Of a stretch of DNA of 47,923 nt, positions 1 through 47,923 are shown piece after piece. The first letter of the stretch is position 1, and each line of letters begins with the position of its first letter. Below the pieces are notes generated by a model. The model was not told the origin of the DNA and searched no databases. It saw nothing but the letters and a program-made list of their open reading frames with translations. Both the position numbers and the translations under genes were made by a program. Source of the DNA: a virus (taxonomy: Duplodnaviria; Caudoviricetes); the IMG/VR virus record IMGVR_UViG_3300020045_001232, positions 1-47,923 of that record; one strand, 5' to 3'.

Positions 1-34
1 ATATAACTAATAATTATATATATATATTAATATT

Positions 35-63
35 AGGGTACTACATCTTATCTTTAATGTCAA
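35..63 (-). promoter_or_regulatory. Possible leftward sigma70 promoter
   Basis: On the - strand TTGACA (63-58), a 17-bp spacer, then TACCCT (40-35). The -10 is weak. It diverges from the rightward promoter in an AT-rich region. Confidence 0.4.
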
Positions 64-108
64 CACATTTTTGTAAATATATTTATACACTGTATCTTAA
101 TAAAAAGA

Positions 109-138
109 TTGACATCTTCTATCTTTATATGATATACT
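109..138 (+). promoter_or_regulatory. sigma70-type promoter for the packaging/structural arm
   Basis: TTGACA (109-114), an 18-bp spacer with TG at the extended -10 position, TATACT (133-138). AAGGAG RBS precedes ATG 201. Confidence 0.7.
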
Positions 139-200
139 ATCTGTATAGATAGACACATACCTGTGTCTGAATGCCAGTGAAGACACACTAAGGAGATATT

Positions 201-770
201 ATGGGTACTTGGGTTTATGTAAAGAATAAGAAGACACAACCACATCAGGCAGGTCATTGGTCTGAAAAGAAACAACTCGAAGTTGTCACTACATACCTAG
301 CATTAGGTAATCTTGCAGAGACTAGTAGGGTGTGTAACATCCCCTTAATCACTGTAAAGAAATGGAAAGAAAAACCTTGGTGGAGTGAGCTTGTATCTTC
401 TATCCAGTCAGGTGATGGTCAGAAAGCTGATAACAAGATGTCTAAGGTTATCGACAAAGCTTTAGATCTTATCATGGATAGAATGGAGCAAGGGGATTAT
501 CAGTACGATCAAAAAACAGGACGACTGGTCAAGGTACCTCTCAAGGCTAGAGACTTGGAAAGAGTGGCGTCAGGCTTGTTTGACAAGCGACAACTCATTA
601 GAAAGCAGCCAACGAATATTAAAGCAAGCGACCTTGGACAAGCAGATAGATTACTTAAACTGGCTGAACAGTTTGCCGTAATGGCTGGTCAGAAACTTCC
701 AGAAGAGAAGTTGATCAATGAGGCTATCGAGGGTGAGTACATCGTAACTAATGGAGTAGTGAATGATTAA
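201..770 (+). CDS. Putative terminase small subunit
   Basis: N-terminal HTH-like segment (LGNLAETSRVCNIPLITVKKWK), helical body, upstream of terL, good RBS. Confidence 0.55.
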   Translation: MGTWVYVKNKKTQPHQAGHWSEKKQLEVVTTYLALGNLAETSRVCNIPLITVKKWKEKPWWSELVSSIQSGDGQKADNKMSKVIDKALDLIMDRMEQGDYQYDQKTGRLVKVPLKARDLERVASGLFDKRQLIRKQPTNIKASDLGQADRLLKLAEQFAVMAGQKLPEEKLINEAIEGEYIVTNGVVND

Positions 771-1119
771 AGAACTTATTGCTAAGGTGTTTGCTACACG
801 TGGGTATGCTCATGTTGCTCATTGGGGTACTAAGAGTTACGCAATGCACGTAGCCCTTGGGGATTTCTACGAAGAGATTATTGATGGTATTGATAAGCTG
901 GTTGAAGCTTACCAAGGTACATTTGGTCTCATCTCAGGTATTGAACAAGAGTGTGGAGAGCAACCAGAAGACATTGTCAAGCACATTTCAGCAGAACTCA
1001 TCTGGATGAATAACAACTGTGAAGAGATTACGAAAGATCTTGCATCCCTGGATAATATTCTACAAGAACTTCAAGCTGTTTATATGAAGACTTTGTACAA
1101 GCTTAAGAACTTAAGTTAA
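763..1119 (+). CDS. Ferritin/Dps-like four-helix protein (DUF5856-like)
   Basis: H-x-x-HW...H-x-ALG-x-FYE...D-x-LVE-x-YQG pattern typical of phage Dps-like bundles. Confidence 0.6.
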   Translation: MIKELIAKVFATRGYAHVAHWGTKSYAMHVALGDFYEEIIDGIDKLVEAYQGTFGLISGIEQECGEQPEDIVKHISAELIWMNNNCEEITKDLASLDNILQELQAVYMKTLYKLKNLS

Positions 1120-1121
1120 CC

Positions 1122-1421
1122 ATGCCCTTCATGACCAACGGAAAACGCGACTATAAAAAAGAACTTAATTGGGAACATACCAAGAAGAAGAGTCGTGTTA
1201 AGGATAGGGCACAACGTAATGGGGCTAGGGCTATGGTAGCTGCAAAGAAGGGTGTCAAGGCTACTAGTATTAAAGGTGATATTGGACATAAGAAGGCAGT
1301 TGGGCGTGGGGGTAAGAACACCCTAGCCAACCTCTTTGTACAATCTCCTGGATCTAATCGTAGCTTCAGCAGGAACAAGAATGGTAGTATGAAGTCGGAG
1401 AAATCTAAACGTGAAAGTTAA
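1122..1421 (+). CDS. Small basic HNH-like protein next to terminase
   Basis: RDYKKE, RAQRN-x-AR, DIGHKK...GG-x-N...NL...NRS motifs. Confidence 0.55.
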   Translation: MPFMTNGKRDYKKELNWEHTKKKSRVKDRAQRNGARAMVAAKKGVKATSIKGDIGHKKAVGRGGKNTLANLFVQSPGSNRSFSRNKNGSMKSEKSKRES

Positions 1422-2937
1422 ACTAACCTCTCAAGTTATTGAGGGGTTTGTAGGTAGCTGTCTATTGAAGGGGTTCGACGGTTCCTCTAAGATACCAGCC
1501 TTCCACAAAGAGATGTGGGATATGTGTTGCTCTGATAGCAAGTTTGTTGCGATCGCTGCTCCACGCGGACACGCCAAATCTACGTCAATCTCATTGAGCT
1601 ATGTCTTAGCTTGTATCTTATTCAGGGAACGAAAGTTCGTCCTCTTGGTATCAGATACGGAAGCACAGGCAGCTATGTTCTTAGGACAGATAACCCAAGA
1701 GCTACAAGAGAATAAAGACATTATAGAGTTGTTCGGTATTAAGACTACCGAAGAGGGAATAGTGAAGTTTGAGAAAGACTCCGCTACAGACATTATTGTT
1801 GAGTTCGCAGACGGACAGAAGTTTCGTATCATAGCTAAGGGTAGTGAACAAAAGCTACGGGGTATGTTATGGAATGGGGCACGACCAGATCTCATTGTCT
1901 GTGATGACCTTGAGAATGACGAAGTTGTTATGAACAAAGAGAGACGTGAGAAGTTTAAACGTTGGGTCTACGGTGCGCTGATTCCTTGTAGAAGTCAGAA
2001 TGGCATCTTCCGTATTGTTGGGACAATCCTGCATATGGACTCATTTCTAGAAGGCTTAATGCCAAACGAAAATGATAAACTCACTGTACACGAACCTCTC
2101 AAGATGTACACAAAAAGAAAAGCAAGTCAATGGAATGTTATTAAATATCGGGCACACAGTGTAGACTTTGCTGAGGTATTATGGCCTGAACGTAGGTCAG
2201 CCGAAGAGTTTAAGATGATTAGACAAGACTATGTAGATAGGGGTCTTGCTGATGTCTACTCACAAGAGTATCTCAACTATCCCATTGATGATGGTAACAC
2301 GTATTTTAAGAAGAGTGACTTCTCCCCGTTACGGGATGCAGATAAAGAGAAGCATGTTAACTATTACATCGCAGGTGACTTTGCTATATCCCAGAAAGAG
2401 CGTGCTGACTATACAGTGCTAATCGTTGGGGGTATGGATGAGGATGGTATCCTACATATTAAGAATGTTATTCGGGATCGTATGGATGGTTTGGAGATTG
2501 TCCAGACCATGCTTGCATTACAACGTACATACAATCCTTACGCATTCGGTATAGAAGATACACAGATCACTAAGGCTGTTGGCCCATTCCTTAATAGGGC
2601 AATGGTAGAACAGAATACGTATATTAACATAATCCCATTAAAGCCACACGGACAAGATAAACAAACAAGAGCGCGTTCCATACAAGCACGTATGCGAGCA
2701 GGTGCCGTTAAGTTTGACAAGAATGCTGATTGGTATCAAACATTAGAGGATGAGCTTATGCGCTTCCCTCGTGATAAGCATGATGACCAAGTAGATACTA
2801 TGGCTTACCTTGGGCTTATGATAGATAAACTTATAGAAGCACCAACTAAGGATGACCTAGCAGATGAAGAATACTATGACGAGCAGCGAGAGGGAGATCA
2901 GTTCGACACTGGAAGATCAGAGTGCACTGGATATTAG
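1411..2937 (+). CDS. terL: Terminase large subunit
   Basis: Walker A variant APRGHAKST, Walker B LIVCDDLE, VGTILH coupling motif, nuclease GDFA and HDDQVD. Confidence 0.95.
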   Translation: MKVKLTSQVIEGFVGSCLLKGFDGSSKIPAFHKEMWDMCCSDSKFVAIAAPRGHAKSTSISLSYVLACILFRERKFVLLVSDTEAQAAMFLGQITQELQENKDIIELFGIKTTEEGIVKFEKDSATDIIVEFADGQKFRIIAKGSEQKLRGMLWNGARPDLIVCDDLENDEVVMNKERREKFKRWVYGALIPCRSQNGIFRIVGTILHMDSFLEGLMPNENDKLTVHEPLKMYTKRKASQWNVIKYRAHSVDFAEVLWPERRSAEEFKMIRQDYVDRGLADVYSQEYLNYPIDDGNTYFKKSDFSPLRDADKEKHVNYYIAGDFAISQKERADYTVLIVGGMDEDGILHIKNVIRDRMDGLEIVQTMLALQRTYNPYAFGIEDTQITKAVGPFLNRAMVEQNTYINIIPLKPHGQDKQTRARSIQARMRAGAVKFDKNADWYQTLEDELMRFPRDKHDDQVDTMAYLGLMIDKLIEAPTKDDLADEEYYDEQREGDQFDTGRSECTGY

Positions 2938-4897
2938 TGCAATCCTAGAAGCCAGTAATGTTGTCGATCTCTTGAGTGAAGAAACTCTACTCCACATTGG
3001 TACTGTAGCCCATGAGGGTTATGATACAGATATGGAATCTCGTCGTCCTTGGGAAAAGGATTTGACCTCGTGGACTAAACTAGCCCTACAGATCTCAGAT
3101 GAAAAAACCTTCCCTTGGCCGAATGCTGCTAATATTAAATTCCCATTGCTTGCAACTGCTGCTATGCAGTTTGCAGCTAGAGCCTACCCTGCACTAGTCC
3201 CCGCTCTTGGTGATGTAGTTAAGTGTCAAATAATTGGGCGTGATCTAGATGGAACAAAAGCAGAGAGGGCCAAGCGTGTCTCTATTCATATGTCCAATCA
3301 AGTCATGCATGAGATGGAAGATTGGGAAGAGGATATGGATCGTCTTCTCATCTCCTTACCGATTGCTGGTACCTGTTTTAAGAAAACTTACTGGGAAGCA
3401 AATAAACAAAGAAATTGCTCGAAGCTTGTCCTACCCAAATACCTTGTAGTTAATAATACATGTCGTAGTTTGGAAGAGGCAGAGCGAGTAACGGAAGTGT
3501 TGTTTCTAACAAGGCGTCAGGTAAAAGAACGTCAGAATAGAAAAGTATATGCTGATATTAAGTTGGATCTTCCGGGTGAGGCATGGGATGCATCAAGTGT
3601 TACAGTAAACCGATCGTTTCAACTGGACAACACGGATGATGTTACCACGCCTTACACGATTTTAGAACAGCATACCTATCTTGATCTAGACGATGATGGT
3701 TATTCTGAACCATACATTGTGACTCTTGAAGAGTCCACGCATAAAGTCCTACGCATTGTCCCGCGATTCACGGAAGATGATGTTGTTATCGACGAGAAGA
3801 ACAAAGTCATCTCTATAGAAGCGGTACAATACTATACGAAATATAGTTTTATACCTAACCCTGATGGGGGTTTCTATGATATTGGATTTGGTCGTCTTCT
3901 TGGCCCCATTAATGAATCCGCTAATACCATTATTAATCAATTGGTGGATGCTGGATCACTTAGTAATCTTCAATCTGGTTTTATTGGAAAGGGATTACGC
4001 ATTAAAATGGGTGAGACTAGGTTCCAACCCGGTGAGTGGAAAACTGTGAATGGTACTGGAGATGATATTAAGAAACAACTCTTCCCTTTGCCTGTCAGAG
4101 AACCTAGCGCAGTATTGTTCCAACTGCTAGAACTTCTTCTGAAGTCTGGTAAAGAGTTGGCCTCTGTTGCAGAAATCATGACTGGTAAGATGCCTGGACA
4201 AAACACTCCGGCTACTACCACGATGGCTTCTATCGATCAGGGGATGAAAGTATTCACAGCGGTTTACAAACGTATCTACCGTTCTCTCGCTAAGGAGTTC
4301 CGAAAGATATATAAGCTCAATAAGACTTATATGAATCCAGAAGAGTATCTGGCTGTGTTGGATGACAATGTTCAACAGAGTGATTATGAGGGGCCGGAAG
4401 GGGATATTATCCCTGGAGCAGATCCTACAGCAATCAGTCCACAAGAGAAGCAAGGTAAGGCACAAGCAGTTATGCAGATCTTGCAACTCGGTACTATTGA
4501 TCCAATGTTTGCAACGCAGATGTATCTAGATGCACATGAGATTCCTAATGCTGAGAAAGCAATCAAACAGCCCGCACCTCCACAACCTGATCCTAAGGTT
4601 GAGTTGATGAAGACTAAAGCACAACTAGAGACTCAGAAGGCATCACAAGATATGCAGATTAAGGAGCGAGAAGCACAACTTCGCTCAGCAGGTATGCAGC
4701 AAGATTTGCAGATGAAAGCCTTGTCTGCACAACAGGATGCTCAAAGCAAGAACGTTGAGGGCATATTGAAGGCAAGAGCAGCACAGCAAGGGATGCAACA
4801 AGAGGCAGCACACAGTGGTCTAAAGATGATCACAGCAGCCATGTCCCATGCACAAAAGATGAAACAACAAGAAGCAAATAAAAACAAACCCGGCTAA
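2864..4897 (+). CDS. Portal protein (start uncertain)
   Basis: Follows terL, about 670 aa, PWPNAAN motif, Q/A-rich coiled C-terminus like P22-type portal barrels. Confidence 0.85.
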   Translation: MKNTMTSSEREISSTLEDQSALDISAILEASNVVDLLSEETLLHIGTVAHEGYDTDMESRRPWEKDLTSWTKLALQISDEKTFPWPNAANIKFPLLATAAMQFAARAYPALVPALGDVVKCQIIGRDLDGTKAERAKRVSIHMSNQVMHEMEDWEEDMDRLLISLPIAGTCFKKTYWEANKQRNCSKLVLPKYLVVNNTCRSLEEAERVTEVLFLTRRQVKERQNRKVYADIKLDLPGEAWDASSVTVNRSFQLDNTDDVTTPYTILEQHTYLDLDDDGYSEPYIVTLEESTHKVLRIVPRFTEDDVVIDEKNKVISIEAVQYYTKYSFIPNPDGGFYDIGFGRLLGPINESANTIINQLVDAGSLSNLQSGFIGKGLRIKMGETRFQPGEWKTVNGTGDDIKKQLFPLPVREPSAVLFQLLELLLKSGKELASVAEIMTGKMPGQNTPATTTMASIDQGMKVFTAVYKRIYRSLAKEFRKIYKLNKTYMNPEEYLAVLDDNVQQSDYEGPEGDIIPGADPTAISPQEKQGKAQAVMQILQLGTIDPMFATQMYLDAHEIPNAEKAIKQPAPPQPDPKVELMKTKAQLETQKASQDMQIKEREAQLRSAGMQQDLQMKALSAQQDAQSKNVEGILKARAAQQGMQQEAAHSGLKMITAAMSHAQKMKQQEANKNKPG

Positions 4898-4911
4898 GGA
4901 GCTATTAACAT

Positions 4912-5121
4912 ATGACTTTAAGTGATTTCCAGAACTGGTCTTTGGACCCTGTGACCAAAGCATTCTTCGAGGCTTGTCAGATTCGAGTAGAGGATGCTAA
5001 GGAACTTCTGTCAGCAAGTGCTGGTATTGATTCAGCGAATGATAATTACAATCGTGGATTCATTGCAGCTTACATCGAGATGCAGCAATTTCATGTAGAA
5101 GATTTGGAGGGTGCAGAATGA
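4912..5121 (+). CDS. Hypothetical head-module protein
   Basis: AAGGAG RBS; overlaps the next gene by ATGA. Confidence 0.7.
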   Translation: MTLSDFQNWSLDPVTKAFFEACQIRVEDAKELLSASAGIDSANDNYNRGFIAAYIEMQQFHVEDLEGAE

Positions 5122-5417
5122 TTACTCCTCTCTTACATCGTGTTCTACTGAAGTTGGATGATGTCGAAAAGAAAACGGAGAGTGGCATTGTCATCCCGGC
5201 TTCTGTAACTGAGAAGGAACGTAAGGCCATCGAGGTTGGAACTGTTATCTCGATTGGTGATACGGCCTTTAAGGATTATGGTGGTGGTGAACATACTATC
5301 TCTGTAGGTGATCGAGTTATTATTGCTCGATACAGCGGCAAAGAAGTTCAAGATGGTGATGATAAATTTGTCATCGTGAATGATGAAGACATTCTCTGTA
5401 TTACAAAGGAAATCTAA
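5118..5417 (+). CDS. groES: Co-chaperonin GroES (Cpn10)
   Basis: PLLHRVLL, mobile loop KTESGIVIP, GTVISIG, VGDRV...YSG...DIL signature. Confidence 0.93.
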   Translation: MITPLLHRVLLKLDDVEKKTESGIVIPASVTEKERKAIEVGTVISIGDTAFKDYGGGEHTISVGDRVIIARYSGKEVQDGDDKFVIVNDEDILCITKEI

Positions 5418-6223
5418 TGGATGAAGTTATTGTTGAGAGCAACGTAGACGCTCCAGAAGGCGATGAAATTGTTAATCAATCCGAGAGTACACCCCAGACT
5501 CCTGTGTACGAACAGGAGGCCAGGGAACAGGGTTGGCGGCCTAAGGATGAGTGGGAGGGTGATCCAGAGAAGTGGCGTCCTGCTAAAGAGTTCGTAGAAC
5601 GTGGTGAGTTGTTCGGTAAGATTGATCATATGGGTAAGGAGTTGAAGGAGACGCGTAAAGCGCTCAAGATGCTCCAAGAACATCATACGAAAGTCAAAGA
5701 AACTGAATACAACCGGGCTATTGAAGAGCTTAAGGGACTCCAAAAACATCACCTTGCTGAAGGAGATGCAGATAAGTATCTGGAGACTACTGAACTACTC
5801 CAGGATTTACGGACAGAGCAGAAAGCTCGTGCCATTGTGCAAGAGAGTGTTGCCCCTCCGGTTGATCCACGATTTGCCTCATGGACAGAAAAGAATATTT
5901 GGTATGTTAAAGATGCCAAAATGAAAGATTACGCAGACATGGTAGGTAGTGACTATGCTAAGAAGAATCCTGGTACTGATCCAGAGGATGTTCTTAAGTA
6001 TGTCACTTCTGAAGTTAAGGAGCGGTTTAAGGATAAGTTTATTAATCCCAACCGAAGTAAGCCCTCTAGTGTAGAGGCAGGTGGTGGGGGTAATCCAGCA
6101 AACAAAGAGAAGTTTACTATGACGGAAGATGAACGGAAGGTTATGAATACTTTTGTTCGTGCTGGTGTTATGAGTAAAGAAGATTATATCAACGAGTTAA
6201 AATCAAGTAGAGGAACGAAGTAA
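5417..6223 (+). CDS. Putative capsid scaffolding protein
   Basis: Acidic N-terminus, GW-x-PKDEW motif, coiled-coil, lies between portal and capsid genes. Confidence 0.7.
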   Translation: MDEVIVESNVDAPEGDEIVNQSESTPQTPVYEQEAREQGWRPKDEWEGDPEKWRPAKEFVERGELFGKIDHMGKELKETRKALKMLQEHHTKVKETEYNRAIEELKGLQKHHLAEGDADKYLETTELLQDLRTEQKARAIVQESVAPPVDPRFASWTEKNIWYVKDAKMKDYADMVGSDYAKKNPGTDPEDVLKYVTSEVKERFKDKFINPNRSKPSSVEAGGGGNPANKEKFTMTEDERKVMNTFVRAGVMSKEDYINELKSSRGTK

Positions 6224-6624
6224 TGACTATTACTAAATCCACACGTCCACAGAGGGCAACACGTAAGCCTTTACATCAACGAGGCCCATTAAGTATTTCC
6301 GGGGAAAAAGACCCTAATTTTCATTATAGGTTTGTCAATGATCGAGGCAGTCGAATCTCTAACCATCAAGATGCCGGTTGGGAATTTGTCGATGAAGATA
6401 CGCTTGTAGTAGGTGACTCACGAGTAAAGGATGTGTCTGATATTGGTTCTGCTCGCCGTGTAACTAGTGATGATGGTACTGTCTCCTTCCTGATGAAAAT
6501 CAAGAAAGAGTTCTACGAAGAAGACCAAGCTGCTAAACGTACACAAAATGAAGAACAAGAACGGGCACTACAAACTGATGCCTCCAGTATGGGTTATGGT
6601 ACTTTGAAACAGACCTCTACCTAA
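6223..6624 (+). CDS. Hypothetical head-module protein
   Basis: Coupled TAATG junction; YRFVND...GW...LMKI pattern. Confidence 0.7.
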   Translation: MTITKSTRPQRATRKPLHQRGPLSISGEKDPNFHYRFVNDRGSRISNHQDAGWEFVDEDTLVVGDSRVKDVSDIGSARRVTSDDGTVSFLMKIKKEFYEEDQAAKRTQNEEQERALQTDASSMGYGTLKQTST

Positions 6625-6652
6625 GTGGAGAATATAACAATAAGGAAAATGA

Positions 6653-7285
6653 ATGGCTAATATTTCTAAGATTAACGGGTTCCGTCCTGTTAAGCATTTA
6701 AATGGCTCGCCCTACAATGGGCAAGCCAACATGTATGAAGTTCCGGCAGGTGAAGCTGTCCCGGTCTTCGTTGGTGACTTGGTAACTCTGTCGACTGCTG
6801 CTGGTACTATGGGTCTTCCCGTATGTGCTGCTGTTGTTGGTGCCTCGGCACAGGTTGCTGCTGGTGTGATCGTTGGTGCGGTTGTTGGTATTATCAATGC
6901 CAAGCTTGATCCAGTTGATGGTAATATGACTGCTGGTTCTATCTCGCTGGATACTCCGCAATATCGTCCGGCATCGACTAAGCAACTGGTTCTTGTTGCT
7001 GATAGTCCTGATGTCATCTTTGAAACGGAAGCGGATGCTGCTGTTGCTCTGGCTTCTGTTGGTCTGAATGTTGGTATCGGTGCTTCTGCCCATACGAATC
7101 CGCTGATCAACGGGTGTTCCCCAATGTATGCGTACTCTACGACTGCTCCGAGTGCCTCGGCTACACGTCCGTTGCAGATTTTGGGTATTGTTAAGCGACC
7201 AGATAATGAGATGGCCGCCGCCTTTAATAAGGTGTTAGTTAAAATCACCACCCATGCATACGGTAATGCCGTTGCTGGCGTTTAA
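6653..7285 (+). CDS. Putative capsid decoration/cement protein
   Basis: MAN...GFRP start, A/V/G-rich beta protein directly upstream of the capsid gene. Confidence 0.6.
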   Translation: MANISKINGFRPVKHLNGSPYNGQANMYEVPAGEAVPVFVGDLVTLSTAAGTMGLPVCAAVVGASAQVAAGVIVGAVVGIINAKLDPVDGNMTAGSISLDTPQYRPASTKQLVLVADSPDVIFETEADAAVALASVGLNVGIGASAHTNPLINGCSPMYAYSTTAPSASATRPLQILGIVKRPDNEMAAAFNKVLVKITTHAYGNAVAGV

Positions 7286-7298
7286 AGGGGAATAGAAT

Positions 7299-8210
7299 AT
7301 GGGTATTATCACTTCCAGCAGCTTTGCCAAGCTTCTTTGGCCTGGTCTGAACTCTATTTATGGTAAGGCTTACAATGATTACCCTGTAGAATGGGATAAA
7401 CTGTTTGAAAAGAACACGTCAGATCGTGCATATGAAGAAGATCTGGGTCTGAGTTCGTTTGGTCTGGCTTCTATTAAGTCAGAAGGCGCTCCTATCAGCT
7501 ATGATACGGAACGTCAAGGCTTCACCTCGCGTTACAACAACGTTGTGTATGCTCTGGGCTTCATTGTTACTCGTGAAATCTACGAGGATGACCAGTATGG
7601 TAAGGTTGGTGCGCAAAAGGCTAAGGCTCTGGCCCGTTCGATGCGACAAACCAAGGAAATCGTTGGTGCTGGTATCTACAACAACGCCTTTGCTGGTTCT
7701 GGTAAGCTTGGTGGTGACGGTAAGACGATGATTGCAACTGACCACTTGAATGTGGCTGGTGGTACCTTCTCGAATCGCATTGCCACTGACTCGGATCTGA
7801 GTGAAGCTGCTCTTGAGCAAGCTGTTATTGACATCGCCGGGTTCCGTGATGATCGTGGTCTTCTGATTGCGGCTCGTCCGGAGAAGTTGGTTATTCCGTA
7901 TCAACTGCAATTCGAGACTAAGCGTATTCTTGGTGCAGATGGTCGTGTTGGTACTGACCTGAATGATCCGAATGCTCTTAAGGAGATGGGTCTGTTTAGT
8001 AACGTGGTGATCAACCACTACCTCACTGATCCGGATGCTTGGTTTATTCTGACTAACGTTAAGGATGGTGTTAAGTACTTCGAACGTCGTGCTGATCAAT
8101 TCGAAATGGATAATGATTTCGACACGGAGAATGCAAAGTTCAAGGCTACCGCCCGTTACTCGTTTGGTTGGTCTGATCCGCGTGCTGTCTATGGTTCGCC
8201 CGGCGCTTAA
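7299..8210 (+). CDS. Major capsid protein (HK97 fold, Mu gpT-like)
   Basis: 303 aa, LWPGL, SDRAYEE, P-x-KLVIP, LTDPDAWF, RYSFGWSDPR motifs; strongly biased codon usage. Confidence 0.9.
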   Translation: MGIITSSSFAKLLWPGLNSIYGKAYNDYPVEWDKLFEKNTSDRAYEEDLGLSSFGLASIKSEGAPISYDTERQGFTSRYNNVVYALGFIVTREIYEDDQYGKVGAQKAKALARSMRQTKEIVGAGIYNNAFAGSGKLGGDGKTMIATDHLNVAGGTFSNRIATDSDLSEAALEQAVIDIAGFRDDRGLLIAARPEKLVIPYQLQFETKRILGADGRVGTDLNDPNALKEMGLFSNVVINHYLTDPDAWFILTNVKDGVKYFERRADQFEMDNDFDTENAKFKATARYSFGWSDPRAVYGSPGA

Positions 8211-8269
8211 TGTTTAATATGGCTTCCACCTCTGCCGCAAGGTACGTGGGAGTTCTCTAGGAGAATTAT

Positions 8270-8674
8270 ATGGCAGTAGGAATTGTTGGTCCAGCTGGTG
8301 TGAGTACTATTACACCAGCAGCACGGGATCTACTTGTAAAATTCGGTAAGTTGGAGGTTGCAGATGCTGCTGTAGGTTTTGCGGCTTTCGGTCTTCCTAA
8401 GTATGCGGTTGTTGTTGGTGTTTATACCATTGTCCAAGGAGCTAATGCTACCCAGACGGTTAATGTTGGATTCACTAACGGTGGTGTTGAGTTGATTAAC
8501 GCTTTTGCCGCTAACTCCACAGGATACTCCCCGGCTCTTGCTCAAACAGGTGCTTCGGTAGGGGTTCAACTTACGACAGATCAATTGGTCTATCTTAAAG
8601 CTAGTGCTACTTTGACGACGCCGGTTATTGTTAAAGTGGAATACATCATGCCACCGCAAGGCACGAGTCTGTAA
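8270..8674 (+). CDS. Hypothetical structural protein
   Basis: AGGAG RBS, beta-rich, immediately after the capsid gene. Confidence 0.65.
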   Translation: MAVGIVGPAGVSTITPAARDLLVKFGKLEVADAAVGFAAFGLPKYAVVVGVYTIVQGANATQTVNVGFTNGGVELINAFAANSTGYSPALAQTGASVGVQLTTDQLVYLKASATLTTPVIVKVEYIMPPQGTSL

Positions 8675-8698
8675 CCACACTACATAAGTAGTGTACCC

Positions 8699-8740
8699 AT
8701 AGGGGGTATCTCTTAATCGGAGTACCCCCTATAATTTTAT
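8699..8740 (+). terminator. Putative intrinsic terminator after the capsid genes
   Basis: ATAGGGGGTA...TACCCCCTAT stem followed by AATTTTATT. A second hairpin ACACTAC/GTAGTGT lies just upstream. Confidence 0.6.
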
Positions 8741-8752
8741 TAAGGAATACAA

Positions 8753-9067
8753 ATGCGCCCACAAGTAATTACGCAGTCCAGTGCAGGAACAACGGCTTGG
8801 ATTCCCCTCGATTATAAACAAGCACCTTTCAATGTTGGTCTAGCTGTTACGTTAGGTGGTGGTACAATGACATATAGTGTTGAACATACACTAGATGACA
8901 TTTATGATACTACAATTACTCCAACAGCTTTTACTCATTCTTCTATAGCTGCTCAAACAGCGCAGCTAGATGGTAACTACGCTTTCCCTATTAGGGCTGT
9001 AAGACTTAATGTCACAGCCTGGACTTCTGGAACTGCTACTCTTACTATACTGCAAGGTCTCCGATAA
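8753..9067 (+). CDS. Hypothetical structural protein (beta-sandwich)
   Basis: AAGGA RBS; T-rich; YSVEHT and RAVRLNVT motifs. Confidence 0.7.
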   Translation: MRPQVITQSSAGTTAWIPLDYKQAPFNVGLAVTLGGGTMTYSVEHTLDDIYDTTITPTAFTHSSIAAQTAQLDGNYAFPIRAVRLNVTAWTSGTATLTILQGLR

Positions 9068-10983
9068 TGGGAATGTCTATAGGAACTGGTGTTTCTATAG
9101 GCTTTGGTGTATCGTGGGGAACAGGCATATCTTTACCTGCCTCTCAGGGTATTCCCATTGCTTGGCGATTACCCATTACAAATGCCTATGATAGTGGAGC
9201 AGATTCTGCCCTTACTACCGCATTGATTGGTAGCGAGACAACTAAAGCTAGGCCGAACTATACTATCGCTGGTACAGTAACCCGCACAGTTGCCGTTCAG
9301 GTGGATGCTATTGCTGCCCCTGGCGCAATGTTATCCTATGTTGCGAGCATCAATGGATCAACTGTTGTTGCAGCACAGTCGTTTGATTCGACGAATGGAA
9401 TTAATGGTACATGGACTGCGCTAGACTCCACATTCATTTATCCGGCACTGGGCAACACGACCGCCGGAATGTTCCGAAAGCGCCAGCCTATCCGCATGGC
9501 TGCTGGAGCATCACGCTGGGTACGCCTCGTCGTTACTGCTCCAGCTACTGCTGTGACTATCCAGTCTGTTATGGTGCATCAATTGCAGACAGGGGATCAG
9601 GATGCATGGGTTATTATTGGAGCATCTCTTGAAGCTCTTGGACAGTCGAGTCTGACTCTGGAATCAGCTGTTAGAACGCTGTATCCGACTAGAGATCCGG
9701 TAGTGTTCCTGTATGCGGCAGAGGCGCAGAGTACTGTTGGCATCTCTGCATATCCAGCACAATGTGAATCCTTACTCGGTGATATTTATAGACGTGTTCT
9801 TGTCGGTAACGCACTAGGAAACGATATCAGTCCAGCTCAGCCTATTGCCGATGATAGCCAAGCGACTTTGGATGCCATCAGAGCCAGGTATGACTCGATT
9901 CTGGCTGGGTTCGGTAGCAAGCCGGTTTATGCGTGTCGAACAACATATCGTGCATACGATGCCATGACTCCAGATAATCCAGAGAATGGATCACTCCCAT
10001 ATAATGTTGCTATATGCGACCCAGCAGTATCTGTACATGGATTCGGGTTTAATTCAACGACTCTTATACCACAGGTTGATATGTACAGCGCGGCTCAGTT
10101 CAATCGGGCATCGCTGACGGATGAAGTGCATTTCGGTGGAGCTGATTCTGCAAACTGGCAGTGGGCACGTAATGAGTGGGCACGTGTAGCTTTTGGTCAT
10201 GCATATACAGGGACATGGGCTACCCCGTACGTTGAGACTCTAGTTGCCGCAGCTGAAATTAGCACGGTAAAAACGGAGGCACAATATGCGGTTAATAGTC
10301 TTCCGGCGTCAGTATACAAGACTGGACTTCAAGCTAGGTTAGATGCTATCTCTGTGGCTGTTGCTGCGTTCTCAATTGGAGATGTGGCGCTATACTCGTT
10401 TGGCCAGATGGCAAAAACTATTGCCTCAGATACAAACGATTGTCGCAGTGCCGATCCATCCGCAATTGCGCCGGGCACTGTAATTGTTGCGGACTCGATC
10501 AAGAAAGCAGGCGGCGCATCTGGTGTGTCACTCGCAGTAACTCGGTCGTTTAACCAGGCGGCTACGTCGTTGAATGGTAATGTTGCTCTATCGTTTGCTC
10601 CGCATATTTCTACATCGATGTCGCAAGCATCGTGGTTTATTGGGGTATCTCCACTGGCGGGCAACCTCGTTAAGGATAATGCAGCGCTTACGTTCTCAGG
10701 GCTTCCAGCTGGGACGTATGAGTTTATTGTTGCGGCATCGCGCAACGTGGCCGAGGATGGACTGCGAAATATGACAGTAGCTGTCGAAGTCGGGTCGGGC
10801 GGCGGCGGGCCGCTGACGTACTCAGCTGCAAATCCAGCGAGTGGAACTGTTACTCCGCACGCTACGCTAACAGCAGTTGTACCTGATGCCGGAGTAGTTA
10901 CTCTGTCGTTCAATAGGCCGGATACGTCACTATCAACGAAGTTTGGGTATCTAGGCGCTATTGCAATCACTAGGATAAGTTGA
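9067..10983 (+). CDS. Virion-associated SGNH/GDSL-type esterase (spike or appendage)
   Basis: Block I IIGASL, block III LGND and block V DEVH, flanked by beta-rich domains, within the structural module. Confidence 0.6.
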   Translation: MGMSIGTGVSIGFGVSWGTGISLPASQGIPIAWRLPITNAYDSGADSALTTALIGSETTKARPNYTIAGTVTRTVAVQVDAIAAPGAMLSYVASINGSTVVAAQSFDSTNGINGTWTALDSTFIYPALGNTTAGMFRKRQPIRMAAGASRWVRLVVTAPATAVTIQSVMVHQLQTGDQDAWVIIGASLEALGQSSLTLESAVRTLYPTRDPVVFLYAAEAQSTVGISAYPAQCESLLGDIYRRVLVGNALGNDISPAQPIADDSQATLDAIRARYDSILAGFGSKPVYACRTTYRAYDAMTPDNPENGSLPYNVAICDPAVSVHGFGFNSTTLIPQVDMYSAAQFNRASLTDEVHFGGADSANWQWARNEWARVAFGHAYTGTWATPYVETLVAAAEISTVKTEAQYAVNSLPASVYKTGLQARLDAISVAVAAFSIGDVALYSFGQMAKTIASDTNDCRSADPSAIAPGTVIVADSIKKAGGASGVSLAVTRSFNQAATSLNGNVALSFAPHISTSMSQASWFIGVSPLAGNLVKDNAALTFSGLPAGTYEFIVAASRNVAEDGLRNMTVAVEVGSGGGGPLTYSAANPASGTVTPHATLTAVVPDAGVVTLSFNRPDTSLSTKFGYLGAIAITRIS

Positions 10984-10990
10984 GGTATAT

Positions 10991-11290
10991 ATGGCAAGAA
11001 ACACTTATATCTCGGGGGAATGGAATTTAATCTGTGATTCTTGCGGAAGAAAGATTAAGGCAAAGGATAGCAGAAAAAGATGGGATGGTTTAATAGTCTG
11101 CCCCGAGGACTATGAACAACGACATCCACAAGACTTTGTACGGGCTAGGCAGGATAAGATCACAGTACCTTATACAAGACCTAGACCTACTGACATCTTT
11201 GTAGATGTTGTCTATGCATGTACAATCGACGGCAAGACGGCGGTGGCTGGTAGAGCCACTGCTGGTTGCTCTATTGCAGGAAGCACATAA
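10991..11290 (+). CDS. Hypothetical Cys-containing virion protein
   Basis: CDSCG...W-x-GL-x-VC...RHPQDF...RP motif; GAGG RBS. Confidence 0.7.
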   Translation: MARNTYISGEWNLICDSCGRKIKAKDSRKRWDGLIVCPEDYEQRHPQDFVRARQDKITVPYTRPRPTDIFVDVVYACTIDGKTAVAGRATAGCSIAGST

Positions 11291-11291
11291 T

Positions 11292-11750
11292 ATGGCTAGT
11301 ACATTTTTTATTAATAACACAACAGTCATTCTGGCCGATTGGTTGAATGATGTTAATGCTGCTACCTATCTAAGTAGTGGTGTTGCTTTGGATGCTGATA
11401 GTATCCAAGCAGAATTCACTAATAAAGTTCCACGTAGTTCTACTACAGGTTCTGCGTCTCTTCCTGCCGGTACTAGTGCGGAGAGGGACCTAGTTCCAAT
11501 CGATGGGATGATTCGGTATAATAGCGAGTTGCTCCAATTTGAGGGGTACTTTAATGGTTTATGGCAAAGTGTTGGTGGTGGACAACTTCTAGGTAATGCT
11601 GCTACAAAGGGTGTATTTTATAACTCTAAGTTCATTACAGAAGATCTAGTTGTGTCTACTGGAACTAATGCGGGTTCTTTTGGACCTATTACAATCAATG
11701 ATGGTTTCTCTGTTACAGTTGCAGATGGATCTGTTTGGAGTATAGTATAA
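11292..11750 (+). CDS. Tail fibre-associated protein (start re-called to ATG 11292)
   Basis: ADWLNDVN, G-x-IRYN-x-x-x-x-x-FEGY-x-x-x-W and GPITI motifs of phage fibre modules. Confidence 0.65.
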   Translation: MASTFFINNTTVILADWLNDVNAATYLSSGVALDADSIQAEFTNKVPRSSTTGSASLPAGTSAERDLVPIDGMIRYNSELLQFEGYFNGLWQSVGGGQLLGNAATKGVFYNSKFITEDLVVSTGTNAGSFGPITINDGFSVTVADGSVWSIV

Positions 11751-12124
11751 TGGCTACAGTTATTGATGGAACTACAGGGGTTAATAGAATCCAGGATGGG
11801 ATTATAGTACAAGCTGATTTAGCCTCTCCTTTTTATTTACCTAGTAATGCACAAACTTGGCAGGATGTGACTGGTAGCAGAGTATCAAATACAACATATA
11901 CAAACAGTACAAATCTTCCAATACAGGTTAGTGCGTACTCCACAGGTACATCAGGCGGAGTAAGTAGCATTTCTATACAGGTTGGAGCGCTAGTAGTATC
12001 CTATAATTATAGTCCGGCTATAGCGGCTAGCACATTTGCAACAAACGCCTCGGCTATCGTGCCCGCAGGGGAGACATATAAAGTAGTTTGGGTTGGTACA
12101 GCTAGTATTAAGGAGTTTAGATAA
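11750..12124 (+). CDS. Short fibre/receptor-binding module
   Basis: TAATG coupling; WQDVTGSR...TTYTN...IVPAGETY. Confidence 0.6.
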   Translation: MATVIDGTTGVNRIQDGIIVQADLASPFYLPSNAQTWQDVTGSRVSNTTYTNSTNLPIQVSAYSTGTSGGVSSISIQVGALVVSYNYSPAIAASTFATNASAIVPAGETYKVVWVGTASIKEFR

Positions 12125-12585
12125 TGGCTACAGGGCAAATCAATCTGCGTACCGTGAAACTCGGAGATAACGCAGACACATCCAAAAACTTCCTCATTAC
12201 CACTCCAGCCATCGCTGATGGTACTCTTACTATTCAGCGGGAAAGTGGTGCTGTGGTGGCGAGTATTAATGCTGCTGGTACATTAGTACTTCCAAACTTC
12301 CCACTACTTCCTACCCCTGTATGGACTGTAATGGGGGCTGCACGAGTATTTGGAACCACATATACTAATGATACAGGACATGACCTTACTATTAGAGTTA
12401 GGGTATCGCTACCTGCGGTAACTGGTGGTATTCAGTGCACATGTCAAGGAATTACCTTATTTGGATCGAGTATGGGAACAGGTAATGCTACCTGTGAGAC
12501 ATGGGTAATACCTATCGGGGCTACTTATGTAGTTAGTTATTCCGCCGGTTCTGGTGGAACAATCATTTGGCAGGAGCTTCGATAA
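12124..12585 (+). CDS. Short fibre/receptor-binding module, paralogous to the previous gene
   Basis: R-x-x-GTTYTNDTG...VIPIGATY...ELR C-terminal domain. Confidence 0.6.
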   Translation: MATGQINLRTVKLGDNADTSKNFLITTPAIADGTLTIQRESGAVVASINAAGTLVLPNFPLLPTPVWTVMGAARVFGTTYTNDTGHDLTIRVRVSLPAVTGGIQCTCQGITLFGSSMGTGNATCETWVIPIGATYVVSYSAGSGGTIIWQELR

Positions 12586-13142
12586 TGACCGCATCGATTA
12601 GATCAGACGCTTCTGGTACTTATGGAGCACTACAGTTCAATGGTGCGGATGTGGTCAAGTTCGACACTACAGGGGTTTCTCAAGGGGCTGGTCGTCGTGT
12701 AGCTCAGATAGTAGAGTATAAAACAGGTACAGTAGCTACGGGTACTACTATTATCCCACCGGATAATACTATCCCACAGATTACGGAAGGGGATCAGTAT
12801 CTAACGGCTTCTATTACGCCAACCTCATCTTCTAGTACTCTGGAAGTATCAGTGATGTTGAATTGTGGTTGTAGCGTTCTTAATAATGTGGTATTAGCTT
12901 TATTTAAAGACGCTGGTGTGAGTGCCGTTGCCGGTTTAAATAACTACGTATCTACTACTAATACTATGACTTTGTTTAACCTAACCTATACAGTGGCTAG
13001 TGGTAGTGTTTCTCCTACAACTTTTTCTGTTAGAGTTGGTGGTGGTGTTGCTAGCACTATTACATTAAATGGAGCACTTGGTACTCAAAGGCTCGGCGGG
13101 GTATTGTTCTCTAGTATAACTATCAAGGAATATTTACCATGA
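12585..13142 (+). CDS. Short fibre module
   Basis: TAATG coupling; ASITPTSSSS-x-L-x-V and SSIT-x-x-E ending, T/S/G-rich. Confidence 0.6.
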   Translation: MTASIRSDASGTYGALQFNGADVVKFDTTGVSQGAGRRVAQIVEYKTGTVATGTTIIPPDNTIPQITEGDQYLTASITPTSSSSTLEVSVMLNCGCSVLNNVVLALFKDAGVSAVAGLNNYVSTTNTMTLFNLTYTVASGSVSPTTFSVRVGGGVASTITLNGALGTQRLGGVLFSSITIKEYLP

Positions 13143-13474
13143 GTTATAAAGTAGTTAAAGACTCTCTAGGTAATATAATTGCTTTTGGTCCGGATGAGCC
13201 TGGTTATGTTCCTGCCATTGGTGTGGGTTGCACATTAGAATTATTAGAGGAGTTACCGATAGTGAGTCCAGCAAAGAAGAAAAGTGCTGAGTTGGTTGCA
13301 TTATCTACAAAGTTCCAAGCAGATGATGTAGTGCTTCAAATGAAATGGTTGGCAGCATCTGTTGTAGATGGTGACACAGAAGTAACAAAGAAGGCCGCGA
13401 TTGCTGAGGATCGTTTAGCTCTATCTGCTCAGTTTAAGCTAGATAAACTAGCTATCATTGATAAATATGCTTAG
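13139..13474 (+). CDS. Putative tail fibre assembly/chaperone protein
   Basis: Follows the fibre genes; helical C-terminus. Confidence 0.45.
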   Translation: MSYKVVKDSLGNIIAFGPDEPGYVPAIGVGCTLELLEELPIVSPAKKKSAELVALSTKFQADDVVLQMKWLAASVVDGDTEVTKKAAIAEDRLALSAQFKLDKLAIIDKYA

Positions 13475-13483
13475 GAGAATTAC

Positions 13484-13627
13484 ATGACTACACCTACAAT
13501 AGAGGTTGCTGCTTATCGTACATTTTGTCCAATATGTGGTTCTATTATGAGCCATATAGAGTGGGAAGGGATGATGGGGTGGATGTGCCCTGATCCAGAT
13601 TGTGAATTCTTCATGCCTGATGCGTAA
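13484..13627 (+). CDS. 47-aa zinc-ribbon protein (not in the ORF track)
   Basis: AGGAG RBS; MTTPTIEVAAYRTFCPICGSIMSHIEWEGMMGWMCPDPDCEFFMPDA with CxxC...CxxxxC; fills the gap exactly. Confidence 0.7.
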   Translation: MTTPTIEVAAYRTFCPICGSIMSHIEWEGMMGWMCPDPDCEFFMPDA

Positions 13628-13629
13628 CT

Positions 13630-13818
13630 ATGAATGAGGACACGGATAAGAAGTTCGAAGAGCTTAAGGATGATATTAGAGAAATAAAAGCAGAGTTAAA
13701 ACTTTTTACAGATGCTTGGCAACAAGCTAGGGGAGTGGTAACTTTTATCAAATGGTTAGCAGGGATTGCTGGTGGTGTTACAGCTTTCTTTTTATTTATT
13801 AAGGATCATATTAAATGA
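13630..13818 (+). CDS. Small coiled-coil plus single-TM protein (holin/antiholin-like)
   Basis: Charged coil, then a hydrophobic helix WLAGIAGGVTAFFLFI. Confidence 0.5.
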   Translation: MNEDTDKKFEELKDDIREIKAELKLFTDAWQQARGVVTFIKWLAGIAGGVTAFFLFIKDHIK

Positions 13819-14528
13819 CAACTTCGGGCACCACCACTTTCTCTGTAAACCGAGATGATTTAATTAAAGGGGCATTACGCAAGATTGGTGTGGTAGCCCA
13901 AGGGGAAACCCCAACCACAGATCAGACTACAGAAGCAGCCTTTGCTTTGAATCTACTAGTGAAGTCTTGGGCGGCAGATGGTATGCCTCTGTGGGCTTTA
14001 CGCACGACGCCCATTCCATTAGTTGCAGGTAAGTGTGACTACACCATTGGTGTTGGCAAAGACATCAATACAGATAAGCCCCTGAAGGTTATACAGGCAT
14101 GGAATAGAACAACAGGTAATATAGATATTCCAATGCGTCTTATTACCAAACAAGAATACAATATATTGGGTAATAAAAAAACATCAGGCAGACCAATACA
14201 AATCTACTTTGATGTTGGTTTAAATTATAGTACTGTTCATGTGTTCCCCACTCCAGCAGCAGCGGATGTGCTAGAGTCTACTGTATACATCGTATATCAA
14301 AGACCATACGAAGATTTTAATATATCTACGGATACACCAGATTTTCCACAAGAATGGTACGACGCTGTATTGTATGGTTTAGCCATTCGTTTGGCACCAG
14401 AGTATGGTGTCCCATTAGATCAACGACAATTACTTGGACGTGAAGCTGCTGATATTAAATTGGCTGCATTGTCTTTTGGTAATGAAGAGGGATCTATCTT
14501 CTTTGGTATAGAACGTAGGGGTTGGTAA
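13815..14528 (+). CDS. Head-tail adaptor (P22 gp4-like)
   Basis: MTTSGT-x-x-F, I-x-x-ALRKIGV, LA-x-RLAPEYG motifs. Confidence 0.75.
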   Translation: MTTSGTTTFSVNRDDLIKGALRKIGVVAQGETPTTDQTTEAAFALNLLVKSWAADGMPLWALRTTPIPLVAGKCDYTIGVGKDINTDKPLKVIQAWNRTTGNIDIPMRLITKQEYNILGNKKTSGRPIQIYFDVGLNYSTVHVFPTPAAADVLESTVYIVYQRPYEDFNISTDTPDFPQEWYDAVLYGLAIRLAPEYGVPLDQRQLLGREAADIKLAALSFGNEEGSIFFGIERRGW

Positions 14529-15601
14529 TGTTTACACAATTAGAAGATATTAGCAATAAAGTATCACAGGAGAAGATTAGTAATAGTAGATTACGTAACG
14601 AAGAGATTCGTCGTAATATGTCAAAACCTTGGGAATCCCCTACAGAGGCTGTAGAGTCTACTTATGGTAGACAACCATATCCCATTGCACAGATCAATAA
14701 TACTGGAACACAACCAAACACAGATAATTACTCACGCATAAGTGCTGTCGGAAGTGGCAGCCCAATAGGTAATACTGGTACGACGCAAAGTATTGTACCA
14801 AATAAAATGCAGGGGAATAATCTTAGTAGTCTTCCAAAAACAACTGTACCACACAGCACTGTACCATCATCTACTATATCCACAACTGGTGGGAATCCAC
14901 TAGCAACTGTTAGGGGTACTTCCCCAGCATTATCTAGTACATATAGTGGAATGAAAAATAGCTGGAATACTAATAGTCCACAAACTAATACCAATGATCT
15001 TAGTTCTACTGGATGGTTGCCTACAGCTGTTGGGCAGACTGCTAGTGCCATGGGGGCTGGCCCATATTCTGGGTTAGCTTCGGCGGCTATGAGTGCAGCA
15101 CAGGGAAATAAGTCTGGTGCTGTTGGATCATTAAGTTCTACACTCGCTAGAGTTGCGGGGGCTGGAAATTTTAGTGGATTATTCGGTACTTTGGCTAGTG
15201 GTATCATGGGGGATAAAGATGCCTCCGAGATTGGTATGAATATGGCTAATTCTGGCCTAGGTACTGTGTTATCTATGGCTAATCCAATAGCAGGGGCGGC
15301 ATACAATGTGGCTAGAATGATGGGACTTAACCCAGCACAAGGTCTTGCCTCTATGTTTGATACGAAAAACTATACAGAGGAAGGTGGCCATAAGGGTGGA
15401 TTCTTTACTAAACCATCGGAATATACTGGATACACTCCTGGACAAGCCTATGAACCAGGTTTAAATAATTTGTTTTCACAGAATAGTGGTAGCTTTACTG
15501 GTGGAGATAACCCAAATGGTACTCCTGGATATTCTAATCCAGCCGCAAGTTATGGTGGATGGTCTGCTAGTCCGAGTTCCAGTGATACTGGAGGTGAATA
15601 A
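14528..15601 (+). CDS. Putative internal virion/ejection protein
   Basis: Low-complexity S/T/G/N-rich sequence with glycine-zipper-like hydrophobic helices. Confidence 0.5.
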   Translation: MFTQLEDISNKVSQEKISNSRLRNEEIRRNMSKPWESPTEAVESTYGRQPYPIAQINNTGTQPNTDNYSRISAVGSGSPIGNTGTTQSIVPNKMQGNNLSSLPKTTVPHSTVPSSTISTTGGNPLATVRGTSPALSSTYSGMKNSWNTNSPQTNTNDLSSTGWLPTAVGQTASAMGAGPYSGLASAAMSAAQGNKSGAVGSLSSTLARVAGAGNFSGLFGTLASGIMGDKDASEIGMNMANSGLGTVLSMANPIAGAAYNVARMMGLNPAQGLASMFDTKNYTEEGGHKGGFFTKPSEYTGYTPGQAYEPGLNNLFSQNSGSFTGGDNPNGTPGYSNPAASYGGWSASPSSSDTGGE

Positions 15602-17046
15602 TGGCACAGCAACAACAAAAAAAGAATAAGTATCAAGTACAAGAAGTTCGCTTACCCATCATCGGCTCTATGACTAATCGAGATTCCTCTGGTCTAAAGG
15701 ATCAGAGATTTCTTAATATTTTCCCAGAAACCCGTAAGGTGGAAGCAATAGAAAGCACTAGAATCTTTCTAAATAAGCGCCCTGGATTAACTCTATATAA
15801 AACATTTGCTACTGGAACTGGCCGTGGTATTGCATGGTTTCGAGAAAAGTTTTATATGGCTATTGATGGGAAGATTATAGAAGACGGGGCAACACCAACC
15901 ACTGTCATAACCTTAACAGATGCTAATACTAAAGTTGGTATGATTGTGGCTAACTCTGCTAGTATTGGAGATTATCTATTTATTTGTGATGGAACAACAG
16001 CGTGGATTATAAACTCATCTGGTGTTGTAACACACATTACGAGTGTAAACTTACCTACACCACACATCCCTATTCCTGTTTTCATAGATGGTTATATTAT
16101 CTTAGCCAAAGGAAGTGATGTGTATAACTGTGCATTGGATAGTCCGACTACCTGGAATACAGGGGAGTATCTTACAGCAGAGATGTTCCCAGATAAGGTT
16201 GTAGCACTAGGTAGACAGAATAATCAGGTTCTGGTATTTGGCGAGAGTTCTACAGAATTCTTTTATGATGCAGCAAATACAAGTGGATCACCATTAAATA
16301 GAAACGAATCTACTACTCTACAAACAGGTTGTGCTTTTCCTTTTGCTATTTATCAGAATGAAAAGACGTGCATATTTACAGGACAATCTGATTCTGGTGG
16401 TAGGGCAGTATGGCAAATTGATGGTTTCCAACCAAAGAAAGTATCAGATGAATACATTGATCGTATCATAGACGCAGAAACAGACAATGCTGGTGTCCGT
16501 GGTTTTGGTTTTAGATCTATGGGTCACTTGTTTTATCTAATCAATCTCCCAACTCTGCAACGCACATTAGTATACGACACAGAGGAGAAACTATGGCATG
16601 AGTGGTCTACAAATAATGCTGGCACTCATACTACTTTTATGTGTAGTTATATGTGTGATTCCCACGCGGGTGCTGCTTATCTACTTCATAATACTACTGG
16701 AACTGTTTATAAATTAGATCCAACTAAATACTTAGATGATACTAATCCAATTCTAGTGGAGTTAATTACAAACAAATATGACATGGATACATACAAGAGA
16801 AAGTTCATGAGTAATGTACGTCCGGTCGGCGATAGGTATGCCTCTGGTAATTATGTCACAATTAAATGGACAGACGATGATTATCAAACTTGGTCTAATA
16901 CTAAAACAATTGGACTGACAGATGACTTTCCTAACTTCTCTCGACTAGGGTGTTTCAGACGTAGGGCATTTAATATTAGTCATGCATTGAATTATCCATT
17001 ACGTATGGAATCATTAGAAGTTACTTATTACGAGGGAGATAGTTAA
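15601..17046 (+). CDS. Tail hub / packaged-DNA stabilization protein (P22 gp10-like)
   Basis: 481 aa beta-propeller-like; KRPGL, FIDGY, VFGE-x-STE, GH-x-FY, TLVYD...WHE, W-x-DD...TWSN motifs. Confidence 0.8.
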   Translation: MAQQQQKKNKYQVQEVRLPIIGSMTNRDSSGLKDQRFLNIFPETRKVEAIESTRIFLNKRPGLTLYKTFATGTGRGIAWFREKFYMAIDGKIIEDGATPTTVITLTDANTKVGMIVANSASIGDYLFICDGTTAWIINSSGVVTHITSVNLPTPHIPIPVFIDGYIILAKGSDVYNCALDSPTTWNTGEYLTAEMFPDKVVALGRQNNQVLVFGESSTEFFYDAANTSGSPLNRNESTTLQTGCAFPFAIYQNEKTCIFTGQSDSGGRAVWQIDGFQPKKVSDEYIDRIIDAETDNAGVRGFGFRSMGHLFYLINLPTLQRTLVYDTEEKLWHEWSTNNAGTHTTFMCSYMCDSHAGAAYLLHNTTGTVYKLDPTKYLDDTNPILVELITNKYDMDTYKRKFMSNVRPVGDRYASGNYVTIKWTDDDYQTWSNTKTIGLTDDFPNFSRLGCFRRRAFNISHALNYPLRMESLEVTYYEGDS

Positions 17047-17840
17047 TGGCTAACATTCTACCACCGCCACCAATCAATGACGCTCCTGGAAGTTTTACAT
17101 GGTTGGAGTGGTATCGACAACTACGCACATATGTATCTACAACTGGTAGTGTTCCTTGGTATATTATTAATTTTGCTGGGTCTAATATTACCGATATTGT
17201 GTCACGTAATCATGGAAATTTACAGGGACTACAAGGTGGCTCCGCAGGGGAACATTACCATTTAACAGCAGCTCAGGCGGCTAGTATTGGAGCTGGGGCA
17301 CATAATAATTTGACTGGTATCCAAGGAGGTAGTACTACTCAACGATACCATGTTAATGCGGATCAGTATGCAGCTATTAGTAATTCATTAGAGGTATTGA
17401 GTACTACATCAGGTACGACACTTCCAATAGTTCCTACTGTCTTTATTCCTACTTCTACTGTAGTAATCACTAATGGTATCACATATGATACAGCAACTGG
17501 TATAACGACATTTGTTAATGGGGGATCATACAACCTTGAAATACTTCTTAATGCGTCCGCTTCTGCTGGTAATAGAAAGATATACTTCTATGCAGAAGTT
17601 GACACTGGCTCTGGTTTTGCCATACGCCAGTATTCTGCTAGATCACATGAAATAGTACCGAGTATTGAAGATCAGATAACATTTGCCACTACTAATTACT
17701 TTGCAAAGGGTACTAGAGTACGACATGTTATTTGGGCAAGTAATGCAACGATTACATTAAACACAACAAATGTTCCTGGAACTACTGCTGGGACTGTTAC
17801 GATACCATCCTTTAGAATGCTCTGGTCTGGCTCACTCTAA
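17046..17840 (+). CDS. Tail-associated protein
   Basis: Internal repeat H-x-NL-x-G-x-QGG-x-x-x-x-x-YH (twice) plus a beta-rich C-terminal domain. Confidence 0.6.
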   Translation: MANILPPPPINDAPGSFTWLEWYRQLRTYVSTTGSVPWYIINFAGSNITDIVSRNHGNLQGLQGGSAGEHYHLTAAQAASIGAGAHNNLTGIQGGSTTQRYHVNADQYAAISNSLEVLSTTSGTTLPIVPTVFIPTSTVVITNGITYDTATGITTFVNGGSYNLEILLNASASAGNRKIYFYAEVDTGSGFAIRQYSARSHEIVPSIEDQITFATTNYFAKGTRVRHVIWASNATITLNTTNVPGTTAGTVTIPSFRMLWSGSL

Positions 17841-17869
17841 TTGACTTAGGTAGGCACTTATGATACAAT
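17841..17869 (+). promoter_or_regulatory. Internal sigma70-type promoter
   Basis: TTGACT, 17 bp, TG-a-TACAAT; AAAGGA RBS before ATG 17897. Confidence 0.7.
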
Positions 17870-17896
17870 GTTTATATACAATGAAAGGAAATACCT

Positions 17897-18736
17897 ATGG
17901 ATGATTGGGAATTTGAGGATCAAACAAATCAATATAATGATGGTGATACTAGTACTGGGAATGATTATACTGGGTATACACCTGGGTATGATAATTCCAA
18001 TATCGATACGAGTTGGGAAGATACTAATGATTACGTAGATTATGGTAGTTATGGTGGCAATCAATTCTCTCCAACTTCTCCTATCAATACTTCTGCCCCG
18101 GATTGGTTTAGTTCTTCCAATCCTGCTGGTGTTGGCAGTGGTGGAGCACCAAATCCAATGGGAAGTACTGGTACCAGTTATGGCGGTGATATTAAGAGTG
18201 CCCTATCTAGTTTGTTCCAAGGTGGAGTAAGTTCTGGTTTGCTGGGTAAAGGTGTTGCTGCTCTCTTAGAGGGGAATCAGAATAAACAAAAGGCAGCTGC
18301 TGCAACAGCCTTAGCTAAGAATGCGGCTCTTGATCCTTTTGGTAGTCAGCGGCCGTTCTATCAACAGCAAGCACAACAGGCAGTAACTAATCCATATGAC
18401 TCCCCTATGGTAAAGGCACAAATAGCACAACTACAACATGCCCAAGATATAAAGGACGCTGCTGCTGGTCGTAGAAGCAACCAACTGACTTCTGCTCCAG
18501 CAGTCCTTGCTGCCCAAGCACAGATTGCACAAAACTATCAACAACAGATGGCTCAACAAGGTGGATCTAATATTGCTCCTAATCAACAATTGGCCTCTAT
18601 ATTACAAAGTGGTTCTAATGCTGGTATTAATGGTTATGTATCCCCCTTTGCAAATGCCTATGGGTATGGATCACAATCTAATACCAATACAGCACAACTA
18701 GACGCCTTGAAGAAGTTTCTTGCAGGACAGTCCTAA
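17897..18736 (+). CDS. Putative DNA ejection (pilot) protein
   Basis: Acidic N-terminus, G/S/Q/A-rich, first of three genes of increasing size before the lysin. Confidence 0.6.
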   Translation: MDDWEFEDQTNQYNDGDTSTGNDYTGYTPGYDNSNIDTSWEDTNDYVDYGSYGGNQFSPTSPINTSAPDWFSSSNPAGVGSGGAPNPMGSTGTSYGGDIKSALSSLFQGGVSSGLLGKGVAALLEGNQNKQKAAAATALAKNAALDPFGSQRPFYQQQAQQAVTNPYDSPMVKAQIAQLQHAQDIKDAAAGRRSNQLTSAPAVLAAQAQIAQNYQQQMAQQGGSNIAPNQQLASILQSGSNAGINGYVSPFANAYGYGSQSNTNTAQLDALKKFLAGQS

Positions 18737-19707
18737 TGCAAACGATTGATACAGGTTATAGGCCGGATGGGGCACTTGGTGCCCTGTACGCTGGTCAGAA
18801 TGCTGCGAATGCTCAGAGTATGAATGACGAGGAATTAGCTAAACTATTCCTTGCCAATCAACAATCGATGCAAATGAATCCCCTAGATGTTATTGGTAAG
18901 CAACAACAGAATCAGGTTGGTGCTTATGATGCGGCTTTGGCACAAGCTAAGCAATCTAGTCCTAGTTATATCCCTATGGCCTTAGCTGGACAAGAGGGGC
19001 AGATGCAGAGTCAAATGACAGCAGCAGACTCTGGTAAAGCCTTGGCTCCGTTTAAAGTTGCAGCAGAACAATCAGGACTAGAGACAGAAAAGAATAAGCA
19101 AGGTGTCCTATGGACATTACAGGATCTGGATAAGCAACTAGCTGCTGGTGGTGGTATAGACGAGAGCGGTAATGTCACTCCATTCAATCCTATGCAGAAG
19201 ATGTTCATGCAGAACAAGCGGGCAGAACTTACGAATCAATTACAAACTACTCCTGAGTGGACTGGTAAGAAGGATATTAATGATGCAGACAATGCCACTA
19301 AACTTGCTATAGCTCAGTTACAAGCAGATGCTATGCGAGATCGGGCTGCTACTGCCGCTGGTCCTAAAACTCCTAAACCACCCACTACAGCGGAAGCTGC
19401 AATGACTCAGCAGATATTGGCTAATCCTAATATGGATGAGAATGAAAAGCATCAACTCCTACAAGAAATCTTTAATGCCAAACAACAGAATAAGAATGCT
19501 TCTGGATCAGATGTTGCTCTAGTCTTTGATGATAATGGGAAACTGAAGATGGGTCAGCGCGCGGTTAATGCCCCAGTGAAGCAAGTCTTACCAGTTGGTG
19601 GGCAAGTAAAAGAATTAAATGATAATGACAAGGCTGCTTTGGCTTGGGCAGAACAGAATCCCAATGATCCACGAGCAGCTAAAATTAAGACTAGACTAGG
19701 AAAATAA
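18736..19707 (+). CDS. Putative DNA ejection protein
   Basis: Q/A-rich helical protein ending ALAWAEQNPNDPRAAKIK. Confidence 0.6.
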   Translation: MQTIDTGYRPDGALGALYAGQNAANAQSMNDEELAKLFLANQQSMQMNPLDVIGKQQQNQVGAYDAALAQAKQSSPSYIPMALAGQEGQMQSQMTAADSGKALAPFKVAAEQSGLETEKNKQGVLWTLQDLDKQLAAGGGIDESGNVTPFNPMQKMFMQNKRAELTNQLQTTPEWTGKKDINDADNATKLAIAQLQADAMRDRAATAAGPKTPKPPTTAEAAMTQQILANPNMDENEKHQLLQEIFNAKQQNKNASGSDVALVFDDNGKLKMGQRAVNAPVKQVLPVGGQVKELNDNDKAALAWAEQNPNDPRAAKIKTRLGK

Positions 19708-19709
19708 TA

Positions 19710-22700
19710 ATGCCTTTTAATCCCGACGAGTATTTACAAGAGTTCGATCCTGATGCATATCTATCAGATTTTAATCCTGATACGTACTTGTCGGAGGCTA
19801 CCCATGCAGACAATGTGAGTAAGATTAATCCAGGTCTTGCTCCTATGTTGGATGAAATGATGGCAGCCCCACGGCAGGGTCTGGAGAAGGCTGTGGCTGG
19901 TTTTGCTCGCCTAGGGGCAGCAGGTGTAGGGAAGGCATATGAACTCGTCACTGGTGAGCAAGATACCACTACAGAGGCTACTAATAAACGTATTGCAGAT
20001 GTTACTGGTGTCTCTGACCACAAAGTAATGCAAACCATTCCAGGACAGGCAATAGAAACTGTTGCTAATGTCTTACCTATGGCAGCTAATGTACCTATCG
20101 GTATTGCTGGTGCTGCAACCATGTACAACGATCTTGTGGATGAATATACAGCCAAGGGTCTTCCTATCGGAGAGGCTCGTAAGCTGGCAGCAACAGAGAG
20201 TGCTGCTATGATTGCTGGTGGTGTTGGTGTTGGTAAGGTTGCTGGTAAAGTCTTGTCACCTGTCGTCGGTAAGATGGCAGGTGGTTTGATTGGTGGTGGT
20301 GCAGGATTCACTGGTGGTGTTGAAGCTGCTAGACAACTGCATAACACCATGACAGAAGATAGGCCAGAATTACAACAAGAGTTTGATCCTAAGAAAGCTG
20401 TCTCTAACTTCCTTGCTGGTGGTATGCTAGCAGCAGGGCATCCCTCTGTTAAACTCCGAGATAAAGTTGCTGAGAAAACTCCTAGTGTTGGAGTTGCTCC
20501 TGAGTTTATACCAGAGGCTAGTGGTATGTCTCGTGGTGAGTATGACATGCTTGCATCGTCTAGGAAGCTTCTAGAGGATAAGGCAACATCTATTAATAAC
20601 AAGATATCCGAGATTGAGCAGGTGGTTGGTAAGACAGGTGAGGCTACACAAGATCACGTACAGTCCCTCACTGTTCTTGAAGAGGCACTGAATAAAGTAG
20701 CAGATGATTTGGTTAAGCATGATAGTGCTATGTCTGGTGATGTCACTACCCAGATAGATACTGAGAAACAACTTGCACAGGACATACGTAAGCAAGAATT
20801 GATTGAACAGTTAAAAGCACGTAGAGCACCAGTAGAACAGCCATACGAACAGAATCTTCCTGTAGAACAGAAAGTATCACCAGTGGAGGTTGCACTGGAT
20901 AAGATTGGTGAAGCTAGTAAGGAGTCACCAGAACAAGTCTCTGATCGTATCTTAGATACAATAGATAAGCTTGATTCTATTAAAGATGAGCCACAAAATA
21001 GTTCTATCCGTGATAGTCTTAAACAAGAGATTGCTGCTTACGAAGCTATCCAACGTGGTGAGAAGCCAGATCTTAGTTGGTTTGAACCTAAACAAGAAGT
21101 AGAGATACAGAACAAGAAAGTACCTACTGCTGTAGAAGTTGCTAAGAAGTTTTCAGATCATAAGACTGTTGGTGATGTCTTAGAGACTATGAGTACAGAG
21201 AAACTTGGAACTCCTGGACAACGTATTCTAGTTGGTATCCTTAAGAAAGTTCCACGTGTCTTAGATGCTACATTTGCTGTTACAAAAGCAACAGTACAGA
21301 ACTCAGAAGGTAAATATGCTCGTGGGTTGTATAACTCTGCAACACATGGTATGGAAATACATGAGGGGGCAACTCTTCGTACAATCCTACACGAAGCTGT
21401 TCATGCTGCTACAGTAGCTCTACTAGATCAGAAGACTTCAGTATCTGCAAAGAAGATGATTCAAATCTTCAACGAGTATCGGGATACATACGCAACTACT
21501 TCTCTTAATCGTGCGGGTAAGATGCACTACGGTTTTACTAACGCTAAGGAGTTTATATCGGAGGCTCTGTCTAATCCAGAGTTTCAGAAGTTCTTATCTA
21601 GTATCAAGGTTAAGACTATTGATGCTAAACCAGAGAGTCTTTGGACAGCTTTAAAGAATGTTATTAAGTCTGGTCTTGGTGTGGAGAGGGAAGCACGTAC
21701 GGCTTTGGATGAGGTCTTAGAGGCTGGGCAAGATTTAATGGATGCCACAGCCAAACGTCCTGATACCTTCTTCCAGAAACTTTCAGAGAAACGGAAGAGT
21801 AAGTCACCTGACTTCTCTATAGAGGATGCCCCTACAGGCAAACAGATTAGATCTTTTATAGGTCGCAAGATGTTTGGTATGAACACCTACGAAGGCTTCT
21901 TTAGAGATCATCCTATGGTTCAGAAGGGTTTCAGAGAAATTCGTAATTCCTCAGAACAAGCAGATAAGATTCAGAATGCTTTGTGGCATGGTAATCCAGA
22001 TATTAAACAAATGGGTTTCATGGACACACTGAGCAAGGTTAAGAATAAGGGTAGTGCCATCATTGCAGTGATGACTACTTCTAATAAAGATATGGCTGCT
22101 GTGCATGACTTGTTTAAACGTGGTTTTGATGAAGGGAAAGATACAGAAATTAAAACAGAGGCAGAGGCTCTTGCTATATATGACGAGAACCTCTTGAAAA
22201 ATGGTGGACATTTAACTCCAGAACAAATAAAAACATACAAAACTCTGTCTAAATTATTTTTTAATATGTATTCAAAGACAGTTACTGTACAAAGACAACT
22301 AGGTAAGAAACATGAACTTCCATATCGTGCTGGTTGGTATCCTGCAAAACGTAGTGGTAACTTCTCGATAGAGATTTCGTTTAACAGTAATAACGTCCAC
22401 ATAGAAACCTTTAAAACTAGACAAGCTGCTGAGATCTTCCGTCGTAAACTTACTGATGGTACTAACCTAAAGCATCTAGAAATATCAGATGTATTAGATG
22501 CCAGTAAGAAAGAAGAGAGACAACCTAATAAAGAGATGGCAGATATTATTGGGGATGTATTAGAAAAGAAGTATGCAACAGCAGGATCACAACTTAAAGC
22601 CGACATAGATAAGCTTGTTCTTTCTATGCAGACTCGTGGTGGTAAGCTTGGGTATCATCATCAACATCGTGCTAACGTTCCAGGTTATCATGGATCTGAG

Positions 22701-24518
22701 TTGTTCTTAGATCAAGAGAAACTTGGTAGTTCTTTCAAAGAGGGGATACAAGGAGAAGTTAATAACTTTGGTATGAATCTTCGTACTCTTATGGTTAAAC
22801 ATACGGTAGAGCCTATGCTGGATGATGTTACTTTCAAGGATGGTGATCCAGTAGGTCATGCAGCTTTAAAGCAAATGTTTGATAGTTCTCTTGGTCGTAA
22901 TGAGGATTTCTTAGAGACTAAGATGGGTGTTAATAAAGTAGATCATGTTATAGATAAAGTCGTCAGCAAGGTGATGCTAAAGACCCTAGGGCGTGAGTTC
23001 CAGGGTAAGGAAGGTAGTGCTACCAGCAGAGCTACAAACACGGCTATGCGGGTATTCTACGCAACTAAGATGATGGCTAAACCAATCTTTGTTCTTGGTC
23101 AGGTTCTTACTACACCATTTATCATTCCTGAACTTGCTCGTGATGGTCATATGCTTCGCTCTTTCTATTCTTTTGGTAAAGGAACTCTTAATCTGTTGTC
23201 TGGTAATAAGGAGTTGCTGGATCACTTGAAGGAAGTTTCACAAGAGTATAATGTCACAGAAGCACAGTATCTAGAATCCATGAATCTGGATAAGCACTCG
23301 GGTCGTGAGGGAAAGATTGAAAAGAGTCTTAACTTCATCGAGGATTATGCGTTACTTGGCAAGCTTGGTAAAGGCGGTGATTCTTTATCTAGATTGGTGT
23401 CGTATGCTACAGCTTACACACACTATACTGATCTAGGATTGTCTAAGACAGAGGCATCATATCAAGCACGCCTTGCTACAGATAAGGCAATGAATGTATA
23501 TGACTCGTCTAGTTCAGCACCTATGTTTGAAAATCTTGGATTCATCGGACATGGGATGAAGCCTTTAAGTTCCTTTGGTTTGAATCAGTTGGGTAATGTG
23601 GTGACATACTTTAAGGCCGCTAAACATGGTGATGTTGCCCCCATGATTGCTTATGGGTTAGTTGCAACCGCAATGGGCGGTGTCATGAGTTTACCATTCA
23701 TCCAAGAGTATGAAAGATTTAGACAGGTAGCAGAAAGATTCTATAACCTGCATATCCCATCTATCCTTGAAATCTTCTCTGGAGATGAGTCTTTCTTAGA
23801 TCGTTTAAACATTACATCACAGGATAGTAAAGATGTTGCTTTGTATGGTCTTCCTGCATTAACTGGTATTGACTTATCCTCGTCGATGAGATCTAATGAG
23901 ACATTACTATCTATGGTTGCTGCAATTGCTTTGGGTCAAGAGGATGCTATTAAACTCTTCCCCCTGATTGGGGCTACCACGGACACAGTGAAAGGTCTTG
24001 CACAAATCCCAGCCACTATGGCCGGTCGCAATTCTGTAGGAGAAGGGAAGGCTGCTATCGACAGTTTAATCACTGGTCCGATAGGTTATGGAGCAAAAGA
24101 ACTTGCTGGTGTAAACACTACTAGAAGTTTAGGTGAGAACACTGGTATGATTGCTACAGGTAGGGCAGGTGATGCGGATATGCCTAGAACTAAGACAGAT
24201 GTGTTAGCTGGATTCTTAGGTGGTCGTTCGATTGAACAACGAAGAGGAGACCAACAGATCTTTGAACAAACTGCTAGGGATAAGGTTAAACAACAGAAAA
24301 TACAAAACAATGTTAATATGTTAGTGGAGTCTGGAGATCAACGGTATATTGATAAGTTGATAGATCTTGGAGTTACAGCAGATCAAATTACATCTGGTAT
24401 TAAGAGTGGTGTTTACAATAAGAATGTTGATCAGTATTTAAGATTCTTTAGAAATCAATCTGGTCATATTGACAAACAGAAAGCTCTTAACACTATTAAC
24501 TTTGGGATCAAGAAATGA
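19710..24518 (+). CDS. Large internal virion/ejection protein with a zincin-like motif
   Basis: 1602 aa; GLYN...LHEAVHAAT...EFISEA; glycine-rich hydrophobic helices; typical podovirus position. Confidence 0.7.
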   Translation: MPFNPDEYLQEFDPDAYLSDFNPDTYLSEATHADNVSKINPGLAPMLDEMMAAPRQGLEKAVAGFARLGAAGVGKAYELVTGEQDTTTEATNKRIADVTGVSDHKVMQTIPGQAIETVANVLPMAANVPIGIAGAATMYNDLVDEYTAKGLPIGEARKLAATESAAMIAGGVGVGKVAGKVLSPVVGKMAGGLIGGGAGFTGGVEAARQLHNTMTEDRPELQQEFDPKKAVSNFLAGGMLAAGHPSVKLRDKVAEKTPSVGVAPEFIPEASGMSRGEYDMLASSRKLLEDKATSINNKISEIEQVVGKTGEATQDHVQSLTVLEEALNKVADDLVKHDSAMSGDVTTQIDTEKQLAQDIRKQELIEQLKARRAPVEQPYEQNLPVEQKVSPVEVALDKIGEASKESPEQVSDRILDTIDKLDSIKDEPQNSSIRDSLKQEIAAYEAIQRGEKPDLSWFEPKQEVEIQNKKVPTAVEVAKKFSDHKTVGDVLETMSTEKLGTPGQRILVGILKKVPRVLDATFAVTKATVQNSEGKYARGLYNSATHGMEIHEGATLRTILHEAVHAATVALLDQKTSVSAKKMIQIFNEYRDTYATTSLNRAGKMHYGFTNAKEFISEALSNPEFQKFLSSIKVKTIDAKPESLWTALKNVIKSGLGVEREARTALDEVLEAGQDLMDATAKRPDTFFQKLSEKRKSKSPDFSIEDAPTGKQIRSFIGRKMFGMNTYEGFFRDHPMVQKGFREIRNSSEQADKIQNALWHGNPDIKQMGFMDTLSKVKNKGSAIIAVMTTSNKDMAAVHDLFKRGFDEGKDTEIKTEAEALAIYDENLLKNGGHLTPEQIKTYKTLSKLFFNMYSKTVTVQRQLGKKHELPYRAGWYPAKRSGNFSIEISFNSNNVHIETFKTRQAAEIFRRKLTDGTNLKHLEISDVLDASKKEERQPNKEMADIIGDVLEKKYATAGSQLKADIDKLVLSMQTRGGKLGYHHQHRANVPGYHGSELFLDQEKLGSSFKEGIQGEVNNFGMNLRTLMVKHTVEPMLDDVTFKDGDPVGHAALKQMFDSSLGRNEDFLETKMGVNKVDHVIDKVVSKVMLKTLGREFQGKEGSATSRATNTAMRVFYATKMMAKPIFVLGQVLTTPFIIPELARDGHMLRSFYSFGKGTLNLLSGNKELLDHLKEVSQEYNVTEAQYLESMNLDKHSGREGKIEKSLNFIEDYALLGKLGKGGDSLSRLVSYATAYTHYTDLGLSKTEASYQARLATDKAMNVYDSSSSAPMFENLGFIGHGMKPLSSFGLNQLGNVVTYFKAAKHGDVAPMIAYGLVATAMGGVMSLPFIQEYERFRQVAERFYNLHIPSILEIFSGDESFLDRLNITSQDSKDVALYGLPALTGIDLSSSMRSNETLLSMVAAIALGQEDAIKLFPLIGATTDTVKGLAQIPATMAGRNSVGEGKAAIDSLITGPIGYGAKELAGVNTTRSLGENTGMIATGRAGDADMPRTKTDVLAGFLGGRSIEQRRGDQQIFEQTARDKVKQQKIQNNVNMLVESGDQRYIDKLIDLGVTADQITSGIKSGVYNKNVDQYLRFFRNQSGHIDKQKALNTINFGIKK

Positions 24519-25027
24519 GATATGATGAGTGTTTGAAGTTCATCTTAAAAGCTGAGGGAGGTTACGTCAATGATCCAACAGATCGTGGCGGAGCCACCAA
24601 CAAAGGCATCACCCAACGCACGTACAACGCCTGGCTTACAGCCCGGCAGTTGCCCTTGCAGTCGGTTGCTGACATCACTGACGACGACGTATCGGACATA
24701 TATAAGGACAACTACTGGGTGGAACTACCTAGGTTGTTAGATCTGTGTGTGTTCGATGCTGCTGTTCAACATGGTAGATCGAAAGCCATTAAGTTTTTAC
24801 AACAAGTGGTTGGTAGTCCTAGTGACGGTGTATGTGGTAAGAACACATTGTACGCTGTTAATACCTACATCCTTAGTCATGGTATCAAAGAGTTGTTAGA
24901 AGCTTACCTGAGGCTACGCAGAGCCTTCTATAAGGCTATCGTAGTAAATGATCCAACTCAACAGCACTTTGCTAGGGGTTGGGAGAATCGTGTAGTACAT
25001 TTAGAAGGGGTATTATATGGGGTGTAA
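24515..25027 (+). CDS. Endolysin, glycoside hydrolase family 108
   Basis: EGGYVNDPTDRGGATNKGIT catalytic motif, FDAAVQHG, LQ...DG-x-x-G-x-x-T, F-x-RGW-x-NR. Confidence 0.93.
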   Translation: MRYDECLKFILKAEGGYVNDPTDRGGATNKGITQRTYNAWLTARQLPLQSVADITDDDVSDIYKDNYWVELPRLLDLCVFDAAVQHGRSKAIKFLQQVVGSPSDGVCGKNTLYAVNTYILSHGIKELLEAYLRLRRAFYKAIVVNDPTQQHFARGWENRVVHLEGVLYGV

Positions 25028-25063
25028 AAAAGGCGGCGGCAAACGGAAGTAAACTTCCTAAGT

Positions 25064-25104
25064 AAAAAGAAAGCCCGGTTACTCATTACGAGTCCGGGCT
25101 TTTT
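25064..25104. terminator. Bidirectional intrinsic terminator between the convergent arms
   Basis: A-tract, AAAGCCCGG...CCGGGCTTT stem with inner ACTC/GAGT pairing, T-tract. Confidence 0.85.
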
Positions 25105-25458
25105 CACATCTAAATTACTTCAAGTTCTTTCATGAACATCCAAACTTCCATATCAATTGCAACTTGCAGTTCAAACAATTCGTTCATTTAGTTACCTTAA
25201 ATTTACCAACAAAAATCCTAATGATCAACAGATCAATTACCAGGATGTTATCATCCCAGAGATACTCAATACCAAACATCATACCACTAATTACTGTACC
25301 TTTAATGAACATTGGATTCTTGAATTATTGTAGTGGGAGTCTCTAATTTCCAATGAAACCCAATAGGATTTTGTTTTACATCAGTACTACCTGGTAAAGT
25401 GGATACATACCCTTGTCCTGTTTGATATTCATTCTCATATATCATTTGATCATAGAAC

Positions 25459-27105
25459 TTAACTTCCACACGTTCCTCCTTTTCCACTAATACTGCAAAT
25501 ATCATTCTCCTCATATACAGTACCCTTATGCTTCATTGCTTCACTGTAGGATACTTCTGTCAAGGGTTGACCTCCTCGACTTCCATCCGGATAACATGTA
25601 AACCCTCTAAGTCTTGGAGCGTATTGTGACAAGCAGTTAGTAAATCTTTGCACCGTATCCTCACAATTATCTTTCGTTCCCCAAGAGGGTAAGTTGATGG
25701 TGGAACTGATAGACATGTCAACGTAATCTTGAATATCTGCTTGGAAAGCAATTCGCTGTTCATAATTATGACTTAGTTTGTAGGCTGTATCTATTGTATC
25801 TGGATCAAGCCCATGTTGTTTAATAAGAGTATCAGCCGTACTATCTACGACGTACTCATATTTCCACTTTGTTCCGTCAGTGAGGTAACGGCGTTTGTAA
25901 GCCACTGCAAACAAAGGTTCGATGCCTGTAGTTGTTCCTGCAAGAATACCAATGCTTCCTGTGGGGGCAATTGCTCGATAAGCGACTGGATTTGAGATGT
26001 ATAGATGGTTACAGTGTTCATCTGCTGCTCGTTTGGATTCATCTTTATAGACCTTTAACCATTGATGTAATTCTTCCGTTACTTCATATCCGGCTTTTTG
26101 TTGCAGGAGCCACTCGTGAATTCCCATAAGTCCAAGTCCGAGACGGCGATTTTTCTGCCTAACTGTATAGACTTTTTCATAAGGTAAATCCGCACGCAAT
26201 GTTCCGCATACCAGGAATTTGCTCGCAAGGGTGACAACATCCCTGAATTCTTCCAGAGATTGAATATTGCCAAGATTGATGCTACCAAGATTGCATACGT
26301 CAGAATCATCTTCGCTAGTAACCTCTGTACAAGCGTTTCGCAAGGTTTCATCTTGTTTATCCCCAAAGTTAAAGCTAAAGCCAGGTTCACCCGTCATCAT
26401 TGCTTGACGACAATTCTCTTTAAATGTATGAAGGTTACTACGATCCGCATTGTACAACCATTTATCATCATAGTTGATACTAATGTTAGTCATATCCAAC
26501 ATAGCAGGGAAGTTGAAGTCTTTAGCTTTAGCTGCCTTTACATCATCTGACCAATTCTTAACTTTGAGGAAGTCTGGGATATCTTCGTGAAGCCAATTGA
26601 GCGAGGCGTAAATTGCAGAACGCCTGCTACCTCCTTGCATGACACTTCGACCGATTTCATTAATTGCCGACATGAGTGGGATAGGGCCACTGCTTGTTCC
26701 CCCTGTCCTGGATAAAGGTTTACCTGATGGTCGTAAGCGCGAATAATCGTTTCCAATGCCGCCTCCTGTGGTAAGACAGTTAGTTGCTTTCCATGCTGTA
26801 TCTGCCCAATCCTGCCGGGTATCCTCTTCACTTCTTAGTAGGTAACAGTTATTGTAAAACTTAGCGGGACGACCGGCGTAGTATAAGTATCGTCCGCCCG
26901 GAAGAAACCGCATAGTTTTAATATATTCTGTAAGTTGGCTTCGATCTCCTTCTGACATAAGGGGTGCCACGGTTCCCCAACGGCTACCACACACGTCTTC
27001 AACGAGCCGTTCGGCAAGCGCATCCCACGTATCGTTGCTTCCTTGAGCATACTTATTCCTAAAGATGTTAGCTGCAAAGCTAGTCTTGAATCGATTTATT
27101 TGCAT
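25459..27105 (-). CDS. nrdJ: Class II (B12-dependent) ribonucleotide reductase
   Basis: FLPGGR, NNC, GG-x-RRSA, NACTE, CNLGSIN, RRLGLG, APTG, SISSTIN, C-terminal Cys pair; no NrdB gene in the window. Confidence 0.85.
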   Translation of the reverse strand: MQINRFKTSFAANIFRNKYAQGSNDTWDALAERLVEDVCGSRWGTVAPLMSEGDRSQLTEYIKTMRFLPGGRYLYYAGRPAKFYNNCYLLRSEEDTRQDWADTAWKATNCLTTGGGIGNDYSRLRPSGKPLSRTGGTSSGPIPLMSAINEIGRSVMQGGSRRSAIYASLNWLHEDIPDFLKVKNWSDDVKAAKAKDFNFPAMLDMTNISINYDDKWLYNADRSNLHTFKENCRQAMMTGEPGFSFNFGDKQDETLRNACTEVTSEDDSDVCNLGSINLGNIQSLEEFRDVVTLASKFLVCGTLRADLPYEKVYTVRQKNRRLGLGLMGIHEWLLQQKAGYEVTEELHQWLKVYKDESKRAADEHCNHLYISNPVAYRAIAPTGSIGILAGTTTGIEPLFAVAYKRRYLTDGTKWKYEYVVDSTADTLIKQHGLDPDTIDTAYKLSHNYEQRIAFQADIQDYVDMSISSTINLPSWGTKDNCEDTVQRFTNCLSQYAPRLRGFTCYPDGSRGGQPLTEVSYSEAMKHKGTVYEENDICSISGKGGTCGS

Positions 27106-27337
27106 AATCCTTTAATTCTTTTAATTGTTCTTTTTGTTTTGTTGCATTCTTTAATACCTTCTTAACTAAAGATGCCTTACGTTCAAGATACTCTTGTTTC
27201 TTCTTCGACAAGCTCATCAAATTTATCTTCTATCTTATCATCAAACCTGTCTACAATCTCTTCGGAAGTAATCTCCAACTTATCAACCAATGTAGCTGGA
27301 TCATAATCTACTAGGATTGTGTTTAATTCTTCTGGTG

Positions 27338-27712
27338 TCATTTCTTAAATCCAGTTACGATACGTTGACCAAAGAGAAAACCAAAAGCAATGTTTGCACC
27401 CTCAAGACCGATAGCTTTGATGGCAGCATCAACTCCACTAAAGGCAAGACCAACACCACCCAGAATGACAGTGAAGGCAGCTAGGTAACGCGCAGAGGCA
27501 CGCAAGTCAACTACCCATTGGCTAGGTGTACCAACAGGAGTATCAAGGGCAGCAACAGCCCCCATGCGACGAATCTCTTGCTCATCTAGTTGAATCTGTT
27601 CGGCCACAGTAGTAGGTTTAACACCACCCACTAAGACATTAATACCTTGTTTAATCCCTTCTACACCAACTGGAACTAGTGCAGATAGAAGAGTTGTAAG
27701 TAAAAGACTCAT
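27338..27712 (-). CDS. Membrane protein, putative holin (3TM/GTA-holin-like)
   Basis: S-x-WV-x-x-LR-x-x-x-R before the TM helices and a terminal GFLFG-x-R...K motif. Confidence 0.5.
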   Translation of the reverse strand: MSLLLTTLLSALVPVGVEGIKQGINVLVGGVKPTTVAEQIQLDEQEIRRMGAVAALDTPVGTPSQWVVDLRASARYLAAFTVILGGVGLAFSGVDAAIKAIGLEGANIAFGFLFGQRIVTGFKK

Positions 27713-27870
27713 GCCTCTTCTCCATATATATCTGAATAAGATTCATCATCCGTATCATCTTCATCGTAATCATATCCAGACCAATTATCTACTCCAGCAT
27801 TTCGTAATCTTTGTAATTCTTTTTCATCTGCTAGTAGACTTTTATAACGATCTTCCGTAATAGTGATCAT
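27709..27870 (-). CDS. 53-aa acidic hypothetical protein (not in the ORF track)
   Basis: MITITEDRY...AGVDNWSGY..., with ATGA overlaps at both ends. Confidence 0.65.
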   Translation of the reverse strand: MITITEDRYKSLLADEKELQRLRNAGVDNWSGYDYDEDDTDDESYSDIYGEEA

Positions 27871-28430
27871 TCCATAACCTCAAATAATAGTGGACAATGT
27901 TCCGCTAATGTGTTGTTAATTCTAATTGCCACAGATCGAATTTCTTGTTGTGCATCCTTACCACTACGCAAAGCAATGAAATCTTTCCATGCTTGAAAGT
28001 TACCAGTAACTACAAGTTCTGTCTGAATCCCAGCAGAGAGAACAAAGCGTGCATCTTCTTTCTTCATTCCTTGTTTAATAAGAGATTCGTAGACATTCAT
28101 TGCATATTGGTAAGCAATAGAGATTTGATAATCCAAGGATGTTTTTGGATAGACAAAACCTACTTCAGATTGATTGACATAACGCTGAGATTGTTGTAGA
28201 AATTCTAAGTGCTTACTACGAACAAACTGATGTGAACAGATACGAGAGATACCAGTAACATGAAATGTTGCTGTAGCAAAGCGTAGGGTGGCAAGATGCC
28301 CCCTATCAAGGCACGAGACTGCCCGCTTTGTATTAGCCTCTACTGTCCGTTTGGAGTTGTAGCAAATGCCACTACAATCGCCAATAAAATTAGTAGCATC
28401 ATCAGTCAGCTTTAATAATTCGATCTTCAT
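27867..28430 (-). CDS. thyX: Flavin-dependent thymidylate synthase
   Basis: GH, ISR-x-x-SHQFVR, Q-x-SQRY, EDAR, AQ-x-EIR. The RHR motif is degenerate (RSK). Confidence 0.88.
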   Translation of the reverse strand: MKIELLKLTDDATNFIGDCSGICYNSKRTVEANTKRAVSCLDRGHLATLRFATATFHVTGISRICSHQFVRSKHLEFLQQSQRYVNQSEVGFVYPKTSLDYQISIAYQYAMNVYESLIKQGMKKEDARFVLSAGIQTELVVTGNFQAWKDFIALRSGKDAQQEIRSVAIRINNTLAEHCPLLFEVME

Positions 28431-28752
28431 TATTATCTCCAGAGCCTCGAATCACCTTCTGTTTAGCACGTTCTTGCAATTTGTTGTAATTATATTCGGC
28501 TACTTGTTCCAAATCTACACCAACGTTATCACAGATACGAGCAAGATACCAAAGAACATCACCAATTTCTGCCAAGAAAGCTTCTGGTGGAACAACATCA
28601 CCACGGATAATCTTCTTCAACTTACCAGAAACTTCACCAGCTTCTGATGTCAATCCATGTACAAGATAATTAATCTCTTGGAAGCCATGCTCACCTGCTC
28701 CTGGGTAGACAGCAGTATCAAGGGTACGACGCTGATATTCAATAATGTTCAT
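28402..28752 (-). CDS. MazG-like NTP pyrophosphohydrolase
   Basis: GL-x-SEAGEV...EIGDVLWY...N-x-x-KL...GSGD. Confidence 0.88.
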   Translation of the reverse strand: MNIIEYQRRTLDTAVYPGAGEHGFQEINYLVHGLTSEAGEVSGKLKKIIRGDVVPPEAFLAEIGDVLWYLARICDNVGVDLEQVAEYNYNKLQERAKQKVIRGSGDNNEDRIIKAD

Positions 28753-28991
28753 TCTTTCCCTTCTAACTCGATTAAAAGATTTATAAAGTGTTTTGCTTTC
28801 TCTAAATCTGCCTTACCATTCTTTAGTCTCCAACGAGTAACATACTTAATAATATTCCCTTCAATGAAAGGAATATTATTTGCATGTATATACTCTACTG
28901 GTTGGATAACAAAATCCTTATAATGATTTCCACCTATCTGAATAGATAGACTAGAATCTGTCTGTAATTTTTCCGTAGTCATAGCCTTCAT
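28749..28991 (-). CDS. DUF3310 family (T7 gp1.7-like) protein
   Basis: QIGGNHY, IQP, GNIIKY-x-x-R-x-x-x-KNG-x-x-DL-x-KA. Confidence 0.85.
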   Translation of the reverse strand: MKAMTTEKLQTDSSLSIQIGGNHYKDFVIQPVEYIHANNIPFIEGNIIKYVTRWRLKNGKADLEKAKHFINLLIELEGKE

Positions 28992-29791
28992 TTAAATCGT
29001 TTAAGAAGGTAGTCCAGGGTGATACTATGGCATTGGAAACTACCGTCGTCGACTTCATACAACATGTGGATTCCTCGGAAGTAGTTGTTTCCTTGGGGTC
29101 CAAGGTAGTCTTCATCATGCAAGTAGCAGCATCCTGCGAAAAGTCCTGTGAGCATTTTGCCATCTGCCCTGTATTCATTGTAAATCTCCATCTTTTGATT
29201 ATGTCCTTGGATACAACTCATATGCTTCTTTGTGACCAAGGCACGAGCAGACGTAATTGCTCGATTCATTACACCCGATGCAAAGTAATGGCTATAAGCA
29301 ATACCATCAATGATTACTGGTACAAGATATGGATGCACTGTCCAACCATATTCATGATATCCCAGATCATCAATAGAGATAGTGCCATCTAGTTTAGAAT
29401 CTTCATTGGTAGCACGATTGATACGATCTTCATGATTACCTAAGAAAAGATCCATACTAGGATGATACTGTTTCTTCCGATTCTTTAAGGCATTCTGATT
29501 AAAGTCTTGTAAGGGTTTCAATAGAACATCCATTGCATGTCGTGAGGCCTGAATATCATCACGATATCGACGACCTTCAAACGAACGTTTACCAAAATCA
29601 TAGACACTAAGAGATGGCATATCAGCAAAGTCACCAAGACACATAACTCGATCTGGTTTCTTCTCTACGATATACTTACCAACAGCGGTTAGGAATGATA
29701 CATCTTGCCCAGGTTTTACTTGTACATCTGGAATTACTAAGTGACAAGTCAACGTAGTAGCCTTTCTTCTTTTGTTTTTTTCTTGTGACAA
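28988..29791 (-). CDS. Calcineurin-like metallophosphoesterase (true start probably TTG 29752)
   Basis: PD-x-Q, LGDFAD, GNHE, SH and GH-x-Q motifs. Confidence 0.85.
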   Translation of the reverse strand: MSQEKNKRRKATTLTCHLVIPDVQVKPGQDVSFLTAVGKYIVEKKPDRVMCLGDFADMPSLSVYDFGKRSFEGRRYRDDIQASRHAMDVLLKPLQDFNQNALKNRKKQYHPSMDLFLGNHEDRINRATNEDSKLDGTISIDDLGYHEYGWTVHPYLVPVIIDGIAYSHYFASGVMNRAITSARALVTKKHMSCIQGHNQKMEIYNEYRADGKMLTGLFAGCCYLHDEDYLGPQGNNYFRGIHMLYEVDDGSFQCHSITLDYLLKRFK

Positions 29792-30096
29792 ACTTTACAA
29801 AGGACTTGTAGATTTTCTTTAGGACAATACAACCTGTCAATAAAGATATTCCAATCCATAAATCCATCACTAGTAGATACGACAGGATCAATGTGATCCA
29901 CCTCCACATCCTTTGCAGGAAATTCATGGAGGCAGTGGGCACAAGTATAATGTTTTGCTAGTCGGCCCGAGTTCTGATTAATCTTCTGTCCAGTACATGC
30001 TTCTATTAGTGTCTCATACTTCGGAGGCCAACGTCTGGCTCCAGTACGTAGTGCAGATACAATGAAACTTTTCTTTCTGCCTGGAGTCCAATCCAT
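29749..30096 (-). CDS. HNH endonuclease
   Basis: CAHC...VDHI-x-P...NLQVLCKVCH-x-x-KT. Confidence 0.85.
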   Translation of the reverse strand: MDWTPGRKKSFIVSALRTGARRWPPKYETLIEACTGQKINQNSGRLAKHYTCAHCLHEFPAKDVEVDHIDPVVSTSDGFMDWNIFIDRLYCPKENLQVLCKVCHKKKTKEERLLR

Positions 30097-30335
30097 TACG
30101 GATTATCCTTGGACTCTTCTGAATAGAGACTACGATTAACTAAATCAAGGGCAGACTTACTGCTTCCATAGATTCCGTCCATTCCCCATTGACAAGAATA
30201 CCAGATGTCATCGGCGGGATCATAATAGGCTCCATTAATATATCGCCCATCGAATACTTCGTAGATTCTAATACTGCTGCCACCTCTAGTCTCAATTGGC
30301 TTGGTAAAACTGAGTGATCGACGCGATGCGCCCAT
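30096..30335 (-). CDS. Hypothetical protein overlapping the exonuclease 3' end
   Basis: GAGGA RBS before ATG 30335; KPIETRGG-x-x-IRI...W-x-x-DG...DL pattern; TAATG coupling to the HNH gene. Confidence 0.6.
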   Translation of the reverse strand: MGASRRSLSFTKPIETRGGSSIRIYEVFDGRYINGAYYDPADDIWYSCQWGMDGIYGSSKSALDLVNRSLYSEESKDNP

Positions 30336-31081
30336 GTTTCTTCCTCTCTTTGCATAATCCATAAACACATAATGTTACGAACAAATCGTTCTGTATCATC
30401 ATTATAGAGATCTAGTACAACGTTAATCATCTCTAGTTCTGTTTCCAGATTATCAATTAATTTTCCTGCTTTAACTGGACCTAGGCCAGCAACACCAATA
30501 ATATTATCTGCCTTATCTCCAATGAGCATTTGCTTATAGCAATACTTAATACCATCTAATGGGGCTGTATAAGTCTTTTCATCTCGTACCCAGTTATAAT
30601 GCCAACCAGGAATCATCAGAAGATCTTTATCAATTGTTGCTATAATGGTTTCAAATGAATTCTTTTTATGTTTTCCTTCGGCAACATCATACACATCTGA
30701 ATAATACAAAGCCATTTGATTTATACCAAGAAGATCATCTGCCTCACATCCCTGAGAAACTGTGGAGTTCCATTCTTTTAATAAAAACTCCTTACAATCT
30801 GCACGGAAGCGAGGATCAACAGTATCTTTACGGTTGGCTTTATACTCTGGATAAACTTTATATCGAAAATTCCCACCACCAGAAATAAAACATTGATACG
30901 TGTCTGCTTGAGTAGTATGGATTAACTCTCGCATGAGAGTATCACACCTTGCTATAGCAATTTCACGTTCAAAGTTTGTTTCTTCTTGTGTTAATTCTCT
31001 TGGTGCTGCTTTCTTAGATGGCTCCATAGATGCTGCGCATCTATAGGCCACAATGTCTCCATCAATAAGTAACTGCATCAC
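30140..31081 (-). CDS. 5'-3' exonuclease / RNase H (T7 gp6-like)
   Basis: LIDGD, NFR...YKANR, EADD, DKDL-x-x-IPG, GD-x-ADNI-x-G-x-x-G-x-G. Confidence 0.92.
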   Translation of the reverse strand: MMQLLIDGDIVAYRCAASMEPSKKAAPRELTQEETNFEREIAIARCDTLMRELIHTTQADTYQCFISGGGNFRYKVYPEYKANRKDTVDPRFRADCKEFLLKEWNSTVSQGCEADDLLGINQMALYYSDVYDVAEGKHKKNSFETIIATIDKDLLMIPGWHYNWVRDEKTYTAPLDGIKYCYKQMLIGDKADNIIGVAGLGPVKAGKLIDNLETELEMINVVLDLYNDDTERFVRNIMCLWIMQREEETWAHRVDHSVLPSQLRLEVAAVLESTKYSMGDILMEPIMIPPMTSGILVNGEWTESMEAVSLPLI

Positions 31082-31626
31082 ATGGGAATATCATCAGCCA
31101 TATCAGCGAAGCCAGTAGGATCACCAAGAGGGATATCCTTCTGGAAAACCCATGCAGCAAAGATGTTTGCTACTTGCAAAGCTTCATCAGCATCTACAGG
31201 TTTCTTATCCACCTTAAGAGATTCAATGGCATTAGACAAACTGGATTGACGAACAATCAACACTTGCCTAGCAGCACGTTCTTCTGGGGTTTCATAAGTG
31301 CTCTTAGGTGATGCAAAGCCCTTAGTAGGTTGGTTGGTGGTTGATTGGGCATCTTGAGGTACCTTATCTGCGCCAAGAGGCACCACAGCAGTCCATTCCC
31401 AGTAAGTCGTTTGCTCATTCTTTTCCGACGTGATAGTAAATTGGCTACCATTTGTTGCCTTGGACAACAGGTTGAAGATTTCCTTATTGGTGAATGAGAC
31501 AACCTTCTTACCCTCAATCTTACCAGTGTCAAGACGTTTGAATGCAACGTCAAGCATGGTGTAGCTACCAGTCTTGGTAGGCTTAGTGGTACTCTGTACA
31601 TTGATGACTTCGATTGCGAATTGCAT
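31078..31626 (-). CDS. Putative single-stranded DNA-binding/annealing protein
   Basis: OB-like beta N-terminus, IVRQSSL helix, acidic DDIPM tail, inside the replication module. Confidence 0.55.
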   Translation of the reverse strand: MQFAIEVINVQSTTKPTKTGSYTMLDVAFKRLDTGKIEGKKVVSFTNKEIFNLLSKATNGSQFTITSEKNEQTTYWEWTAVVPLGADKVPQDAQSTTNQPTKGFASPKSTYETPEERAARQVLIVRQSSLSNAIESLKVDKKPVDADEALQVANIFAAWVFQKDIPLGDPTGFADMADDIPM

Positions 31627-31641
31627 TGTATTCCTTTATAG

Positions 31642-31860
31642 TTAACTAATACGGCTCATAGCATCATTTTCCACTTCTTGTGGATATGAAGTACGTAGGG
31701 ATGAGCCAATCCCATGTACGGGTGATTCAATAGGACATAGTGCACGTGCTTCTCGTTCAAGGAGATCATAATCATAGTCAGATAAGATGTTACTATCTAA
31801 CACATAATAGATGTATCGATTAACGAGTACTTCATGTTCTAATGCTTGTGGTGTATTCAT
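31642..31860 (-). CDS. Stand-alone NAD+-dependent DNA ligase domain Ia-like protein
   Basis: YY-x(6)-SD-x-x-YD-x-L...SP-x-x-x-IG matches the LigA N-terminal domain Ia; no adenylation domain. Confidence 0.7.
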   Translation of the reverse strand: MNTPQALEHEVLVNRYIYYVLDSNILSDYDYDLLEREARALCPIESPVHGIGSSLRTSYPQEVENDAMSRIS

Positions 31861-31870
31861 GACCGACCCC

Positions 31871-32605
31871 CTATACTATAACCTCTTCTAACTCTTTCAT
31901 GTTTGGTCCTGCCCCAACTTCGCACAACAATGGCAAGTTCCAATTAACTCCGAATGCTTTGGAGATACTCTTGGGTAAATCTCGGAATGTTTCATGAATC
32001 ATAATTGTCGCTGGAATGACACTCGCTTGTGGAGCATCCAGTACAATACTATCATGTACAGTGGAGATGAGTTTACCTTCTAGTCCGGATTGCATCCAAC
32101 GATTAGCAAACGTAACACGTGCAACTGCCATGACATCAGCTCCGCATCCTTGATTGACATGGTTACAGATGTCGGGGATGTTCCATTCTGGGCCTCTCGA
32201 CGTTTGTCGTTGAGTGTGTGGGTGATGTCGTCCAAAAGGGCTGATGTTATATCCTCTAGTAGTGACTTCTTGGATGAGTTGGATGTGCTTTTGGTTGAGT
32301 CCATAATATTTCTCAAAGAAGGTATCTATAATCTTTTGCCAGAACTTGACGTTTGTACTTACTTTGCAGAAGTCAGGATCATGTGCATAAGCAAAAGCAG
32401 GCCCGCGATAAATACACCTAAACAGAAAGATCTTACTGATGAGGCGAGATATGAGGTTGAGGTCTTTTTGGTTTTTGGTATGTATGTCATTTAGTTTTGG
32501 GTTGTCCACGAATTCTAACCATTCTTGAATTCCATTCTTATCTTGGCTGAGGAAGAGATACGAAATCCATTCTAAGCTTTTCGCATCTGCATTTATAATT
32601 GCCAT
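31871..32605 (-). CDS. DNA polymerase family A, C-terminal (polymerase) part
   Basis: Motif A NADAKSLE at the very N-terminus, DIH, motif B R-x-x-x-K-x-x-x-F-x-x-x-Y, NH-x-x-QG-x-x-AD, motif C VHDS. Confidence 0.9.
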   Translation of the reverse strand: MAIINADAKSLEWISYLFLSQDKNGIQEWLEFVDNPKLNDIHTKNQKDLNLISRLISKIFLFRCIYRGPAFAYAHDPDFCKVSTNVKFWQKIIDTFFEKYYGLNQKHIQLIQEVTTRGYNISPFGRHHPHTQRQTSRGPEWNIPDICNHVNQGCGADVMAVARVTFANRWMQSGLEGKLISTVHDSIVLDAPQASVIPATIMIHETFRDLPKSISKAFGVNWNLPLLCEVGAGPNMKELEEVIV

Positions 32606-32607
32606 GG

Positions 32608-32787
32608 TTAATAAAAGTTAGGGTAGTATTGGATACTATAACGAGGTTTACTACGTGTTACCTGATCCCGTGAGAATACACAGGTGCCATACTGATTACG
32701 ATAGTAGGCACGTTCTCCGATAATCACACGAAAGCCTTGTGATCGCCAATCATCCCATGTATGGTACGTCCGTCCATTAATTGTCAT
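32608..32787 (-). CDS. 59-aa protein between the polymerase halves (not in the ORF track)
   Basis: MTINGRTYHTWDDWRSQGFRVIIGERAYYRNQYGTCVFSRDQVTRSKPRYSIQYYPNFY. Confidence 0.65.
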   Translation of the reverse strand: MTINGRTYHTWDDWRSQGFRVIIGERAYYRNQYGTCVFSRDQVTRSKPRYSIQYYPNFY

Positions 32788-32872
32788 ATCATATCCATTC
32801 TATATTACTACATTTAGTACATCGGTATGCGTAGTCATTATGACTATGCCCATCATAAACTCTATGAGATGT

Positions 32873-34018
32873 TTACATCTCATATCGGGAACAACAGAAT
32901 TTCTTGCATCCTCCTGGGAGATTTTGTTGATTTGGTTTGGTGCTGCTGAGTCTTCCTGTAACTGCAACGCATTGATTAAACTGTCCATGTACAGTTGAGT
33001 CAGTCCAGGTGTGTTCTTCAATGAGTTTAGGAATGCCGTCATAGTAGGTACCCCGAAGCTTCTCAATTCCTCTTCTGTCAAGTAAAGCTGCAATAATTCT
33101 AGATACTTTTCCTGATCCTTTAAGCGACTTGAGGATGTCTTCATTTGTTCCATAGTATCCTTCCTTAGCTAGTTCACTTCCCTTCAAGGGTTCTACGAGT
33201 CTCTCTAGTTTATATATTTGATTTAGTATTTGATATCGAGGTTGTCCTACCTTATCTCCGGTTTTGTACACTCCGATTGGGATACGAGTTTTTTCTGTGA
33301 TCTCTCCACCATATAACATACAACTGATGTGCGAAGGAGAACCAAGATTAAGAGGGATATCAGGAAATTCTTTATAAATGATTGCATCATACTTGGTACT
33401 TTCTTTCTCCAAGCGTAGAGACTCAGCCTTCGCTTCGTCACATGCAAATAAGAATCCATTATATTCCATCTCCTGTAGTACCAGCAAATCATAACAACAT
33501 ATACGAAATAACTTATACTTACTGGCATGTTCTGGTTTCTTGAACTCAGCTACTTGAGCAAGATAAAGCAAGTAAGTACTAGTGATGTCACCCTTGAGGT
33601 ATCCATCTAAGATTTCATGTGGAATGTCTGGTGTGTCAATCCCTTTATCCCAATACTGTGTCTTAACAACATCTAGTTTACGTTGTAAGTTTCGGCGTTC
33701 ACACGCTTCATCCAGACTAGGGTAACGCCATTGCTGATTGCTAAGGATGAACTCAGCTAACTGGCAATCCCATACAGGAAGACGTATACTAAAGTTAATA
33801 CCGATCCTACGACACCAATGTAAATCGAACTTTGCATTAAAAAGTACGACCAGTGTGGCCGAGTCCAATATGTTTTGTACTCGTTGCACATTATCTGGAA
33901 CAAACGTATGGTAACTGGTATCAGTACCATAGCCACCAAGGACCATATGATTATTGGAAGCAAAGGGATCTCCTTTTTTAAAGGTTGTTGTTTCGACATC
34001 TAGCGAGAAGATTTTCAT
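32873..34018 (-). CDS. DNA polymerase family A, N-terminal part (3'-5' exonuclease and thumb)
   Basis: ExoI DVET, ExoII FNAKFD, ExoIII Y-x-x-x-D, ME-x-NG, TGRLSS-x-x-PN-x-QN. Confidence 0.9.
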   Translation of the reverse strand: MKIFSLDVETTTFKKGDPFASNNHMVLGGYGTDTSYHTFVPDNVQRVQNILDSATLVVLFNAKFDLHWCRRIGINFSIRLPVWDCQLAEFILSNQQWRYPSLDEACERRNLQRKLDVVKTQYWDKGIDTPDIPHEILDGYLKGDITSTYLLYLAQVAEFKKPEHASKYKLFRICCYDLLVLQEMEYNGFLFACDEAKAESLRLEKESTKYDAIIYKEFPDIPLNLGSPSHISCMLYGGEITEKTRIPIGVYKTGDKVGQPRYQILNQIYKLERLVEPLKGSELAKEGYYGTNEDILKSLKGSGKVSRIIAALLDRRGIEKLRGTYYDGIPKLIEEHTWTDSTVHGQFNQCVAVTGRLSSTKPNQQNLPGGCKKFCCSRYEM

Positions 34019-34181
34019 CGAAGTTCATACTCTTCTATATACCAATCTGTTGTATCAAAACGATCTAAAAGAAGTTGCTTTGTTTCTTGACTACTTTTTT
34101 CTATCAAGGCATCTATATTATTTCTATATGCTGCATATACATATGGAGGGTCGTCTTGATTATTACATATTAATAGATAAA

Positions 34182-34367
34182 TCACGTAGTAACTCCTGGT
34201 GGTTCCTCTTCTGTTGGATAACCAACTGGGAAGATAAATCCACTTAGGTTATACTGTGGTCCTACATCTCGTTGTGCATCCTTCATGAAGGCATATGCAC
34301 GTTTCTCAACATCTTCTGCTGTTTCTGCATATACAAACAAATCTACTGGTACTCGAAAACGTTTCAT
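34182..34367 (-). CDS. Hypothetical protein
   Basis: GAGGA RBS; ATGA coupling. Confidence 0.6.
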   Translation of the reverse strand: MKRFRVPVDLFVYAETAEDVEKRAYAFMKDAQRDVGPQYNLSGFIFPVGYPTEEEPPGVTT

Positions 34368-34744
34368 GCTAGTTCCTCTGGTATATCAATCTCATCACCT
34401 AACTTCGAGGCGACGTAGCAGCGCATCGCAGCGATGCGGGGTGTTGGGCCGATATAGCTGTGCAAACTTTCGCCTTTTCTTCGCTTTGCCCCGAAAGGGT
34501 CGCCAAGACAGGCACTCCACAACGTCTCATCTGCCGTGTGCAAGGTGATCCTCTCCCGCTCGATGATCGAGCCACAGATAGCCCAGCTGGTTGAAAACTG
34601 GTAATTCTGATTTCCGGCGTTGGGCCAGAACTTGATTGGGTCGTCGTCGTTTTTAACTCCGATAAACTCAATATTTAGCCCCTCACATTTCGCCACTGTG
34701 TAATCCAGTGGGCGACCGATTAGCTTATTGGTCTTGATTTTCAT
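34364..34744 (-). CDS. NinX-like (DUF2591) protein
   Basis: L-x-G-x-x-LD-x-x-VA, ST-x-W-x-x-x-G-x-IIERE-x-I, GPTP-x-IAAMRC-x-V-x-SKLG. Confidence 0.75.
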   Translation of the reverse strand: MKIKTNKLIGRPLDYTVAKCEGLNIEFIGVKNDDDPIKFWPNAGNQNYQFSTSWAICGSIIERERITLHTADETLWSACLGDPFGAKRRKGESLHSYIGPTPRIAAMRCYVASKLGDEIDIPEELA

Positions 34745-34964
34745 GGCTACTCCTCCAGTTTTCTTCTACCAATAGTGTGCTGATAGTGTTCATTATAAGT
34801 TGTGCTTCGTTTGTGGCTTCACCAACGTCTTGAAAATATTCTGAGGCCACGTAGTTCTCAGGAGTGTATAAGAACTTTTTGATGTCCACGTCAATACTGC
34901 TAATCAATATGGCTAACTTTTGCACTTTATCGTGTATCAAAGTGATTTGTTTGTCTTTTTTCAT
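34725..34964 (-). CDS. Hypothetical protein
   Basis: Tightly packed ORF in the operon. Confidence 0.55.
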   Translation of the reverse strand: MKKDKQITLIHDKVQKLAILISSIDVDIKKFLYTPENYVASEYFQDVGEATNEAQLIMNTISTLLVEENWRSSHENQDQ

Positions 34965-35161
34965 AGTCGATCCATTTTGTTAGGCCACCCTTCGGGGAAT
35001 TCCATAAGGGCCATATCTTTAAAGCGTTTGATATTGAAGAATTGATCTTGTTCAGTTAGGGCATAACAAATAGCATTCACTAATTCTTCCTTGTAACCAA
35101 TAGGAATTGTAGTGTGATTGCGTATTCGTTTAGCCACAGCATCTGCTTCTGCTTGTTTCAT
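34961..35161 (-). CDS. Hypothetical protein
   Basis: ATGA-coupled; F-x-x-x-RF motif. Confidence 0.6.
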   Translation of the reverse strand: MKQAEADAVAKRIRNHTTIPIGYKEELVNAICYALTEQDQFFNIKRFKDMALMEFPEGWPNKMDRL

Positions 35162-36384
35162 GAGTAGTCTTTATACCTTGCAGTAGTGGGTTCTATGATA
35201 CAGTCGACCTTTCCGTGTCTCATAGATGCGTCAGTGTCTAAGTCACCAGATAGTTTGTTCTTACTAGCATGAAGGTGGCGGATGAATTCAAATCCATCTT
35301 GATGTGTAGCTCCAATACCTAATATCCAATCAGCTTCTGCTTGCTTGGCTGTCTTGGCATTCGCTACGTTGTCCATTGTTAGCCACTTCTTTCCTTCACC
35401 TGTACCATCTGCTTGACAGACTCCGATTACTGGGCAATACATCTTTGCTAGTTCCCTAGCCCATTGATAGATGGTTCCCAGACGGAGATCTTCTCGATCC
35501 CCTGTAAAACCCTTAACCTTATCTAGTTGATCAAAGATAATGCAAGAGGGGTTGTACTCGCGGCATATACGTTCTACTTGTGCTTTAGATATACTAGCCG
35601 AATCATATATCTTTAACTTACCTTTGACTAGGGCATGGTAACGGAGGTTGGAGTCTCTCTTATCGATAAACAACTCGTCTCTGGTTACACCTAGAGATGC
35701 TTGATAGCATCGAATCTGAACCTGATTGCCATCCTCTTCGTTGTTAAACCAAAGGATAGGACCATCAGTTTCTGCTAGTTGCTCTGCAAAGTAGGTGACT
35801 TCTGATGCAAGGAATGTAGTCTTACCTGTCTCTGGTCTAGCAAAGATAAAACCAAAGTTACCACGACGAAGACTACCCAACATCTTATTCAATGTTTGAA
35901 GTCGCCATCTTAGTCCATGCCGTGCTACGAAATCTGTATGCAGAGTATCTAGATCATCAGATACAAAGGATGTGTCTTGCACTTCTTCAGCAATATTCCC
36001 ATGCTGAGTGAGACTTTCCTGCAATTCCTGGAAAGATTTCTTACCTTCAGTTACTCCAATAGCAAGTAATGCTACATCATGTGCAAGACTTCGTTCCTTG
36101 TATTGAATCAGTAGTTGTTCAGCTACGTCTTTAGCAACATTAGCTTCTTTAATTACTGTCAATAAGGCTAGAGTTACCTCTTTGTCTTGTTGGATATTAC
36201 TCATTACAGTCAAGCTATATTCGTCGAAGCTTACATCTCTCTGGTACTCTTCCATAAGTTTATCTAAGAAGGTGTAAAGAGTTTGGAGTTCTCTATCATC
36301 CTTGATTGTAATGAATGAGCGATATTTATTGTAAACTTCTAGCTCTAAGAGTACCTTGATTAAGGCAGCTTCTGGTCGAATCAT
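35158..36384 (-). CDS. Replicative helicase (DnaB/T7 gp4-like, SF4)
   Basis: Walker A ARPETGKTT, FNNEE, Walker B IIFDQLD, Q-A, EAD, KNK. Confidence 0.92.
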   Translation of the reverse strand: MIRPEAALIKVLLELEVYNKYRSFITIKDDRELQTLYTFLDKLMEEYQRDVSFDEYSLTVMSNIQQDKEVTLALLTVIKEANVAKDVAEQLLIQYKERSLAHDVALLAIGVTEGKKSFQELQESLTQHGNIAEEVQDTSFVSDDLDTLHTDFVARHGLRWRLQTLNKMLGSLRRGNFGFIFARPETGKTTFLASEVTYFAEQLAETDGPILWFNNEEDGNQVQIRCYQASLGVTRDELFIDKRDSNLRYHALVKGKLKIYDSASISKAQVERICREYNPSCIIFDQLDKVKGFTGDREDLRLGTIYQWARELAKMYCPVIGVCQADGTGEGKKWLTMDNVANAKTAKQAEADWILGIGATHQDGFEFIRHLHASKNKLSGDLDTDASMRHGKVDCIIEPTTARYKDYS

Positions 36385-36385
36385 T

Positions 36386-36805
36386 CTACTCCTTTAGTTT
36401 GTATGCTTCGATGGCGGCGAGGGTCTTATCGTGCCTAACTAGCTGATCCATTTGCCGTTTAACTTCGTCGTCGTATCGTTTGTATCCTGCAAATTCTTTG
36501 GATCGAATCAGTTCAGATTCGACATCATCACGAGACTCGATCAACACCTTCTCGCACTGCTCGATCAGCGCGGCTTGCTGCGCGACCTTGGCTTGTAACA
36601 TAGAGACCTTAGCTTCCAGATGTGCATTAGTATTAAAAAATGCTGTAACTTTCTCTTGTTTGATACTTTGTGCTTTTAGCACACTACGCTCGGCGCCGAT
36701 TCGGGCGAGGATGTCGGCGATCCGCCCGGCTCCATCTTCAATGCCTTCGCCCGGCGTAAGTTGCGCTGCTGCCCATAATTCGTGGGCGATCAGTTCCTTA
36801 TCCAT
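36386..36805 (-). CDS. Hypothetical coiled-coil protein (start re-called)
   Basis: AHELWAAAQL-x-PGEGIEDG motif plus coiled coil; GC-rich patches. Confidence 0.6.
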   Translation of the reverse strand: MDKELIAHELWAAAQLTPGEGIEDGAGRIADILARIGAERSVLKAQSIKQEKVTAFFNTNAHLEAKVSMLQAKVAQQAALIEQCEKVLIESRDDVESELIRSKEFAGYKRYDDEVKRQMDQLVRHDKTLAAIEAYKLKE

Positions 36806-36809
36806 GTTT

Positions 36810-37061
36810 CTATTTCCAATCTTCAATTATAAATTGAGATACAAATACATTTACTTGTTTGTCTAGTAAATTGTATCTATCTTTCACTTCTTTTAGTCTT
36901 GTCTGATAGTACATAAGCGCTTCAACAAAAGCAATTTCTGCTGTTTTTGCTCTTATGGATAGATTCATTCCACGTGTCGTATCATATAACCAAAAACCAT
37001 CAGTGCATTCTGATAGTGATAATGTATCTGTTAGTTGTATGTGAGATAGTTGTTTAGTCAT
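36810..37061 (-). CDS. Hypothetical protein
   Basis: EC-x-DGFWLYD-x-TRGMNL motif. Confidence 0.65.
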   Translation of the reverse strand: MTKQLSHIQLTDTLSLSECTDGFWLYDTTRGMNLSIRAKTAEIAFVEALMYYQTRLKEVKDRYNLLDKQVNVFVSQFIIEDWK

Positions 37062-37794
37062 TTATGTACCTATCTATTTCCTCTATAGAATAATCTTTAG
37101 GTTTCTTATCTGCTAATATTACATGTGTCTCTAACCCAAAGAGTTGTGCTGTATGGGCAGCCTTGATGGCTGTTGTACGTTTGTCTGGATCAAGCCATAT
37201 AGTAATCTTATCATATAATTTACTAATGCGCAAGAGGCGTTGGTTAGATATAGTAGATCCGAAGATGGGACTTACCTCTGCAACACGACTGACTTTGATG
37301 GCACTGATGATGGATTCTACGAGAGTTAGTTCTCTTCCTCTGGTTCCCAAGGTATATATAAAATCATCGACTTTTCCTTGGGTGAACCACTTCCTTTTGG
37401 CTTTATCCGCACCAAATGTTCTCCCTTGCCACCCAAGTAACTCTCCTTCGATGACGTATGGGAACACGAGCATTTGCTTTGACTCTGACCACATGATTCG
37501 GTGTTTGGTTGCAGTATGTTCTGTAAAGCCGTATTGATAGAACCAATTTCTTGCGTCAGTCGGGAGATCTCGGCAGACATCGTATGGGAGAGTGATCTTA
37601 GATTCATTTGTGTTGTGTTGTTGTCCCATTGCAATGAATCTTTTGAGTGCATTCCCAGACCGATGATACCCACAACTATAGCACCAATGATGCCCATCAG
37701 AATATACACCAAGGTTATCTCTTCCATTATCCCTCCCTAATTCATGGCATTTTGGACATTGTTCATGTCTGATGATGTATGTTTCACTCGTCAT
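37054..37794 (-). CDS. DNA primase (zinc-binding domain plus TOPRIM; start re-called to ATG 37794)
   Basis: CPKC...DNL-x-x-Y-x-DGH-x-x-CYSC, Q-x-R, LVES-x-x-SA, WLDPD, PKD; GAGGA RBS. Confidence 0.88.
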   Translation of the reverse strand: MTSETYIIRHEQCPKCHELGRDNGRDNLGVYSDGHHWCYSCGYHRSGNALKRFIAMGQQHNTNESKITLPYDVCRDLPTDARNWFYQYGFTEHTATKHRIMWSESKQMLVFPYVIEGELLGWQGRTFGADKAKRKWFTQGKVDDFIYTLGTRGRELTLVESIISAIKVSRVAEVSPIFGSTISNQRLLRISKLYDKITIWLDPDKRTTAIKAAHTAQLFGLETHVILADKKPKDYSIEEIDRYIND

Positions 37795-37972
37795 ATTCCT
37801 CACGATGGTTTTGTTTTGCTTTACGTTGGCAAAATTCCACCGCCTCATCATCATCTTGTGTACAATGAGTACACAATTCAACATACTCAACCTTCCCTGT
37901 AGCTAGAGAGAATGCCTTTCGACACATCTCTAACTCAGTCATCTTTCTATCACATGCTTTACATCTAGACAT
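37784..37972 (-). CDS. Small zinc-finger protein
   Basis: RCKACD...LCTHC. Confidence 0.65.
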   Translation of the reverse strand: MSRCKACDRKMTELEMCRKAFSLATGKVEYVELCTHCTQDDDEAVEFCQRKAKQNHREEYDE

Positions 37973-38762
37973 TCGTTCGAAACTCCATAATTTTCTTGTA
38001 AAAGAAATTTGTAGTTATTGTTGGATAATTACTTGCATTTTCACGTAGATAGGCACCATATTTTAAGAGATAGAACAAACCAGATGCTCCATGTCCTATA
38101 TCCAAGGCAAAATTAGTACTTGCACCAGTAATATGATATTTTTTTGAGGGTTTTTTAGTTAATTCCCTTGGGTTTTGGTAGAAATAGTTATATGTCTCTT
38201 TATCTAATGTTGTCATACTATAAAAATATCTTGTTTCATTACATAGGTTCCAATCTTTTGAGATAAGCACTTTAGTAAGATCTTTTGGGTTATATTTAAC
38301 ATAACCACATAAACGAACAAGACTAAGATAGAAAGAAAGGGCACATGTGTTCTTTGTCCACATACTACTACCAGTAATTACTACAATTTTTAGCGTTGTA
38401 GGTTCTGCTAATTCCACTGGTGTCACTGTAGTTTTAGTGAAATGATGTAGTTTTTCATAAACATTCAGACATTCTTTAACATTTGTTAGAAATGTCTCAT
38501 ATACTACATCATTTGGAAAAACAATATAATAACAATTACTTTCCCATTGTTCTGTTTCCCATTCACCTTTCATTGCCAGATGACTACGACGGTATTTAAG
38601 ATCGATTAGATAATCTTTACAAGTTGTAAAATAACTAACTGTGTCGTAATTGTTGGCATTTTTACATGCTTTCCCCCAAAGCCATTGTCCAGGATTTTGC
38701 ATAAGCAGTAGATCTGTGGGTTGTGAGGTTTTGTTTGGGACAAAATTAAGCTTGACAGACAT
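37965..38762 (-). CDS. Hypothetical protein at the end of the ligase cluster
   Basis: 265-aa AT-rich ORF with CKDYL-x-D motif, overlapping both neighbours. Confidence 0.7.
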   Translation of the reverse strand: MSVKLNFVPNKTSQPTDLLLMQNPGQWLWGKACKNANNYDTVSYFTTCKDYLIDLKYRRSHLAMKGEWETEQWESNCYYIVFPNDVVYETFLTNVKECLNVYEKLHHFTKTTVTPVELAEPTTLKIVVITGSSMWTKNTCALSFYLSLVRLCGYVKYNPKDLTKVLISKDWNLCNETRYFYSMTTLDKETYNYFYQNPRELTKKPSKKYHITGASTNFALDIGHGASGLFYLLKYGAYLRENASNYPTITTNFFYKKIMEFRTNV

Positions 38763-39498
38763 TTTTGATTCCTTTTACATAGTTTGTAAGGGTTGTCCCT
38801 TCAAGTCCGGGAGCAGTGTTTACTTCTAAGACGTAGTATGAGTTGTAATATTGATTAAATATGAGATCCACAGCACCAAAATCAAGGTCCAGAGCATTAA
38901 CTGCGGCAATGGCAATATCTTTTGCTTGATCTGTTGGAGTATAATCATCCCGACAATATACCCAGCCAGTGTGAGCATTACGAATAAGGTTATTAGCATC
39001 TGTTTCTCCCTGTCGTTTGCGTTTGATTTGTGCATCGATGACCGACCCATTCATTACATGAATCCGACATTCAAACGTCTTCTTCATATATTTCGTGTAA
39101 AGCCTTACATCGGGCAGTGGCTGGCCTTTCTCATGCGTGGTGATACCCTGACCACTGTGCCCTGTCAGTGTGGCTCTGGCGACAGCCATAGGCCATGCAG
39201 CGGCCACTTCTTTGCTTGTAGTCCATTCAACGGTACGAATATTATGTTCCCATAGGCGTTGGAAGGCTAAGAGTTTATCTTGTGCAATATCTCGTGTGCT
39301 ATTCATCTCAACACCACGATTTGTTTGTACACTATTTGTTCCACCGTAGTAGATGAGTAGATCTGTCTTGCGAGTTGGTCGTGTACTGTTTGCCATACGA
39401 CGGATACATGGAATACCAGCATCAATCAGGGCATCTTTGAGTGCTTTGCAAGCAGCACTTCCCATCTTGTATGGGACAAGGATTACTCGATTATACAT
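38746..39498 (-). CDS. ATP-grasp ligase (RimK-like; start re-called)
   Basis: DK, GHSG-x-GI, E-x-R-x-HV, IRN, LDFGAVD, VLEVNTAPG. Confidence 0.9.
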   Translation of the reverse strand: MYNRVILVPYKMGSAACKALKDALIDAGIPCIRRMANSTRPTRKTDLLIYYGGTNSVQTNRGVEMNSTRDIAQDKLLAFQRLWEHNIRTVEWTTSKEVAAAWPMAVARATLTGHSGQGITTHEKGQPLPDVRLYTKYMKKTFECRIHVMNGSVIDAQIKRKRQGETDANNLIRNAHTGWVYCRDDYTPTDQAKDIAIAAVNALDLDFGAVDLIFNQYYNSYYVLEVNTAPGLEGTTLTNYVKGIKNVCQA

Positions 39499-40765
39499 GT
39501 TTATGTTTTCCTGAGCAGGTTGGACATAGGGCAATGACTTGGTAATTGTCAATTAAGATTTCGCATTCTGTTAGGGTGTTCCATGTAATCTTATTTGTAC
39601 ACAGATCACATGCACATGGGAACCTTTCATCCATCCACATCTCATACGATACATCATAGTTGTTGATGGTAGTTCGTTCGTCTTGTTCGGCAATATCACT
39701 AAGATAGATGGTGAGATATTTCTCTCGTTGTAAGATGTTAGTGACTTTGCCTGAGATGATCTGGGTAAGATCAAGCTCATCAAAGAGGGTCTTATTCAGA
39801 AAGATGATAATCTTTAAGAAGTCCCTGTCCGTATTTAACATTTGACATTTAAGATTGTATGCATTAGTACCAATGATATCATATGCATCCACTTTAACTA
39901 GTATTCTATCACCACGATGAATCTTGTCTAGTGCTTGATCCATTGAATGGATATCATTGTGTGTAAGGAAATAACTGTTTGGCGCGTCATTCAATTGCGG
40001 GTTAGTATGCATCTCCCCAGTAGTCGTACAAACCGTTGGAAACTGAATAGGGGTAACTTTTTTTTTAGGTTCAATGGTACGTAACTCAACTAACTTTCTA
40101 TCTTCCAATGAGATGGAATACAAAGTCATTGGTTTTAGATCAATACATGATGTGATTGTACCACCATTGCGCTTAGCAATCCAATAGGCCAGGGAATCTT
40201 CTGATGCAACTAGAAACGTTGATGTGGTTTCAAGGATATACAGTGGACGTTGTGCATTGCGAATGAAATACATGGTCTTATCTGTGACATCATACCAAAT
40301 GAAAGCAAAAGCCCCGGTGATGTCTCCGATTACATCGTCGACGTTGCCAACACCAAGGGCATTAGCAATAGCTGCGGAATCTACTGTAGATTTAGAACAG
40401 AACTCTTTATAGTTTCCAATCATTCCGTTGTGGACAAGACAGATATCCTCGTTCTCATCCCAGAAGGGATGGGCATCTGCGTGTTTCTTTTCCCCGTGAG
40501 TTGCTTTACGGTTATGTCCAATCACCATTTGATACTCTTGGAACATACGAGAATTAAATGTTTTGTATTGTGGTGTGTTTACAAAGTGTCCAGCAGCCGA
40601 TGCTTGTTTCTTGATTTCGACATTACCAATTTTAGTAATACCAAAAACACCTGTTGCATCCCAACCACGAATAGCGTCGGCATAGAGCATCTGTTGAAAA
40701 ATATCAGCATCCTTATTATTGAATCCTGATTTATATTTTGAGATCATACCGACGATGCCACACAT
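39491..40765 (-). CDS. Class II (Ntn) glutamine amidotransferase with C-terminal zinc ribbon
   Basis: MCGIVG, RG-x-D-x-TG, GHNR-x-AT-x-G, HPF, HNG, VDS, RN-x-x-RPL, ASE; terminal CDLC...CPTC. Confidence 0.92.
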   Translation of the reverse strand: MCGIVGMISKYKSGFNNKDADIFQQMLYADAIRGWDATGVFGITKIGNVEIKKQASAAGHFVNTPQYKTFNSRMFQEYQMVIGHNRKATHGEKKHADAHPFWDENEDICLVHNGMIGNYKEFCSKSTVDSAAIANALGVGNVDDVIGDITGAFAFIWYDVTDKTMYFIRNAQRPLYILETTSTFLVASEDSLAYWIAKRNGGTITSCIDLKPMTLYSISLEDRKLVELRTIEPKKKVTPIQFPTVCTTTGEMHTNPQLNDAPNSYFLTHNDIHSMDQALDKIHRGDRILVKVDAYDIIGTNAYNLKCQMLNTDRDFLKIIIFLNKTLFDELDLTQIISGKVTNILQREKYLTIYLSDIAEQDERTTINNYDVSYEMWMDERFPCACDLCTNKITWNTLTECEILIDNYQVIALCPTCSGKHKHV

Positions 40766-40766
40766 A

Positions 40767-41783
40767 TTAAAACTCCATTCGTTCTTGTGGTGTTGTGACT
40801 GCTCTTACCATTGTTTGTTCTAGTTCTTGCCATAGTCGGCGCGCTCCGGGTCCTGGAATTGGCCTAGGTTCTGGATCAAATCTGAGGCGTATCTCTTCTT
40901 GTATTTCTCTGTTGATTGTTGCTAATTTAATGTAACTGATAGCATTTTCCATCTTCTCTTGTACTGTATGTTTCTTTGGGATAAGATGTGTGCTTAATGT
41001 ACCAAAAACATCAAACAGAAAAGCTTCGTATTCTGATGTTGAATTAAGATTTTGTAATGTATAAATTAATTGAGTGATATTTTGTTGTTTTGCATACAGC
41101 TTTATACAGGAAAGTAGATTAATCCACGTCATGATTCGTTGACTGTTTGCTGTCCCTTCCATGTGTCGGAATTCTACTGTACCTTTACATTCCATTGGGT
41201 GGAAGTTTAATGCTGTGTATTTATTCCAGCGATCTACAACTCTACGTGGATTTTCTGTGAAATCTCTATACATATTTACATAATCTGTGTCTGTAAGTCT
41301 TACACAGAACACATTATTAGTGCGTGTTTCTCCTGCCCAATCAAACAACAATTCTTCTACTGCTGTATAAGTTAACAACAGATTGGTGATGTGTTCAATA
41401 GAAAGATCCCGGACATTCATATGTACATGCACGGAAGTTCGTGGTGAGAAGTCTGCATCTTTGGGCAATGATGTATTTAATTGATGCAGAGCAGCCTCAA
41501 TTTGCGTACATTTTAATGGGATAGATACAAATTCTACACCATTATTACGCAAGCTATTATCTACTGTGATATCCCAGTATGGACGATATTCATGTGCGAT
41601 GGTGGGATTTGGTACATTCTCTACTTCAACTTCAATACCAAAGATGAATGCACGTTGTACAAAATCATATTTATTTTTGAATGTTGCATCTTGTGCTACA
41701 TACAATTTTTCTCGACTTGCTTGCCCCAGTGTAGGAAGATCAAAGAAGGAACTGATGCGAGCTTTGTTTACTTTAAATTCCAT
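40767..41783 (-). CDS. Putative amidoligase (COOH-NH2 ligase superfamily)
   Basis: GIEVEVE, D-x-SLR, EFVS, RTSVHVH, KY-x-ALN, GTVEFRH. Confidence 0.88.
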   Translation of the reverse strand: MEFKVNKARISSFFDLPTLGQASREKLYVAQDATFKNKYDFVQRAFIFGIEVEVENVPNPTIAHEYRPYWDITVDNSLRNNGVEFVSIPLKCTQIEAALHQLNTSLPKDADFSPRTSVHVHMNVRDLSIEHITNLLLTYTAVEELLFDWAGETRTNNVFCVRLTDTDYVNMYRDFTENPRRVVDRWNKYTALNFHPMECKGTVEFRHMEGTANSQRIMTWINLLSCIKLYAKQQNITQLIYTLQNLNSTSEYEAFLFDVFGTLSTHLIPKKHTVQEKMENAISYIKLATINREIQEEIRLRFDPEPRPIPGPGARRLWQELEQTMVRAVTTPQERMEF

Positions 41784-42403
41784 GTTTGAACTCCTGTGTA
41801 TTTAAGCAAATCTTGGATCTCTTGTAAGAAGATTGGTTGTACTACTGTGATTGTACGTAGATTAAAATCCAATCTTCCTACAACATACTGTCGATATAGA
41901 AGATTGATATTACTTTGTTCATCTTGTTGTATTGCAAACTTCTTACTAACTGCAACAAAAGAGAAGATCTTTTTTGAGATTTCATCTAAATGTGCATAGG
42001 ATGGATGTAGTGCTTCTACTGCTAATGCTTTCCAACGAGGATCAGTATTGTATCGTCCTGGTAAGGTTGGAGTAACATAGATGCTAGTACAAAAACTACG
42101 TTTCCATTGTTTCTGTGGTACTTTATACAAATACATTGGAATGCCTTGTACGTTGTAATACCCCACTCCTGGAAGGAATGGAGTAATATTTACGTCACTT
42201 TGTTTTGTATAGATGGTTGTGTTGTCTGTTAGTACATCACGGAAATGGTAGCTATTTGCATCACATCCGATGAAGAAGACGATTCGTGGTTTGTTATCAA
42301 CAACATCAACCATGTATGTATTTGTATAGCGTTTGTCGAAGTCTGTTCGGATGCCTTCATGCCCTTCAGGCAAGTCCGTGAGTTTGGCTAACCAGTTCGT
42401 CAT
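41768..42403 (-). CDS. Hypothetical protein within the ligase cluster (start re-called)
   Basis: GYYN...P-x-KQWKR motif; AGG RBS before MTNWL. Confidence 0.65.
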   Translation of the reverse strand: MTNWLAKLTDLPEGHEGIRTDFDKRYTNTYMVDVVDNKPRIVFFIGCDANSYHFRDVLTDNTTIYTKQSDVNITPFLPGVGYYNVQGIPMYLYKVPQKQWKRSFCTSIYVTPTLPGRYNTDPRWKALAVEALHPSYAHLDEISKKIFSFVAVSKKFAIQQDEQSNINLLYRQYVVGRLDFNLRTITVVQPIFLQEIQDLLKYTGVQTWNLK

Positions 42404-43130
42404 ATGCCTTCCTGTCATTGTTGTTGATACATTGTTGAATGAGATGACCGACCTCATCACTTACCTTATTCCCAGCGGCCACAAATTCTACAGCCTTTTG
42501 GGTTTGTTCATATACCCATTGAATCATCTTGGGGGAGAAGATCCAGAAGTTACTGAGGGTACGATACTCACACCCATACTCTTTGATGCGATGGCATCCG
42601 GCCTTGCCATACAACTGGCGTCGGGCCAATGCTTGCGGTGTGCAGTCAAGGACAGTGGAGGGAACACCAAGAAACAGATCCATTGCACGGATGACTTCAA
42701 TTGGATCTTCTGTAGTACCCACATGTACATGACCACCAGCAGAGCGAAGCGTGGCATCTTCCGCCTTGGGGCTTGGGTTGATCTCTTTAGTCCAGGCATT
42801 GTAGTCTGGCATACATCCAAACTCTAGTGCTTGTGGATGATCCAACTCTTTTGGATCAAATGACACCGATGAGTCTTGACTGAACTCATGTTCAGGCAAT
42901 ACTTGCTTGAGGTTGTCCATCACATAAGCAATAGCATTGATGAATTCCTCGTGGTTGTGACAAGGTGCAATGTTGAATTCAACACTGACATTATCTTCCA
43001 AGATAGCGAAGCCCGCTTTCTCAAGGGGGCGTGGGAAATCCTTACTACCTCCGATCAAGCCAACAGCCGAGACGTGTTGCTTGTTGAGTTTCAGGAAGAA
43101 CTCTGGGTCAGCACCGATGCTAAAGCTCAT
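42366..43130 (-). CDS. phiEco32-like COOH-NH2 ligase type 2
   Basis: IGADPEFF, GG-x-K-x-x-P, EDNV-x-x-EFN, FGC-x-PD, RSAGGH-x-H-x-G, RR-x-LYGKAG, EYRTLSNFW. Confidence 0.92.
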   Translation of the reverse strand: MSFSIGADPEFFLKLNKQHVSAVGLIGGSKDFPRPLEKAGFAILEDNVSVEFNIAPCHNHEEFINAIAYVMDNLKQVLPEHEFSQDSSVSFDPKELDHPQALEFGCMPDYNAWTKEINPSPKAEDATLRSAGGHVHVGTTEDPIEVIRAMDLFLGVPSTVLDCTPQALARRQLYGKAGCHRIKEYGCEYRTLSNFWIFSPKMIQWVYEQTQKAVEFVAAGNKVSDEVGHLIQQCINNNDRKAYDELVSQTHGLA

Positions 43131-43135
43131 GATGT

Positions 43136-43771
43136 TTAATCCTTATATAGAAAGTCTTGAATAAGTTTAGTACAATACTTTTGAAAGTTTGTACCTGGTA
43201 CCCATTCGGGATGCCCTTGAATTCCAAGGGCGTTTAGTTTTGTGAAGTGTACAACTTCCGGTACAACAGAGACATGAAATTCTTTATCGTCTTCTGCGTA
43301 TGCGTTAATTGTACGTGATTTATCTACGGCTACGACTGTGTTGTATTTATTAGGCACCATCATTTGGTGATGACAGGAATTAGTATGTAGTTCTTCGTTG
43401 GTACGAGTATCTACAATACTATGTCCATTCCCTGCTGTATGTCCTAGGATGTGTTGAACAAGTGATCCGCCGTCCATGGCGCACAACATCTGCGCACCAC
43501 GACAAATGCCAACGATGGGCAAGCCCATCTTAACAGCACGATCAATCAATCGCATCTCTAGTACATCTCGACGACTGGGTTTGTCGTCTGCTCTACACCA
43601 CGAATTGCTTGGTTGATTATAAATAGCAGGTGAGATATCCTCACCCCCATGGAGAAGTAGCACTCCATTGGGGACGAGATCATCTGCTGACTGAACTGAA
43701 CGCACATCACCAATCAATTTGAATGGGTCATGCATACAGTTATAATGGGCAGAGAATAAGATACGTTTCAT
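43136..43771 (-). CDS. Class I glutamine amidotransferase / peptidase C26 (PuuD-like)
   Basis: GGEDI-x-P-x-x-Y, RD-x-x-E, GICRGAQ, NS-x-HHQ, Q-x-HPE. Confidence 0.9.
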   Translation of the reverse strand: MKRILFSAHYNCMHDPFKLIGDVRSVQSADDLVPNGVLLLHGGEDISPAIYNQPSNSWCRADDKPSRRDVLEMRLIDRAVKMGLPIVGICRGAQMLCAMDGGSLVQHILGHTAGNGHSIVDTRTNEELHTNSCHHQMMVPNKYNTVVAVDKSRTINAYAEDDKEFHVSVVPEVVHFTKLNALGIQGHPEWVPGTNFQKYCTKLIQDFLYKD

Positions 43772-43928
43772 TTGTTGTAACGTTTTGCCAGGAAATGTTG
43801 GATGTTACTGGGAACTTCTACTCCTGCTACTTGCACTGCCTTGTTGCCACGAATGGCAAAGCGTGCCCAATTGTCCCAACCAATGTTGAAGAAGATGTCA
43901 AATAGGTTGTTGTTGATGTGAATAACTT

Positions 43929-44354
43929 TCATTCTGCACTTCCTTCTGTAATTTCTACGAGTTTAATTTCATCTTCGTTGTATGCGATGGATGTATAGTC
44001 ATTATTGTGTCGCATAATGTACATCACATTCGGTTTTGCATCTGTATAAAATGCAATACCATGCATAGGGCATTCCAAGAATCTACCTATCTTTCCTGGG
44101 ACACCATACTTTGTAACAATTTCTACGCCGGCATCAAAGCCCCGAGCCTTCAAATCTTTGATGTATGCGTCGTACTTTTCCTTACTATAAAACTGCTGGC
44201 CGTTTGGTACTGTTACCAGAGCAGATCGTTGGAAGGTTTGGGGAGTATGTGTGTAAGCTGGAATTACTTTTGTTTCATATCGGTTGATTGAATGTTCAAT
44301 CATATCTGTTGTATCCAATTGGATAACTTGTTGGCGTTTCCATTTACGTGCCAT
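43929..44354 (-). CDS. Hypothetical protein
   Basis: 141-aa ORF in the early operon. Confidence 0.65.
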   Translation of the reverse strand: MARKWKRQQVIQLDTTDMIEHSINRYETKVIPAYTHTPQTFQRSALVTVPNGQQFYSKEKYDAYIKDLKARGFDAGVEIVTKYGVPGKIGRFLECPMHGIAFYTDAKPNVMYIMRHNNDYTSIAYNEDEIKLVEITEGSAE

Positions 44355-44359
44355 AAGAG

Positions 44360-44461
44360 CTATCGATAATCGAAGGGGATGTACTCACTATCCCAGTTGC
44401 CGTTGTCCCATGTAGCACAGCCAGATAGGGCTAAGATGATACAGATTAGGAGAGGTTTCAT
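44360..44461 (-). CDS. 33-aa lipoprotein (not in the ORF track)
   Basis: MKPLLICIILALSGC-ATWDNGNWDSEYIPFDYR: basic start, hydrophobic core, lipobox LSGC; ATGA-coupled. Confidence 0.7.
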   Translation of the reverse strand: MKPLLICIILALSGCATWDNGNWDSEYIPFDYR

Positions 44462-44667
44462 TTCTTTTTCGCTATTAATTTAAGAGAAGCACGTGGAAAG
44501 GCATAGATACCATTAGATAGCCGGTATCCATATCCGGTATCTAGTCTGGTTACTGTATAGACATTTCTAACAAGTTCATTCATACTATCTACCCAGCTAT
44601 TACCCCAGTTCTTTGCTTTCTTTACTTTACGATAGATTAGTACCTTATCTCCAATTTGTAGGCTCAC
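44458..44667 (-). CDS. Small SH3/KOW-like hypothetical protein
   Basis: IGDKV...W-x-x-x-M...F-x-x-x-x-L pattern. Confidence 0.6.
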   Translation of the reverse strand: MSLQIGDKVLIYRKVKKAKNWGNSWVDSMNELVRNVYTVTRLDTGYGYRLSNGIYAFPRASLKLIAKKK

Positions 44668-44933
44668 GTTAATACTCCTTTTTTATAATACAACTTTTTT
44701 GATTGAAGGGATTCTTTTGTGTAAACACAGAGGACATCGTTGCCATCCGTCATTGCTTGTACTAAAGTCTCTTCGGAAGGACACACGATAGTCTTTGTAT
44801 TATATTCTTTGTATTTTGTGGCAGATACTACTGCGATTACAGAAAAGAGGACGAAAGAACAGAAAAGTTTGAGGATTTCAAGCATGGCGGTAGATGGAAT
44901 GTTTGGTTTCAAAGCCATTATGATCAATTGCAA
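44664..44933 (-). CDS. Membrane-anchored or exported small protein (start probably MLEIL)
   Basis: Hydrophobic N-terminal helix followed by a two-Cys domain. Confidence 0.55.
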   Translation of the reverse strand: MQLIIMALKPNIPSTAMLEILKLFCSFVLFSVIAVVSATKYKEYNTKTIVCPSEETLVQAMTDGNDVLCVYTKESLQSKKLYYKKGVLT

Positions 44934-45063
44934 TCACTTTGGAGGTGATAATTGCCCTGTTGTTGGAGCACGTGGGGTGATCAACTGGTTTACAGATTGT
45001 TGCTGGAACATCTTCACGAATGAAGTCATACTTTGATGGAATGTAATGTACGATAGGTTTCAT
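44878..45063 (-). CDS. Hypothetical protein
   Basis: P-x-DHP...TS-x-V...FET-x-x-S-x-Y motif; AGGA RBS. Confidence 0.65.
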   Translation of the reverse strand: MKPIVHYIPSKYDFIREDVPATICKPVDHPTCSNNRAIITSKVIAIDHNGFETKHSIYRHA

Positions 45064-45329
45064 TGTATTTCCTAGGTAAAGATGAGTAGATAGATGAGTA
45101 GTAATAATACTACCCAGAGGATGTTGATGAGGATTAGCATGACCGACCTTTAACTAAAAGCCGTGTTACGTACGTATTGTATGGTTAATGCCATAAGGCA
45201 TACTGAGGTACAGATACTAATAGCTGCTACAAGTAGTGCTAAACAGAGGTTCATTACTTTTAAATACATGGTGCGACCCCTCATATCAAGGGTTGTAGGG
45301 ATTGCCGGTATTTATTTGTCGCTATTGTA

Positions 45330-45512
45330 TTACTTCTTGGTGATTACCTGGGCGGGTACGATGGTAATCTTCATGTGGATTTCATCTGAGATTGTATAGA
45401 AGGCACAATCCTCGAAGATTGTCGCAATACTCTCTTGCAGATTGTCGAAAGCCTCTTGTGCTGTTCTACCCATTGCTGCATGTTGTGTCTCATTACTATA
45501 ACATATATACAT
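45330..45512 (-). CDS. Hypothetical protein
   Basis: AGGAG RBS; G-x-T-x-x-EA motif. Confidence 0.6.
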   Translation of the reverse strand: MYICYSNETQHAAMGRTAQEAFDNLQESIATIFEDCAFYTISDEIHMKITIVPAQVITKK

Positions 45513-45695
45513 AATGTTCTCCTAAGATGTTTGATGATACCAAGTATATTCTATGTCTGTTGACATTTCTTTCGTTGTTTGTTACAGTATCGTCCATATA
45601 GACTATAGTAATAGTCTTTTGGGTATTGGATACCATCTTTTTTGATTTGTTTTGCTTTCCATTCATGAAAGGGTAGCATAAAGATCTTTCTTGTT

Positions 45696-45780
45696 TGGTG
45701 CGGGTAGTCGGACTCGAACCGACAAGGCTATCGCCGGCAGATTTTAAGTCTGCTATGTTTACCAATTTCACCATACCCGC
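45696..45780 (-). tRNA. tRNA-Leu(UAA)
   Basis: GCGGGTA/TACCCGC acceptor, GCAGA-CTTAAAA-TCTGC anticodon arm, long variable arm, GTTCGA, encoded CCA. Confidence 0.93.
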
Positions 45781-45790
45781 ATATATTCTT

Positions 45791-45864
45791 TGGTGCCAGA
45801 TAACAGAGTCGAACTGTTGTCGGTGGGTTACAAATCCACTGCTCTGCCATTGAGCTAATCCGGC
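45791..45864 (-). tRNA. tRNA-Thr(UGU)
   Basis: GCCGGAT/ATCTGGC acceptor, loop TTTGTAA, GTTCGA, CCA; one A-C mismatch in the anticodon stem. Confidence 0.88.
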
Positions 45865-45866
45865 TG

Positions 45867-45942
45867 TGGTGGGTGCCGTGAGGTTCGAACTCACTGCCTG
45901 TCGATTATGAGCCGACTGCTCATCCATATGAGCTTGACACCC
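45867..45942 (-). tRNA. tRNA with CAU anticodon (elongator Met or lysidine-modified Ile2)
   Basis: GGGTGTC/GGCACCC acceptor, GTCGG-CTCATAA-TCGAC arm, GTTCGA, CCA; lacks initiator features. Confidence 0.88.
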
Positions 45943-46137
45943 AGCACATCCTCATGATATAGAGGATGTGGTGTTTCCAATCTTAAATGATTTATATGAT
46001 TGTCACGTCTTATCCGGGTACGCGCCGTTCGTACTAAATCATGTTGTTCCCCTTTCTATGACCGACCTAGTATTTATCACGAGATAAATACTTATTGTTT
46101 GATGTGTGCACGCAATCCGAGTTGGAACATCGGATGC

Positions 46138-46329
46138 TTACGGTAGGTTTCGGGTTCCAATTTCTCTCTCAGTTGGCGCTTCATGTGGTCTGACAATTCT
46201 TTGTTCGGGTTGACGTGGACGATTTGGTTGCTGGAATTGAGCAGCATGTAATTCTCCTTGGATTGGATACTTTGAGATGCTTGGTTGTTGGTAAAGCATC
46301 CAGTTGAGATGACTGGTTGCGAAAGTCAT
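46138..46329 (-). CDS. Hypothetical protein
   Basis: 63-aa ORF starting right after the upstream stop. Confidence 0.45.
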   Translation of the reverse strand: MTFATSHLNWMLYQQPSISKYPIQGELHAAQFQQPNRPRQPEQRIVRPHEAPTEREIGTRNLP

Positions 46330-46330
46330 G

Positions 46331-46624
46331 CTAGTAATACACCTTATCAGTTAGCCATTTGATAAATGACTGGCGATTTTCTACCCATTGTTCTGTACAT
46401 CCACTGTTGGTATTTAATGTTGCTGTTCCGCTCGTGTATTGATACACACGATACCATGGTTGTGGGGGTTTGATACGATATCGGCTGGGTTTTTCTGTGA
46501 ATCCCAGATCGGACAGTATGCACCATTCTGGTTTGTTATCCTTTCCAACATTCGTTTGTATCTCTTCGTTGTTAGCGAATGCTGTGATGATTGGAAGGAG
46601 TTCTTTTGCTTGTTGTGGGGTCAT
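46331..46624 (-). CDS. Hypothetical early protein (paralog A)
   Basis: I-x-AFA...EIQ...W...YRIKP...WYRVYQY. Confidence 0.75.
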   Translation of the reverse strand: MTPQQAKELLPIITAFANNEEIQTNVGKDNKPEWCILSDLGFTEKPSRYRIKPPQPWYRVYQYTSGTATLNTNSGCTEQWVENRQSFIKWLTDKVYY

Positions 46625-46628
46625 GATG

Positions 46629-46751
46629 TCACCAGTATTTGAAAAGAAAGTGAAAGAGGATGTATCCGCCTGTTCCGATTAGTGTTGCCCAGCAAAGTAG
46701 GAGGATAATACCAATCATTTTGTATAGGGTAAAAGCTTGTTGATGTTTCAT
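46629..46751 (-). CDS. 40-aa prepilin-like membrane peptide (not in the ORF track)
   Basis: MKHQQAFTLYKMIGIILLLCWATLIGTGGYILFHFLFKYW; TAAGGA RBS. Confidence 0.7.
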   Translation of the reverse strand: MKHQQAFTLYKMIGIILLLCWATLIGTGGYILFHFLFKYW

Positions 46752-46871
46752 GTAGAAGATTCCTTATGTAAGTTGCAATCACGATGACCGACCCTACCCT
46801 GCCCCTGGCATTTGACCTTGCCTTTATGTTGCAGTTGTAGGGCAGCTTGCTGCCTAATTATGTTGTTGCAT

Positions 46872-46967
46872 TAGGGATTGAAGCCCGAAGGGTCAAGACT
46901 ACAACATGGCTTTATCATGTTGTTGGCTTGATTCACGAAAGCCCGGCGGCGAAGCCGAAATGCCCTA
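46872..46967. other. Multi-stem palindromic non-coding element
   Basis: Nested pairings TAGGGAT/ATGCCCTA, TGAA/TTCA, GCCC-GAA-GGGT, TCAAG/CTTGA, ACAACATG/CATGTTGT, CGGC-GAA-GCCG. Confidence 0.65.
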
Positions 46968-47258
46968 GTAGTAAACCCGTGGAGTTAGCCATGCGATAAA
47001 GTCACAACTTTCTTGTGTTTCTATCTCTGTGCAGATACTATTATCTCCTATTGTAGCGGTTCCATTTCCATATTGGTATACACGATACCACTGTTTAGGT
47101 TTGATACGGTAGGCGTTACGTAATGTAAATGTAGGATTGGACGTATTCAGCCACTCATTCTTACTCTCCGGGACATGCACTTGGATTTCCTTACCTTCGG
47201 CAAATGCTTTAATACATTCAATGTTAGAGAGAAAGGTAGTTGCTTGTTGTCTGTTCAT
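46965..47258 (-). CDS. Hypothetical early protein (paralog B)
   Basis: Same motifs and length (97 aa) as 46331..46624; GGAG RBS. Confidence 0.75.
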   Translation of the reverse strand: MNRQQATTFLSNIECIKAFAEGKEIQVHVPESKNEWLNTSNPTFTLRNAYRIKPKQWYRVYQYGNGTATIGDNSICTEIETQESCDFIAWLTPRVYY

Positions 47259-47393
47259 TATCGTCTCCGAGTGGGGGGTTGTTTCGTTTCCTCTGAGGAG
47301 TGAAACGACGATCTGTTATGGGAGCGTAGCGACCTTCGTAGCGCCGAAGGCGCGGAGAAAATTTTTTGTGCAGTGCAGCATTTCATATTGTGG

Positions 47394-47414
47394 AAAAGCC
47401 CCCGAAGGGGCTTT
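47394..47414 (-). terminator. Intrinsic terminator
   Basis: AAAGCCCC-TTCG-GGGGCTTTT directly after the stop at 47421. Confidence 0.75.
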
Positions 47415-47420
47415 GCTTAA

Positions 47421-47923
47421 TTACTTGTTACCTTGTACTCGACGCATCCGAGCATTCTTGACGATGGTTTCTTCTACGTAGTCGCCGATCTTTTGGTTGT
47501 TGGCTTGCGGGCGATCTTGCCGACCGTTTTGCTCTGCCAATTTCATCATACCATCGGCGGTGAGAACACCATCAACAAAAGCACCTTCGTCACGACCTTC
47601 TGCTTGCCGTCCAAGTTTCTCCAGCTTGGCAATGTCTGCCTCGATGATGATCAGTTCAGCGGCGATCGATTCCGGGCTACCAGTCCAGCTGGATGCGATC
47701 CATTCGATTGTCTGAATTGCCTTGCTCACAACCTTGATGATAGGCAATGATGGATTGCTATCACTACCAGTGAAACCCCAGATAGCAGTACAAAAACCGG
47801 TGAGAAGTTCAACGCGATTGGCAGTTTGCTTTGCTGCTTTGGCGTCACGGTCTGCACGCAAATCTTCAACCGATACCTTACGAACTCGTGCAATAATCTC
47901 GTCCGTTTGGTTGTTACCCTTCA
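47421..47923 (-). CDS. Hypothetical early protein, probably 5'-truncated by the window edge
   Basis: The frame stays open upstream of 47861 to the window end (KGNNQTDEIIARVRKVSVEDL...). Confidence 0.65.
   Translation of the reverse strand, partial: KGNNQTDEIIARVRKVSVEDLRADRDAKAAKQTANRVELLTGFCTAIWGFTGSDSNPSLPIIKVVSKAIQTIEWIASSWTGSPESIAAELIIIEADIAKLEKLGRQAEGRDEGAFVDGVLTADGMMKLAEQNGRQDRPQANNQKIGDYVEETIVKNARMRRVQGNK

Follow-up and report, generated by a model that had tools for sequence, protein, structure and literature searches.

A strand-oriented DNA word in the early arm of an uncultured phage genome, a candidate variant of the tf/LUZ24 nick sites

The window analyzed here is a 47,923-nt stretch of viral DNA (IMG/VR record IMGVR_UViG_3300020045_001232) for which megablast did not find a close phage record. 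The nearest cultured relative of the phage is Alcaligenes phage vB_Af_QDWS535 (terL 54%, helicase 45%). The features considered below are as follows, with nick positions predicted in the tf register, that is, from the annotation of Pseudomonas phage tf.

1122..1421, + strand: late-arm gene for a 99-aa basic HNH (beta-beta-alpha-metal) protein, candidate nickase, with two N-terminal helices; terL follows directly downstream
25459..47921, - strand: early/replication arm, with all six word copies, an amidoligase cluster, primase, DnaB-type helicase, split family A polymerase, exonuclease and RNR
31859..31868, - strand: word copy overlapping the ATG (31860) of a 72-aa ORF that follows the gene for the C-terminal part of the DNA polymerase; predicted nick 31864/31863
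39038..39047, - strand: word copy within the ATP-grasp gene (38746-39552), reading GSVI; predicted nick 39043/39042
42444..42453, - strand: word copy within the COOH-NH2 ligase gene (42366-43130), reading VGHL; predicted nick 42449/42448
45139..45148, - strand: word copy overlapping the ATG (45140) of a 22-aa hydrophobic ORF; predicted nick 45144/45143
46058..46067, - strand: intergenic word copy upstream of a Shine-Dalgarno-like AAGGGG; predicted nick 46063/46062
46784..46793, - strand: intergenic word copy just upstream of a small early gene; predicted nick 46789/46788

An exact search confirmed the original prediction that the word, GGTCGGTCAT, occurs in six exact copies on one strand, beginning at 31859, 39038, 42444, 45139, 46058 and 46784. 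Shuffled sequences contained a mean of 0.03 copies (maximum 1), in agreement with the earlier estimate that such a 10-mer is expected well under once. The same search found no exact copy in the structural arm or in the opposite orientation, as had been reported by eye, and about 30 kb of the window is free of the word. All six copies are directly preceded by a purine, and the gaps between them, counted from the right, are 0.7, 0.9, 2.7, 3.4 and 7.2 kb, the shrinkage toward the right end that had been described. In the k-mer check proposed at that time, with an order-3 Markov background, GGTCGGTCAT ranked first among 8-, 9- and 10-mers (log10 p of -13.6 for the 10-mer). Copies with one mismatch are absent from the window where 1.82 are expected, and only 14 sites, the six exact copies included, lie within two mismatches, compared with 27.3 expected. 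Shuffles, Markov background and mismatch counts together rule out chance as the origin of the six copies. The reading frames assigned to the two copies inside enzymes, GSVI and VGHL, were also correct. Of the two proposed start-codon overlaps, the one at 31860 does open a 72-aa ORF, but the ATG at 45140 opens only the 22-aa hydrophobic one. The right end of the window falls inside a gene: ORF 47421-47921 is 5'-open, and alignment with a 306-aa homologue pairs its first residue with residue 145. Since relatives carry additional word copies beyond their homologue of this gene, further copies have probably been lost from the window.

Related phages carry GGTCGGTCAT or the near variants GGTCGATCA, GGTCTATCA, GGACTATCA, TACTATCAT, TGCTATCAT and TACGGTGAC in the same orientation. 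Single sites turn over between relatives. The copy at 31859..31868 is exact in the closest relative (L009) although both flanks diverge, the place of the copy at 39038..39047 is taken in L009 by the clade variant GGACGGTCAT, and more distant relatives lack the word at the place equivalent to 42444..42453. The early arms of 23 genomes hold 129 own-word copies on the coding strand and a single one on the template strand; two genomes (G016 and G034) were left out of these arm counts because they carry the word in both orientations and their gene order looks inverted or chimeric. This polarity is not absolute, as the late arms of relatives hold 8 own-word copies on the opposite strand, where 1.2 are expected. 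The gaps widen away from the early end in all eight genomes in which they were measured (the window, CVT22, GAP52, QDWS535, tf, LUZ24, G032 and G021). Six copies of TACGGTGA in another genome (L285) were rejected as a variant of the word, being a local tandem repeat.

The variants share a register. With counts given as early/opposite strand, the GTCG-GTCAT of the window corresponds to GTCG-ATCA (11/0) plus GTCT-ATCA (5/0) in QDWS535, GTCT-ATCA in G021 (9/0), GACT-ATCA in G040 (5/0), TACT-ATCAT in T2S1 and in Vibrio phage 1.293.O (7/1 each), TGCT-ATCA in CVT22 (8/0), TACG-GTGAC in GAP52 (8/1), TACT-ATGAC in LUZ24 (7/0) and TACT-GTGAC in tf (11/0). The words of T2S1, 1.293.O, CVT22, Klyazma, T4S1 and GAP52 came from unguided scans. 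In this register the series leads to TACT/RTGMC, where single-strand nicks have been mapped in tf. A link from the plus-strand word to LUZ24 through ATGAC was discarded, as it has the wrong orientation; the correct register sets GTCG-GTCAT over TACT-ATGAC. The window word does not match the published consensus TACTRTGMC or WACTRTGAC, as GTCGGTCAT and TACTGTGAC differ at 5 of 9 letters, and it is tied to TACTGTGAC solely through the intermediate words.

We then asked how the word is read. The flanks of 87 sites from 13 genomes carry at most 0.19 bits at any position within 45 nt, the two bases next to the word excepted. Fifty-seven of these sites lie inside long ORFs, at 0.0 to 0.95 of the gene length and in all three frames (34/8/15). 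Words with one mismatch are scarcer than expected on the two template strands and the late coding strand (observed/expected 0.50, 0.43 and 0.49), while controls lie near 1.0 ± 0.2 and were equally low in 0, 0 and 2 of 300 cases. For near-cognate words on the opposite strand of 19 genomes the observed/expected ratio is 0.39, lower than in any of 500 permuted-word controls. These results bear on the earlier suggestion of an activator, antiterminator, or mRNA processing or translation site, and on a promoter element, for early and middle transcripts. Such a role would fit the 129 of 130 early-arm copies on the coding strand, the location of the 8 late-arm copies on the late coding strand and the overlap of two window copies with ATGs. 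However, the sites have neither a conserved, spaced second element nor a fixed upstream position, and near-matches have been purged from template strands that are never present in mRNA. Sigma-70 promoters in the word region are not in excess either (43 compared with 50 expected). Uninformative flanks, site turnover, the use of all frames and the purging of near-matches from untranscribed strands indicate that the word is read as DNA, and we consider a promoter or RNA site very unlikely.

The original prediction also raised a Chi- or KOPS-like signal that protects or pulls incoming DNA, which would suit a word with a single orientation that is densest at the end probably entering first. Enterobacterial Chi is GCTGGTGG. 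Phages of enterobacterial hosts differ in their words, with TGCTATCA in CVT22 and Klyazma, TACGGTGAC in GAP52 and TACTGTGAC in 7-11, none of which is the Chi sequence, whereas a single word is common to tf (Pseudomonas putida) and 7-11 (Salmonella). The word therefore follows the phage and not the host, and mimicry of host Chi or KOPS is the least probable of the readings weighed here. The word is thus under selection as oriented DNA on one strand, its copies form a gradient that starts at the early end, and several phage families share its register. The prediction was right in describing a directional, non-palindromic signal selected at the nucleotide level and concentrated at the early end. 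Its description as undescribed holds only in part, as the word joins the published tf/LUZ24-like nick motif in register.

Nick words described for tf and LUZ24-like phages are TACT/RTGMC, WACTRTGAC and GTACTATGAC (PMC3517423, PMC11780129, PMC3634792). Mapped nicks of tf fall at the word on the top strand, and the early half holds 11 of the 14 (PMC3517423); nicks at the word were demonstrated in Rembedalsseter (PMC11780129), and reads of P1-14Or01 end at it (PMC3634792). The window resembles these phages in having a non-palindromic 9-10-mer on the early coding strand, in and between genes and densest at the early end, in the same register with C3, R5, T6 and A8 kept, and in having two convergent arms with an amidoligase cluster and the same small HNH family. 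It differs from them in five of the nine letters, as noted above, and in its late arm, which lacks copies. In addition, the phage lies outside their group and has a separate primase and DnaB-type helicase, all tf sites lie on one strand whereas relatives of the window have the 8 opposite-strand copies, and the window nicks are predictions from sequence. On these grounds we file the window system as a putative variant, not a member, of the known tf/LUZ24 nick sites. Nicks in T5/BF23 (R/GCGCRGG, with genes sciA and sciB) and in phiKMV-like phages (CGACxxxxxCCTA/CTCCGG) are likewise programmed one-strand sites of function unknown in linear virion genomes (PMC3517423), but their words are unrelated to that of the window. 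The accessible portions of the literature on tf/LUZ24 phages name no nickase gene. No phage paper with the motif strings was among the matches listed, and a search mostly of non-subscription papers, main texts only, found none on this word or this HNH protein as a nickase.

The candidate enzyme is the small HNH protein encoded at 1122-1421. Among 98 homologues H56 is invariant, and N70 and N79 occur in at least 90%. The structural model (pLDDT 84) has strands at 53-56 and 71-74 and a helix at 76-80, so that the conserved His-Asn-Asn triad sits on a two-strand-plus-helix core. The best matches in a BFVD search are HNHc (E 1.6e-8), a profile search gave a match to Cas8-HNH (E 0.004), and Pfam HNH matches are found in homologues, though not in the window protein itself. 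Foldseek found nothing in the PDB at E<=0.001 with the model. Structure comparison (VIA) gave a weak best Z of 3.8, the five highest matches include HNH domains, and the Gme HNH (4h9d), the GVE2 HNH (5h0o) and I-HmuI, which share the His-Asn-Asn beta-beta-alpha core, were among the top, weak matches at Z 2.9-3.5, values too low for subfamily assignment. Unlike these HNH nicking endonucleases, which are terminase-associated or stand-alone, the window protein lacks zinc-binding cysteines and has two basic N-terminal helices, and the gene position of its family varies between the late and the replication arm. Homologues are present in tf (16126-16416 of its record) and LUZ24 (15622-15933), where the reading frame is unannotated and masked by a wrong frame in both records, and in GAP52, CVT22, QDWS535 and the complete close relatives. 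They are absent from seven named genomes, six of which have no clear word, and the tblastn matches listed include neither a T5-like nor a phiKMV-like phage. Other candidates were rejected: the second HNH (29749-30096), whose family occurs in just 11 of 27 word-rich genomes and whose slot holds a T7 endonuclease I-like gene in tf, QDWS535 and G032; ORF 41768-42460, which occurs with and without the word; and ORF 47421-47921, which is confined to 8 genomes.

Word distance correlates with HNH distance (Spearman 0.64-0.80) more strongly than with the distance of any of 15 other genes (0.10-0.65), with permutation p-values that ignore shared ancestry. Two discordant cases side with the HNH protein (G018 and T2S1/T4S1), the label of G018, like those of ICP2, G036 and G041, having been assigned after looking. 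Blind prediction of the word from the HNH protein was right for 6 of 8 named phages. Among viral contigs it held in 13 of 16 that encode an HNH with 65% or more identity to a labelled one, and in only 1 of 24 whose HNH is less closely related; the reversed-pattern control overlaps TACTATCAT itself and is not independent.

Two other genes compete with the HNH gene in these comparisons. The first is the primase. GTC is the T7 primase trinucleotide and occurs twice in the word, the word is strand-oriented, and in tree parsimony the primase equals the HNH protein (9 label changes, 12 letter steps). The word could be a primase recognition site or a strand-displacement start in un-nicked virion DNA. 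We regard such a replication signal as improbable, given that GTC lies on the other strand in the tf/LUZ24 variants, that about 30 kb of the window is free of copies, that near-match avoidance on both strands fits a nuclease better, that word distance follows the HNH (0.70) more closely than the primase (0.55), and that the homologous tf word is physically nicked (PMC3517423).

The second is the terminase. The same family of nick or binding sites may be read by the terminase complex or another phage gene, with the HNH protein serving terminal-repeat processing or packaging; HNH genes adjoining terminases often serve end processing (PMC3592412), and the HNH gene of the window adjoins terL. In nearest-neighbor prediction the terminase equals the HNH protein (22 correct each). 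Several HNH carriers have few or no words (SU10, MEP401, G039, VP41s3 and CW02, with 0-2 copies of the expected word), RIO-1 has TACTATCA 6/0 without an HNH match, and L359, with four copies of GGTCGGTCAT and Val25, breaks the rule for residue 25 in HNH helix 2, which is Arg in the window protein and Gln in most A-variants. On the other hand, the HNH gene of LUZ24, tf and GAP52 lies in the replication arm, far from terL, word distance correlates at only 0.26 with terL, and five genomes with a distant terminase type (four 26-30% identical to that of the window) have the window's word and HNH type. We consider another reader unlikely, though less so than a replication signal.

Our preferred reading, to which we assign a probability of roughly 0.65, is that each of the six words is a site for programmed nicking of one strand of the packaged DNA, a tf/LUZ24 variant cut by the HNH protein. 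By homology with tf, the early-gene strand that is not the template would probably be nicked at GGTCG/GTCAT, late in infection. The odds are about even that the HNH protein is the enzyme that recognizes and cuts the word, with helix-2 residue 25 reading the base 3' of the cut. In the most speculative part of the proposal, which is doubtful, the nicks would be swivels at which first-entering, capsid-tethered DNA rotates while host RNA polymerase transcribes it. Such a role would explain why the word avoids the early template strand and crowds at the early end.

Phage genomes with programmed nicks were first recognized about 50 years ago, and the nicks are not known to have a function. The present analysis widens the motif family, which covered one Pseudomonas cluster, to include several families that have cultured members, and names one small candidate gene, knockout of which would abolish all nicks at once and so make nick function directly testable. 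Tentatively, and with the odds against it, this family of about 100-aa helix-helix-HNH proteins may supply the programmed nickase still missing in tf/LUZ24-like, Zobellviridae and Grimontviridae podophages and in this uncultured clade, with a 9-bp specificity that changes one letter at a time along with the N-terminal helices (G at the cut going with Arg25, A with Gln25). Genome nicking would then reach well beyond the handful of examples in Pseudomonas phages and T5, with nicks serving as swivels for transcription of entering DNA. If real, this natural collection of tiny site-specific nickases, whose 9-bp sites differ, would be a useful set of tools.

An exact search confirmed the six copies of GGTCGGTCAT in the original prediction (31859, 39038, 42444, 45139, 46058 and 46784), all on the - strand, and the reading frames assigned to the two intragenic copies, GSVI and VGHL, are correct. 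Shuffling of the window gives a mean of 0.03 copies versus the 6 observed, and GGTCGGTCAT is the highest-ranked word at k = 8, 9 and 10. There are no one-mismatch copies in the window, and copies with at most two mismatches are below chance (14, the six exact ones included, versus 27.3 expected). The six-copy word is real and selected. The window's right end falls within the first early gene, so the densest stretch of the word gradient is probably missing. The features of the window are as follows.

Features of the window
Late arm, +: terL, portal, capsid, head closure, endolysin (PHROGs matches)
Early/replication arm, -, convergent: amidoligase cluster, primase, DnaB-type helicase, split polymerase, exonuclease, RNR (PHROGs matches)
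763-1119, +: DUF5856/starvation-inducible-type gene
1122-1421, +: small HNH, 99 aa, directly upstream of terL
5118-5417, +: GroES (Cpn10)
12567-13142, +: Pgp3 C-terminal domain match, probably the tail fibre tip
25459-27105, -: RNR large subunit, 548 aa
29749-30096, -: second HNH, between exonuclease and metallophosphoesterase
31642-34018, -: family A DNA polymerase as two genes with small ORFs between
45696-45942, -: tRNA genes Met-CAT, Thr-TGT and Leu-TAA, between copies 46058 and 45139
46331-46624 and 46965-47258, -: 97-aa early ORFs, mutual paralogues

This two-arm convergent layout is that of LUZ24-like phages and Zobellviridae, and of the cultured phages found, Alcaligenes phage vB_Af_QDWS535 is the closest relative (terL 54%, helicase 45%). 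QDWS535 carries both RNR subunit genes; a small-subunit gene is absent among the window ORFs scanned. In tf, QDWS535 and G032 (G- and L-numbers denote compared viral genomes, loci or contigs), the slot of the second HNH is occupied by a T7 endonuclease I-like gene. In the window, a 72-aa ORF after the split polymerase is weakly similar to part of NAD-dependent ligases.

The window word is like the nick word of Pseudomonas phage tf in strand, gradient and placement. Fourteen ligatable nicks of tf were mapped to TACT/RTGMC, on the top strand only and 11 of them within the left half; the passages of that report on the nicks give their function as unknown and name no enzyme for tf (PMC3517423). 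The tf record's top strand is the early coding strand. Likewise, nanopore reads of phage Rembedalsseter show 13 drop-outs, at WACTRTGAC; this motif is enriched in 61 related phages, toward the right when genomes are oriented by terL and for the most part on the coding strand (PMC11780129). P1-14Or01 has read ends at GTACTATGAC in 8 places (PMC3634792); the relevant passages of PMC3890496 merely count the motif. The window word is a new variant of this known, unexplained system. The proposal of an undescribed signal is thus right as to the word and not as to the kind of signal.

The word is present in relatives, differing by clade. GGWCKRTCA is matched in 38 of 41 whole viral records, mostly with strong polarity, and GGTCGGTCA has 109 copies on the replication-arm coding strand versus 7 on the opposite strand across 92 loci and the window, counts that are non-independent because the loci overlap. 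Unguided scans (copies on the early/replication-arm coding strand/opposite strand) returned GGTCGATCA in QDWS535 (11/0), GGTCTATCA in G021 and G019 (9/0), GGACGATCA in G023 (7/0), GGACTATCAA in G040 (5/0), GGTCGATA in G024 (12/0), CTACGGTGAC in GAP52 (8/1), TACTATCAT in Vibrio 1.293.O and T2S1 (7/1), ATGCTATCA in CVT22 (8/0) and Klyazma (6/1), and GCTATCAT in T4S1 (10/1). MEP401 and SU10 have only 2 copies, and a clear word in the same register was not seen in TC6, GP100, KIT05, Slicky01, MW202701, MW202796, G039, G028 or G011. Alignment of all words leaves C3, R5, T6 and A8 invariant, and one- or two-letter steps link them to TACTATGAC of LUZ24 and TACTGTGAC of tf. Two neighbouring variants coexist in several genomes, as in tf.

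Other repeats were also observed. CACGATCA lies on the early strand of G025 (5/1) and MW202796 (4/0), weak and near background, and the small HNH was found in neither. Word orientation flips at G016:C1:1-6000 and G034:C1:21600-25849, where gene order appears inverted or duplicated; these are probably assembly chimeras or real inversions. GGACTATCAG, of a different word class, occupies the same late-gene position in the window (near 7008, -), G001 (37.6 kb) and G003 (22.5 kb), a conservation that may be due to protein constraint. AATATTAGGA and CTAACATTAG in QDWS535 (both strands), TTATAGATAC in G024, TGCCTAGCGG in Slicky01, TCCAAGGGTA in MW202701 and GCTGCACGGA in G027 are possibly promoters or repeats.

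The claim that the constraint acts on nucleotides is borne out, since all frames are used and sites turn over. Of 87 GTCGGTCA sites in 13 genomes, 57 lie inside long ORFs, at every relative position and in all frames (34/8/15), and the only information in the flanks is in two adjacent bases. In L009, the nearest relative, an exact 31859 copy stands between diverged flanks, and GGACGGTCAT is present at 39038; both intragenic copies are missing in more distant relatives, whose copies sit elsewhere. When 23 genomes are divided into arms, the early coding strand has 129 exact copies versus 1.3 expected, a count partly built in because each genome's word was picked as its top word, and the early template has 1 versus 1.1. 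The late arm holds 6 versus 0.75 on the early strand and 8 versus 1.2 on the opposite strand, so strict polarity is limited to the early arm. One-mismatch words are depleted on the early template, late template and late coding strand (O/E 0.50, 0.43 and 0.49), with letter-permuted controls equally low in 0/300, 0/300 and 2/300 cases, respectively. That near-matches are avoided even on strands not represented in mRNA points to a protein that reads the word in DNA, with stray sites harmful to it as they would be to a nuclease.

A candidate for this protein is the small HNH. Among 98 homologues, H56 does not vary and N70 and N79 seldom do. The predicted structure (pLDDT 84) combines two N-terminal helices with a core of two strands and a helix, and matches HNHc proteins in BFVD; PDB matches are weak and HNH-led. 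A first-pass profile search found the small HNH in 33 of 52 records, including tf and LUZ24. In LUZ24 (L090:15622-15933) and tf (L092:16126-16416) its frame, which probably starts at TTG after GGAGG, overlaps annotated gp26 and tf_29; identity between the two phages is 82/96 in the HNH frame versus 35/89 in the annotated one. Their GenBank records annotate the poorly conserved frame. Matches to the tf protein extend over 269 phage records, of which Pseudomonas phages make up 105. The 19 records in which the profile did not find it comprise 11 partial contigs without the terL region, G028 (terL present, no word seen), TC6, GP100, KIT05, Slicky01, MW202701, MW202796 and RIO-1, the last an exception with TACTATCA at 6/0. 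The same domain also occurs fused, at the end of 717-727-aa proteins and at the front of an AAA-type protein (P0164, P0170, P0214).

Among 29 labelled genomes, word distance correlates with HNH distance (Spearman 0.64-0.80; 0.59-0.69 after partialling out each other gene) more than with that of 15 other genes (0.10-0.65), with permutations that ignore kinship and four labels assigned after looking. Nearest neighbours predict the word in 22/29 cases for the HNH and 22/26 for the terminase, a tie with single-member words set aside. Parsimony on 25 shared taxa requires 9 changes and 12 letter steps for the HNH, and identically for the primase, versus 10 changes and 13-16 steps for the other seven genes. 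G018 falls in the GTCGGTCA clade by polymerase and exonuclease trees, yet has a foreign HNH and an early arm without the word, and T4S1 and T2S1 are grouped by word on the HNH tree and not on the other two; these two discordant cases favour the HNH. Advance predictions from the HNH held for 275E43-1 (8/1), 172P1 (9/1), 4_4572 (7/2), P59 (9/0), Vp_R1 (12/0) and 7-11 (11/1, ten being the exact tf word), and failed for VP41s3 and CW02. In new viral contigs (at least 4 kb upstream, de-duplicated, training contigs removed), the word expected from the most similar labelled HNH was present in 13/16 at >=65% identity, where close HNHs imply close genomes too, and in 1/24 below 65%. All 10 labelled GTCGGTCA genomes have Arg at residue 25, and 13 genomes whose word has A just 3' of the proposed cut have Gln there. 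L300 obeys this pattern (Arg, GGACGGTCA x4) and L359 breaks it (Val, GGTCGGTCAT x4); the latter may be a counter-example or a different layout. Four AGGTCGGTCAT copies at L359:886-5318 share the strand of its Val25-type HNH gene.

By homology, the window word is probably nicked, and covariation points to the HNH as the candidate enzyme. Expressed late, it would most likely cut a single strand of progeny DNA at GGTCG/GTCAT, and virions would then carry breaks in the non-template strand of early genes. The tf report suggests in its remarks on function that nicks may ease packaging (PMC3517423), and they may do so here too. We tentatively favour a role as swivels that would relieve twist as host RNA polymerase transcribes entering DNA, because this would account for the gradient as well as the strand rule. 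LUZ24-like phages are described as encoding a gyrase inhibitor (PMC10886550, in its account of these phages), which would increase the need for swivels. The value of the finding lies in a wider word family and a candidate nickase.
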